Shown here: piece by piece, positions 1 to 64,000 of the stretch
Numbering within the stretch: the first letter of the stretch is position 1
Layout of the letters: every line of letters begins with the position of its first letter
Assembly: GCA_032718475.1 (NCBI GenBank)
Contig: JAUCBJ010003650.1
Coordinates: 103,317 to 167,316, forward strand
Direction: 5' to 3'
Length of the DNA stretch: 64,000 nt
Origin: Nemertoderma westbladi
Lineage: Eukaryota; Animalia; Xenacoelomorpha
The notes under the pieces: model-generated
Told to the model about the DNA's origin: nothing
What the model saw: the letters and a program-made list of their open reading frames with translations, nothing else
The model's database searches: none
Translations under genes and position numbers: made by a program

Positions 1-3000
1 GGACTGGTACAGCAAACTCACCTACAATAGGGAGATAAAGTTAAAGTATATTGGGTAGAAGTAGATGGGAGGGACTGGTACAGCAAACTCACCTACAATA
101 GATAAAGTTTAAAGTATATTGGGTAGAAGTAGATGGGAGGGACTGGTACAGCAAACTCACCTACAATAGGGAGATAAAGTTAAAGTATATTGGGTAGAAG
201 TAGATGGGAGGGACTGGTACAGCAAACTCACCTACAATAGGGAGATAAAGTTAAAGTATATTGGGTCGGAGTAGATGGGAGGGACTGGTACAGCAAACTC
301 ACCTACAATAGATAAAGTTAAAGTATATTGGGTGGGAGTAGATGGGAGGGACTGGTACAGCAAACTCACCTACAATAGGGAGATAAAGTTAAAGTATATT
401 GGGTAGGAGTAGATGGGAGGGACTGGTACAGCAAACTCACCTACAATAGATAAAGTTTAAAGTATATTGGGTGGGAGTAGATGGGAGGGACTGGTACAGC
501 AAACTCACCTACAATAGATAAAGTTAAAGTATATTGGGTAGGAGTAGATGGGAGGGACTGGTACAGCAAACTCACCTACAATAGGGAGATAAAGTTAAAG
601 TATATTGGGTAGGAGTAGATGGGAGGGACTGGTACAGCAAACTCACCTACAATAGATAAAGTTAAAGTATATTGGGTAGGAGTACATGGGAGGGACTGGT
701 ACAGCAAACTCACCTACAATAGATAAAGTTAAATTATATTGGGTGGGAGTAGATGGGAGGGACTGGTACAGCAAACTCACCTACAATAGATAAAGTTAAA
801 TTATATTGGGTAGGAGTAGATGGGAGGGACTGGTACAGCAAACTCACCTACAATAGATAAAGTTAAAGTACATTGGGTAGGAGTAGATGGGAGGGACTGG
901 TACAGCAAACTCACCTACAATAGGGAGATAAAGTTAAAGTATATTGGGTAGGAGTAGATGGGATGGACTGGTACAGCAAACTCACCTACAATAGATAAAG
1001 TTAAATTATATTGGGTAGGAGTAGATGGGAGGGACTGGTACAGCAAACTCACCTACAATAGATAAAGTTAAAGTATATTGGGTAGGAGTAGATGGGTGGG
1101 ACTGGTACAGCAAACTCACCTACAATAGGGAGATAAAGTTAAAGTATATTGGGTAGGAGTAGATGGGAGGGACTGGTACAGCAAACTCACCTACAATAGA
1201 TAAAGTTAAAGTATATTGGGTAGGAGTAGATGGGTGGGACTGGTACAGCAAACTCACCTACAATAGGGAGATAAAGTTAAAGTATATTGGGTAGGAGTAG
1301 ATGGGAGGGACTGGTACAGCAAACTCACCTACAATAGATAAAGTTAAAGTATATTGGGTAGGAGTAGATGGGAGGGACTGGTACAGCAAACTCACCTACA
1401 ATAGATAAAGTTAAAGTATATTGGGTAGGAGTAGATGGGAGGGACTGGTACAGCAAACTCACCTACAATAGATAAATTTAAAGTATATTGGGTAGGAGTA
1501 GATGGGAGGGACTGGTACAGCAAACTCACCTACAATAGATAAAGTTAAAGTATATTGGGTAGGAGTAGATGGGTGGGACTGGTACAGCAAACTCACCTAC
1601 AATAGGGAGATAAAGTTAAAGTATATTGGGTAGGAGTAGATGGGAGGGACTGGTACAGCAAACTCACCTACAATAGATAAAGTTAAAGTATATTGGGTAG
1701 GAGTAGATGGGTGGGACTGGTACAGCAAACTCACCTACAATAGATAAAGTTAAAGTATATTGGGTAGGAGTAGATGGGAGGGACTGGTACAGCAAACTCA
1801 CCTACAATAGATAAAGTTAAAGTATATTGGGTAGGAGTACATGGGAGGGACTGGTACAGCAAACTCACCTACAATAGATAAAGTTAAATTATATTGGGTG
1901 GGAGTAGATGGGAGGGACTGGTACAGCAAACTCACCTACAATAGATAAAGTTAAATTATATTGGGTAGGAGTAGATGGGAGGGACTGGTACAGCAAACTC
2001 ACCTACAATAGATAAAGTTAAAGTACATTGGGTAGGAGTAGATGGGAGGGACTGGTACAGCAAACTCACCTACAATAGGGAGATAAATTTAAAGTATATT
2101 GGGTAGGAGTAGATGGGAGGGACTGGTACAGCAAACTCACCTACAATAGATAAAGTTAAAGTATATTGGGTAGGAGTAGATGGGTGGGACTGGTACAGCA
2201 AACTCACCTACAATAGGGAGATAAAGTTAAAGTATATTGGGTAGGAGTAGATGGGAGGGACTGGTACAGCAAACTCACCTACAATAGATAAAGTTAAAGT
2301 ATATTGGGTAGGAGTAGATGGGTGGGACTGGTACAGCAAACTCACCTACAATAGATAAAGTTAAAGTATATTGGGTAGGAGTAGATGGGAGGGACTGGTA
2401 CAGCAAACTCACCTACAATAGATAAAGTTAAAGTATATTGGGTAGGAGTACATGGGAGGGACTGGTACAGCAAACTCACCTACAATAGATAAAGTTAAAT
2501 TATATTGGGTGGGAGTAGATGGGAGGGACTGGTACAGCAAACTCACCTACAATAGATAAAGTTAAATTATATTGGGTAGGAGTAGATGGGAGGGACTGGT
2601 ACAGCAAACTCACCTACAATAGATAAAGTTAAAGTACATTGGGTAGGAGTAGATGGGAGGGACTGGTACAGCAAACTCACCTACAATAGGGAGATAAAGT
2701 TAAAGTATATTGGGTAGGAGTAGATGGGAGGGACTGGTACAGCAAACTCACCTACAATAGATAAAGTTAAATTATATTGGGTAGGAGTAGATGGGAGGGA
2801 CTGGTACAGCAAACTCACCTACAATAGATAAAGTTAAAGTATATTGGGTAGGAGTAGATGGGTGGGACTGGTACAGCAAACTCACCTACAATAGGGAGAT
2901 AAAGTTAAAGTATATTGGGTAGGAGTAGATGGGAGGGACTGGTACAGCAAACTCACCTACAATAGATAAAGTTAAAGTATATTGGGTAGGAGTAGATGGG

Positions 3001-6000
3001 TGGGACTGGTACAGCAAACTCACCTACAATAGGGAGATAAAGTTAAAGTATATTGGGTAGGAGTAGATGGGAGGGACTGGTACAGCAAACTCACCTACAA
3101 TAGATAAAGTTAAAGTATATTGGGTAGGAGTAGATGGGAGGGACTGGTACAGCAAACTCACCTACAATAGATAAAGTTAAAGTATATTGGGTAGGAGTAG
3201 ATGGGAGGGACTGGTACAGCAAACTCACCTACAATAGATAAAGTTAAAGTATATTGGGTAGGAGTAGATGGGAGGGACTGGTACAGCAAACTCACCTACA
3301 ATAGATAAAGTTAAAGTATATTGGGTAGGAGTAGATGGGTGGGACTGGTACAGCAAACTCACCTACAATAGGGAGATAAAGTTAAAGTATATTGGGTAGG
3401 AGTAGATGGGAGGGACTGGTACAGCAAACTCACCTACAATAGATAAAGTTAAAGTATATTGGGTAGGAGTAGATGGGTGGGACTGGTACAGCAAACTCAC
3501 CTACAATAGGAGATAAAGTTAAAGTATATTGGGTAGGAGTAGATGGGAGGGACTGGTACAGCAAACTCACCTACAATAGATAAAGTTAAAGTATATTGGG
3601 TAGGAGTAGATGGGAGGGACTGGTACAGCAAACTCACCTACAATAGATAAAGTTAAAGTATATTGGGTAGGAGTAGATGGGAGGGACTGGTACAGCAAAC
3701 TCACCTACAATAGATAAAGTTAAAGTATATTGGGTAGGAGTAGATGGGAGGGACTGGTACAGCAAACTCACCTACAATAGATAAAGTTAAAGTATATTGG
3801 GTAGGAGTAGATGGGAGGGACTGGTACAGCAAACTCACCTACAATAGATAAAGTTAAAGTATATTGGGTAGGAGTAGATGGGAGGGACTGGTACAGCAAA
3901 CTCACCTACAATAGATAAAGTTAAAGTATATTGGGTAGGAGTAGATGGGAGGGACTGGTACAGCAAACTCACCTACAATAGATAAAGTTAAAGTATATTG
4001 GGTAGGAGTAGATGGGAGGGACTGGTACAGCAAACTCACCTACAATAGGGAGATAAAGTTAAAGTATATTGGGTAGGAGTAGATGGGAGGGACTGGTACA
4101 GCAAACTCACCTACAATAGATAAAGTTAAAGTATATTGGGTAGGAGTAGATGGGAGGGACTGGTACAGCAAACTCACCTACAATAGATAAAGTTAAAGTA
4201 TATTGGGTAGGAGTAGATGGGAGGGACTGGTACAGCAAACTCACCTACAATAGATAAAGTTAAAGTATATTGGGTAGGAGTAGATGGGAGGGACTGGTAC
4301 AGCAAACTCACCTACAATAGATAAAGTTAAAGTATATTGGGTGGGAGTAGATGGGTGGGACTGGTACAGCAAACTCACCTACAATAGATAAAGTTAAAGT
4401 ATATTGGGTAGGAGTAGATGGGAGGGACTGGTACAGCAAACTCACCTACAATAGATAAAGTTAAAGTACATTGGGTAGGAGTAGATGGGAGGGACTGGTA
4501 CAGCAAACTCACCTACAATAGGGAGATAAAGTTAAAGTATATTGGGTAGGAGTAGATGGGAGGGACTGGTACAGCAAACTCACCTACAATAGATAAAGTT
4601 AAAGTACATTGGGTAGGAGTTGATGGGAGGGACTGGTACAGCAAACTCACCTACAATAGATAAAGTTAAAGTATATTGGGTAGGAGTAGATGGGATGGAC
4701 TGGTACAGCAAACTCACCTACAATAGATAAAGTTAAAGTACATTGGGTAGGAGTAGATGGGAGGGACTGGTACAGCAAACTCACCTACAATAGGGAGATA
4801 AAGTTAAAGTATATTGGGTAGAAGTAGATGGGAGGGACTGGTACAGCAAACTCACCTACAATAGATAAAGTTTAAAGTATATTGGGTAGAAGTAGATGGG
4901 AGGGACTGGTACAGCAAACTCACCTACAATAGGGAGATAAAGTTAAAGTATATTGGGTAGAAGTAGATGGGAGGGACTGGTACAGCAAACTCACCTACAA
5001 TAGGGAGATAAAGTTAAAGTATATTGGGTCGGAGTAGATGGGAGGGACTGGTACAGCAAACTCACCTACAATAGATAAAGTTAAAGTATATTGGGTGGGA
5101 GTAGATGGGAGGGACTGGTACAGCAAACTCACCTACAATAGGGAGATAAAGTTAAAGTATATTGGGTAGGAGTAGATGGGAGGGACTGGTACAGCAAACT
5201 CACCTACAATAGATAAAGTTTAAAGTATATTGGGTGGGAGTAGATGGGAGGGACTGGTACAGCAAACTCACCTACAATAGATAAAGTTAAAGTATATTGG
5301 GTAGGAGTAGATGGGAGGGACTGGTACAGCAAACTCACCTACAATAGGGAGATAAAGTTAAAGTATATTGGGTAGGAGTAGATGGGAGGGACTGGTACAG
5401 CAAACTCACCTACAATAGATAAAGTTAAAGTATATTGGGTAGGAGTACATGGGAGGGACTGGTACAGCAAACTCACCTACAATAGATAAAGTTAAATTAT
5501 ATTGGGTGGGAGTAGATGGGAGGGACTGGTACAGCAAACTCACCTACAATAGATAAAGTTAAATTATATTGGGTAGGAGTAGATGGGAGGGACTGGTACA
5601 GCAAACTCACCTACAATAGATAAAGTTAAAGTACATTGGGTAGGAGTAGATGGGAGGGACTGGTACAGCAAACTCACCTACAATAGGGAGATAAAGTTAA
5701 AGTATATTGGGTAGGAGTATATGGGATGGACTGGTACAGCAAACTCACCTACAATAGATAAAGTTAAAGTACATTGGGTAGGAGTAGATGGGAGGGACTG
5801 GTACAGCAAACTCACCTACAATAGGGAGATAAAGTTAAAGTATATTGGGTAGAAGTAGATGGGAGGGACTGGTACAGCAAACTCACCTACAATAGATAAA
5901 GTTTAAAGTATATTGGGTAGAAGTAGATGGGAGGGACTGGTACAGCAAACTCACCTACAATAGGGAGATAAAGTTAAAGTATATTGGGTAGAAGTAGATG

Positions 6001-9000
6001 GGAGGGACTGGTACAGCAAACTCACCTACAATAGGGAGATAAAGTTAAAGTATATTGGGTCGGAGTAGATGGGAGGGACTGGTACAGCAAACTCACCTAC
6101 AATAGATAAAGTTAAAGTATATTGGGTGGGAGTAGATGGGAGGGACTGGTACAGCAAACTCACCTACAATAGGGAGATAAAGTTAAAGTATATTGGGTAG
6201 GAGTAGATGGGAAGGACTGGTACAGCAAACTCACCTACAATAGATAAAGTTTAAAGTATATTGGGTGGGAGTAGATGGGAGGGACTGGTACAGCAAACTC
6301 ACCTACAATAGATAAAGTTAAAGTATATTGGGTAGGAGTAGATGGGAGGGACTGGTACAGCAAACTCACCTACAATAGGGAGATAAAGTTAAAGTATATT
6401 GGGTAGGAGTAGATGGGAGGGACTGGTACAGCAAACTCACCTACAATAGATAAAGTTAAAGTATATTGGGTAGGAGTACATGGGAGGGACTGGTACAGCA
6501 AACTCACCTACAATAGATAAAGTTAAATTATATTGGGTGGGAGTAGATGGGAGGGACTGGTACAGCAAACTCACCTACAATAGATAAAGTTAAATTATAT
6601 TGGGTAGGAGTAGATGGGAGGGACTGGTACAGCAAACTCACCTACAATAGATAAAGTTAAAGTATATTGGGTAGGAGTAGATGGGTGGGACTGGTACAGC
6701 AAACTCACCTACAATAGGGAGATAAAGTTAAAGTATATTGGGTAGGAGTAGATGGGAGGGACTGGTACAGCAAACTCACCTACAATAGATAAAGTTAAAG
6801 TATATTGGGTAGGAGTAGATGGGAGGGACGGTACAGCAAACTCACCTACAATAGGGAGATAAAGTTAAAGTATATTGGGTAGGAGTAGATGGGAGGGACT
6901 GGTACAGCAAACTCACCTACAATAGATAAATTTAAAGTATATTGGGTAGGAGTAGATGAGAGGGACTGGTACAGCAAACTCACCTACAATAGATAAAGTT
7001 AAAGTATATTGGGTAGGAGTAGATGGGAGGGACTGGTACAGCAAACTCACCTACAATAGATAAAGTTAAAGTATATTGGGTAGGAGTAGATGGGAGGGAC
7101 TGGTACAGCAAACTCACCTACAATAGATAAAGTTAAAGTATATTGGGTAGGAGTAGATGGGAGGGACTGGTACAGCAAACTCACCTACAATAGATAAAGT
7201 TAAAGTATATTGGGTAGGAGTAGATGGGAGGGACTGGTACAGCAAACTCACCTACAATAGATAAAGTTAAAGTATATTGGGTAGGAGTAGATGGGAGGGA
7301 CTGGTACAGCAAACTCACCTACAATAGGGAGATAAAGTTAAAGTATATTGGGTAGGAGTAGATGGGAGGGACTGGTACAGCAAACTCACCTACAATAGAT
7401 AAAGTTAAAGTATATTGGGTAGGAGTAGATGGGAGGGACTGGTACAGCAAACTCACCTACAATAGATAAAGTTAAAGTATATTGGGTAGGAGTAGATGGG
7501 AGGGACTGGTACAGCAAACTCACCTACAATAGATAAAGTTAAATTATATTGGGTAGGAGTAGATGGGAGGGACTGGTACAGCAAACTCACCTACAATAGA
7601 TAAAGTTAAAGTATATTGGGTGGGAGTAGATGGGTGGGACTGGTACAGCAAACTCACCTACAATAGATAAAGTTAAAGTATATTGGGTAGGAGTAGATGG
7701 GAGGGACTGGTACAGCAAACTCACCTACAATAGATAAAGTTAAAGTACATTGGGTAGGAGTAGATGGGAGGGACTGGTACAGCAAACTCACCTACAATAG
7801 GGAGATAAAGTTAAAGTATATTGGGTAGGAGTAGATGGGAGGGACTGGTACAGCAAACTCACCTACAATAGATAAAGTTAAAGTACATTGGGTAGGAGTA
7901 GATGGGAGGGACTGGTACAGCAAACTCACCTACAATAGGGAGATAAAGTTAAAGTATATTGGGTAGGAGTAGATGGGTGGGACTGGTACAGCAAACTCAC
8001 CTACAATAGATAAAGTTAAAGTATATTGGGTAGGAGTAGATGGGAGGGACTGGTACAGCAAACTCACCTACAATAGATAAAGTTAAAGTATATTGGGTAG
8101 GAGTAGATGGGTGGGACTGGTACAGCAAACTCACCTACAATAGATAAAGTTAAAGTATATTGGGTGGGAGTAGATGGTTGGGACTGGTACAGCAAACTCA
8201 CCTACAATAGATAAAGTTAAAGTATATTGGGTAGGAGTAGATGGGAGGGACTGGTACAGCAAACTCACCTACAATAGGGAGATAAAGTTAAAGTATATTG
8301 GGTAGGAGTAGATGGGAGGGACTGGTACAGCAAACTCACCTACAATAGATAAAGTTAAAGTATATTGGGTAGGAGTAGATGGGAGGGACTGGTACAGCAA
8401 ACTCACCTACAATAGGGAGATAAAGTTAAAGTATATTGGGTAGGAGTAGATGGGAGGGACTGGTACAGCAAACTCACCTACAATAGGGAGATAAAGTTAA
8501 AGTATATTGGGTAGGAGTAGATGGGTAGGGACTGGTACAGCAAACTCACCTACAATAGGGAGATAAAGTTAAAGTATATTGGGTAGGAGTAGATGGGAGG
8601 GACTGGTACAGCAAACTCACCTACAATAGATAAAGTTAAAGTATATTGGGTAGGAGTAGATGGGAGGGACTGGTACAGCAAACTCACCTACAATAGATAA
8701 AGTTAAAGTATATTGGGTAGGAGTAGATGGGAGGGACTGGTACAGCAAACTCACCTACAATAGATAAAGTTAAAGTATATTGGGTAGGAGTAGATGGGAG
8801 GGAATGGTACAGCAAACTCACCTACAATAGGGAGATAAAGTTAAAGTATATTGGGTAGGAGTAGATGGGAGGGACTGGTACAGCAAACTCACCTACAATA
8901 GATAAAGTTAAAGTATATTGGGTCGGAGTAGATGGGAGGGACTGGTACAGCAAACTCACCTACAATAGGGAGATAAAGTTAAAGTATATTGGGTAGGAGT

Positions 9001-12000
9001 AGATGGGAGGGACTGGTACAGCAAACTCACCTACAATAGATAAAGTTAAAGTATATTGGGTGGGAGTAGATGGGAGGGACTGGTACAGCAAACTCACCTA
9101 CAATAGATAAAGTTAAAGTATATTGGGTGGGAGTAGATGGGAGGGACTGGTACAGCAAACTCACCTACAATAGATAAAGTTAAAGTATATTGGGTAGGAG
9201 TAGATGGGAGGGACTGGTACAGCAAACTCACCTACAATAGATAAAGTTAAAGTATATTGGGTGGGAGTAGATGGGAGGGACTGGTACAGCAAACTCACCT
9301 ACAATAGATAAAGTTAAAGTATATTGGGTAGGAGTAGATGGGAGGGACTGGTACAGCAAACTCACCTACAATAGATAAAGTTAAAGTATATTGGGTAGGA
9401 GTAGATGGGTGGGACTGGTACAGCAAACTCACCTACAATAGATAAAGTTAAAGTATATTGGGTAGGAGTAGATGGGAGGGACTGGTACAGCAAACTCACC
9501 TACAATAGATAAAGTTAAAGTATATTGGGTGGGAGTAGATGGGAGGGACTGGTACAGCAAACTCACCTACAATAGATAAAGTTAAAGTATATTGGGTAGG
9601 AGTAGATGGGAGGGACTGGTACAGCAAACTCACCTACAATAGATAAAGTTAAAGTATATTGGGTAGGAGTAGATGGGAGGGACTGGTACAGCAAACTCAC
9701 CTACAATAGATAAAGTTAAAGTATATTGGGTAGGAGTAGATGGGAGGGACTGGTACAGCAAACTCACCTACAATAGATAAAGTTAAAGTATATTGGGTAG
9801 GAGTAGATGGGAGGGACTGGTACAGCAAACTCACCTACAATAGATAAAGTTAAAGTATATTGGGTAGGAGTAGATGGGAGGGACTGGTACAGCAAACTCA
9901 CCTACAATAGATAAAGTTAAAGTATATTGGGTGGGAGTAGATGGGAGGGACTGGTACAGCAAACTCACCTACAATAGATAAAGTTAAAGTATATTGGGTG
10001 GGAGTAGATGGGAGGGACTGGTACAGCAAACTCACCTACAATAGATAAAGTTAAAGTATATTGGGTAGGAGTAGATGGGAGGGACTGGTACAGCAAACTC
10101 ACCTACAATAGATAAAGTTAAAGTATATTGGGTAGGAGTAGATGGGAGGGACTGGTACAGCAAACTCACCTACAATAGATAAAGTTAAAGTATATTGGGT
10201 AGGAGTAGATGGGAGGGACTGGTACAGCAAACTCACCTACAATAGATAAAGTTAAAGTATATTGGGTGGGAGTAGATGGGAGGGACTGGTACAGCAAACT
10301 CACCTACAATAGATAAAGTTAAAGTATATTGGGTAGGAGTAGATGGGAGGGACTGGTACAGCAAACTCACCTACAATAGATAAAGTTAAAGTATATTGGG
10401 TAGGAGTAGATGGGAGGGACTGGTACAGCAAACTCACCTACAATAGATAAAGTTAAAGTATATTGGGTAGGAGTAGATGGGAGGGACTGGTACAGCAAAC
10501 TCACCTACAATAGATAAAGTTAAAGTATATTGGGTAGGAGTAGATGGGTGGGACTGGTACAGCAAACTCACCTACAATAGATAAAGTTAAAGTATATTGG
10601 GTAGGAGTAGATGGGAGGGACTGGTACAGCAAACTCACCTACAATAGATAAAGTTAAAGTATATTGGGTAGGAGTAGATGGGAGGGACTGGTACAGCAAA
10701 CTCACCTACAATAGGGAGATAAAGTTAAAGTATATTGGGTGGGAGTAGATGGGAGGGACTGGTACAGCAAACTCACCTACAATAGATAAAGTTAAAGTAT
10801 ATTGGGTGGGAGTAGATGGGAGGGACTGGTACAGCAAACTCACCTACAATAGATAAAGTTAAAGTATATTGGGTAGGAGTAGATGGGAGGGACTGGTACA
10901 GCAAACTCACCTACAATAGATAAAGTTAAAGTATATTGGGTAGGAGTAGATGGGAGGGACTGGTACAGCAAACTCACCTACAATAGATAAAGTTAAAGTA
11001 TATTGGGTAGGAGTAGATGGGAGGGACTGGTACAGCAAACTCACCTACAATAGATAAAGTTAAAGTATATTGGGTAGGAGTAGATGGGAGGGACTGGTAC
11101 AGCAAACTCACCTACAATAGATAAAGTTAAAGTATATTGGGTAGGAGTAGATGGGAGGGACTGGTACAGCAAACTCACCTACAATAGATAAAGTTAAAGT
11201 ATATTGGGTAGGAGTAGATGGGAGGGACTGGTACAGCAAACTCACCTACAATAGATAAAGTTAAAGTATATTGGGTAGGAGTAGATGGGAGGGACTGGTA
11301 CAGCAAACTCACCTACAATAGATAAAGTTAAAGTATATTGGGTGGGAGTAGGTGGGAGGGACTGGTTCAGCAAACTCACCTACAATAGATAAAGTTAAAG
11401 TATATTGGGTAGGAGTAGATGGGAGGGACTGGTACAGCAAACTCACCTACAATAGATAAAGTTAAAGTATATTGGATGGGAGTAGGTGGGAGGGACTGGT
11501 TCAGCAAACTCACCTACAATAGATAAAGTTAAAGTATATTGGGTAGGAGTAGATGGGTGGGACTGGTACAGCAAACTCACCTACAATAGGGAGATAAAGT
11601 TAAAGTATATTGGGTAGGAGTAGATGGGAGGGACTGGTACAGCAAACTCACCTACAATAGATAAAGTTAAATTATATTGGGTAGGAGTAGATGGGAGGGA
11701 CTGGTACAGCAAACTCACCTACAATAGATAAAGTTAAAGTATATTGGGTAGGAGTAGATGGGAGGGACTGGTACAGCAAACTCACCTACAATAGATAAAG
11801 TTAAAGTATATTGGGTAGGAGTAGATGGGTGGGACTGGTACAGCAAACTCACCTACAATAGGGAGATAAAGTTAAAGTATATTGGGTAGAAGTAGATGGG
11901 AGGGACTGGTACAGCAAACTCACCTACAATAGATAAAGTTAAATTATATTGGGTAGGAGTAGATGGGAGGGACTGGTACAGCAAACTCACCTACAATAGG

Positions 12001-14456
12001 GAGATAAAGTTAAAGTATATTGGGTAGAAGTAGATGGGAGGGACTGGTACAGCAAACTCACCTACAATAGATAAAGTTAAATTATATTGGGTAGGAGTAG
12101 ATGGGAGGGACTGGTACAGCAAACTCACCTACAATAGATAAAGTTAAAGTATATTGGGTAGGAGTAGATGGGAGGGACTGGTACAGCAAACTCACCTACA
12201 ATAGATAAAGTTAAAGTATATTGGGTAGGAGTAGATGGGTGGGACTGGTACAGCAAACTCACCTACAATAGGGAGATAAAGTTAAAGTATATTGGGTAGA
12301 AGTAGATGGGAGGGACTGGTACAGCAAACTCACCTACAATAGATAAAGTTAAATTATATTGGGTAGGAGTAGATGGGAGGGACTGCTACAGCAAACTCAC
12401 CTACAATAGATAAAGTTAAAGTATATTGGGTAGGAGTAGATGGGAGGGACTGGTACAGCAAACTCACTTACAATAGGGAGATAAAGTTAAAGTATATTGG
12501 GTAGGAGTAGATGGGAGGGACTGGTACAGCAAACTCACCTACAATAGATAAAGTTAAATTATATTGGGTAGGAGTAGATGGGAGGGACTGGTACAGCAAA
12601 CTCACCTACAATAGATAAAGTTAAAGTATATTGGGTAGGAGTAGATTGGAGGGACTGGTACAGCAAACTCACCTACAATAGGGAGATAAAGTTAAAGTAT
12701 ATTGGGTAGGAGTAGATGGGAGGGACTGGTACAGCAAACTCACCTACAATAGATAAAGTTAAAGTATATTGGGTGGGAGTAGATGGGAGGGACTGGTACA
12801 GCAAACTCACCTACAATAGATAAAGTTAAAGTATATTGGGTGGGAGTAGATGGGAGGGACTGGTACAGCAAACTCACCTACAATAGATAAAGTTAAAGTA
12901 TATTGGGTGGGAGTAGATGGGAGGGACTGGTACAGCAAACTCACCTACAATAGATAAAGTTAAAGTATATTGGGTAGAAGTAGATGGGAGGGACTGGTAC
13001 AGCAAACTCACCTACAATAGATAAAGTTAAAGTATATTGGGTGGGAGTAGATGGGAGGGACTGGTACAGCAAACTCACCTACAATAGATAAAGTTAAATT
13101 ATATTGGGTAGGAGTAGATGGGAGGGACTGGTACAGCAAACTCACCTACAATAGATAAAGTTAAAGTATATTGGGTAGGAGTAGATGGGAGGGACTGGTA
13201 CAGCAAACTCACCTACAATAGATAAAGTTAAAGTATATTGGGTAGAAGTAGATGGGAGGGACTGGTACAGCAAACTCACCTACAATAGATAAAGTTAAAG
13301 TATATTGGGTAGGAGTAGATGGGAGGGACTGGTACAGCAAACTCACCTACAATAGGGAGATAAAGTTAAAGTATATTGGGTAGGAGTAGATGGGAGGGAC
13401 TGGTACAGCAAACTCACCTACAATAGATAAAGTTAAAGTATATTGGGTAGGAGTAGATGGGAGGGACTGGTACAGCAAACTCACCTACAATAGATAAAGT
13501 TAAATTATATTGGGTAGGAGTAGATGGGAGGGACTGGTACAGCAAACTCACCTACAATAGATAAAGTTAAAGTATATTGGGTAGGAGTAGATGGGAGGGA
13601 CTGGTACAGCAAACTCACCTACAATAGATAAAGTTAAAGTATATTGGGTAGAAGTAGATGGGAGGGACTGGTACAGCAAACTCACCTACAATAGATAAAG
13701 TTAAATTATATTGGGTAGGAGTAGATGGGAGGGACTGGTACAGCAAACTCACCTACAATAGATAAAGTTAAAGTATATTGGGTAGGAGTAGATGGGAGGG
13801 ACTGGTACAGCAAACTCACCTACAATAGATAAAGTTAAAGTATATTGGGTAGGAGTAGATGGGAGGGACTGGTACAGCAAACTCACCTACAATAGATAAA
13901 GTTAAAGTATATTGGGTAGGAGTAGATGGGAGGGACTGGTACAGCAAACTCACCTACAATAGGGAGATAAAGTTAAAGTATATTGGGTAGAAGTAGATGG
14001 GAGGGACTGGTACAGCAAACTCACCTACAATAGATAAAGTTAAATTATATTGGGTAGGAGTAGATGGGAGGGACTGGTACAGCAAACTCACCTACAATAG
14101 GGAGATAAAGTTAAAGTATATTGGGTAGGAGTAGATGGGAGGGACTGGTACAGCAAACTCACCTACAATAGATAAAGTTAAAGTATATTGGGTAGGAGTA
14201 GATGGGAGGGACTGGTACAGCAAACTCACCTACAATAGGGAGATAAAGTTAAAGTATATTGGGTAGGAGTAGATGGGAGGGTCTGGTACAGCAAACTCAC
14301 CTACAATAGGGAGATAAAGTTAAAGTACCGGGTATATTGGGTAGGAGTAGATGGGAGGGACTGGTACAGCAAACTCACCTACAATAGATAAAGTTAAAGT
14401 ATATTGGGTAGGAGTAGATGGGAGGGACTGGTACAGCAAACTCACCTACAATAGGG
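1..14456 (-). repeat. Intronic 67/71-bp tandem array (>200 copies, continues off the left edge) made of the NF-kB 3' splice site plus the first 47 nt of the next exon
   Basis: Minus-strand unit GTGAGTTTGCTGTACCAGTCCCTCCCATCTACTCCTACCCAATATACTTTAACTTTATCTATTGTAG (67 nt; the 71-nt variant ends TCTCCCTATTGTAG). The first 47 nt translate as (G)EFAVPVPPIYSYPIY, continuing the Rel homology domain. Confidence 0.97.
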
Positions 14457-14523
14457 ATTTTTTTCGCTGTTTTATATTTTTTGAAAGTTTCGTGACAGAA
14501 AACAAGTTTTACATCCATCTCAC

Positions 14524-15262
14524 CTGTCGTTGGATCCCTTAGGAACGCTTGGAACTGCATCCTCACGCAGTTTAGATCCATCCTCTCACTTTCCCGCACA
14601 ATTTCCTCGTCAACAGCCTCCAGTTGACATCGACTCAACTGCGCCCCGTTGCGTTCAGACCCCCCATAAATCCCGTGCCACTTCGCGCGTAACGCATCCG
14701 CCACCTCCTTCCGCTTTATATGTTTAATACCGAGTCCGCAGAAACTTGCGGATCCTGAGTTAGTCGCAACGTCCACAAAACAAACTCCGTCCTCTACGAT
14801 ACAGAGTCCCGGTGACTTACTTCCTAGTAGCGTGTACGCGTGGAGTCTAGGGGGTTCATCTTTAGTTACCAAGGTAACGCCAACCCTCGCGTCGCCAATG
14901 TGTCCGCGTAGTACGACAGTCGGGTATGTTTTGTTTTTCTTTGTAGAGGAAACGCCTTGCAGACATCCGTGTGAAGGTCCTTCGCAGTCATAACGGAATC
15001 GGAATGTAGTCTGCGGTTGTTCTAGTATCTCTAGATAGGGTTGCCGCGGTACCGGTATGTATGAGCAGCTTGCTACCGGTTCCCGCTGGGTTATTGTTTC
15101 ATTGTTTACGGGTTGCTCCATGATCGGAGGCGGACCCATCTCTCCGTCGCTGTTGGGGGTTGAGTCGCCGGCCATATCCTCGAAGCAACCCGGGAAATCC
15201 GTGTCGAAGAGAATATCTAGGATAGAGGGTTGATCGGGATTCGTATTTTCGCAGTTCGCCAT
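14524..15262 (-). CDS. NFKB: NF-kB (p50/p52-like class) Rel homology domain protein, first coding exon; rest of gene lies left of the window
   Basis: Motifs PYLEILEQP, FRFRYDCEGPSHGCLQG, KTYPTV, LHAYTL, GLGIKH and MDLNCVRMQFQAFL. ATG at 15262 (the ORF track starts at an upstream GTG). Donor CAG|GTGAGA at 14524/14523. Splicing to an array acceptor gives FLRDPTTGEFAVPVPPIYSYPIY, aligning with the p105 segment [22 protein letters not shown] as I recall it. Confidence 0.93.
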
Positions 15263-17420
15263 CTCCACACCGTTGGGCGGTGAATATTAAACGACAAAGC
15301 AGAAGGACAGAGCCAGAGGAGAAAGATAAAATCATCTGCACAATAATCTGATAATATCGCCACGATCGTGTAAGAAAATGTTACGGTTATTGATACCGGT
15401 ATCTGGGTATTTACAATTCTTGCATAAAACCTGAAAACTGTAAAAACTAAAATTAAAGGACTCTCTGCTCTCCTCTCAGCCTCTCTCTCTCTGTCTGTAC
15501 TGCTAACTAACTCTGTCAGTCTGTAACTGCTCTTACAATACTGCAATACAGCAGTCAGTCAATTCAGTTCACAGTTAGTTACAGGTGTACTGCAGTATCG
15601 TTAGATTTTGTATTGGCAGTGAGGGGCGAGCCACGAAGTGAGCGAAGCCTTATTAGCATATGGGTGCCATTAACGAGTTGTCTGTCGTCGTCTCGTCGTC
15701 TGGTGTCGTAAATTAACTTGAATGGCCCTAGTTAGTAGATTTACAAATGATAGTTAAAGCGTGCAAGGGAAAAAAGGAAATTACCTCTGTTTTTACAACA
15801 AGTTTATCGCAAACTGATGCATCGCCATCACTCATATAAATATATTTTGGGAAACACCAAACACGGTTTTCGTATATCTAATAGAGATTAGTTAGTATCA
15901 ACAATACTTTCTATTATATGCTCCCGTGCTGCTCGAAGGTCCCACGGACGTGTTGATTTAACTTATAATACATGAATACTACTACAGTACACTGTATGAC
16001 CTACTGTACAACACGTTCGTATGACTAAAAGTACTTAGTAAGAATGATTGAAAACTGTCATACTCATAACGAAAATCGAAAACGTTTACATATATATAGT
16101 AACAATTTAATTTGAAAAATCGGCTTTTCCTCACAAATAATTTAAACAATGAGTGAATTAATCTAACCTTTTCACAGATATTCCAGAAAATTAGTTCAAA
16201 AGGATAATTATTCGATAAGAAAGAGAAAGAGTAAAATGCCACTATTTCACTACCTTTCTGTTTAGAGAAATTCAGCTTTTCATTTCAATTCATTCTAGAT
16301 ATTCCCAACTCGTGAAAACTCAACACACGACGGGCAGAATATATGAATTTTTAAATAAATGGAAAATAATGTTTTCCGTTGTTTTTAAATTGAATAAATT
16401 TTATTTACTTTATTATTTATATTTTATTTGAGAAAAATATCACCAGCGTTTATCACTGTATCCTTAGCTTTCATACAGTCATAGGAAGAATCACTGAAAA
16501 CATCCTCATCTTCAAACCAAGGGTGATAATATTTCAAGAAATGTAAATACAAGCAACCTAGTAGGTAGGTAAATAGTATAAACATATCCTTTACTATTAA
16601 ACAATAATTACGCTAAATTAAGTTACCACTATAAGTAAATTATAGTCGAAAAGTGAAAAGTGCAATGTACAGAACTTCCATCGGGTATTGTAAACAACGT
16701 CCAATGAGACCATACAGAAGTTGCAAATATATTAGAAATCGGGATGGGTGGAGTAACAATAATCATAATTTTAGTTTATACTTAACGCTAAGGTTGGTAT
16801 GCGTAATAATGCTTAAAATTGATTACAATTTCTAATCAGTACTCATTTTCAGACGTTGGTTGGGTATGGGACCAAGTATGGGACGCCGTTTTGGTCAATA
16901 ATACAAAACTTATTATTATATACAGTATAACTAAAAATAAGAGATATTAAGAAGTTTTTTTCTTCAAAAAAGTTATAATACCAATCATTTTTTTCTTCAC
17001 TGCTTGGGCCAAAAATAGCTGAGAGGGAAATTTGAATTATCATTTTCCATATACTGTATTTACCTAGCAATTATTAGCATATCATACCTATCACCTATGT
17101 GTGTAATTAATTATTGTGCGTGTGAATGATGTACCGGTACTGTATTACCGGTAGAAGTTGACTATATTCTTTGCATTGGGAAGGGAAATAAAAGTAAGGC
17201 TCTACTGTAAGGACAGAAGGACCCTTTCCACCTTCAGCCAGTCTGCCAGTGCTGCAGAGCAGTACTGTGCAATAGTGCTTGCTTATACAGTTACAGTATA
17301 TGAATTGTGAGGACAGGAGGATTTCATGTTCCAATAAACTAAATAAACTGAATAAACTACGGACTGACAGGTAAATCTAGAAATTTGGTAGGCAGTCTAT
17401 AGGCCTAATGAATAAAAAAA

Positions 17421-18524
17421 ATGGCGAACATTACGTCAGTAACTGTGTGCAACACAACTAATATTTGCTTTGAAGTTTTCCAATTCTGGTTGGATGGCTT
17501 AACAATGGAGGAGGCAACAAAGAAACGTCTTGGATCCTTTACCCTTCCCCTTATTCACGGTCCGCTCTCCACTCAAGAACTATTGCTAAGGGACATCAGC
17601 GACCACTACAATACCTACCGATTCCTGGAGCCGTTTCTACAGCAACCAACTAAACTATCCAATCAGATTATCATACAAATACAAGCGACTCAACAGAAGC
17701 AGATAATAGATAGATATTACGGGTTTGACGCGATTGCAGCCCGCGAGATGTTGGGAAAGAAGATGTCTTTGAAATATCGTAAAGATTTGGACGATGTCAG
17801 CGATAAAACCGGAGTCAGGTTAAAGTCATGCCGAAGGCAGTTCGACAACTTCAGACGGGTTTATCGCGTAGTAGAAGACATGGAGGGCTCTTTGGTGGAC
17901 AACATCCGGAAACATTTCCTTCTATCCGAGGAACTCGGAACAAAATACGCCGCCATCGTGTTCCTCGCGAATTCCCGATTCGAAACATCTAAAAAGAAGT
18001 TAACTTATTTATCGCTTCACGACTTTATTTACTGCGCAAATTTAATGATTAATAACTGGACTTTTGGGGCGAGTTATTCGACAGCAGAAGATATGGATGT
18101 CGACCTTGACAGGGAGTTTCTACAGGACCTCAGGGATTTGAGAGCTCTTCTAGAAAAAGAGACTGCAGACAACCATAAATTCGCTTTAATATTTCTTTTA
18201 AAAAGGAAGAAAGTTTCAGATGAAGTTCTTAACGATATAGATAGCAACTACAAGGGGTTGTCTAGAGCTCTAGTTACCATAGCATCAGGGTTGGTACACA
18301 GCAGGGAAGTTAAAGATTTCTTCATTGACGTGGTCGACAAGATTGTGGACGTATTTAGGAACTGCAGATGGAGTCGCGAGTTCATAGTGACCTTTATGGA
18401 TGGCTATGTAGCAGCCATGTCTACTATGGAAGGTCCGTTGTCAAGGGAACATGGATTAATTAAGGTGGCCGACCGGTATATCAACACTTTGAAGCTTTGT
18501 ATATTGGCCATGTATCACATATAG
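17421..18524 (+). CDS. FIBP: Acidic fibroblast growth factor intracellular-binding protein, single coding exon
   Basis: 367-aa ORF with FIBP motifs REMLGKKMS, KDLDDVSDKTGVRLKSCRRQFDNFRRV, YAAIVFLANSRFETSKKKL and DMDVDLDREFLQDL. Confidence 0.93.
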   Translation: MANITSVTVCNTTNICFEVFQFWLDGLTMEEATKKRLGSFTLPLIHGPLSTQELLLRDISDHYNTYRFLEPFLQQPTKLSNQIIIQIQATQQKQIIDRYYGFDAIAAREMLGKKMSLKYRKDLDDVSDKTGVRLKSCRRQFDNFRRVYRVVEDMEGSLVDNIRKHFLLSEELGTKYAAIVFLANSRFETSKKKLTYLSLHDFIYCANLMINNWTFGASYSTAEDMDVDLDREFLQDLRDLRALLEKETADNHKFALIFLLKRKKVSDEVLNDIDSNYKGLSRALVTIASGLVHSREVKDFFIDVVDKIVDVFRNCRWSREFIVTFMDGYVAAMSTMEGPLSREHGLIKVADRYINTLKLCILAMYHI

Positions 18525-19011
18525 TTGCCCATGTACCACGTTTTGCAATATTTAATAATAATCAGCGTCAATTATTAACTTTATATTACCGGTACCTCAT
18601 AGCGTTTAAGTCGATTTAAATAGAAAGTACCCTAATTAAACCTACAGTAAATAGTTGCAATTATAAAATATAATCTGAATCATTTTGTACTCATTTGACG
18701 AATCTATCAATAAATTTATTTATTAATTATACCTAGTTTCTTAATACACTTGTTAATTAATTTATTATGTAGACTTCCTATTATACTATACATAATGAAC
18801 TGTACTGTTTCCTAAAAACACATTGGATGGACTTAGCTGAATTATTTCGATTCAACATGGTAGATATTAATTAATAATTGTATTCAGACAGGTTGACTGT
18901 TGAGTTACATAATTATACTATGCAGTTTCCCAAAAACACATTGAACTGAATTATTTCTCTTCATAACATTGTAGACATTTCGCATTCGCAGCTCAATTGT
19001 ATTCAGACAGG

Positions 19012-20078
19012 TTGACTGTTGAGTTGCAACAAAACATTTACTATAGGGACCCTTATTATAGGAAGCGGCCTTTAATTTCATAATAGTGTGATTAGTAATT
19101 CAATTAGTGACATACAGTATAACACATTGGAACTATGCTGCCGTCTTAAGGCAGAATACCCTATCTCAAAATTTTTGAAATTTTTTTTGTTGTACACACC
19201 GGCCTAATTTTAGGCGCTCTTTCAAATGAAACCAAGAAATACCATGGAATTCCCGCAGTAATATGCAAGAAAGTCATATTTTGCGAGTTTAAAACACCCC
19301 TATACCTTGATCCTCAGCCCTGTCACTTAAAGGCAAAACATCCTACATATAAAATATGGTACATAGGGTATTTTGCCTTAGTAACACTTTTATTCAGTGT
19401 ACCTTACATTTAACGGTAGGGTGTTTTGCCTTTGAAAAGCTCTATAATATAATATTGTTATTTCCTATTACTTATGCGTAGATATTGGCGGGAATTACAG
19501 TTTGTTCGCATTTATATGTGGGCAAAATACCCTTTCAAAGATTTTGATACTTATTATACTGACTCTATAGAATCTCAATTCAGTCGATTAGGAATATACA
19601 AAGCATACACAAAGAATATACATATATGTGGCTGTGGGGAAGATATGTGGCTGTGGGGAGGATATGTGGCTGTGGGGAAGATATGTGCTTGTGGGGATGA
19701 TATATGGCTGTGGGGAGAATATGTGGCTGTGCGGAGGATATGTGGCTGTGGGGAGGATATGTGGCTGGGGAGTCAACTTATTGAAGCGCAATGCTACTAT
19801 GGGCATCCCACGTCCACTGGCTCAACACAAAGGAGTTACCATAGACAGAGTCAATGAATTGATTTAACGACTTGGGCGAATAATTCCAAGAAGTAGAATT
19901 GGTTTTTGGAATTCGTTAGTTAAAGTGTGATGGTGAACTGAACATGTCAATAATGAAAGACTGCATTACAAGGCAAAGTAAATTGAGTATTTTCCTACCA
20001 ACACTATTATGAAATTAAAGGCCGCTTCCTATAATAAAAGACATTATAGTAAATGTTTTGTTGCAACTAAACAGTTAA
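19012..20078. mobile_element. Non-autonomous inverted-repeat (MITE/foldback-like) element with an internal 20-bp minisatellite
   Basis: ~80-bp inverted ends (ttgactgttgagttgcaacaaaacatttactata...ggaagcggcctttaatttcataatagtgt versus its reverse complement at ~20001-20078). Repeated aaggc.aaataccctat motifs in both orientations. (ggatatgtggctgtgggga) array at ~19623-19770. Confidence 0.6.
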
Positions 20079-21339
20079 GCCAAAATACCCTATCTCCAAA
20101 AATTGTGTTTTGAGTAATCTAACGAAACGCGTTTTCATCTACAAGTATGTTATACAGCTGCCTGGATACCAGAATTTGAACTGAAAGATACCCAAATATA
20201 CTAACTTAGAATTTCAAATGCGAGATACACAACTTTTGTGATTTGGGAGCTTAAAAAATGCTGAAAAGATTTTATAGGGTGTTTTGCCTCGAAAATGTTG
20301 GCGAGGAATGAAACTGAACGTTTATATAGGGTGTTTGGTCTATCAAGAGTTCGAGTCAAATTGTTTAATATCTTCAAATAATAATACTGCAGAGTGGAAA
20401 TTATACTTGGAATTTTGTAGTTAAGGGTTGGGTTTTGGTAAATAATGCAAATTATAATTCAAAAACATGAGATAAACAGCTGATAATTTCTGTATGATTA
20501 GTTGCCTGGTAACGTCATCATGGTTACCATTCCATGAATATAAAGTACTCAAACTAAACTCTGGGCAATCGATTATAATTACATATTTGCCCGTAAATTT
20601 TTTAGAAATATTCTAGCTAGCTACTGTATAACCATGTGACCAGTTTACCAAAACCTAGTCCGCCCAATGTCATACCCACGGTGATCTTTTACCAATCTGC
20701 TGCGATAGGCTGGCCAAGCAAATAGCCGTAACTACACTCTCTACCTCTTTATCTTTAAATATTCCAGAACATATTATTTATTGAACGTCATAGATTCTCT
20801 CAAATATTTTATTGTTAATACTTGAAGACCCTTTGGGGTATTTATTGAATATAATTTATTTTATTTTTGTTATAGGGTTTACCAAATTTGAAAGCTCACC
20901 AACGACGGCTACTTTAAAAAGATAACAATAACAATTCTTGAGTGTACGCAATACCAGGGGCATCCAGAAGGTTCCTTTTTCTGAGACATGGGGATGCGGG
21001 GGGGGGGGGGGGTAATGGATAGAAATCTGAACTAGTAAATTAATATATAAATTAAGGAAAAGGAGCAGGTTACAGTGGCACGCACGTTATTCTATAACAC
21101 TAACGCAGTAAACGAGAGTCAATAGAACAGATGAGTAATTCAGGGAGTAATCATTTGTTCACTACGGCTGACAAACTGTAAGTATTGGATGTGGTTGTAA
21201 GTGAGTGTGGTTGCTAAGCACCCCCCCAAACACACTACTTTTAATATTTATTCCTTGGAATTAATTCTGATAATTTTAAATCGGCTATTTCAGTTACCCC
21301 ATATTATGTATGGGATAATTAATTAAACGCCACTAATTG

Positions 21340-22165
21340 AATGCCACCCCAAATTAGATGATTTAACACCAAAATAAATTATTTTCCACCAAATATATTT
21401 TTTTGTAGCACCAATTCACATCCCCCAATTTTGAATATCCCTCTCACCAAAAACAATTATTCGTCCCCCCAAACATAATTATCCATCCCCCAAAAACAAT
21501 TATTCATCCCCAAAAACAATTATTATAGCCCGAAAAACAATTATTATAGCCCGAAAAACAATTATTCATCCCCCAAAAATAATTACTTTTAAACCAAAAA
21601 AAATTATTCCAGCACCAAATATTTTATATTAAATCCTGGTATTCTTCACATGGGCGCATGCTTCAGTCTTCAGTTACAGTATTCGTACCAATAGGCCTAT
21701 TGTCTTCAGAACAACGTATTCTGTTATTAGGTTTCGTACCGATGTACCTACAGTATTAGGCCTACTTCAGTTTCAGCATTCGTACCTATAGGCCTATTGC
21801 CTACAGTATCTATTATTGCCTATTACTTATTCTACTATTAGGTTTCAGTATTACAGCAGTACTGAAGTTTTTGTCTAACTTCCAGGAAGTGCAAGGCCTA
21901 TTGCTGCAGTAGTATAGTATTTATTTTGGGGTATTATGTATTTATTTTGGGCAAAAATGTATTTGTTTTGGGGGATTATGTATTTATTTTGGGCTAAAAT
22001 GTATTTGTTTTGGGGGAAAATGTATTTATTTTGGGCTAAAATGTATTTGTTTTGGGGGAAAATGTATTTGTTTTGGGTAAATTTGTAATTATTTTGGGGG
22101 TTTTGTCATTTATTTTGGTGCTAATAATTGGTTTTGGGGAGCATATTTTTCATCAATTTTGGGAT
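21340..22165. mobile_element. Foldback-like element with inverted subterminal repeats (attattcatcccccaaaaaca / atgtatttgttttggggg)
   Basis: Oppositely oriented ~21-bp repeats at 21450-21620 and 21915-22140. The left end recurs at ~40910-41070. The element is absent from the right arm. Confidence 0.55.
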
Positions 22166-22174
22166 GACTTTAGC

Positions 22175-22990
22175 CAGGGTTTTTTTTTCAAAATGTCCGC
22201 TGTTAAAAGTTTCTAAACGGCGAGGAATAATTTAGAAAATCTCTAATTTGTTTAGAAAACCAAAATAATTTTTGCCCAATGACGAATGTGAAAGATTAAT
22301 TTTGAAAAGTAGGCCATGCATTACTTCCTGTATTGCTTTGTTTTCTACTTTATTTAGACAAAATCTGAAAGCGAATTATGACATACCACTCATGAGTTAC
22401 CAGTGGGCGCGGGCCTACGTAATCTTAAATATCATCGAAACATTAAACTAATAAAGACCTACTACCCTATGTAATGCAGCTTTGGTAAATTAATGCCATT
22501 TTTATTGCGAAGGAATATTCCACATGATTGGGGTGTTGGGGCAGTAAAATAAGTATCAAATTTATAAGACTGTAAATTATGGGAATGTCAGTGAAACACT
22601 CTTAGACTGTAACACAGTCGATGTCGATCTACTTAGAAATAAACAATAACCATAAATAAACAATAAACAAGAGAAATGAGTGAGTTTATTTGATATTATA
22701 GAAGTTGGTACAAATGAAGCTGATGGAGATGAATCAGATTTAGAGGATCAAATATTCGATTCTGGTGAATGAACAAGGAACAAACAACATTAATAATAAA
22801 TGAAATATGGTTAATCTTACATTTTGATTTACAGGTGTTTTTATTTCAAACTCTGTAGTAAAGCTTATATTTTTCAATTCGTTGTTTGCAATATTTAATT
22901 TTAGAACTATTTCTAAACAAGTTGAAAAAATTTAGAAATCACTATTTTTATTTATAAATTTCACTAACATATTTAGAAAAAAAAACCCTG
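22175..22990. mobile_element. hAT-like MITE
   Basis: TIRs CAGGGTTTTTTTTTC...GAAAAAAAAACCCTG with perfect 8-bp TSD actttagc (22167-22174 and 22991-22998). Confidence 0.85.
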
Positions 22991-23084
22991 ACTTTAGCCA
23001 GAAAAAACCTGACTTTAGCCTTAATTAAATATCATATCATAATTATGCCTCATTTATTGTTTAATATTCAACCGTATCTTCAGA

Positions 23085-23165
23085 CAAACAATTCACCGGA
23101 AAGTGGGATTGAACTCGGCACCTAGAGATTCCAAGTCCAAGGCTCTACCAACTTCGCCACAGCGC
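23085..23165 (-). mobile_element. tRNA-derived SINE-like head (related copies at ~27470-27540 + and ~41840-41912 +)
   Basis: Minus strand shows A-box TGGCGAAGTTGG and B-box GAGTTCAATCC. There are three dispersed copies and none forms a proper cloverleaf. Confidence 0.6.
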
Positions 23166-23489
23166 CGTATAAAGATTTTTAAAACTAAAAGCTAACTAGA
23201 ACAACATCAACAACAACTGAGTATATATACTAGAGGTCTCGTATGCGGACCTACAAATTACTAAGTTAAGAAATAATTAATTCAGCACAAATACGCCAAC
23301 GTTAATAGACAACAATTAATCAAAACGTAAATATTAATATTAAGTTGATAGTTAAAGAAATTAAAAATATCGGAACGCTTTCCAAAAATAATAATTGATG
23401 TTTATTTTCATATAATCCTTTACATTTCAGTGATGAAAATTATATATCAGACAACTTCTTATATTATTGTGTATGTATGTAGGTACAGC

Positions 23490-23582
23490 TAGTGTTTAAA
23501 AGGGATCAGACGTTTCGGGATTTCCGGGATCGGGATTGTATTTTTCACCGGGATTCGGGATCGGAATCCCGTTTAAACACTA
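23490..23582. mobile_element. Tiny MITE with TIR TAGTGTTTAAACGGGAT (copies at 27367-27468, fragment ~41713-41760)
   Basis: Inverted ends tagtgtttaaa.gggat / atcccgtttaaacacta with internal cgggat repeats. Confidence 0.6.
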
Positions 23583-23687
23583 ACATAATTTTTCTACTTC
23601 TAGAAATAAATTGTACTCCAACCAAAATCCTAATGCTAATCAAATTTTCAAAAATATAGAAATATGAGTAGGTTTCGAACCCTCAAC

Positions 23688-25126
23688 TTTACCTCCCTTA
23701 CGTAAAGTAATACTTTATTTACCTCCCTTACATAAAGTAATACTTTATTTACTTATCTAAGTAAATTAATACTTTATTTACCCCCCTTACGCAAAGTAAT
23801 GCTTTATTTACCTATACGTGAAGTTATACTTTATTTACCCCCCTTACGTAAAGTTATACTTAATTACCTCTCTTACGTAAAGTAATACTTTTTTCCCTCC
23901 CTTACGTAAAGTAATACTTTATTTACCTCCCTTACATAAAGTAATACTTTATTTACTTATCTAAGTAAATTAATACTTTATTTACCCCCCTTACGCAAAG
24001 TAATGCTTTATTTACCTATACGTGAAGTTATACGTTATTTAACTCCCTTACGTAAAGTAACACTTTATTTACCCCCCTTACGTAAGTAATACTTTATTTA
24101 CCTCCCTTACGTAAAGTAACACTTTATTTACTCCCCTTACGCAAAGTAATACTTTATTTACCTATCTTACGTGAAGTTATACTTTATTTAACTCCCTTAT
24201 GTAAAGTAATACTTTATTTAGCCCCCCTTACGTAAAGTTATACTTTATTTACATATATAAGTAAATTAATACTTTATTTACCCCCCTTACGTAAAGTAAA
24301 GTTATACTTTATTTACCTCTCTTACGTTAAGTTAAGTTATACTTTATTTACCTCCCTTACGTAAAGTAATACTATATTTACCGGTACAGTCTGGAGATGG
24401 TGTATATTATATAGTATATACTTCAAATTGCACTATTACACCCTATCACCAAATCTGATTTATACAATGAGGTACAGTGATACGGATGTAAGGGGGAAAT
24501 TCAAAACAGTTGGTTGTTTATGTTGTACTGGTCAGCTATTGTAGGCCTGTACGACTGCGCTGTCCTACCAGACCACAGACTACGGCTCAGTGTCGGCGTT
24601 GTCCAACCGAATGGAGGCATCGGACACTGGACAATGAATTAATACTATATTTACCACCCTTACGTAAAGTAATTCTTTATTTACCTCTCTTACGTAAAGT
24701 ATTACGTAAAGTAATACTTTATTTACCACTCTTACGTGAAGTAATACTTTATTTACCCCCCTTACGTAAAGTAATTATTTATTTACCCCCCTTACGTAGA
24801 GTAATACTTTATTTACCCTTCCTTACGTAAAGTAATACTTTATTTACTTCTCTAAGTAAATTAATACTTTATTTACCCCCCTTACGTAAAGTAATACTTT
24901 ATTTACCTCTTTTACGTGAAGTTATACTTTATTTACCTCCATTGCGTAAAGTAATACTTTATTTACACCCTTACGTAAAGTAATACTTTAATTACCTCTC
25001 TTAGGTAAAGTAATACTTTATTTACCTCCCTTACGTAAAGTAATACTTTATTTACCTCCCTTACGTAAAGTAATACTTTATTTACTTCTCTAATGTAAAG
25101 TAATACTTTATTTACCTCTCTTACGT
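23688..25126. repeat. Degenerate ~29/30-bp tandem array (tttacctcccttacgtaaagtaatacttta), interrupted at ~24383-24638
   Basis: Directly visible. An inverted shorter copy lies at 26710-27040. Confidence 0.9.
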
Positions 25127-25245
25127 TTATATTATTATTCCTGTCACTTAATTACTTTAATTTCCAACAACCAAACAAATTCCAACTAATCGATAAAATA
25201 AAGAGTATTATTAGGGATAGTTTAATAGGAATAAGTGAAGTGTGA

Positions 25246-26352
25246 CTAATTCCTAAAGAAGGCGGTTGGTAGAAGGCTGGTGGCCAACATAACCATATTA
25301 ATGTTCCGGTGTTCCGTCCAGGAACGAGCCAATTGGTTCCTATCGTCAGTCCAAAACCTGTTAATGGATTCCGCAAGAGGCAGAAACTTATCTAATCTCT
25401 CGAGTTTCTTTAGATATTTAATAGTATCCGATTTACCTTTGAGTAGGACTTTGGCGCGAGGAATTCCTTGGAGTCCAATCGATAAACCGAGTTCCCTAAA
25501 CGCGAGTCTATATTCCGCGGGGAGGCCGTCCAAAGAGAAACTCTCTAAGCTGCGATAGGAAGCCTCTATAACGAAACCTAACAGAGTCGGATGTTCGTCT
25601 AAACAGCCTCGCGTTGCGAGAACCGAGAGTCGGTACATATCGCATAGCAACCCCCCAATACCCAGAGCGTCGTTAGTAACCCAGTTCTTTTCACGACATA
25701 TGGACGCGAGATCAGCGATCTCTTTAGATAAATTATCGGGGTGAGTCTCTAGGTAACTAACTAGTCCGTCTAGAGGATCGTGATGGCCCATGGAGTTCAC
25801 TAAAGGTTTACTAAGATCGATACTCATCTTCCAGTACATACGGAGTGAGTTTTGGGCGCTGGTTGCGTAAACAAACGCGTTGTGGGCCGCTCTAGCGAGC
25901 TCCAATGCGTTATCTTTGTACAGAGGATCACCAGTTACGGCGGACGCCGTGTTTAACGCGAACATCCACTTCGTTAAGTAATGGTAATACTGGCCGTCTG
26001 AGTCCCATTCGCTTTGGCGGTTACCCTCGGTGCATTCGGGGAGTTGTTTACCTATTCGTAACCCAGATCGACAGGGGTGCTGCAGGCCAACCTCGGGACT
26101 GTCTCCAGACAGCCACCCCGACCGGCCCCAAGGGTCGTCAGTTCTGTGTTTACCCAAGGTTGCATGGACTTGTTCTATTAAGTGTATAGCCTCCTTGTGG
26201 AATTGTTTGTCTTTGGTTATTGTTGCCAATTGGAATAGGTTGAGTACTGCGAATGCGTCCGTCCACAGGTAACGCTCCGGCGGCCTATCTGCTGGAGATA
26301 AATGCGTTATCGCAACAAATTGTTTCATTAATTCAGAAGCAACAACAGCCAT
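25246..26352 (-). CDS. Intronless 368-aa conserved hypothetical protein of a mainly prokaryotic/fungal family (possibly six-hairpin glycosidase-like); HGT candidate
   Basis: Intact ORF with higher GC than its flanks. Motifs RYLWTDAFAV, GLRIGK, DGQYYHYLTKWMFAL, RMYWKMSIDLS.PLV.SMGHHDPLDG, YRLAFRELGLSIGL and W.EH..IN.VMLATSL, which I recall from uncharacterised microbial proteins. Confidence 0.8.
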   Translation of the reverse strand: MAVVASELMKQFVAITHLSPADRPPERYLWTDAFAVLNLFQLATITKDKQFHKEAIHLIEQVHATLGKHRTDDPWGRSGWLSGDSPEVGLQHPCRSGLRIGKQLPECTEGNRQSEWDSDGQYYHYLTKWMFALNTASAVTGDPLYKDNALELARAAHNAFVYATSAQNSLRMYWKMSIDLSKPLVNSMGHHDPLDGLVSYLETHPDNLSKEIADLASICREKNWVTNDALGIGGLLCDMYRLSVLATRGCLDEHPTLLGFVIEASYRSLESFSLDGLPAEYRLAFRELGLSIGLQGIPRAKVLLKGKSDTIKYLKKLERLDKFLPLAESINRFWTDDRNQLARSWTEHRNINMVMLATSLLPTAFFRN

Positions 26353-26559
26353 AATGGTAACGATTGATGAATTACTGCACGGTACCTCTGCAGCTCTGTA
26401 CCTACGGTACCGGTACTCTTTTGTCGAAATTATTGAATAGGCCTATTTCAGACTGACACACGTAACCTAGTGATCTACTGATTAGATCTACTGTACCTAT
26501 ATCTATAACGCGGGATCTCAGGACATACTTTGCATACAGCTGCATTAAAAATGAATTTT

Positions 26560-28252
26560 TTCTACCAACCGCCTTCTTAAGGAATTAGTCACACTTCACT
26601 TATTCCTATTAAACTATCCCTAATAATACTCTTTTTATTTTATCGATTAGTTTGGGATTTGTTTGGTCGTTGGAAATTAACGTAATTAAGTGACAGGAAT
26701 AATAATATAAACGTAAGAGAGGTAAATAAAGTATAGCTTTACGTAAGGAAGGTAAATAAAGTATTACTTTATGTAAGATAAGTAAATAAAGTATTATTTA
26801 CGTACGTTAGGCACTTTGTTATAGTGTCTATAATTGTGTTTGTATTTCTGAAGGTTTTTTATTATTTTGTGAATAAATGAGGCTTGTAAAGTATAAAAAA
26901 ATAAAAAATTTACGTACGGCTGTACGGAGTTAAATATAGTATTACTTTATGTGATGGAGGTAAATAAAGTATTACTTTACGTAAGGGAGGTAAATAAAGT
27001 ACTAATGTACGTAAGATAAGTAAATAAAGTATTACATAAATAATCAGCAACTGAAGCTCCGCAGGTGATTAATAATTAATTCAATAATATTTTAACAATG
27101 AAAAGTGATGTAAGTAAGGCAAGTGACTAATAAATTAAAGCCATAGTTAATCCCGAAAAGTGATGTAAGTAAGGCAAGTGACTAATAAATTAAAGCCAAC
27201 ACTATCAACTTTTTTATTGAGGCGTTTAATTATTATTGTTATTGACTTTCACGTTGAGGGTTCGAAACCTACTCATATTTCTATATTTTTGAAAATTTGA
27301 TTAGCATTAGGATTTTGGTGGGTGTGCAATATGATTTAGTAAAATTGGAATTAGTAAAAGTATGTTAGTGTTTAAACGGGATCCCGATCCCGAAATCACC
27401 GGGATCCCGGTGTAAAATACAATCCCAATCCTGGAAATCCCGAAAAGTGTGATCCCGTTTAAACACTAAGTTGGGAGAGAGTGGGACTTGGAATCTCTAG
27501 GTGCCGAGTTCAATCCCACTTTCCGGTGAATTGTTTGTCTGAATATTAAACAATAAAGGAGGCAAATGATATATTTTATTAATTATCCCATAAATAATAT
27601 GGAGTAACCGAAATAGCTGATTTAAAATGAGTAAATATTAATATATTCAAAGGAATATATATTAAAAGTGGCGTGTTTGGGGGTGTGCTTACTGCTTAGC
27701 AATCACACATCTAACACTTACTTTGTCAGCCGTAGTGAACAAAAGATTACTCCCAGAAATATATAACCTCTTCTATTAACTCTCGTTTACTGCGTTAGTG
27801 TTAGAATAATGTGCCACTGTAACCGGGTGATTACAAAACAAAAACTAAAGACCTGTACAAAACACATGTGGTAACTACTCCTTTACTAACCTGCCCCTGT
27901 ATAAATGGCAATGGGACCTAACGCAACTTTACCTCTTTGTTTTGTAGAGGTCCCAAACAGCGTTAGGTCCCATTGCCATTTAAAGGAACAGGTTAGTAAA
28001 GGAGCAGGTTACAGAGGCGTGATTGGGGAACCAAAACAATAAACGAAAGTTAACACATGTTACAAAATGATGCAGGTTACTTAATTGGGTCTTTGGTCTT
28101 TGTTTTGTACTCACCCCACTGTAACCTGCTCCTTTCCCACAATTGATATATTAAATTCCGAGTTCGGATTTCTGTCCACCACCCACGCCCCCCCCCCCCC
28201 CCCCCCTCCCCCCATCCCCATGTCTCAGAAAAAGGAACCTTTGGGTTGCCCT
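26560..28252. repeat. Right arm of the inverted duplication; begins with the last codons of a deleted inverted paralog of the 368-aa gene
   Basis: Plus strand ctaccaaccgccttcttaaggaattag translates LPTAFLRN*, versus LPTAFFRN* at the end of the intact gene. Confidence 0.85.
27825..28116. mobile_element. MITE with 10-bp TSD (Mutator/foldback-like)
   Basis: TIRs gggtgattacaaaacaaaaactaaagacc / ggtctttggtctttgttttgtactcaccc. TSD cactgtaacc on both sides. The empty site is visible in the left arm at ~21061-21080. Internal hairpin at ~27880-28005. Confidence 0.8.
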
Positions 28253-29509
28253 CTTTTATAAACATTGGTTGTACCCACCACACTGTCAGTGACATCACGA
28301 GTGACCCCCCCCCCTCCCCCCCCCCCCCCCCCCTACCCGACCCGCTGACAATTAAATTCGTTGCATATTATCCAAAACATGTTTGAATCAAAGCATAAAC
28401 AAATTGCCACAATATTAGTGACTAAATTATTACAATATTTAATAGCTACTAATAATAAAATAGCAACGTAATCACATAGATTATTACGGTATAATTAATT
28501 AATTAGTTAATTAATTGAAGATTAAATTTATAATAAATTATTGCAACTTATAAATACAGCCGGTATAAATTTACTCAAAACCAGGCACTAACGGAGGGAG
28601 TAAAAAATAGAAAACCCCAAATACCAATAATAACTTTAGTGATATTTATTGACTACTATCAGTTTATTGTGCAAAAAAATCCACAAAGGCAACAACTAGC
28701 TGAAAAACCATAACATTTCAGTCTCATTCCAAATGTTATCAATTTTTTTACAGGATGGGAAGAAATTTGTTTACAAAAACGTAAACCAATAATGTAATCT
28801 TAATGAATTAGTGATAGCCCAATACATCAAGAGTGATGTATACAAAATATATTTAATAAGTTCATCAATGGGTGTTGGTTGGCCTTTGTTATTAATTAAT
28901 TGTAATAATTCCCACATTCTTTCAATAATTTATAACCAATAAATCTGTAGTTAGAATGAAATAATTATAGGCTTGTGACTCATTGTAACACATGTAACGA
29001 CATACGAATAACAATTATTTATTCTAAAATTAACAATAAAAATTATAGAAAAATAAATTTAATAAATACGGAAGTTTAACGCGGAATATATTTCATTTTA
29101 TCATGACGTCATAATATATTACAGGTATTATTGGCATAACGTGTTAATAAGATTACCATCAATAACGATTAATAGTCATCATTAATATAGTAATTAGAAT
29201 AATATCATTAATTACAGTATATTGGCTTGGCATTAAAAAGGAGCTTAACTGCTTTTTTAAACTGAGAAAAACGCATATTTTTCCAGCCAAAATGTCATCA
29301 CACTAAATAGAAACTTTAAAACCAACCGTTTAAAAGGAGCTCCTGTAACTCAATATTTGAGTGATGAATTTGAGTTAGCTACCCTTAAACGGTTCCGTTT
29401 AAAAGGAGCTAACTTTGAGTTATATATCAATGTTTGAGTTAGCCGTTTTTAAATGGTGCCATTTATAAAAGGAGCTATGAATGGGAGAATCTTTTAGGCT
29501 CGTTAAGCC

Positions 29510-30158
29510 AAGGAATGCCTGTTCACCACCATGGGTGATCTTCCGCAGTAAACCCTTCCACTCTGTTTCCTAAAGGAATGCCTGTTCACCACCATGGGTG
29601 ATCTTCCGCAGTAAACCCTTCCACTCTGTTTCCTAAAGGAATGCCTGTTCACCACCATGGGTGATCTTCCGCAGTAAACCCTTCCACTCTGTTTCCTAAA
29701 GGAATGCCTGTTCACCACCATGGGTGATCTTCCGCAGTAAACCCTTCCACTCTGTTTCCTAAAGGAATGCCTGTTCACCACCATGGGTGATCTTCCGCAG
29801 TAAACCCCTCCACTCTGTTTCCTAAAGGAATGCCTGTTCACCACCATGGGTGATCTTCCACAGTAAACCCTTCCACTCTGTTTCCTAAAGGCCTAAAGGA
29901 ATGCCTGTCCACCACCATGGGTGATCTTCCGCAGTAAACCCTTCCACTCTGTTTCCTAAAGGAATGCCTGTTCACCACCGGTGATCTTCCACAGTAAACC
30001 CTTCCACTCTGTTTCCTAAAGGCCTAAAGGAATGCCTGTCCACCACCATGGGTGATCTTCCACAGTAAACCCTTCCACTCTGTTTCCTAAAGGCCTAAAG
30101 GAATGCCTGTCCACCACCATGGGTGATCTTCCACAGTAAACCCTTCACTCTGTTTCCC
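29510..30158. repeat. 63-bp minisatellite, ~10 copies
   Basis: Unit aaggaatgcctgttcaccaccatgggtgatcttccgcagtaaacccttccactctgtttccta, embedded among aaaaggagct motifs. Confidence 0.95.
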
Positions 30159-33153
30159 AAGTTGCCTTGGTTCCCTTGATAAAAGGAGCTATATATTATA
30201 TTATTATATTATATAACTGAAAATTTGTAGAAATATTTTGAGTTATTGGAATTCCTATTCAAAATGATAAAATGTAATTAAATTAAATTTCTTATACAGG
30301 CTATAAATATTAAATTGATATACAATCATCACACCAAATAGTAACAATCGATGTCAAATTTTATCAGCTATCTGATGCCTGGTGGTATAAATAACTCATT
30401 TTTTTTTTCAAAAATTCGAGTTAGCGCCATTTTAATGCCATGCGATGCAATATTAAGTATTATTTATTAATATTAGTATTAATAATACTCTGATTTGATG
30501 CTTACCAAAACGATAGCCAACACCATAAGTGTTAAATAAGGTTCCAAAATTGTGGAGATACTTACAGGATATTGTTGAAAATAACAAGTAATACTGGAAT
30601 TATCAAATATTTTTCAATACATCAATCAGTATACTACTATACAAGTAGAAACTGATATACTGCAGAATTAACAATAAATTATAATATATACATTAGCCTA
30701 AAATAAATTACAATAATATTCTAACAATAAATTACTATTAAATATATATCAATCAATGCAATAACCTAAAATTGTTTAAAAAAAAATTAATTATTGGGAA
30801 CACTGAACTAAGTTTTCCCGGAAACAAACATTACACAAGCAGAACAGACCAAAATATCGAACAAACACCCGGTGATGCATTCAACAATACCATGAAGAGC
30901 GGTCATTTCAGATGGAAAATAACTTTTCATGCCTTTTTATTACCGATTTGCCCTATTTTCCATTTAACTATATTCTTTATTTGCGTTTTCAGTACACTTA
31001 TAAAGTTATGATTTATGTTTTATGCAGAGAGGGTTGGAGTTGCGTATTGATAGGCTGACCGAACTATTAAATAGGGTAAAAAAGAGTAAAAAAAAAATGC
31101 TGAAAAGTAGCGAACTTCATCCATCCATCCTGTCTATTAATTAACCTTCCCTATAGGGAACACTGTCGATCGAACTGCTTATAATATTACAAAGAAACGA
31201 TTATTATCTTTGAAGAAATTGAAAGAATTCTGGATATTGCTGATCAATCCAAAATCAACCATTACCCACACATACATACTGTATTTTTGTAGTGCGATAT
31301 AAAATTTATAAGCTAAAAATTGTAAATGTAAAATTGATTTATACGAACTGTTATTATGCACGATTATCTCTATTTATGTGGGGCGAGCCACGAACTATAT
31401 GAACCTTAGCATGCATGCGTTTAGTACAAATTGGTAAGATATGTTTGTCCGTCTGTCTTTCGCATTGGATCAATGTTTGGAATCTTGTTCAGTAACTGTA
31501 GATAATATTTTTAGAAAATTGTATATATTACAGCCAAATTAATTAAAGATTCGCTCAAATATCCTGCAAAGCGCGATCTAAGTTTACCCGTGTTACACAT
31601 GTTACTAAAACTACTGCACTGTATTCTAAGGTTCAATAATCTGGCCTGAGCAACTTGTTAGTACAAATGACAAAAGCATTTTCTGTTCAGTTATAAATTA
31701 TCCAATAATTTTGCCAATATTTTAGAATGATATACTTGTATGACAAAATATCAAGTTATTTTAACGGAGGGATTATTAGGGGTGGGTATGTATAATGAAC
31801 AGTATACATTTTCATAACCCATTAAACAATACAGGTGGTAAAGAGTTGCACTAATTGGCGCATTAAACTTTATAAAAACTTATTAAATTATATTATATTA
31901 AATAAAATTTCCACGAAGAAATACATACAGAATGTGATACTTAATTAATATTAGGATGTTATAAAAACTACTATATAATATATTTTTTGGACTTAATAAT
32001 TGATATATAACTTTTGGATATTTTTTAATATATAACCTACTAACAGACACGGTGCTGGAAGTATTTACGTCGAAACAACACCAAAATCAGTGTTTTAAAG
32101 GGCCAATTCTGTCCAAGAAATAAAACACATTGTTCCAAAGAATTTGTGCTCTAAAAGTGGGGCATTGTGTGTAACAAAATAAAAATAATAGGAAATTATA
32201 AAGTAAATTAACAGAAAATATAAATTGTTTTATAAATAAATAAAAATAATTAATAGTTTATAAACTACGGAAATGTGCTCAAGGTTTGTTTCAGAAAGTT
32301 GAATTAGAAAAATAATAATTAAGTAAGTAATAGGCATAGAGATACAACTATAATTTTGAAACAACTATAATATAAAAACTAAATTAATACCCTTCAGAAC
32401 TAATAATTAATTGTTATATTTTATTATGTCATATGATCACATTATAATCATTTGTAATTAAAATAAATTAATAATAATAATAAAATAACAAACTATGAAT
32501 ATAATTTTGGGAAATCAATTTTGGACAGAATCAGCCCCTAATGATCCGATACAATCCAAATACATTTATTTATAAGCTGATAAACTTTAACCGAGTGAAA
32601 TAATCACAACTAAGTGACAGTATTACTGCTTCTGTGAATTATACAGGATCGATTAATTAATTATTAAGAAGGATAAAACTTCATGCAGTAATCGTCTAGG
32701 TCGTTCATGTGTGAACATTGAATATGCAACAATACAGCGATACCGACAAACCGAGTGTTTCTATTGTCATACTATAATATTGTCATTATTCTTCCATTTG
32801 AGGAAGAATAATCCCAAAAATTTTAAAAATGACAGACCCCGAAGGCCAAGACACCAACGTCTGCTAAGTCAATGTGAAGGTAGGTTACCTTGAAGGCCTT
32901 GAAGAGACAGAAGTCGGTAAATGCTGGTTGATACCTAATAATGCTGCATATTAACCTGGATCTGTTCAACCGTATGTAGAATCTCATTAAGGATCTAGTA
33001 GAGAGACTCTAGCATGGCAATCAAAATTATTTCCTTGAAAGGATTCAATAAATTGGAGTTGAGCTGTTCATGTAAACGTAATTAATGATTTAATATTCTG
33101 GTTTTGTTCAGAAATGGAAAAAATTAGGAAACACCTCACCGGGGGTTGAACCA

Positions 33154-33195
33154 GCGCTATACGTACGTTTCGGCCTAACAGGCCTCATCAGTAAC
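33154..33195 (-). ncRNA. Minimal type I hammerhead ribozyme (Penelope/retrozyme type)
   Basis: Minus strand reads GUUA-CUGAUGA-GGCCU-GUU-AGGCC-GAAA-CGUACGU-A-UAGC. It has an intact core, a 5-bp stem II, a palindromic stem III, a GUA cleavage triplet and a GUUA/UAGC stem I. It is enclosed by ~50-bp inverted repeats (33099-33150 / 33196-33247). Confidence 0.75.
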
Positions 33196-33269
33196 TTCAA
33201 CCCCCGTAGATGTCTTTCCTCATTTTTCAATTTCTTAACAAAACCATAATAATATTACTTCCTTAAAAG

Positions 33270-34600
33270 GAATTGCAGAAACAGTTCCTGTACACCGTCG
33301 AGACAAGAAAAAGGCCCCCTGGACTGACCACAGAATTCAAAAATGCCGAAATGACCTCTCTAAGGAGCAGAATGAGTCCCGTCGACTCGGGCACACGGAG
33401 AAAGCCAAGGATGCAGTTAAGGCTGCATCTAGGTCCCTTAACAGGCAGTACTCTGATAATCTGAAGGAGCTTATAAATAAGCAGGTTGATGCCAATAACA
33501 ATGCTGATGATAGCAGGGAATCAGCCCAGGCATGGAAATCAATAAACCTGCTCACTGGGAGGAAAAGCCAACCAACCACCAAGGTTAAGGCCGAATCTCC
33601 AGCTGAACGCTTCAATGGTTGGAAGGTCCACTTTGAGAAGCTCCTAAACAATGACAGCATATTGCTTTGAGGTACATCATACATCTGAGTCTAGGCTCAC
33701 AGATATTTCCATTAACATTTCCTTTGCTGAAATCAAGACAACTGCAATTAGAGCATCAAGACCAATCGTGGTACTAGAGTAGATTTTGTGTCTACTGCTG
33801 ATGGTGACACAGATCCATTCGACGTTTTATGGGGAGTCCTCCAGGGTGACACACTTGCACCATTCTTGTTCATAATTATGGTTGATTATGTCTTAAGACC
33901 ATCTCAATAAAGATGGGGTGATGGTAACACCCCCTACTGGCACAATAAGTATAGGTAATCCAGCAAGGTACCTTACTGATCTAGAGTCTAGACTTTGCTG
34001 ATGACCTAGGAGTGCAGTCAGAATCACTAGAGGGAGCCTAAAGGCCTCTCTGTTCTTTGGAACAGCCTGCTTCTTAGTGTTTGTCTTTTTGTAAACACCA
34101 AGAAGGGACATTGAACCTAGACAGCCCTCAAGAAATGTCTTACCGTAAGGGCATAAGCTCCAGGGATGGCTTGCTTGAGCACGTGGATGACTTCTGCTAC
34201 TTGGGATCATGGATCAGAAAGTTAGGTGAAGACCTTCGATACGTAAGGGGAAGGCATGGTTAGCATTGAATATAGTCTATCCACGTCTAAAACAGAATCT
34301 CAAGTTCGAATATTTATGGCTGTAGTAGTACCGCAGCAGTACTATTAAATGGAAGTCCATGCTGGGCTCTAACTGCTGAGGATACCAAATCCCTGGATGG
34401 CACTTTCACAAGAATGCTGCGCCGGGTTCACTGTGTCAAATACATAATGAACTATACAACATTGGAGGTGTTTCATTATTTTCCCCTAGCTTGACACTTG
34501 AACGGAACCGCCTCCGCTTTGCAGGACATTGTTTTCGCATCAGATCAGCCTGTTCATGGCCTTGTGCTACGGCAACCTGGATGTCAGACGAAGTGGCCAC
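33270..34600 (+). mobile_element. Degenerate non-LTR retrotransposon (RTE-like) reverse transcriptase fragment
   Basis: Broken frames give GVLQGDTLAPFLFIIMVDYVLR (~33832), LDFADDL (~33990), LEHVDDFCYLGSWI and LDGTFTRMLRRV. Confidence 0.85.
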
Positions 34601-35534
34601 TCAAAAACTTTCCTTCCTCGTCTTCTCTCTTAGATAGGCCCTGGAAAATGTATGGCTGGTCGGGTGATATGGGTGCGGCCTTAGTTCTAGGTCTGTCGGG
34701 ATTGAACCACAGTGCAGGCCGATCGTGTTGAAAGATAAAAATAAAAACGGAAAATTGTATATTATTAATTTCATAAAATTTGAAAACATTTAACAAAAAT
34801 ATTCCCAATAACTAAATTTGCATTTTATCAGCAACGATTAATTGTTTTCGTAATTAAAAACCCACGAAGACACATAAATGACTACCTCACAAATGTAAAA
34901 TATAGACCTAGAGGCGGAACAAATATGTTGAAATTCGAATATATATTTTTTATAGTTTCGGAGTGCAATAAAAATTTGATGAATAAATAGATTTAAAAAA
35001 AAAAAGGAACATACAATTTTATTTCATAATAAAATTTTCAATTTTATCTTAGTTGTATCTGACACAAAAACACAAAAATCGTGGTTCGGTTAGTGTATGA
35101 ATAAGGCGCATTACGGACATGTATAGTTGACTATAAGGCATATATACATTTCACACATTTTAACACGAAAACGTAAAATTTATACTATATTGCGATTTTG
35201 TCATAATGAACTTTGGTATTCTGCAAGTGACGAAAATCTAGTTTAAACTGCACGTGTGCTACCACATAAATAGGTATAACGTAATATGTTACAAAATAAT
35301 CAGTTTAAAGGGTTAAATATTATAATATTCACCTAGGGGAGAGGGGTTAGGTTTGTGCGAATATAATAGCACCGACTTTGGATATGTTAAATGCGAATAT
35401 ATTCGCAAATCGTAAATAGATAGAATCTGCGAATATATTTGCATCTGAGAGGAATAGATTCCTATATAAGTTAAAAAGGGATTGGGATTATATTTATATT
35501 AAAATTGGGTCGTTTTAGAATTCTATAAATACCG

Positions 35535-38500
35535 TCACACAGGGGTTATTGTGTTAGAGGAATTTCTTCCTCCCTTCCAATCGATGTTCTCCGTTCCGGG
35601 GGTGTTTATTCCGCTCGTTCCGTCGGTAGGAACTCTTAGACTCCCTTGGGAGTCGCCATGGGCACCGGGTTGGTTCCGCCGACGGCCGCTAGCGGCGCGC
35701 GCAGAGCGACCGGCCACGCTGAGACGACGGGATATGTCTTCCGGGGCCGTAGACAGGTTGGCGCCGCTGGTGATAAGTTCCCCGAAGCCGGGGGTGTGCG
35801 AGTAGGCGTAGCCGGTGCGAACGGAGGCCCGGCGGGTGGAGGGGCGACTGGTAAACGCCCGTCGGACCGCGAGCTGAAAGGAAAACAATCGATTAATACG
35901 AACCGGAGAATTTCGTCAAATGAGTTTTTTATGGGTCGTAATTTGACGGCGTCTTTCAGCTAAAATATTATATTATCGAAGGAACTTAAGATACAATATT
36001 TTCTGGGAACCATCCCAATAGATTCAAAATTCGATGTTGTCAAAAATAGATTCGAGATTCCAAAACTCAAACTCTCATCACCTGAACCCTAATAATTTGA
36101 CATATTTTATAAGCATTAATGAGGCACCTTTTACATGCGGATCTGTAAATCCAATTGACATGAAATTTTAGACCTCCTACAAAATTTCGAGCGGTACAAG
36201 TTGAAACCTTAAAAAAAACTTAAAAAAAAAAATTTTTTTTCAAAATTACTCCCATGAACCAATACCTGAAGAAATATGTAACATTTCAGGTTCCACTTGT
36301 ACAGATCGAAATTCTGTATAAGGTCTAAAATTTCATGGCAATTGGATTTACAGTTCTTAAAATTTGCGATTTCAAACTCGAACAAAATTCGAAACTCGGA
36401 TTTTGAATTAATTGGGATGGTTTCCACAAAATATTGAAAACAAATTTGTGTCGAATCTAAAAACTTAAAAAAGATATGAATATTAATGATATGAAATGCG
36501 CTGAAATGCATCAAGTAGCTTTTCGCATGCATCCTATACTTTCTGCCGAAACTGTATTGCCAATATGTAAAGAGGACACAGACAGACACAGTATAATAAT
36601 TACATAGAAATTATCAAGTGTATTCAATATTCAGTTCCGATTAGAAACAACCATGTTCAATTAATTGATACAATTGTTTGATATTAAATCTTGAAACGTT
36701 GAAGGATTCAAAATGAACGACCTCAATGTGTCATCAGCTGATCTGAAGAAATGAACGCCTGTGGTATCACCATGGGGATGCGGACAAACTGTTAGTAATA
36801 ACAGACACCAATGGGAACGTGCACGAACTGCTGGTCGGGCTCGGGCCCATGAGCTAACTACCACAGGCTCCGAGCTATAGCTACCACGGTCTCCCAGCTA
36901 GCTACCACGGTCCCCCATCTAGCTACCACGGTCCCCCATCTAGCTACCACGATCCCCCAGCTAGCTACCACGGCCCTAGCTACCACGATCCCCCAGCTAG
37001 CTACCACGGCCCCCCAGCTAGCTACCGCGGTCCCCGAACTAGCTAACACGGATCCCCAGCTAGCTACCACGGCCCCAGAGCTAGCTACCACGGTCTCCCA
37101 GCTAGCTACCACGGTCCCCCATCTAGCTACCACGGTCCCCCAGCTAGCTACCACGGCCCTAGCTACCACGATCCCCCAGCTAGCTACCACGGCCCCCCAG
37201 CTAGCTACCGCGGTCCCCGAACTAGCTAACACGGATCCCCAGCTAGCTACCACGGCCCCACAGCTAGCTACCACGGTCCCCCAGCTAGCTACCACGGCCC
37301 TAGCTACCACGGTCCCCCAGCTAGCTACCACGGCCCCCCAGCTAGCTACCGCGGTCCCCGAACTAGCTACCACGGTCCCCCATCTAGCTACCCGGTCCCG
37401 GAACTAGCTACCACGGTCCCCCAGCTAGCTACCACGGTCCCTGAACTAGCTACCACGGTCCCCCAGCTAGCTACCACGGCCCTAGCTACCACGGTCCCCC
37501 ATCTAGCTACCACGGGCCCGGAACTAGCTACCACGGTCCCCCAGCTAGCTACCACAGTCCCCCAGCTAGCTAACACGGATCCCCAGGTAGCTACCACGGT
37601 CCCCAGCTAGCTACCGCGGTCTCCCAGCTAGCTACCACAGTCCCCCAGTTAGCTAACACGGATCCCCAGCTAGCTACCACGGTCCCCCATCTAGCTACCA
37701 CGGTCTCCCAGCTAGCTACCACGGATCCCCAGCTAGCTACCACGGTCCCCCAGCTAGCTACCACGGTCCCCGAACTAGCTACCACGGTCCCCCAGCTAGC
37801 TACCACGGTCTCCCAGCTAGCTACCACGGTCCCCGAACTAGCTACCACGGCCCCGCAGCTAGCTACCACGGCCCTAGCTACCACGGTCCCCCAGCTAGCT
37901 ACCACGGCCCCCCAGCTAGCTACCGCGGTCCCCGAACTAGCTACCACGGTCCCCCATCTAGCTACCCGGTCCCGGAACTAGCTACCACGGTCCCCCAGCT
38001 AGCTACCACGGTCCCTGAACTAGCTACCACGGTCCCCCAGCTAGCTACCACGGCCCTAGCTACCACGGTCCCCCATCTAGCTACCACGGTCCCGGAACTA
38101 GCTACCACGGTCCCCCAGCTAGCTACCACAGTCCCCCAGCTAGCTAACACGGATCCCCAGGTAGCTACCACGGTCCCCAGCTAGCTACCGCGGTCTCCCA
38201 GCTAGCTACCACAGTCCCCCAGTTAGCTAACACGGATCCCCAGCTAGCTACCACGGTCCCCCATCTAGCTACCACGGTCTCCCAGCTAGCTACCACGGAT
38301 CCCCAGCTAGCTACCACGGTCCCCCAGCTAGCTACCACGGTCCCCGAACTAGCTACCACGGTCGCCCAGCTAGCTACCACGGTCTCCCAGCTAGCTACCA
38401 CGGTCCCCGAACTAGCTACCACGGCCCCGCAGCTAGCTACCGCGGTCTCCCAGCTAGCTACCGCGGTCTCCCAGCTAGCTACCCCGGTCCCGAAACTAGC

Positions 38501-41500
38501 TACCACGGTCCCCCAGCTAGCTACCACGGATCCCCAGCTAGCTACCACGGTTCCCGAACTTGCTACCACGGTCCCCAGCTAGCTACCGCGGTCCCCCAAC
38601 TAGCTACCGCGGTCCCCGAACTAGCTACCACGGTCCCCCATTTAGCTACCACGGTCTCCCAGCTAGCTACCACGGATCCCCAGCTAGCTACCACGGCCCT
38701 AGCTACCCCGGTCCCGAAACTAGCTACAACGGTCCCCCGGCTAGCTACCACGGTCCCCCAGCTAGCTACCACGGTCCCCCAGTTAGCTAACACGGATCCC
38801 CAGCTAGCTACCACGGCCCTAGCTACCACGATCCCCCAGCTAGCTACCACGGTCCATCAGCTAGCTACCCCAGGCCCAGAGCTATAGTTATCACGGTCCC
38901 CCAGCTAGCTACCACGTTCCCCCAGCTATCTACCACGGTCCCCGAACTAGCTACCACTGACACCGGTCTAGCTGTCTAAAATTGTGCGAAAAGTATTACA
39001 TTTTGCGCCCCAAATAGGTTAATCCAAACTGTAACAACCACAAATCCGCAAATCGATTAAAAATGGACAAAATTTATTATACTCCTACAGTTTGCCTTAG
39101 TTCCCACTGGTGTATCCCCGTTGATTGGCCGTTGCTATGCAACGGACAGGGACTTACCTGCACTCTATTTATAGGTCCCTGAAATATTTCCCGAAAATAT
39201 AATCATAATATGTTTAACAGGAATTAATAAAAATGAACAAAATTATAGTTATGCCGGAGTGTTAGTGTTAGTGTTAATGAACCCCATTCTGACTGTGTCA
39301 GCAGTATTTCCACCCAGGTTGTACATAATTGCATTAAACCCAAATCAGGGTTGCCCTTGTCACTCTTTTTCAGTTTAAATTGCCCCTTTATATTTAGAGA
39401 TGTCAGGAAATGGAATGACGAGCGAAGCGAGCAAAACTTTTCTTACACATTTTCTCGGTCGAGGAATTGCTTAGGTATTAAATTAATCGGTTGGATTGCT
39501 TAGGTATTAAATTAATCGGTTGGATTGTTTAGGTATTGAAAGTTAATTTTAATTATTAATATAATAAATACATTTTATAAAAGTATTTATAGATAAGTTT
39601 TCATACGAAGAATAGCAGACATGTGTGGGGCCTTCGCGCAGGAAGAAACGTAATCTTTAAGCGTATCATACGGGTTCCACTAATTCAAACGGTGGCTAAT
39701 ATAGTCACCCTCTAGCGGGGGACTGGAAAACTGCTAAATCTTCCACGCAAATCATATGTCAGACTTTTGATAAACTATACATGCTGTATCAAGTGTGGTG
39801 AAATGTCATCAAAAATTGACAAGAGTCGTGATTCAAACATTAGGCGACAGACAGACAGTGAGATTGACAGACCGACAGACAATGGTTGAAACAGAGGAAT
39901 CCTAACAATATGCCAAGCTCGCTTATTTAGTGGCTCGCCCCACATTAAATAATTGGTTTAAAACATGGATTACACGGGTAACTATGGTAACTAACCTTCT
40001 TTTTGCTATTTATGTGCCGCAATTCATCCGACAATGTCGGCATACACTCCTGTAGAATCCAACGATGTCCAACCGTTGCCATGGTCACCAAGGAGGTGCA
40101 CAACAGTAAACAAAACCAAAACAGCGGGTCTCGGTACACTCTGTCATGGACACCGTAAAAACTACAAAAAATTTTAATTAATTACAATTATATTAAATTA
40201 ATTGTAATTAACGTTGATGTTTTTCAGCAAGAATGATTAATAAAACAATAAAAAGTCTATATATACGGATAAAAAGAGATTCTAAAAGAGATTCTATTAT
40301 TAAGATCGGCTTGGTCAATAGAAGATAAATGCATTCGAGTATGTTTAATAAGAGAGATTTGATAATGCTATATCAAGCGACCCTATTGGGGCTCGAACTC
40401 GGTACCTGGGTTTCTAACTTCCGGCTAGAAAGTTTGACTAGAAAAGGCCAAAATATGATATCCCACTCCATGGCGAAAAAAATTATTCACCCGTCCTGGT
40501 AGCTCAGTCGTCTTAGGACACCGATGATGATAACCAAAATTTTGAAACCTAGGTACCGGGTTCGAGCCCCAATAGGGTCGGTTGATATTTTTAGCTATGG
40601 AGATCATTACCATATTGTTCTATTACTTACATTATATATTTAATTCACCGTCACTCACCCCACAACAATTCATTTATTATTATTAAAAGAGAGATTTGGT
40701 CGTATGCGACCCAACATACGCACTTACGTTAAATATGTCGGCAACACGTTGAATAACTTTGTTGAGAAGAGAATAGCTTGGACGAGGAAGTAGAGAATAA
40801 TGGAACCCCATATAAACACATGGCTAATCCATGTCCAATACTGGCTGTCCAACGCAATCTAGGGAATATCAGAAATCAGCTATGGATTATATATTTTACG
40901 CCACAATCTGAATGCCACCCCAAATTAGATGATTTCACACCAAAGAAGTTATGTAGAACCAAATATATTTATTTGTAGCACCAAATTACTTCACCAAATT
41001 TTGAATATCCCTCTCACCAAAAACAATTATTCATCCCACAAAAACAATTCTTTCAGCACCAAATATTTTATAGAAAATTTATTTATAAATTCATTCATTA
41101 TTTATTTCCATAAATCAAACAAAATGTTTAATCATATTATACCGACGATAAATTCACCTTACAAATCGATTAAATTAAATTTAAATCATAATTATTGATA
41201 CTGCGCGATAAACTTTATTGAAATTAAAAATTACGGAATCTTTATATCATATTTTACCTCTCATTAGTAAATAAAGTTTTACTTTATTTCCTATGTAAAA
41301 AATAATAATTAATTATAAATCAAATAAACTAAAAAAAAGAACTAAATCCGCTTTTTTATGATATTTAATATATCATTAATAAATTATATCGAAAGATTTG
41401 TATAAAACTTCCACAACTTACCCTTAAGTTTACCACCACCACTAATATTGCAGCGATGTAAGTAGCGAGGCTGTCAGCGTCATTAGCGACGTAACCTTGG

Positions 41501-44500
41501 TAACTATGGGGGTAACTATGGAGACACAATGCACCGAACGGTATGAAGAATACAACGACAGAGGTAAACACACTCTGGAAAATAATGAGAATCATAGCTT
41601 CTATAAATGTTCGAGGGATCCGAGTTTGAGCTCTGAGTATAACGAAACTTTTTGTACATTACTTATGTCTGGAACTGAACTTTGAATTATTTATATAGGG
41701 ATAATGAACACGAGTGTTTAAACGGGATGAGACTATTCGGGATTTCAGGGATTGGGATTTCATTTTTTAGGTCCTCGTAGAAAGACCTCTAGTATTCACT
41801 CGGTTGTTGTTAATTTCCAGTCGGGTTTTGGTTTTATAAGGCTTCGTGGCGAAGTTGGTAGAGCGTGGGACTTGGAAGCTCTAGGTACCGAGAATCCCAG
41901 TTTCCGGTGAATGTTGTTGTTGTTGTAAGATTGGTAGTAAGCAATTCAAGGAGACAGTTCATGTGTAGACAAGGACCTTTGCGCGATTTCGGGCTTGTTT
42001 AATACAATTTTCGTAAACTTTTCAGTATATTTTTATTTGATGGTCTTACTGGTATGTAAAACGGGTTTTGAGCAACTTTATTTCACCCTGTTATATATTA
42101 TACCGCAATTAATGTGATTTACCTGAAGTATAACTAAGACGAAGACTTTCTTATTGAACCCCGAATATAATTGTCCAGGGACATAAAGTTTCGGATATTT
42201 CAGACAAATTTTATCATTAACATCCTAGAAAGGGAAGCAATTAACAATAATTAATTAATAATCGACTAATATGACTACTTGACAATTTCATTTATTCACC
42301 AGCCTTTAAACGTCATTACAATTTTAATTTTGCGTTTACTACGTTTAGTTTGTGGGAATAGATATGAATATCAATCGAAAATATTAATTTTATTAACCAT
42401 AGAAAAACATAAAACAATATTAACTATATCATAATCGATTTAAATAAAGTAGCACTGTATTTCACGACGGCTAGAGTGGGAATATTTCTGCGAACGAGCG
42501 TAGCGAGTGAGTGAAATAAAGTACTTTATTTAAATCAAATGTCGTATCATTTTCAAGTTTCGCGTTACGGTACCGGTAACGACCTGTGTAGCTTGTACTG
42601 TCTGCATCACTTACTGTGGGCCTATACCTCAGCGTGACCGTAGAAAAGGGTTATCATACTGAAAGAATACTGCTACTTTATTTCACGACGTGATAGATAG
42701 CACCCCATTGCCCATCATTTACTTTATTTCACGGCGTATTTCACGCCGACTCGAAACTAAAAATTGTAACTGCAAACTGGAACCGGAGGTCTACTGTATT
42801 GTATACTTACTGTGAGCTAGCCAGTTAATTTATCTCTTCCCAATAATACTGTGTACAAAAAAGTTAATAACATATTAATACAGGTTTTTTTTACAATAAT
42901 AAGAACTTCTTTATAAAACTTACCTGATCCAAAACGCCCAGACCAAGAACAGGTAGACCAGTATATAGAAAATTATAAACCATAATAAATATTGGATCAT
43001 AGACTGTCTGGGCTGAAAAGCCACAGTAGAACGCGTAACTGGAAAACAAACATAAAATAATAAGAAAGAAATTAAATTGAGAAACTATACCAGTAATTTA
43101 AGTAATTATAATTTAATTATAATGTAATCTTTTCACCGCTCCTAATAAGCGCGTTTTAACACGCGATAAAATTCATCTTTTAATTTTAACGCGCGATAAA
43201 AAACAGCAGTGATTGATTTATTATACACACGCGTACACACAATTTTTACAATTCATTCAAGGGACTACACGCGACATAATAATACCATCCACGGGAAACC
43301 TACAATTAAGATAGTGTTACAAGAAAGGACATTTGAAACAACTTTAATAGATACTAACGCCATAATACTACTTAGTTTCGGTTAGCTTGTGGCAGTAACC
43401 TATGGAGAACCGCTCACGTATAGTGGCGATCACTGGTCCACTGTAAGGAGAACGGTTGGAATCTGTGCAGGTCCATCCTGTCTAACTGCCTGGGGAGACA
43501 TGAATTCTGACCAATCAAATCTCGCGTATTTTAATTCACTATAGATTTATATCGCGTGTAATATCGCTAGGCCAGGGATTACGCACAAAGACTGACTGAC
43601 TACTTTATTTCCAGCGCGGTTCCCCCAGAACTATATACTCCCAAGAGAAACTCAAGTACCCATTTAGCTACCACTTAAAGATGCAATGCAGAGATGCGAC
43701 GCCCTGGCTGGTCCCTTTAAAGCATTCGTGCCGAAACGAAAACTGCCCTGGCCCATGTGAGGATCGAACCCACGACCTACGGGAGATGTGAATTCAATGC
43801 AACCACTACACCAAGGTGGAACCTCGGTCTCCAGTACAGAGACAAAGTTTAAGATAAATTACAGTTTTATATAATGTACCATAAACACTAGTTTCCAATA
43901 AAAAGGGGGATGGATACCCAGTACGTCAAATATAGAAAAAAAATACTCACAAAAAATGCACCAATGAAAAGGAGAAGTTCTTGTAGAAGAAATATCTGAG
44001 GAATTTGCACATGCGAAAGTAGGACCATCGCCCGTGAACCAATAGGAGGCGTTCTAAGTAGTGGAACTGGGCGAAGGAATAATCAGAAGATAGAACAGCT
44101 TGCATACCTTCTTGGCCAGATATACCGACGCCAATATGAGCGGCTGCGAGGAGAAATAAGTTAGAGTTGAACTAAATTGTTTGTCTTATTGGAACTAAAA
44201 AATACAATCATCTCAATAAATGTAAAAACATTCAAATAAATTACCACAATACTCACTTTTAATCATACTGACGTCATTAGCACCATCACCAATAGCCAAT
44301 GTGACACTCCCTTTATTTTCTTTCACCAAGGCAACCACCAACGCTTTCTGTAGTGGGGTAACCCGGCAACATATCACTGCTTTACAGCGGCAAGCTGTCT
44401 CCAATAGCAACATCTTAAGGTCGTCCTCCAAAGCAAAGGCTAAGGAACTGCCTGGAAATATTGATAACAATAACCGTGTTGAGTTTGTACGAAACTGAAA

Positions 44501-47500
44501 GTTTAACATGGGTCTGCTGTATCCATGGAAATAGCGAAAAGTGTGTAGAATAGTAGCAGGTGATAATTATTATTCCAAAATATTAATATTTTTATTAATA
44601 TTATAATATATATTATAAACATTTTTTCAAATTTAAAAAATTAGCTAACATTACAATACATCGCACACTGCTGATCACGATATATTTTTTAACTCAAAAA
44701 TGACATTGAAAAAAAATTCTGGTAATTTTGAATGTGCTCCCTGGGGTACGAAAATAACAAGTATTGCAAATATGATAATAAAAAATCACCACGAAATCAA
44801 ACTGATTTTATGACCATTTTGGGTTTTTGGAGATACTGATCACGAACAAAATAATAACACCGAAATATCGTACCGTATTGATTAGGGGATTCTAGGATAT
44901 GTGTCAATGTGTGGCACTAAAAATACAAGTTGCACAATAATTTGATTATCAAAATTCATTACGAAAGAAACCTGATTTTATGACATTCAGTGGTTTTCTG
45001 GGTTGCCGATCACGAATATGACACTCAAAAATATCGTGTTATCCAATCAAATTCAATTTTTGGCCTTTGAAATTTTAGGCTTTAGTTTGTATTTTTCGTT
45101 CCACCAGACAAACAAAAAAATGATGGTTGCATTAGCAGAAAAAACTGTAACATGTTTTATCGTGATCAGCGAACTTGAAAACTCTGATACCTTCAAAATT
45201 GTAATATTTCAGCCGAGATATAAAAAATTTCTAAAAAATGACCCCACACACCACCGCGGGTCAATTACATAGCAGAAATAGCCAGGTTAAATAGTCTGTG
45301 TAATTTAATGTGCCACAATATTAACTGCACACATGCCATTAGAATTGTATATTGTGAAGCCTACCACACACCGTGACACAATAAACAGTGCTAATGGGAT
45401 ACACTAACCAGGTAGCACGATGGCAAACTCTAACGATTTAGCGTCCTCATGAGGAGCCGGCAATATTTTAACACCGTCGGGACCTAAAGTTTGATCCAAA
45501 GTTCGTTTGGCTTCGTGTAAACTAGTGCTGACTTCCTATAAAGTATAAACAAGTACTGTCTTACTATAAAGTATAAACAAGTGCTGACTTACTATAAAGT
45601 ATAAACAAGTACTGACTTCCTATAAAGTATAAACAAGTACTGACTTACTATAAAGTATAAACAAGTACTGACTTACTATAAAGTATAAACAAGTACTGAC
45701 TTCCTATAAAGTATAAACAAGTACTGACTTACTATAAAGTATAAACAAGTACTGACTTACTATAAAGTATAAACAAGTACTGACTTACTATAAAGTATAA
45801 ACAAGTACTGACTTCCTATAAAGTATAAACAAGTGCTGACTTACTATAAAGTATAAACAAGTACTGACTTACTATAAAGTATAAACAAGTACTGGCTTAC
45901 TATAAAGTATAAACAAGTGCTGACTTACTATAAAGTATAAACAAGTACTGACTTACTATAAAGTATAAACAAGTACTGACTTACTATAAAGTATAAACAA
46001 GTGCTGACTTACTATAAAGTATAAACAAGTACTGACTTCCTATAAAGTATAAACAAGTACTGACTTACTATAAAGTATAAACAAGTACTGACTTACTATA
46101 AAGTATAAACAAGTACTGACTTCCTATAAAGTATAAACAAGTACTGACTTACTATAAAGTATAAACAAGTACTGACTTACTATAAAGTATAAACAAGTAC
46201 TGACTTACTATAAAGTATAAACAAGTACTGACTTACTATAAAGTATAAACAAGTACTGACTTACTATAAAGTATAAACAAGTGCTGACTTACTATAAAGT
46301 ATAAACAAGTGCTGACTTACTATAAAGTATAAACAAGTACTGACTTACTATAAAGTATAAACAAGTACTGGCTTACTATAAAGTATAAACAAGTGCTGAC
46401 TTACTATAAAGTATAAACAAGTACTGACTTACTATAAAGTATAAACAAGTGCTGACTTACTATAAAGTATAAACAAGTACTGACTTACTATAAAGTATAA
46501 ACAAGTACTGACTTACTATAAAGTATAAACAAGTACTGACTTACTATAAAGTATAAACAAGTGCTGACTTATTATAAAGTATAAACAAGTACTGACTTAC
46601 TATAAAGTATAAACAAGTACTGACTTACTATAAAGTATAAACAAGTACTGACTTACTATAAAGTATAAACAAGTACTGACTTACTATAAAGTATAAACAA
46701 GTACTGACTTACTATAAAGTATAAACAAGTACTGACTTCCTATAAAGTATAAACAAGTACTGACTTACTATAAAGTATAAACAAGTGCTGACTTACTATA
46801 AAGTATAAACAAGTACTGATTTACTATAAAGTATAAACAAGTACTGACTTACTATAAAGTATAAACAAGTACTGACTTACTATAAAGTATAAACAAGTAC
46901 TGACTTACTATAAAGTATAAACAAGTACTGACTTACTATAAAGTATAAACAAGTACTGGCTTACTATAAAGTATAAACAAGTACTGACTTACTATAAAGT
47001 ATAAACAAGTGCTGACTTACTATAAAGTATAAACAAGTACTGATTTACTATAAAGTATAAACAAGTACTGACTTACTATAAAGTATAAACAAGTACTGAC
47101 TTACTATAAAGTATAAACAAGTACTGACTTACTATAAAGTATAAACAAGTACTGACTTACTATAAAGTATAAACAAGTACTGACTTACTATAAAGTATAA
47201 ACAAGTACTGACTTCCTATAAAGTATAAACAAGTACTGACTTACTATAAAGTATAAACAAGTGCTGACTTACTATAAAGTATAAACAAGTACTGATTTAC
47301 TATAAAGTATAAACAAGTACTGACTTACTATAAAGTATAAACAAGTACTGACTTACTATAAAGTATAAACAAGTACTGACTTACTATAAAGTATAAACAA
47401 GTACTGACTTACTATAAAGTATAAACAAGTACTGACTTACTATAAAGTATAAACAAGTGCTGACTTACTATAAAGTATAAACAAGTACTGACTTACTATA

Positions 47501-50500
47501 AAGTATAAACAAGTACTGACTTACTATAAAGTATAAACAAGTACTGACTTACTATAAAGTATAAACAAGTACTGACTTACTATAAAGTATAAACAAGTAC
47601 TGACTTACTATAAAGTATAAACAAGTGCTGACTTACTATAAAGTATAAACAAGTACTGACTTACTATAAAGTATAAACAAGTACTGACTTACTATAAAGT
47701 ATAAACAAGTACTGACTTACTATAAAGTATAAACAAGTACTGACTTACTATAAAGTATAAACAAGTACTGACTTACTATAAAGTATAAACAAGTACTGAC
47801 TTCCTATAAAGTATAAACAAGTACTGACTTACTATAAAGTATAAACAAGTGCTGACTTACTATAAAGTATAAACAAGTACTGACTTTACTATAAAGTATA
47901 AACAAGTACTGACTTACTATAAAGTATAAACAAGTACTGACTTACTATAAAGTATAAACAAGTACTGACTTACTATAAAGTATAAACAAGTACTGACTTA
48001 CTATAAAGTATAAACAAGTACTGACTTACTATAAAGTATAAACAAGTACTGACTTACTATAAAGTATAAACAAGTACTAACTTACTATAAAGTATAAACA
48101 AGTACTGACTTACTATAAAGTATAAACAAGTACTGACTTCCTATAAAGTATAAACAAGTACTGACTTCCTATAAAGTATAAACAAGTACTGACTTCCTAT
48201 AAAGTATAAACAAGTACTGACTTACTATAAAGTATAAACAAGTGCTGACTTCCTATAAAGTATAAACAAGTACTGACTTACTATAAAGTATAAACAAGTA
48301 CTGACTTACTATAAAGTATAAACAAGTACTGACTTCCTATAAAGTATAAACAAGTACTGACTTACTATAAAGTATAAACAAGTACTGACTTACTATAAAG
48401 TATAAACAAGTACTGACTTACTATAAAGTATAAACAAGTACTGATTTACTATAAAGTATAAACAAGTACTGACTTACTATAAAGTATAAACAAGTACTGA
48501 CTTACTATAAAGTATAAACAAGTACTGACTTACTATAAAGTATAAACAAGTACTGACTTACTATAAAGTATAAACAAGTACTGACTTACTATAAAGTATA
48601 AACAAGTACTGACTTACTATAAAGTATAAACAAGTACTAACTTACTATAAAGTATAAACAAGTACTGACTTACTATAAAGTATAAACAAGTACTGACTTA
48701 CTATAAAGTATAAACAAGTACTGACTTACTATAAAGTATAAACAAGTACTGACTTACTATAAAGTATAAACAAGTACTGACTTACTATAAAGTATAAACA
48801 AGTACTGACTTACTATAAAGTATAAACAAGTACTGACTTACTATAAAGTATAAACAAGTACTGACTTACTATAAAGTATAAACAAGTACTGACTTACTAT
48901 AAAGTATAAACAAGTACTAACTTACTATAAAGTATAAACAAGTACTGACTTACTATAAAGTATAAACAAGTATACTGACTTCCTATAAAGTATAAACAAT
49001 TACTGACTTGCTATAAAGTATAAACAAATAATTACTCACTAATTACAGAATTACTCACTCTTAGAATGAAGGAGATTACGAAAGTTAAATATATTTAAAA
49101 TAAATACCTTTTTGGTAGACCCTGATACAATGAAGACCTCTTGCATGTCGTCGTGCAGTAGACAGCAGGAGTATCCGATGTTTATTGCTGTCTCCTGCTT
49201 GTCGCCGGTTAATATCCAGATCTTAATATTCGCCTAAAGAAAAATAATACGGAATATTAAAGGATGGGGAACCACTCATTCGAGGTATATATAGGGATGA
49301 TAGATGGACCGATTGGTAGATGGGTTGACTGAGTGGTACAAGGGTTGATGGAGTGGTACATGGGTTGACCGAGTGGTGCGTGGGTTGAGCGAGTGGTACA
49401 TGGGTTGACCGAGTGGTACATGGGTTGACCGAGTGGTTTATGGGTTGTCCAAGTGGTGCATGGGTTGACTGAGTGGTACATGGGTTGTCCGAGTAGTACA
49501 TGGGTTGATCGAGTGGTACATGGGTAGATAGAGTGGTACATGGGTTGACCAAGTGGTACAAGGGTTGACCGAGTGGTACATGGGTTGACCGAGTGGTACA
49601 TGGGTTGACAGAGTGGTACATGGGGTGACCGAGTGGTACATGGTTGAAAGGGTGGTACATGGGTTGACCGAGTGGTACATGGGGTTGACCGAGTGGTACA
49701 TGGTTTGACCGAGTGGTACATGGGTTGAAAGGGTGGTACATGGGTTGACCGAGTGGTACATGGGTTGACCGAGTGGTACATGGGATGACCGAGTGGTATA
49801 TGGGTTGACAGTGTGGCACATGGGTTGACCGATTGGTACATGGGTTGACCGAGTGGTACATGGGTTGACCGAGTGGTACATGGTTTGACCGAGAGGTACA
49901 TGGTTTGACCGAGTGGTACATGGGTTGACCGAGTGTTAAATGGGTTGACCGAGTGGTACATGGGTTGACTGAGTGGTACATGGGTTGACCGAGTGAAACA
50001 TTGGTTTGACAGAGTGGTACATGGGTTGACTGAGTGGTACATAGGTTGACCGAGTGGTATATGGGTTGACCGAGTGGTACAGTACATGGGTTGAACGAGT
50101 GGTACAGTACATGGGTTGACGGAGTGGTACATGGGTTGACCGAGTGGTACATGGGTTGACCGAGTGGTACATGGGTTGACAATCACACATTCACAACCAT
50201 TGGTTGAATCACTCAGTCACAGACTACATCCACCCCCGAAAGCTCTGCATTTCGTCCACTACAAATTTAACTCACATCTGCAAGATTAGCTATGGCTTCG
50301 GGCACGCGGTCCTGCAGTTTATCTTCTATGGCTGTGGCACCGATGAGCTCCAGGTCTGTCTCAATCAGCTGATAGACCTCGGACACTTGGGCGTCCCGGT
50401 CCACCAACGAGGTGCTCGCCGCGTGGTGTTTCTTACGCCATTCCGTAAACTCGTCAGCGCCAATATTCCGACGAGCCAACACAAGTGTACGGAGACCGCG

Positions 50501-53500
50501 AGATGCAAAATCCTAAAAAAAATTAATAGGAGGTTGATAGTGAAGTGATTATTGGTATATATACAATATATTGTACAGCTAAGAAGCTAATATGAATATT
50601 ATTCCTTAAATAAATGATAACAATAAAGATTAAAGTATTAAATGCTTATCTTATCTTATGTTAAACAAAATAATTGTAAGTTTATGATGTCCAACCTGTA
50701 AATGTTTGAGAGTTGTATCGTGAAGAACTTCGGATTTCTTTGACTTTTTCAGCCTTTCGAATATAACGTTATCCGCGCCTTTACAGTACAGCGTTATAAC
50801 GTTATCCTTGCGAACTATAACGCTCATTCGTTTGCGAACGTTATTGAAGTCGAGAATACACAGCAGCTCGTACGTGGCTTCTAGACCTCCTTCCATAATA
50901 GTTATATTGGAGGGGTTCCGAGACTGTAACGGAATGATCAGATATAAGAAAATCTTTAATAAGTCGTGTGGGGGGGGGGGGGGGGGGGGGTAATGGAATA
51001 CTTACTAAAATAAATTTATAAATATCCAACCATATACAATAAGTAATTTAAGTTTCTGACTATGTGCTATAAATTAATTTAAGTTAAATAAATAAATTCA
51101 TTATTATAATTAAAAATACTATAATTTCTAAGGAGTTTATACAGCTAGGTATTATTAAATGTTGAAGATGACAAAGTCAACCAAAAGCCTTTTTGAAGCG
51201 ACCAACCTTAAACACGTAACCGAAGTTCCTGGCTGCACTCACTAAGGCCCCCTCGTCTGGGCTCTGAGCCTGGTACAACAGTTCAGTATCCCGAACCTAT
51301 AAGAACCACAATGAGTTATTCGTATAGCGTGAACGAAAACCCACGTAACTACAACTCAAGGACATTAAGCTTTATACGCCCTCCAGCCTGCCAAGTCTTT
51401 ACGCGGCGTGATGACAGGTTTATTGTTTACTTTCATTCTGTGCACACACTATGGTAATTAACTAGACTAATTTCGCATTCGATTCGACTAAATTCGACAC
51501 TTTCTCTTCACACCATTTTTAAAACCCAAGAATTCCGTGACATACAAAATCGACTAAAACACCCAACAACTTACATCCGCCATGACAGTATGACATAAAG
51601 AAAGTAGTCTGAAGAAATCATTAGCTTCTTTAGAACCAGTTGCCATGGTATCCAATAAGGATTGATCGTAGAAATTAAAGCTGTCCTCGTACCATTCGGG
51701 ATTGAATTCACTAAAATCCACTGGTTTAGTCGACTAAAGAAAATAGACGTACAATAGAGTTAGTTAATAAAAGCTCTGGATAGTAGGGAGGCTGGGACAC
51801 CACCACAGAAAACACAAAAAGGAACCTAAAAATTGAGTTTTTCAAGATTCCAAAAATTGGAACAGCCCATTTGCGTAAAGTTGTTCAACATAAAGGGGTC
51901 AAGAAAAGGGTTGGATAGTGAGAGTATTCAACCTAGGGAGTTAAGTGTGACGCCCTCACTTACAGGTAACTTCCAAGAGAGGCTTTGTGTGTAAATGTGG
52001 TTTAGGTAGACAGAAAATATACTTTACTTTCTTATAATAATTATTATATATAATAAAATAAAATAAGTATTAATTAAGATTTCACACTCAATGTAACTCA
52101 CGAACCTCAGTGATGTCGCATGGTTGGCCGGCCTTGTCCAGCGGCAAGCCATAAACAACGCCATCTATCGAGCATAAGTTGAAAGTCATAATGTTTTGAG
52201 TTAGGGTTCCTGAAAACATAAAATAATTTATTTTAACAAAAATAGCTTTCATGGCATTTAAATTTCAACAACAACTGTCAACGTATTCTTGTTTTGAATG
52301 TCTGCCTCTTCCCAATATATCTATCACCTATTATTGATTCAATGTGAAGTAATGGATGCCCAAGAACAAATCACGTGTACACTTGTTTTTTTGGAGGAAT
52401 CCTGAGGCATCTATGCTCTAGACGGTACCATAAGTTGTTGGTCACCACGGAAATGGAGCATAAGATAAGGTAGATGCGGAATAAGTGTCGCTTGGATGAG
52501 TTGGTGAGGGTTCGCAAGTATAAATCCGTAAACACACGTATACCTGTTTTGTCACTGAACACGTATTCTATTTGGCCGAGTTCCTCGTTTAGTGTCGTGG
52601 TCCGTGCATGAGCTCCGGTCTCACTCACAGAGTAGAACATCTGTTTATCCCAATCGATAAGCCACGATTGTATCATTCGTATAATTTCCACGCTAAATAA
52701 ATAAATGTAGGTAAATAAATAAGCGTTTAAACTACCGAAATGTTAAGGAGCAGGTAGCTAGCAATTCTAACCAAAACAATAAACAAAGGTACAGGTTACA
52801 GTTTCATTTTTCTTCAAGGTTGTCTGTTGTGGATTATTGTCAGCTGTCCGCGTAGAATTTACAGCAAAGAGTAAATAACGTTGAGACTAAGTGTTGAATG
52901 TTGTTCTCTATTAAACTGTTTGTTAAACAATAGTGTTAAAAAGTTAACACTCGCTTCGCTCAAATTTGCTTTATTAAGTTATCATTTAGTGTAATAGTAT
53001 CCGCAATACTAATTAAATGCAATAATTAATTAGAAGTTTGTATACCTCCATCCCTGACGAAATGATATTGTTTCATAATAATCTTACCTAACATAAAGTG
53101 AAATCGGTACAACTGTGTTCATTAAAATAATATAACCCCAGAATATAAGAAAGGCGAGCATAGCGGAATTGTTGAACTCCTCGGGCCACGGAAGGTAAAT
53201 CTGGAAGTAGTAGCCGTAGTTGGACTCCCAGGCCCCAGCACAGATAGCCAGAACGAAACACATAATCACCAGAAGGAGGAAAATCTGGAACCAAAATAGT
53301 GAAAAAATAAAAATAACAAACCCAGAGATAGAAACCGGATAAAATGGAGAAAATAGGAAAAATATACACAAATAAAACAGAGATAAAATTATAAACGACA
53401 GGCAAAACAAAAAGAAAACCCGGAAAAAATAAATAATGGAAAATCAACAGAAGTGAAATTGAATTGAAAATACAATCCCGCTAAACAACAACCCTAACCT

Positions 53501-56500
53501 AATCAACCCTATGAGGTGTGAGTCAGGAAATGTATGGAAATTTACAAGAAATTTTTCCGGAAATTTCCTATTTTATTAATTTATTATTATAAAGTTTACT
53601 ATTTCTTTCACAATTTAATACATCCTGCTATTTTGCCATTTTAAGCACATTCTGAAAACACAAAGTAGAGTAAACACAAGGAACAAGTGATTACTGCGTA
53701 GTTGGGTTGAGGTTGTACGTTGTCTTGGCTCTTGTGGTCGTAACTTCGGGTGAAGTATACTTTTCCAGAAATTTCCTTTAAAAAAACATATTTCCGGAAA
53801 ACTCACATCCCTAAACCTAACCTAACCTAACCTAACCTAACCTAACCTAACCTAACCTAACCTAACCTAACCTAACCTAACCTAACCTAACCTAACCTAA
53901 CCTAACCTAACCACACACTAACCATAACCACAATGACATTAAGCAGCCTATCGATACTAGTCCGTTTGAATGTTGTCTGTCCACTGTTCTGCATTAGTTT
54001 AGTATCTGGGCCGGCGAATAGGACCAGCCCGTAGCACCATGGGGTGTTCCTAAGAATGCACCCCCTCAGCAGCAGTTTGTCGTTGTCCAACGAGTAGGTT
54101 TCATCCTCCCAAGACAACCTCCCCTCGAATTTATCCAAAACGTTGTTCGGGGCCTCGCAATTTATAAGCCCTGAAAATATGAAAAAAAACAAATATGTTT
54201 AAACAAACAACAGTTTCACAGAAAACATTGATAGACGATATATATATATATATAATTCTTTAATAAAAAGCATATTTTTGCATGCTGAAATGGATGCACA
54301 AACTAATAAAATAGACATACAGTAAAATATCGATATGCATCGAAAACTAAAATAATTAATGATATGTGTATCGCTTCAAATTTGGTTCATATAGAGTATT
54401 TAACCAGAGCTTTAAGAGTTACAGGTGATCTAATATACATAAAATCGTCAAGTTGCGCAACACCATAGGCGGACATTGTAGCTCTTAACAAAGTCGATTG
54501 ATCTAGTCTAAGAACACAATCTAGTAGAAAATGCGATTCGGATTCAGGCTCACCACATAAACAGGCACAATCATCAATGTCACCATATCTGCTTCTCATA
54601 AGAGCCAGGTTGCCCTGACCGAGCACCAAACCGAGAATGAAGGATTCATGAGCTCTACCACAGGATAGATTTATGGGTGTAAGTGACGGCAGCTGGTTTG
54701 TTTTGATCAGAGAATCGTTCAAATTGAGAGACTTTTTCCATACATCCTGTGTATACATTTTCATTTGTCCTTGAGTGTAGTGCAATTGCCGTGAGTCTAT
54801 ATTCTCGATTTCAATTAAACGACTAGATCTCTCATTGTTTAACCAAGCAATATATGTTTTCACATCGTTCAAGTGTGAGGCAAAACTGTTTTTTAAGGAC
54901 AGTTCGGAAATCGCTTTCAACGACATTGTAATGTCTTCCGATCTCGACAATGATTTCAACAGATATTTGGACCTGATTACCTGACAAAATATTTCGGGAG
55001 GCGGAATGCCACATATCACTTCTAGTTTATTTCTGTGAGGGTTATATAAAGCACCAACAGATTGTTTTAGCATTATGCCCCATAGATCATTAAGAATTTT
55101 TATGGCTTCCCGATTCATCCATACTGGTGATGCATACAATAGTCTTGGTAGTAGTACCGACTGTATTAGCTTTGTTGCTGCTAGTAGGTTTATTCCGCTG
55201 GATGGCTTCACAAATTTACTTATGAGATCCCAAATACTCCAGAATTTTTGCAATAGTGACCTGAGATGAAATTCAAAGGACATATTAGAGTCAAAAATGA
55301 TTCCAAGAATTTTGGTCTCATGAATATAGCTACATACACTATTCCCCATGACTATTTTAGGTAAGGCATCATAGTCAATGTGAGGCATGTTTATTATCAC
55401 AATGTCTGTCTTTTCTCCATTAGTTTTTAGTCGCCATTTTGTACACCATGTACTAAATTGGCTACAGTCTGTTTGAACTTGACTTAGGCAGACTAACAGG
55501 GCCTCCATTGATTGATCACATCCTCTATAATTAGAGCTATCATCTGCGTATTTGTATTGCGACAACAACTCTACAATGTAGAAACAGAAAAAGTCCATTG
55601 AAAGGACACGTCCTTGAGCTAACCCGATTTCAACATCTAGACAAAACGTTTCTGATTTGTAGTCATTAACAACTATTTCTATATTACGGTGTTTTAATAT
55701 GGTTGTGATGCATTTCAGAATTTTCCCCCTAATACCGGCATTATATAGTTTATAGAGGAGTCCGTTTATCCATATAGAATCAAAAGCCTTCTCTACATCT
55801 ATAGTAGTTAAAACACCTGATCTACCATTTGATGTATCTTCTTTTATCATACTTGTTAATTTATATAGGTAGTCTACTGTGCTCGAGTTAGGTTTGCAGA
55901 ATTGTGATTTGTCGCAGTGTGGTCCAACTAAATCTTGAATTCTATGTTTAATCAACCGTTCAAAAAGTTTACCAAAATATGACGATATAGAGATAGGTCG
56001 GTATGAACCTGGGAATTTGTAATCTCTTTTACCTGCTTTTTTGATAAACTTAATCATATTCAATGGCAGACGAATAGCGGTATATATTATACGGTATATA
56101 TTTTAACCTCTTTACTCACCGTCAAACCGCCCCATGGCGTCCACCCATCCCCCAACTCTGTCCTCTTTACTCACCGTCAAACCGCCCCATGGCGTCCACC
56201 CGATCTCCCAACTCTGCCCTCTTTACTCACCGTCAAACAGCCCCATGGCGTCCACCCATCCCCCAACTCTGTCCTCTTTACTCACCGTTAAACCGCCCCA
56301 TGGCGTCCACCCGATCTCCCACCTCTGCCCTCTTTACTCACCGTCAAACCGCCCCGTGGCGTCCACCCGATCTCCCACCTCTGCCCTCTTTACTCACCGT
56401 CAAACCGCCCCATGGCGTCCACCCGATCTCCCAACTCTGCCCTCTTTACTCACCGTCAAACCGCCCCATGGCGTCCACCCGATCTCCCAACTCTGCCCTC

Positions 56501-59500
56501 TTTACTCACCGTCAAACCGCCCCATGGCGTCCACACGATCTCCCACCTCTGCCCTCTTTACTCACCGTCAAACCGCCCCATGGCGTCCACCCGATCCCCC
56601 AACTCTGCCCTCTTTACTCACCGTCAAACCGCCCCATGGCGTCCACACGATCTCCCACCTCTGCCCTCTTTACTCACCGTCAAACCGCCCCGTGGCGTCC
56701 ACCCGATCTCCCACCTCTGCCCTCTTTACTCACCGTCAAACCGCCCCATGGCGTCCACCCGATCCCCCAACTCTGCCCTCTTTACTCACCGTCAAACCGC
56801 CCCGTGGCGTCCACCCGATCCCCCAACTCTGTCCTCTTTACTCACCGTTAAACCGCCCCATGGCGTCCACCCGATCTCCCACCTCTGCCCTCTTTACTCA
56901 CCGTCAAACCGCCCCGTGGCGTCCACCCGATCTCCCACCTCTGCCCTCTTTACTCACCGTCAAACCGCCCCATGGCGTCCACCCGATCTCCCAACTCTGC
57001 CCTCTTTACTCACCGTCAAACCGCCCCATGGCGTCCACCCGACCCCCCAACTCTGCCCTCTTTACTCACCGTCAAACAGCCCCATGGCGTCCACCCGATC
57101 TCCCAACTCTGCCCTCTTTACTCACCGTCAAACAGCCCCATGGCGTCCACCCATCCCCCAACTCTGTCCTCTTTACTCACCGTTAAACCGCCCCATGGCG
57201 TCCACCCGATCTCCCACCTCTGCCCTCTTTACTCACCGTCAAACCGCCCCGTGGCGTCCACCCGATCTCCCACCTCTGCCCTCTTTACTCACCGTCAAAC
57301 CGCCCCATGGCGTCCACCCGATCTCCCAACTCTGCCCTCTTTACTCACCGTCAAACCGCCCCATGGCGTCCACCCGATCTCCCACCTCTGCCCTCTTTAC
57401 TCTCCGTCAAACCGCCCCATGGCGTCCACCCGATCTCCCAACTCTGCCCTCTTTACTCACCGTCAAACCGCCCCATGGCGTCCACACGATCTCCCAACTC
57501 TGCCCTCTTTACTCACCGTCAAACCGCCCCATGGCGTCCACACGATCTCCCAACTCTGCCCTCTTTACTCACCGTCAAACCGCCCCATGGCGTCCACACG
57601 ATCTCCCAACTCTGCCCTCTTTACTCACCGTCAAACCGCCCCATGGCGTCCACACGATCTCCCAACTCTGCCCTCTTTACTCACCGTCAAACCGCCCCAT
57701 GGCGTCCACCCGATCTCCCACCTCTGCCCTCTTTACTCACCGTCAAACCGCCCCATGGCGTCCACCCGATCTCCCAACTCTGCCCGCTTTACTCACCGTC
57801 AAACCGCCCCATGGCGTCCACACGATCTCCCACCTCTGTCCTCTTTACTCACCGTCAAACCGCGCCATATGGCGTCCACCCGATCTCCCAACTCTGCCCT
57901 CTTTACTCACCGTCAAACCGCCCCATGGCGTCCACACGATCTCCCAACTCTGCCCTCTTTACTCACCGTCAAACCGCCCCGTGGCGTCCACCCGATCTCC
58001 CACCTCTGCCCTCTTTACTCACCGTCAAACCGCCCCATGGCGTCCACCCGATCTCCCAACTCTGCCCTCTTTACTCACCGTCAAACCGCCCCATGGCGTC
58101 CACACGACCTCCCACCTCTGTCCTCTTTACTCACCGTCAAACCGCGCCATATGGCGTCCACCCGATCTCCCACCTCTGCCCTCTTTACTCACCGTCAAAC
58201 CGCCCCATGGCGTCCACACGATCTCCCAACTCTGCCCTCTTTACTCACCGTCAAACCGCCCCATGGCGTCCACCCGATCTCCCAACTCTGCCCTCTTTAC
58301 TCACCGTCAAACCGCCCCATAGCGTCCACCCGACCTCCCACCTCTGCCCTCTTTACTCACCGTCAAACCGCCCCATGGCGTCCACCCGATCTCCCAACTC
58401 TGCCCTCTTTACTCACTGTCAAACCGCGCCATATGGCGTCCACCCGATCTCCCAACTCTGCCCTCTTTACTCACCGTCAAACCGCCCCATGGCGTCCACA
58501 CGATCTCCCAACTCTGCCCTCTTTACTCACCGTCAAACCGCCCCATGGCGTCCACACGATCTCCCACCTCTGCCCTCTTTACTCACCGTCAAACCGCCCC
58601 ATGGCGTCCACCCGATCTCCCACCTCTGCCCTCTTTACTCACCGTCAAACCGCCCCATGGCGTCCACCCGATCTCCCACCTCTGCCCTCTTTACTCACCG
58701 CCAAACCGCCCCATGGCGCCCACCCGACCTCCCAACTCTGCCCTCTTTACTCACCGTCAAACCGCCCCATGGCGTCCACCCGATCTCCCAACTCTGCCCT
58801 CTTTACTCACCGTCAAACCGCCCCATGGCGTCCACCCGATCTCCCACCTCTGCCCTCTTTACTCACCGTCAAACCGCCCCATGGCGTCCACCCGATCTCC
58901 CAACTCTGCCCTCTTTACTCACCGTCAAACCGCCCCATGGCGTCCACACGATCTCCCACCTCTGCCCTCTTTACTCACCGTCAAACCGCCCCATGGCGTC
59001 CACACGATCTCCCACCTCTGCCCTCTTTACTCACCGTCAAACCGCCCCATGGCGTCCACCCGATCTCCCAACTCTGCCCTCTTTACTCACCGTCAAACCG
59101 CCCCATGGCGTCCACACGATCTCCCAACTCTGCCCTCTTTACTCACCGTCAAACCGCCCCATGGCGTCCACCCGATCTCCCAACTCTGCCGTCTCTACCA
59201 GCGCTTGTTTACACTTTAGATTGGTCTCGCCGTCCAATTCAGCTGTTTCAATGTAACACAGACTGTGTGGTTCGCTGGTAGACAGTAACAGAAGATCGGC
59301 AGCTACGAACTGGTTGTTTTGCATCTTTATTATATCACCAACCTGAACATTCCGCCATTTCTCTTCTTTGAGCCTAAAAGCACAAAACCCAGGTAAATCA
59401 GCACAAAAAAAAACAAGAAAAAAATACTGTAAACAAGTATTTTCACGCCATCATCTAGTAGTTATCCAAAACCATTATTGAAATACCGACTTGGAAAGCA

Positions 59501-59850
59501 ATGTGTATATCATAGCGGTATATACTACGTTAGACAAAGGACTCACCATCCATTCCTAAGGACCTCTGTTGGTCTGTTATTCACAACGTTGTCACTCTGA
59601 TGACGTTTCTAAATAAATGAAATATTAAATAAATATTAAATTTCACGTTTTACTCATTTTGGCATCACTCGAGCCAAACTTTTGGAATTTGTACAAAACA
59701 AAAATAAATAATTTCCCGAAGAGTAATTATTTAATTATTTAATTAACACACCTTGTCGTCCAGAGCATCTTTCACGGCAGTAAAACAGAGAACCGCTGCT
59801 AAGGGAACAATAGTGGTCACTGGCGTCAGAGACGATATTTGTGGAATAAG
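35535..59850 (-). CDS. ATP8B: Phospholipid-transporting P4-ATPase (ATP8B-like flippase), multi-exon, N-terminal exons not found in window
   Basis: GT-AG exons traced in frame: 59850-59752, 59608-59547, 59373-59147, 54170-53923, 53284-53088, 52692-52544, 52209-52106, 51733-51575, 51296-51207, 50923-50696, 50512-50276, 49233-49108, 45535-45409, 44451-44257, 44143-43951, 43038-42924, 42224-42123, 41574-41422, 40858-40728, 40161-39996, 35873-35535. Motifs [68 protein letters not shown] and GYAYSH. Confidence 0.95.
35995..36436. mobile_element. MITE-like palindromic element
   Basis: caatattttctgggaaccatcccaatagattcaaaattcga versus tcggattttgaattaattgggatggtttccacaaaatattg, plus an inner inverted pair (tccaattgacatgaaattttagacc / ggtctaaaatttcatggcaattgga). 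Confidence 0.6.
36855..38958. repeat. Intronic 21-bp GC-rich minisatellite (ctagctaccacggtcccccag) with 15-bp variants and higher-order blocks
   Basis: Directly visible. A ~574-bp block is duplicated (37388-37947 and 37962 onward). Confidence 0.95.
40372..40588. mobile_element. Inverted pair of tRNA-derived SINE-like heads
   Basis: Plus copy has A-box TAGCTCAGTCG and B-box GGTTCGAGCC (40493-40585). A partial reverse-complement copy lies at 40372-40420. Confidence 0.55.
43748..43818 (-). mobile_element. tRNA-like SINE or pseudo-tRNA remnant
   Basis: Minus strand has TGGTGTAGTGG A-box and GGTTCGATCC B-box; the anticodon arm is degenerate. Confidence 0.4.
45525..49030 (-). repeat. Intronic 28-bp tandem array (~125 copies) made of the ATP8B acceptor plus the first exon bases
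   Basis: Minus unit ACTTGTTTATACTTTATAG+(G/T)AAGTCAG(C/T). The last copy is the true acceptor tttatag|GAAGTCAGCACT (EVSTSL) at 45536/45535. Confidence 0.96.
49300..50180. repeat. Intronic 20-bp minisatellite (tgggttgaccgagtggtaca), ~44 copies
   Basis: Directly visible; fills most of the 49234-50275 intron. Confidence 0.95.
53816..53912 (-). repeat. (TTAGG)~19 telomere-like microsatellite just after an ATP8B splice donor
   Basis: Perfect (cctaa)n run. Minus strand reads ATG|gttagtgtgtgg(ttagg)n. Confidence 0.95.
54387..56063 (-). mobile_element. 5'-truncated LINE reverse transcriptase ORF, sense orientation within an ATP8B intron
   Basis: 558-aa ORF with [38 protein letters not shown] and a C-terminal C-x-C...H...C zinc knuckle. 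Small internal deletions suggest decay. Confidence 0.9.
56108..59190 (-). repeat. Intronic 56-bp tandem array (~55 copies) made of the last 44 nt of an ATP8B exon plus the donor GTGAGTAAAGAG
   Basis: Minus unit GGCAGAGTTGGGAGATCGGGTGGACGCCATGGGGCGGTTTGACG|GTGAGTAAAGAG. The first copy is the true exon end [14 protein letters not shown](G). Confidence 0.97.
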
Positions 59851-59949
59851 CTAAACAGATAAACAAAAATGAGTAAAAATTTAGAGAAACTGTAACTATA
59901 GAGGAACACTCAATAGTTACTGCAATAAACTTATAGAGAGAGGAATATA

Positions 59950-60930
59950 GGGTTCATATTGCTTGAAATTTGTAACACAACTAGGTCAACTCACCGTCCA
60001 CACGGAGCCTGATTTTCGACTTTGCCTTTACATTTTTATAGGTTTTTATAAGTCACTTACTCACTATGTTAGGTGGGAGGCCAGCAGATTGGATTTTAAG
60101 AACTGGGCCTTACTAATGTTTTATAGGTTAATAATAATGAATGACATTTATGGGCTGTGATTACTCTGATTATCAGACTGTAAGCAAAGCTGTTCAATGA
60201 GGAGGAAGCTACCTACACTACGTTTGTCTATGGACGCTCTTCTTATAGCCAGCTTGCTGTCTTTTCTAGTTATTATAAAATGTGTCTTAAATTGCGAAAT
60301 TTTTCTTCGAATCGCGGCCATTATTTACATTAACCCCGATGGTTATGTATAATTTGAAAGCTGAAAGCGTATGTTACAAGGATTCCAAATATGTAACAAC
60401 AATCTCGGAGTATAGCCGTTCAAATATAGCCGTTCAAAGATTGCAAGAATTATTATATTTTATCTATTTGTATGGAATTAATTTCACACTACCAAATCGC
60501 CAGGGCGACATATTTTCCAGCTTTATATCGCAGTGTGCCATTATTTCTCAGTATGACCCTACACGCCATACATTTACTATGTACACCATGACCCGTAATA
60601 TATTGTCATTTTCTGATGACACGGACACGCCCCCAAATTTTTCTACAAATCTTTATCATATTGCTTGAAATTTGAAACACAACTAGTTCAACTCACCGTT
60701 GTTGACCCCATGAAGCAGGAATTTTCGATTTTGCCTTTAAATTTGTTTTATAAGCGTTTTAAAAATAAAGAAATCACACCATCCGTATCGTCGCCATTCT
60801 TCACTTTAGTCGTAATTTTTTCACATCAATAGAAAGCTTGCGTTGAAAGGATTCCAAATATGTAACAATATCTGAATGTCGTTGAGAAACAGATGAGATA
60901 TAGGCGTTTAAAGATTGCAAAAATTATTGT
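59950..60930. repeat. Degenerate direct repeats, probable transposon remnant
   Basis: catattgcttgaaatttg.aacacaactag.tcaactcaccgt at ~59955 and ~60657. aaggattccaaatatgtaacaa...aaagattgcaa at ~60378 and ~60848. Confidence 0.5.
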
Positions 60931-61249
60931 TCGCTGCAGGCCATTTATTCTATTTAATAAATACACAATATTCTGGAACGTGTTATTTATTTTATGAGTT
61001 GGTTGGCAACAGCGGAATGCCTATACAATATCTATATTGCGTAGCTAATCATACATAAACAAATTGTTCCAGAATATTGTGTCCAATTCCAATTTTGTTT
61101 TCCGCCACTGTAAAAATTAAGAATATTTATTTTTACGTAGTTCCTCTAATTTTTCTGTATATTAATTATCCGCTGTAAATTGAATAATTGATAATTTAAA
61201 ATTATTAAGGAACAAGTTTAACACACTAAACAGCAATCTGAAAAATAAT

Positions 61250-63690
61250 TACATTAAATCAAAATTCGCTGAGGCCTCAAATAGCAAAACATGTTGGCAA
61301 ATAATAAACAAAATCCTGAACAGAAATAAAAACTTACGAAATATATGCAGCTTAAAACATCTTGGAAAACTAATAACTGAAAAGAAACAAATTGTAGATA
61401 TTTTGAACAGCACGTATATAAATATAGGAAATTTCTATAAGGACGCGCCAATATCAAGTCAAGGCAACAATAAATTAAATGTCAAAGACGTTCACAAGTT
61501 TTCATTTACGGGGGTAACAGAACTCGAAGTTTTTGAAATAATTAATAAACTAAATAAAAATAAATCTAGTGGGCCTTCGAACATACCAACAGAAATATTT
61601 AAACAGTTAAAAGCCGACATAGTTATTCCACTAACATACATATTAAATCAGTGCCTAACGAAATCAAAATTTCCAGATAAACTGAAAATAGTCAACATAA
61701 AACCAATTTATAAAAAAGGCGATGCTCTTCACCCAGAGAATTATAGACCAGTAGCTGTAACATCACCAATTGCGAAGGTATTACAAAGGTGAATATATAG
61801 CGGTGGCATTTTTGGATCTCAGCAAGGCATTTAATTCCATAAATAGACAAGTTTTAATAGATAGACTACCAACTAGGGTTTCACACCACAGCAACATCGC
61901 TCATACAAAATTATTTACATAACCGGAAACAATGGGTAAGCATGGGTCAAACAAAATCCGATTGGTTAGTAGAAACTAGGGGAGTACCACAAGGAACTAT
62001 TTTGGGCAGCCTACTATTCACACTATATATAAATGACATTCACCACGCCACACAAAATACAACGGACATATTGCAATACGCAGACGACACAGTATTATAT
62101 ACAACACATAAGGACCCCGTAGAGGCAACAAAAATACTAGAAGCTGAAATTGACACAATAAATAAAACGTTTCAAGATCGCCATTTAAAATTAAACCCTT
62201 CAAAAACTGAATTTTTACTCTTATCACCAAAACAACAACAAACAAATATCACGAATACTCATACACAAATTCATCTTCACGTGGGGCAGGCAGATCCAAT
62301 AGACCAATCACTATCAGTTAAATATTTAGGTGTACAAATAGATAACCAATTGCAATGGAAAGAATATATAGATAAAATGACTCAAAATATGGCACTCTCA
62401 CATTACCATACCACAACTACTGTTCACAATTACTTATACCATTACATGGCAAGCACGGGCACAAGGAAAAACTATATAAAATTGAAAAATTACAAAATTA
62501 TGCACTCCGAACAATATATGGCAAACGCATTAGAGACACCACAGGCACTGAACTACGTAAGAAAGCACAAATCCCTTTGCTGTCAGCCTTACGCGAATAT
62601 GTCGGACTACAATTTCTATATAAATACATTAACAATATAACACAACCGTTCTCAACTCTCGACCTACCATTCCTAAATCGAGCAGTCATAAAAATAAATC
62701 CACGCACTAACAACATAAACATTCCACACACAAAAAACGGTTGTGTACAAAACACAGACCCACCCCAGGTACAAAACACAGACCCCCCAGGTACAAAACA
62801 CAGACCCCCCCAGGTACAAAACACAGACCCCCCCAGGTACAAAACACAGACCCCCCCAGGTACAAAACACAGACCCCCCCAGGTACAAAACACAGACCCC
62901 CCCAGGTACAAAACACAGACCCCCCCAGGTACAAAACACAGACCCCCCCAGGTACAAAACACAGACCCCCCCAGGTACAAAACACAGACCCCCCCAGGTA
63001 CAAAACACAGACCCCCCCAGGTACAAAACACAGACCCCCCCAGGTACAAAACACAGACCCCCCCAGGTACAAAACACAGACCCCCCCAGGTACAAAACAC
63101 AGACCCCCCCAGGTACAAAACACAGACCCCCCCAGGTACAAAACACAGACCCCCCCAGGTACAAAACACAGACCCCCCCAGGTACAAAACACAGACCCCC
63201 CCAGGTACAAAACACAGACCCCCCCCCCCCCCCAGGTACAAAACACAGACCCCCCCAGGTACAAAACACAGACCCCCCCCCCCAGGTACAAAACACAGAC
63301 CCCACAGAGGGGGGGGGGGGGGGGTGTGTCTGGGTGTAACTAACTAACCACTAACAATGCCAGCTCACGGCTGTACTGTACGGTAGGTAGTCAGGCAGTG
63401 TCAAGAGTTACACCCAGACACCCCCCCCCCCCTTTGTGGGGTCTGTGTTTTGTACCTGGGGGGGTCTGTGTTTTGTACTGGGGGGTCTGTGTTTTGTACC
63501 TGGGGGTCTGGGGTCTTGGGTCTGTGTTTTGTACACAACCCACAAAAAACAGATACGGGCACGAAAGTATTACGGTAAATCTTATTAATTTATGGAACAC
63601 ATTACCGGTTCACGTGACAAGTTCAAAATCACTCCAAATTTTTAAAAATCAATTGAAAACAATATTCCATGTAAAATTTGAGCGGAGCGA
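61250..63690 (+). mobile_element. Degenerate LINE (CR1/L2-like) reverse transcriptase, interrupted by a foldback element
   Basis: KSSGPSNI, NYRPVAV, FLDLSKAFNSI, GVPQGTILG, LQYADD, VKYLGVQID and LWNTLP...FKNQLK across frameshifts and stops. Confidence 0.9.
62739..63540. mobile_element. Foldback/Mutator-like non-autonomous element with subterminal ~23-bp arrays
   Basis: TIR GGTTGTGTACAAAACACAGACC / GGTCTGTGTTTTGTACACAACC. 10-bp TSD cacaaaaaac on both sides. Removing the element restores the LINE text NIPHTKN|RYGHES. Confidence 0.9.
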
Positions 63691-64000
63691 GGTGACATAA
63701 TTAGTAATATATAATAAAATGAACACGAACCGCAAAATAAACACAAAATTCAAAATAAAAAAACCTGCACCCCCAACAAATGAATGTTTAATAACAAACT
63801 ATCTTTAACAATTACCTACCTATTGATTACGTTTATTGTGCTGTGTAGTGTACTACCGTTTAGTTAGGAATTATTAGATACAGTAGCTTATATGTATATT
63901 TAGTTAGAAACATGCATCATAGATACATGCCGCCCTGTGACACTTATTCAGTCAATTATCAGTAGGTACCTCGTGTACAAACTGCCTCATGTATGTTTTG

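What the first reader, a model, noticed from the sequence alone, without database searches (positions are those of the whole stretch)
1..59190. Splice-junction satellites: intronic arrays built from the host genes' own exon-intron boundaries
Seen: the three largest arrays (1-14456 in NF-kB; 45525-49030 and 56108-59190 in ATP8B) are unrelated in sequence. Yet each unit spans a real splice junction, and the terminal copy is the functional junction (visible for both ATP8B arrays, inferred for NF-kB). All three arrays carry a GT(A/G)AGT donor consensus and an AG in most or all units. Known: tandem duplication across an AG|GT proto-splice site is a proposed route to intron gain (Rogers model), and AG|GT ratchet points mediate recursive splicing. 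Inference: three independent cases in 64 kb suggest a genome-wide process that amplifies junction DNA. The spliceosome must then either step through, or ignore, tens to hundreds of decoy sites.
Basis: partly seen in the sequence, partly recalled or inferred. Interest (0 to 1): 0.9.

Follow-up and report, generated by a model that had tools for sequence, protein, structure and literature searches.

The report
Giant splice-junction repeats in two genes
Three long tandem repeats in an animal's NF-kB and lipid-flippase genes are each made of 55 to over 200 copies of one of the gene's own exon-intron borders, a known repeat type ("mirage") whose extra splice signals are likely ignored, although the NF-kB repeat is built so that it could in principle be cut out step by step.

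Summary
The arrays are real and each unit straddles a true splice junction: NF-kB intron-1 acceptor (1-14456, at least 213 copies, running off the window), an ATP8B acceptor (125 copies) and an ATP8B donor (55 copies). Spliced contigs of run X4 use only the last ATP8B acceptor and carry one copy of the NF-kB exon head; the donor case rests on reading frame and homology. Stepwise removal would frameshift or stall the two ATP8B arrays, so their decoys must be ignored or their products destroyed. This is the known 'mirage' minisatellite (lancelets; human F7, CBS), which this scan also noted in several other animal genomes; new here is the scale. Tandem arrays fill 42% of the window, two other large ATP8B arrays miss junctions, and the excess over chance is weak (P 0.013 to 0.3 by null, post hoc). 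A genome-wide process was not testable (no genome held). The NF-kB array, a 14-kb chain of self-regenerating ratchet-like sites, is a good test case for recursive splicing, but nothing here shows it.

The parts
1..14456 (-). Array A1: at least 213 copies of the NF-kB intron-1 acceptor; unit 67 or 71 nt = first 47 nt of exon 2 (starting GTGAGT) + 20-24 nt of intron tail ending TTGTAG; runs off the window
   Evidence: TRF; unit split; p52 alignment; spliced contig
14524..15437 (-). NF-kB exon 1 (Rel homology DNA-binding domain); donor CAG|GTGAGA with the intron starting at 14523
   Evidence: PF00554 E=1e-39; X4 contig 14519-15437 with CT..AC joint
14446..14523 (-). Unique 78-nt 5' part of NF-kB intron 1; its A-rich end makes the first AG of the array a poor acceptor (-2.5 bits against 6-7 for internal units)
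14332..14378 (-). One decoy copy of the 47-nt exon-2 head, on which the spliced contig was laid; the contig then continues with sequence that no unit in the window has
   Evidence: tables 5, 7
35535..59850 (-). ATP8B-type P4-ATPase gene, 21 exons in the window, 1148-aa open frame; first exon(s) not found in the window
   Evidence: tblastn; model; 7 introns (39996-45535) shown as CT..AC joints
45518..49041 (-). Array A2: 125 copies of an ATP8B acceptor; unit 28 nt = 17-nt intron tail + 11-nt exon head; 108 AG|T, 15 AG|G (terminal one included), 1 AG|C, 1 AA|T
45409..45535 (-). ATP8B exon 13 (in-window numbering); its acceptor is the last copy of A2 and is the one used
   Evidence: X4 contig piece 45408-45537; frame and homology
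49108..49233 (-). ATP8B exon 12, upstream of A2; the intron collapses to 76 nt without the array, the shortest of 20
56107..59198 (-). Array A3: 55 copies of an ATP8B donor; unit 56 nt = last 43 nt of the exon + first 13 nt of the intron; 54 intact GTGAGTAA
59147..59373 (-). ATP8B exon 3; its donor (59146) is the first copy of A3 (use inferred); read-through meets an in-frame stop two codons later
   Evidence: (ORF 59139..59450)
53923..54170 (-). ATP8B exon 4, downstream partner of the A3 donor
49307..50180 (.). Control: 20-nt array filling an ATP8B intron, 73 nt from the nearest junction, spans none
36852..38957 (.). Control: 21-nt array in the last ATP8B intron, 978 nt from the nearest junction, spans none

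Best explanation
These are unusually large 'mirage' minisatellites: short stretches that cross an exon-intron border have been copied head-to-tail into the intron, likely by slippage and unequal exchange in a repeat-prone genome, and they are likely tolerated because splicing uses the copy next to the intact exon while decoy products would be destroyed. Shown: the unit anatomy, use of the last A2 acceptor, a single exon-head copy in NF-kB mRNA, premature stops or frameshifts on decoy use. Inferred: seeding at short imperfect direct repeats, exon-definition as the rule that picks the site, nonsense-mediated decay of decoy products, neutrality.
For: Tandem arrays of 100 nt or more cover 27,182 of 64,000 nt (14 arrays), most not at junctions. 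Units are young and mixed by exchange: mean substitution distance to the commonest unit 0.9% (A1), 1.3% (A2), 2.4% (A3), and a 13-unit block of A1 recurs 70 units later. Imperfect direct repeats lie one unit apart: 7 of 9 at A3, 8 of 10 at A2 (read). The two acceptor arrays sit in the shortest introns (76 nt collapsed; 78 nt to the first AG; the other 19 ATP8B introns are 113-1984 nt), where a 28-67-nt duplication can hardly miss a junction. X4 contigs show only the correct products, and X4 depth on the array bins equals the share of that one contig. Splice motifs are neither kept nor eroded more than the rest of the unit (A1 1 of 8 against 18 of 59 variable positions, p=0.42; A3 3 of 9 against 12 of 47, p=0.69). 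A retained A1 unit gives a stop or frameshift in 210 of 211 cases; a T-type A2 acceptor gives an in-frame stop at once; any later A3 donor keeps an in-frame stop. Precedent: in F7 only the most upstream of 5-9 identical donors is used (PMC1557585, abstract and passages); lancelet mirages at both borders do not disturb splicing (PMC3087553, PMC3902484 passages).
Against: 3 of the 5 large arrays cross a junction where a uniform null expects about 0.6 (P=0.013), so a bias towards junctions may exist. 108 of 125 A2 copies carry a derived T that weakens the acceptor (10.3 against 12.1 bits) and lays a donor-like GTAAGT over the AG, and the first A1 acceptor is weak (-2.5 bits); both could be selection against decoy use. 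Contigs drop rare forms and come from one RNA-like run, so they cannot tell 'ignored' from 'used and degraded' or from stepwise removal. Copy numbers far exceed the published cases that I read (up to 25 pseudo-sites), so the same rules are assumed, not shown.
Confidence: 0.68

Rival explanations
1. The NF-kB array is removed stepwise. Each unit is both a complete GT...AG mini-intron and a 67-nt cryptic exon; splicing exon 1 to any unit regenerates CAG|GTGAGT, which outcompetes the unit-end donor and ratchets on, and only the last copy, with its unique exon sequence, is kept as an expressed RS-exon. Self-regeneration would make growth of this array nearly free.
For: 212 of 213 copies have AG|GTGAGT. 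On a matrix from 20 ATP8B introns the regenerated donor scores 12.6 bits, the unit-end donor 10.7, the true donor 9.8, the order that favours ratchet use under donor competition (PMC8605326 passages). Removing any whole number of units from either end leaves the same signals. A1 is at least four times longer than the two arrays that cannot ratchet. Units (67-71 nt) are close to the 76-78-nt shortest introns inferred here.
Against: No intermediate seen (X4 contigs; contigs cannot show rare forms). The AG|GT is a by-product of exon codons. The mature mRNA keeps the same regenerated donor unused, and the exon junction complex blocks such sites in flies (PMC8184009 abstract), which would also block internal steps. 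A1 acceptors are weak (6-7 bits; real ones 5.3-16). No extra conservation of the motif. n=1 for the length argument.
Confidence: 0.12
2. A mutational bias in this genome starts tandem amplification preferentially at exon-intron borders (for example at composition steps or transcription-linked breaks).
For: 3 of 5 large arrays cross junctions (P=0.013 raw); a (TTAGG)n run also starts at the donor of exon 4; lancelets show many mirages (PMC3087553 passage).
Against: P rises to 0.034, 0.06, 0.13, 0.30 with introns capped at 600, 400, 250, 150 nt; NF-kB was scored with ATP8B geometry; the window was chosen for the pattern; 38 of 40 ATP8B junctions show no copy better than 15 of 24 in their introns; no genome or other notes on this genome to test it.
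Confidence: 0.15
3. The arrays, or their lengths, are assembly artefacts.
Against: DNA runs of two samples show far higher summed depth on the array bins than on the flanks (A1: 17,736 against 32 in X1, 6,694 against 22 in X2; A2: 704 and 789 against 27; the tool warns that this is no copy number; X1 may be the source sample). The 4-nt unit variant of A1 is present in X1, X2 and X3, and an X2 contig runs 45 nt past the A2 acceptor into the array. 37 distinct unit types with higher-order blocks are unlike an assembler loop.
Confidence: 0.05

Closest known systems
Lancelet 'mirage' minisatellites (Adh3, globins BflGb6 and BflGb9, troponin C, PGBD5); PMC3087553 and PMC3902484, passages read; the first description (Canestro 2002, PMC117041) was not held
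   Same: Tandem copies of an intron-exon border, on the donor or the acceptor side, several in one gene region, near-identical units, normal mRNA.
   Different: Here 55, 125 and at least 213 copies (3-14 kb) against 3-6 units in the globin genes; a different, deep-branching animal; one array has a true AG|GT in each unit.
Human donor-spanning VNTRs: F7 intron 7 (37 bp, 5-9 copies), IFI6/6-16 (25 pseudo-sites), CBS intron 13, lamin B2, PDGF; PMC1557585, abstract and passages read, the other four as cited in its introduction
   Same: A3 has the same build: first unit holds the exon end and the real donor, followed by identical pseudo-donors.
   Different: 55 copies with 43 nt of exon per unit; site choice at A3 is inferred, not measured; A1 and A2 are acceptor-side.
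Recursive splicing at ratchet points and expressed RS-exons (Drosophila Ubx, kuz); PMC8605326 passages, PMC8184009 abstract
   Same: A1 units have juxtaposed acceptor and donor with a downstream donor 67 nt on; NF-kB exon 2 starts with a strong donor yet is kept in mRNA.
   Different: Known ratchet points are single, conserved sites in long introns; here hundreds are repeat copies, and no intermediate is shown. A2 and A3 do not fit.
Rogers model of intron gain by tandem duplication of an exonic AGGT; PMC3265369 passages
   Same: Tandem duplication across an AG|GT gives GT...AG units (A1).
   Different: The duplicated AG is an existing intron's acceptor, so an old intron grew; no new intron or exon appears in the mRNA.

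Membership tests
Mirage / junction-spanning minisatellite | Head-to-tail repeat whose unit crosses a real exon-intron border | tested here: met
   (3 of 3 arrays)
Mirage / junction-spanning minisatellite | Terminal copy is the authentic junction; the rest lie in the intron | tested here: met
   A2 by spliced contig; A1 by a single-copy spliced contig, the copy itself outside the window; A3 by frame and homology only
Mirage / junction-spanning minisatellite | Normal mRNA is made despite the decoys | tested here: met
   X4 contigs for NF-kB and ATP8B; one run, rare forms not visible
Mirage / junction-spanning minisatellite | Length polymorphism or instability | not testable with these tools
   Only short-read contigs; summed depth differs between runs but is no copy number
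Recursive-splicing ratchet points | Acceptor directly followed by a donor (AG|GT) | tested here: inconclusive
   Met for A1 (212 of 213), not met for A2 (0 AGGT) or A3 (0 YAG|GT)
Recursive-splicing ratchet points | Re-splicing restores the correct exon-exon junction | tested here: inconclusive
   Met on paper for A1; at A2 the regenerated GT takes one exon base (frameshift); at A3 no acceptor is regenerated (read from sequence)
Recursive-splicing ratchet points | Intermediates, saw-tooth coverage or lariats at the sites | not testable with these tools
   Only assembled contigs of one RNA-like run
Recursive-splicing ratchet points | Motif conserved beyond its surroundings | tested here: inconclusive
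   Within A1, 1 of 8 core against 18 of 59 other positions vary, p=0.42; no related species held
Intron gain by AGGT duplication (Rogers) | Duplicated AGGT lies inside an exon and a new intron results | tested here: not met
   The AG of A1 is the acceptor of an intron that has its own unique donor at 14523; A2 and A3 lack AGGT junctions

The most novel reading that the evidence does not exclude
The NF-kB intron is a chain of more than 200 self-regenerating ratchet points that the spliceosome removes stepwise, and repeats whose unit holds an in-register AG|GT are a class of 'splice-neutral' satellites that can grow without cost; this animal amplifies junction DNA genome-wide, giving a natural series for testing how one site is chosen among hundreds of identical ones.
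Probability: 0.12. Interest if true: 0.85.

Novelty: new member of a known kind. Interest (0 to 1): 0.42.

Why it matters
Choice among identical splice sites has been measured mainly for 5-25 donors in human genes. Here one window offers 55 donors, 125 acceptors and over 200 acceptor-donor pairs, in introns that would otherwise be the shortest present, which argues (by inference) for exon definition in a compact animal genome. The NF-kB array is a ready-made test of whether regenerated donors are used or blocked. If neither stepwise splicing nor a genome-wide bias appears, this is an extreme but ordinary mirage.

Tried and rejected
No whole genome is held, so the genome-wide test was not run; no earlier notes on this genome or look-alikes of A1. 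No run is on record as RNA; X4 is labelled 'DNA?' but covers exons only and shows CT..AC joints, so I treat it as RNA. X8 did not cover the genes. First idea, rejected: that the A1 unit is a whole 67-nt intron with its donor at 14445; the p52 alignment and the joint at 14523 show that its GTGAGT is exon-2 sequence. Rejected: ratchet removal of A2 or A3 (frame lost; no regenerated acceptor). Search for full-length NF-kB relatives found none. Search for decayed mirages at the other 38 ATP8B junctions: best match 15 of 24. The A3 read-through translation printed is out of frame and was not used. The chance count of 5 leaves out two small ATP8B arrays (TTAGG run, 29-mer); with all 7 arrays P(3 or more)=0.024. 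Paper searches with no hit; two searches gave listings with nothing that I could tie to acceptor-spanning arrays or to this genome (listings only). A tandem array of ratchet points was not found (25 of 71 listed; 1 of 1, passages read); subscription papers and supplements were not seen.
Full report
Setting. The window is from an animal genome; no whole assembly is held. It holds the 5' part of an NF-kB gene (PF00554), an intronless FIBP gene (PF05427, best hit 52% identical) and most of an ATP8B-type flippase gene. In a FastTree of the ATP8B model with 34 of the 120 listed homologues, the window's protein falls outside a clade of the sampled protostomes, ambulacrarians and vertebrates (support 0.988 for that clade, only 0.49 for the sister position). 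That fits a deep-branching animal such as a xenacoelomorph but does not establish it. Fourteen tandem arrays of 100 nt or more cover 27,182 nt, 42% of the window.

Gene models. tblastn with 12 homologues placed the ATP8B exons (4 printed). A 21-exon model with GT-AG introns gives a 1148-aa open frame, 54-55% identical to the 3 homologues compared, continuous across both array introns. Run X4 is labelled 'DNA?' but covers exons only and shows CT..AC joints, so I treat it as RNA. One 4049-nt X4 contig confirms 7 ATP8B introns between 39996 and 45535, and its pieces sum to the model's 1182 nt.

Array A1 (NF-kB, 1-14456). Units are 67 or 71 nt; 213 junction copies lie in the window, 212 with AG|GTGAGT. 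The unit's translation aligns with p52 residues 203-218 (weak alone). An X4 contig joins exon 1 (donor at 14523) to one unit's AG|GT, follows it for the 47-nt exon head, and then continues with open-frame sequence that none of the 38 unit types in the window has. So the unit is the intron-1 acceptor plus the head of exon 2, the working copy is beyond position 1, and the GT after each AG is coding sequence. The contig cannot tell by which route the intron was removed.

Array A2 (ATP8B, 45518-49041). 125 copies of a 17-nt intron tail plus 11-nt exon head. The X4 contig begins this exon at the last acceptor (45535) and does not extend into the two further units supplied. 108 copies read AG|T, 15 AG|G; 99 carry GTAAGT, but it shares its G with the AG, and there is no AGGT. 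Twelve decoys equal the real acceptor from -20 to +3 (13 with itself). A T-type acceptor gives an immediate in-frame stop; re-splicing from the regenerated GT would remove one exon base. Stepwise removal therefore cannot work here.

Array A3 (ATP8B, 56107-59198). 55 copies of 43 nt of exon end plus 13 nt of intron start; 54 donors intact, 13 units identical to the first (itself included); AGs are in purine-rich context and there is no YAG|GT. Use of the first donor is inferred from frame and homology; any later donor keeps an in-frame stop. No reads were laid here.

Are they real? DNA runs of two samples show far higher summed depth on the A1 and A2 bins than on the flanks, the 4-nt A1 unit variant is in X1, X2 and X3, and an X2 contig runs 45 nt into A2. 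X1 may be the source of the assembly; X2 and X3 are one further sample with its own variants. Lengths are unconfirmed without long reads. Units differ from the commonest type by 0.9-2.4% and A1 has a 13-unit block repeated 70 units apart, as expected from recent unequal exchange.

More than chance? With arrays collapsed and wholly exonic placements excluded, P(2 or more of 4 large ATP8B arrays cross a junction) is 0.051 and P(3 or more of 5, NF-kB added with ATP8B geometry) is 0.013. Capping introns at 600, 400, 250 or 150 nt, to mimic the gene before insertions, gives 0.034, 0.06, 0.13 and 0.30. The test is post hoc on a selected window. Two large arrays miss junctions by 73 and 978 nt, and 38 of 40 ATP8B junctions have no copy. 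Both acceptor arrays sit in the shortest introns (76 nt collapsed; 78 nt to the first AG).

How it most likely works. Short imperfect direct repeats one unit apart (7 of 9 at A3, 8 of 10 at A2) likely seeded slippage; unequal exchange likely enlarged the arrays. Because the unit crosses the border, all extra copies end up in the intron and the exon stays whole. The spliceosome likely takes the site next to the intact exon, and decoy products would carry early stops or frameshifts (210 of 211 for one retained A1 unit) and would be degraded. Splice motifs vary no more and no less than the rest of the unit (p=0.42 and 0.69; units are not independent, so the test is weak). Two features could reflect selection against decoys: the T in most A2 copies and the weak first AG of A1 (the matrix rests on 20 introns and scores its own sites in-sample).

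The open novelty. Only A1 regenerates both signals at every step. The regenerated donor (12.6 bits) beats the unit-end donor (10.7) and the true donor (9.8), the order that drives ratchet use under donor competition in flies (PMC8605326, passages). Against this, the same donor sits unused in the mature mRNA, the exon junction complex blocks regenerated sites in flies (PMC8184009, abstract), and no intermediate was seen. I put stepwise removal at about 0.12. Searches listed no paper on a tandem array of ratchet points; they cover open papers only.

What is known. Repeats that copy an exon-intron border are described as 'mirages' in lancelets, on both sides of exons, with normal splicing and a suggested link to intron gain (PMC3087553, passages; PMC3902484, one passage; the first paper was not held). 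Human donor-side cases are F7, 6-16, CBS, lamin B2 and PDGF, and F7 was dissected: the most upstream donor wins (PMC1557585, abstract and passages). The Rogers model needs an exonic AGGT and yields a new intron (PMC3265369, passages); that is not met here. The name 'mirage' came to me from earlier notes of this scan, which report such arrays in several other animal genomes; I checked the papers, not those loci.

Verdict. Observation largely right, one claim corrected; interpretation partly supported. A very large member of a known kind, with one array that makes a sharp test of recursive splicing. Interest 0.42.

Noticed in passing
window 25246-26442 (-): Intronless 398-aa ORF with no Pfam or NCBIfam match; 27-29% identical over 74-93% of its length to three Rhizobium plasmid proteins, hypothetical or next to a GH76 annotation (E about 1e-16). 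Possible gene of bacterial origin; not tested further (profile search still queued).
   Followed up: partly
window 23076-25274 against 26560-27546: A broken inverted duplication flanks that ORF (arms of 78-148 nt, 90-96% complementary); one arm pair includes the ORF's own 3' end, placed upstream of its start, and a 30-nt tandem array occurs in both arms.
   Followed up: no
window 53814-53929: (TTAGG)n run of about 23 units that begins within a few bases of the donor of ATP8B exon 4 and resembles the junction itself; each unit holds AG followed by GT.
   Followed up: partly
window 17412-18524 (+): FIBP gene is a single open frame of 370 aa, head-to-head with NF-kB about 2 kb away; X4 covers it without a joint. 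The NF-kB Rel domain also lies almost wholly in one exon.
   Followed up: no
window 54387-56102 (-) and 61184-62640 (+): Reverse-transcriptase (PF00078) remnants; the first lies in the same ATP8B intron as A3, right behind the array's last unit. A further decayed RT-like stretch appears near 33239-34600 (by eye).
   Followed up: no
window 49011-49060 (-): The unique part of the A2 intron holds two GTGAGTAATT motifs that look like decayed units of the array and are donor-like.
   Followed up: no
window 62745-63510: 23-nt tandem array with an inverted short copy beyond 63438, like the ends of a foldback element.
   Followed up: no
window 29510-30157 and 36852-38957: 63-nt and 21-nt arrays unrelated to junctions; the 21-nt array gives long open frames of 7-residue repeats on both strands but lies inside an intron of the model.
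   Followed up: partly

What the first reader, a model, noticed from the sequence alone, without database searches (positions are those of the whole stretch)
1..14523. NF-kB intron is a ladder of >200 back-to-back 67-nt mini-introns (candidate recursive splicing array)
Seen: each minus-strand unit starts GTGAGT, has a branch-like CTTTAAC and a pyrimidine tract, and ends TGTAG, directly abutting the next GTGAGT (zero-length exons). Removing the unique 78-nt segment 14523-14446 would join exon ...ACAG to GTGAGT and regenerate a consensus donor CAG|GTGAGT. The same would happen after every unit. The unit's first 47 nt are also the expected coding start of exon 2 (GEFAVPVPPIYSYPIY). Retaining any internal unit causes premature termination (first unit: ...FNFIYCR*), giving an NF-kB without its dimerisation domain. 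Inference: only the last copy, outside the window, yields full protein. Array length could act as a delay or dose control on an immune regulator.
Basis: partly seen in the sequence, partly recalled or inferred. Interest (0 to 1): 0.88.

Follow-up and report, generated by a model that had tools for sequence, protein, structure and literature searches.

The report
Giant splice-junction repeat in NF-kB
A 67-base piece spanning an intron/exon border of an animal NF-kB gene has been copied head to tail at least 212 times, yet transcript-like contigs show a correctly spliced message with one copy; it is likely a by-product repeat of the kind known from lancelets as a 'mirage', unusual in that every copy also carries a splice donor and could therefore be cut out stepwise, which is untested.

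Summary
The array is real: 212 complete 66-78-nt units (153 of 67 nt) run from window 14445 to 1. Each is 47 nt of NF-kB exon start plus a 20-24-nt acceptor tail, abutting as TAG|GTGAGT. It is amplified in DNA of two samples. Transcript-like contigs from two studies skip the 78-nt segment, keep one 47-nt copy and continue into D-A-K-S-S, so the gene is intact and spliced. The array is an acceptor-type junction-spanning minisatellite (amphioxus 'mirage'). The neighbouring P4-ATPase carries two more (126 x 28 nt, 55 x 56 nt), so this genome makes such arrays repeatedly. The donor-like GTGAGT is the exon's own Gly-Glu-Phe coding start. Splice signals are not significantly spared from mutation, and units are shorter than all 22 mapped ordinary introns. 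Ratchet-point anatomy is present, but no intermediates could be tested, and single-step and recursive routes give the same mRNA. Nothing supports a timer or dose function. This scan earlier found mirages (up to 105 copies) and mini-intron stacks in other genomes. New variant of a known kind: larger, with composite acceptor/donor junctions, and a good natural test of splice-site choice.

The parts
1..14445 (-). Tandem array of at least 212 units (exon-start 47 nt + acceptor tail 20-24 nt); continues beyond the window
   Evidence: unit words highly amplified in DNA runs X1, X2, X3
14399..14445 (-). Exon-derived 47 nt of unit 1 (reads G-E-F-A-V-P-V-P-P-I-Y-S-Y-P-I-Y); begins GTGAGT
   Evidence: one such copy, with one mismatch, is in contigs of X4 and X5
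14379..14398 (-). Acceptor tail of unit 1: branch-like TTTAAC (A at -16; -20 in 71-nt units), pyrimidine tract, TGTAG
   Evidence: not covered by any contig of X4
14446..14523 (-). Unique 78-nt 5' part of the intron with the genuine donor CAG|GTGAGA; shares only 12 nt with the unit tail; 7-nt direct repeat across both ends
   Evidence: skipped exactly (GT..AG) in X4 and X5, present in X1-X3
14524..15437 (-). NF-kB (p50/p52 class) exon; CDS starts at 15262; intronless Rel homology DNA-binding domain
   Evidence: covered by the X4 contig
15438..15572 (-). 135-nt 5'-UTR intron (GT..AG)
   Evidence: 14 loose letters of the X4 contig match 15573-15586; one contig only
45518..49041 (-). Comparator: acceptor-type junction array, about 126 x 28 nt, in the P4-ATPase; last copy opens the exon at 45535
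56107..59198 (-). Comparator: donor-type junction array, about 55 x 56 nt (43 nt exon + 13 nt intron), in the P4-ATPase; first donor after 59147
35535..59850 (-). P4-ATPase (flippase), 22 exons mapped by hand, 1155 codons open; 5' exons not mapped

Best explanation
The array is a tandem amplification of an NF-kB intron/exon border, and the cell removes all of it to give an mRNA with one copy, likely by choosing the terminal acceptor in one or a few long jumps. Shown: the unit anatomy, amplification in two DNA samples, a mature joint with a single 47-nt copy running on into coding sequence, and two more such arrays next door. Inferred: it arose by local duplication and grew by unequal exchange (a 13-unit block is repeated); only the last copy is followed by unique exon sequence and so is defined as the exon; each junction reads AG|GTGAGT because the exon happens to start with Gly-Glu-Phe codons. 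Any donor-to-downstream-acceptor cut leaves a shorter array of the same form, so a splice to a decoy would likely be rescued by re-splicing. That recursion would be fortuitous, not a selected timer.
For: Mature joint with one copy in X4 (study P3) and X5 (study P2; same sample as DNA runs X2/X3 that carry intron and array). In both contigs the 42-nt piece has one mismatch to unit 1, consistent with a distinct terminal copy being the exon. The three longest arrays of the window all sit on splice junctions; 2 of the 7 other arrays over 500 bp do so, 0.30 expected, P about 0.03. The flippase frame is open using the first donor and the last acceptor of its arrays. No significant sparing of splice signals: 1 of 22 distinct substitutions in 9 core nt, 2.96 expected, P 0.18; 0.40 with base weighting. 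109 of 212 units differ from the consensus 47 nt; 16 of the 20 substitution types there are missense or nonsense. Published mirages do not disturb splicing (PMC3087553, PMC3902484). The EJC suppresses regenerated donors (PMC8184009, PMC8605326).
Against: No data on the route: all routes give the same mRNA. The anatomy fits Drosophila ratchet points well (AG|GT plus a short cryptic exon plus a downstream donor), and the regenerated donor is the best U1 match. Recurrent substitutions leave a 26-nt gap around the junction (P 0.03 uniform, 0.08 base-weighted; post hoc), a weak hint of constraint. X4 and X5 are labelled 'DNA?' by the tool; I infer RNA from exon-only cover and GT-AG joints. The genomic end of the array was not seen. 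The junction enrichment rests on one window and hand-mapped exons.
Confidence: 0.62

Rival explanations
1. Mirage by origin, but removed mainly piecemeal: the spliceosome takes near acceptors as they are transcribed, regenerates CAG|GTGAGT and ratchets along, or cuts internal units out in parallel. Recursion is then the main route and is what lets the array grow this large.
For: 211 of 212 units end in AG and all 212 begin GTGAGT; GTGAGT is 5 of 21 donors in the flippase; unit acceptors have 14-15 of 20 pyrimidines, within the 11-17 range of real ones; regenerated donor 9/11 beats the internal donor 8/11, the direction that favours skipping in the donor-competition model; weak junction-centred gap in variants.
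Against: No intermediate in X4 or X5 contigs (weak, contigs drop rare forms). Units are shorter than every ordinary intron mapped (113-4976 nt; 135 nt). The first acceptor is poor. The same regenerated junction must be reused at decoys but not at the true exon. The 126-copy acceptor array next door is 28 nt per unit, too short for unit-wise removal (recalled minimal sizes), and is tolerated.
Confidence: 0.25
2. A selected delay or dose control on NF-kB, with copy number tuning output.
For: Immune regulator; the array adds at least 14.4 kb, about 6-7 min of transcription at the 45 min per 100 kb quoted in PMC2773006; inclusion of a unit gives a stop.
Against: Any long intron gives that delay; similar arrays lie in a housekeeping flippase; near-identical units (0.89 differences per unit) and repeated blocks indicate recent turnover; no significant signal sparing; no expression or copy-number data.
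Confidence: 0.05
3. The array is a burden: a sizeable share of transcripts keep a 67/71-nt unit as a pseudo-exon (acceptor plus next donor) and are destroyed by nonsense-mediated decay, so only a fraction is productive.
For: Each unit is bounded by an acceptor and a strong downstream donor; 211 of 212 introduce a stop.
Against: Only the correct form assembled in X4 (1 record laid on 14376-15400) and X5; published mirages give no aberrant mRNA. Decayed forms would be invisible to these data.
Confidence: 0.06
4. Assembly artefact, pseudogene, or an intronless allele or retrocopy supplying the mRNA.
For: The array end is not visible; X4 and X5 are not on record as RNA.
Against: Unit words are at tens to hundreds of times flank depth in X1, X2, X3; contigs bridge the unique segment into unit 1; the joined form is absent from those three DNA runs and present in X5 from the same sample as X2/X3; 37 distinct segments with ordered blocks.
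Confidence: 0.02

Closest known systems
Amphioxus 'mirage' minisatellites (Adh3, BflGb6, BflGb9, troponin C, PGBD5). Seen: passages of PMC3087553 and PMC3902484; the original Adh3 paper was not read.
   Same: Tandem copies of an intron 3' end plus exon 5' part (as in BflGb6); unit size within the 10-160 bp reported; many copies keep splice signals; normal mRNA is still made; several per genome.
   Different: At least 212 copies versus 6 and 3 for BflGb6; each junction is a composite acceptor and donor; the host is not amphioxus (FIBP about 50% identical to its best hits, amphioxus and a hemichordate).
Drosophila ratchet points / RS-exons. Seen: introduction and discussion of PMC8605326, passages of PMC2773006 and PMC8184009.
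   Same: AG|GT juxtaposition in a long intron, followed by a short out-of-frame cryptic exon and a downstream donor; the terminal exon starts with a regenerated donor like an expressed RS-exon.
   Different: Known sites are single, conserved across species and shown by intermediates; here there are hundreds of near-identical, repeat-born sites 67 nt apart, with no evidence of use or conservation.
Human F7 intron 7 37-bp VNTR. Seen: abstract and outline of PMC1557585.
   Same: Junction-spanning repeat with identical, functional but silent pseudo-sites.
   Different: Donor type, few copies, first site wins; matches the 56-nt flippase array better than the NF-kB array, where the last acceptor must win.
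Intron gain by tandem duplication at AGGT proto-splice sites. Seen: passages of PMC3443670.
   Same: AG|GT repeated on both sides of the intron; splicing from first to last site restores the frame.
   Different: The unit includes a non-coding acceptor tail and the intron has a unique 78-nt 5' part; age and origin of the intron were not tested.
Stacks of complete mini-introns in Rozella-like fungi
   Same: Head-to-tail GT..AG units with zero-length exons.
   Different: There the unit is a whole intron of the size normal for the organism (about 29 nt, 2-8 units); here 70% of the unit is copied exon and it is shorter than the local introns.

Membership tests
Mirage (junction-spanning minisatellite) | Tandem unit spans an intron/exon boundary | tested here: met
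   47 nt exon + 20-24 nt acceptor tail
Mirage (junction-spanning minisatellite) | Copies keep splice signals | tested here: met
   211 of 212 end in AG
Mirage (junction-spanning minisatellite) | Normal mRNA with a single copy is still made | tested here: met
   contigs of X4 and X5, RNA status inferred
Mirage (junction-spanning minisatellite) | Concerted evolution / turnover within the array | tested here: met
   0.89 differences per unit; 13-unit block at units 130 and 200
Mirage (junction-spanning minisatellite) | Length polymorphism between haplotypes | tested here: inconclusive
   contig depths are not copy numbers and differ about 8-fold between two runs of one sample
Recursive splicing at ratchet points | Juxtaposed acceptor and donor (YAG|GTRAG) within a long intron | tested here: met
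   TAG|GTGAGT at nearly all junctions; intron over 14.5 kb
Recursive splicing at ratchet points | Short cryptic exon with a downstream donor weaker than the regenerated one | tested here: met
   next junction 67 nt on; U1 match 8/11 versus 9/11, a crude count
Recursive splicing at ratchet points | Splicing intermediates, saw-tooth coverage or lariats at the sites | not testable with these tools
   only assembled contigs were available; none held a unit tail in X4
Recursive splicing at ratchet points | Evolutionary conservation of the site | tested here: inconclusive
   no related genome; within-array sparing not significant
Stack of complete mini-introns | Unit equals an ordinary intron of the organism in size and origin | tested here: not met
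   unit 67-71 nt, mostly exon-derived; 22 ordinary introns are 113-4976 nt; small sample
NF-kB (p50/p52 class) | Rel homology DNA-binding domain closest to p100/p105 | tested here: met
   PF00554; top 13 PDB hits p52/p50
NF-kB (p50/p52 class) | IPT/dimerisation domain and ankyrin repeats downstream | tested here: inconclusive
   only 30 letters of the continuation were printed; they resemble the YDSK-A-P linker of homologues

The most novel reading that the evidence does not exclude
A repeat-born ladder of hundreds of identical ratchet points that is actually used: the intron is removed piecemeal, every order of cuts converges on the same mRNA, and this self-correcting architecture is what let a splice-junction minisatellite grow past 14 kb inside an expressed NF-kB gene.
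Probability: 0.25. Interest if true: 0.75.

Novelty: new variant of a known kind. Interest (0 to 1): 0.45.

Why it matters
How a spliceosome picks one site among identical ones is an open question. This locus offers more than 212 near-identical acceptors, each with a strong donor directly behind it, in a gene that still yields correct mRNA. Variant units act as barcodes, so nascent long reads or lariats would show directly whether the cell jumps once, ratchets, or cuts internally. The same window holds a donor-only and a short acceptor array as controls. It also extends mirages far beyond the copy numbers in the papers read. If recursion is not used, it is an extreme but ordinary mirage.

Tried and rejected
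No whole genome is held, so the array end could not be read. No RNA holder was listed; RNA status of X4 and X5 is my inference. Word-index searches for NF-kB relatives found none among 894 and 313 candidates; the full HMMER search found only distant ones, best E 1e-27, 357 at E 1e-10 or better, so no full-length protein of this organism was obtained. The ESM Atlas gave no answer. Copy number from contig depth was rejected: summed depth over flank is about 81 in X2 and 682 in X3, one sample. Unit 1 as a 47-nt micro-exon with its own donor was rejected: no GT follows position 47, and no internal AG|GT exists in the unit. A U12 AT-AC reading of ATATACTTT (consensus recalled) was rejected because the contigs keep all 47 nt. 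Selection on splice signals: core 9 nt and extended 18 nt not significant; a post hoc window (first 13 + last 8 nt) gave P 0.015 uniform, while 15 of 22 substitutions fall in a 23-nt C-rich run. The 63-, 30-, 21-, 20- and 23-nt arrays were not found on junctions; I first misread the 28-nt array as non-junctional and corrected this. Eight literature searches listed no paper on an array of composite AG|GT junctions of this size; the library lacks most subscription journals, and no supplements were read.
Full report
Observation. Window 1-14454 is a tandem array of period 67 (212.4 copies, 95% matches). On the minus strand there are 212 complete units and a 21-nt partial: 153 of 67 nt, 49 of 71, 6 of 68 and four singletons. 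All begin GTGAGT, 211 of 212 end in AG, and 180 of 211 segments hold CTTTAAC. Upstream is an ORF from 15262 with a Rel homology domain whose 13 best solved relatives are p52 or p50. The first 47 nt of the unit are coding: removing 14523-14446 gives a 16-residue spacer between two conserved motifs, against 15-16 in 51 of the 59 homologues that matched the pattern (150 examined) and 42 unspliced.

The array is in DNA and the gene is spliced. Of 8 runs listed, 5 hold the stretch and none is on record as RNA. In X1 (possibly the source), X2 and X3 (one other sample), contigs bridge the unique segment into unit 1 and unit words are at tens to hundreds of times the flank depth. X4 behaves as a transcriptome: it covers NF-kB 14519-15437 and FIBP 17390-18938 but not the unique DNA between, apart from dispersed repeats. 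Its 1411-nt contig skips exactly 78 nt (GT..AG), keeps one 47-nt copy and continues into new sequence that reads D-A-K-S-S-I-S-N-P-L (translated by hand), like the YDSKAP linker of homologues. X5, from the same sample as X2 and X3, has a 911-nt contig with the same joint, one copy and 710 nt of further sequence. The joined form is absent from the three DNA runs, which argues against an intronless allele or retrocopy. In both contigs the 42-nt piece has one mismatch to unit 1 (place not listed), as expected if a distinct terminal copy is the exon. A 135-nt 5'-UTR intron is also indicated.

It is one of three such arrays in the window. A hand-built model of the neighbouring P4-ATPase (family) has 22 exons and 1155 open codons. 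The 56-nt array (55 copies) repeats the last 43 nt of an exon and 13 nt of intron. The 28-nt array (126 copies) repeats an acceptor and exon start, and its last copy opens the real exon. So the three longest arrays all sit on splice junctions. Leaving out the NF-kB array, 2 of 7 arrays over 500 bp are on junctions against 0.30 expected (P about 0.03; one window, 47 junctions assumed). This is the anatomy of amphioxus 'mirages', which keep splice signals and do not disturb splicing (passages of PMC3087553 and PMC3902484). I took the term and these papers from earlier notes of this scan, which also report an annelid array of about 105 acceptor copies (unchecked).

What is different here. The exon starts with GTGAGT, from its Gly-Glu-Phe codons. 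That is uncommon (1 of 22 flippase exons starts with GT, none with GTRAG) and makes every junction a composite acceptor and donor. It matches the Drosophila ratchet-point layout: AG|GT, a short out-of-frame cryptic exon and a downstream donor (PMC8605326 introduction; PMC2773006 passages). U1 matches are 7/11 for the genuine donor, 8/11 for internal donors and 9/11 for the regenerated one (consensus recalled). By logic, any cut from a donor to a downstream acceptor leaves a shorter array of the same form, so single-step, ratcheting and nested removal all end in the same mRNA. The mature joint therefore cannot tell them apart.

Evidence on route and purpose. Against a strict ladder: the acceptor at the end of the 78-nt segment has 9 pyrimidines in 20, below all 22 flippase acceptors (11-17), and shares only 12 nt with the unit tail; units are shorter than the 21 flippase introns (113-4976 nt) and the 135-nt UTR intron; the EJC suppresses regenerated donors in flies and mammals; and the identical junction must not be reused at the true exon. 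For some recursion: strong signals at nearly all junctions, and a 26-nt junction-centred gap in recurrent substitutions (P 0.03 uniform, 0.08 base-weighted). The pre-set tests are not significant (1 of 22 distinct substitutions in 9 core nt, P 0.18 and 0.40; 3 of 22 in 18 nt, P 0.12 and 0.27), with low power; in the 56-nt array 3 of 15 fall in the core, 2.4 expected. Units differ by 0.89 changes on average and a 13-unit block recurs at units 130 and 200, the signature of recent unequal exchange (inference). Nothing here bears positively on a timer or dose role.

Mechanism, with odds. Most likely (0.62): a neutral acceptor-type mirage, removed in one or a few long jumps to the terminal acceptor, with fortuitous re-splicing rescuing splices to decoys; the route is inferred. 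Next (0.25): piecemeal recursion is the main route. Others: pseudo-exon inclusion with decay as a major fate (0.06), selected timer (0.05), artefact or pseudogene (0.02).

Novelty. Member of the mirage kind by the features tested; works possibly like a ratchet-point intron but membership is untested, since intermediates and conservation could not be examined. Eight searches of the held library listed no array of composite junctions at this scale, and the scan had no note on this sequence or place. The organism is an animal without close relatives in the protein collections (FIBP about 50% to its best hits). Verdict: new variant of a known kind, interest 0.45, mainly as a natural test of splice-site choice.

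Noticed in passing
window 45518-49041 (-): In the 28-nt acceptor array of the flippase, 103 of 119 scored junctions have T instead of the exon's G at +1, which creates an overlapping AG/GTAAGT donor-like motif; the real exon copy keeps G.
   Followed up: partly
window 56107-59198 (-): 55-copy donor-type junction array; 53 of 54 split units keep GTGAGT. It is followed in the same intron by a reverse-transcriptase ORF at 54387-56102 (PF00078).
   Followed up: partly
window 14446-14523 (-): The unique 78-nt segment is 26 codons without a stop, has a weak acceptor, and is flanked by a 7-nt direct repeat. Whether it is the whole ancestral intron (with 12 filler nt in the unit) or a ragged array boundary is unexplained.
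   Followed up: partly
window 14524-15262 (-) and 17412-18524 (+): The NF-kB DNA-binding domain and the whole FIBP coding sequence are intronless and lie head to head about 2 kb apart, beside an intron-rich flippase; both are covered by X4 contigs.
   Followed up: no
window 25246-26442 (-): Intronless ORF of up to 398 codons with no Pfam or NCBIfam match for the 367 aa scanned; looks like a real protein; origin not examined.
   Followed up: partly
window 53814-53929: An AACCT microsatellite (23 copies) begins within about 10 nt of a flippase donor site.
   Followed up: no
whole window: Eight arrays over 500 bp cover 26.7 of 64 kb; a dispersed high-copy repeat lies at about 15620-15690, just upstream of the NF-kB 5' exon.
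   Followed up: no
window 39158-39178 (-): Predicted 21-nt micro-exon near the flippase C-terminus, not checked in RNA.
   Followed up: no
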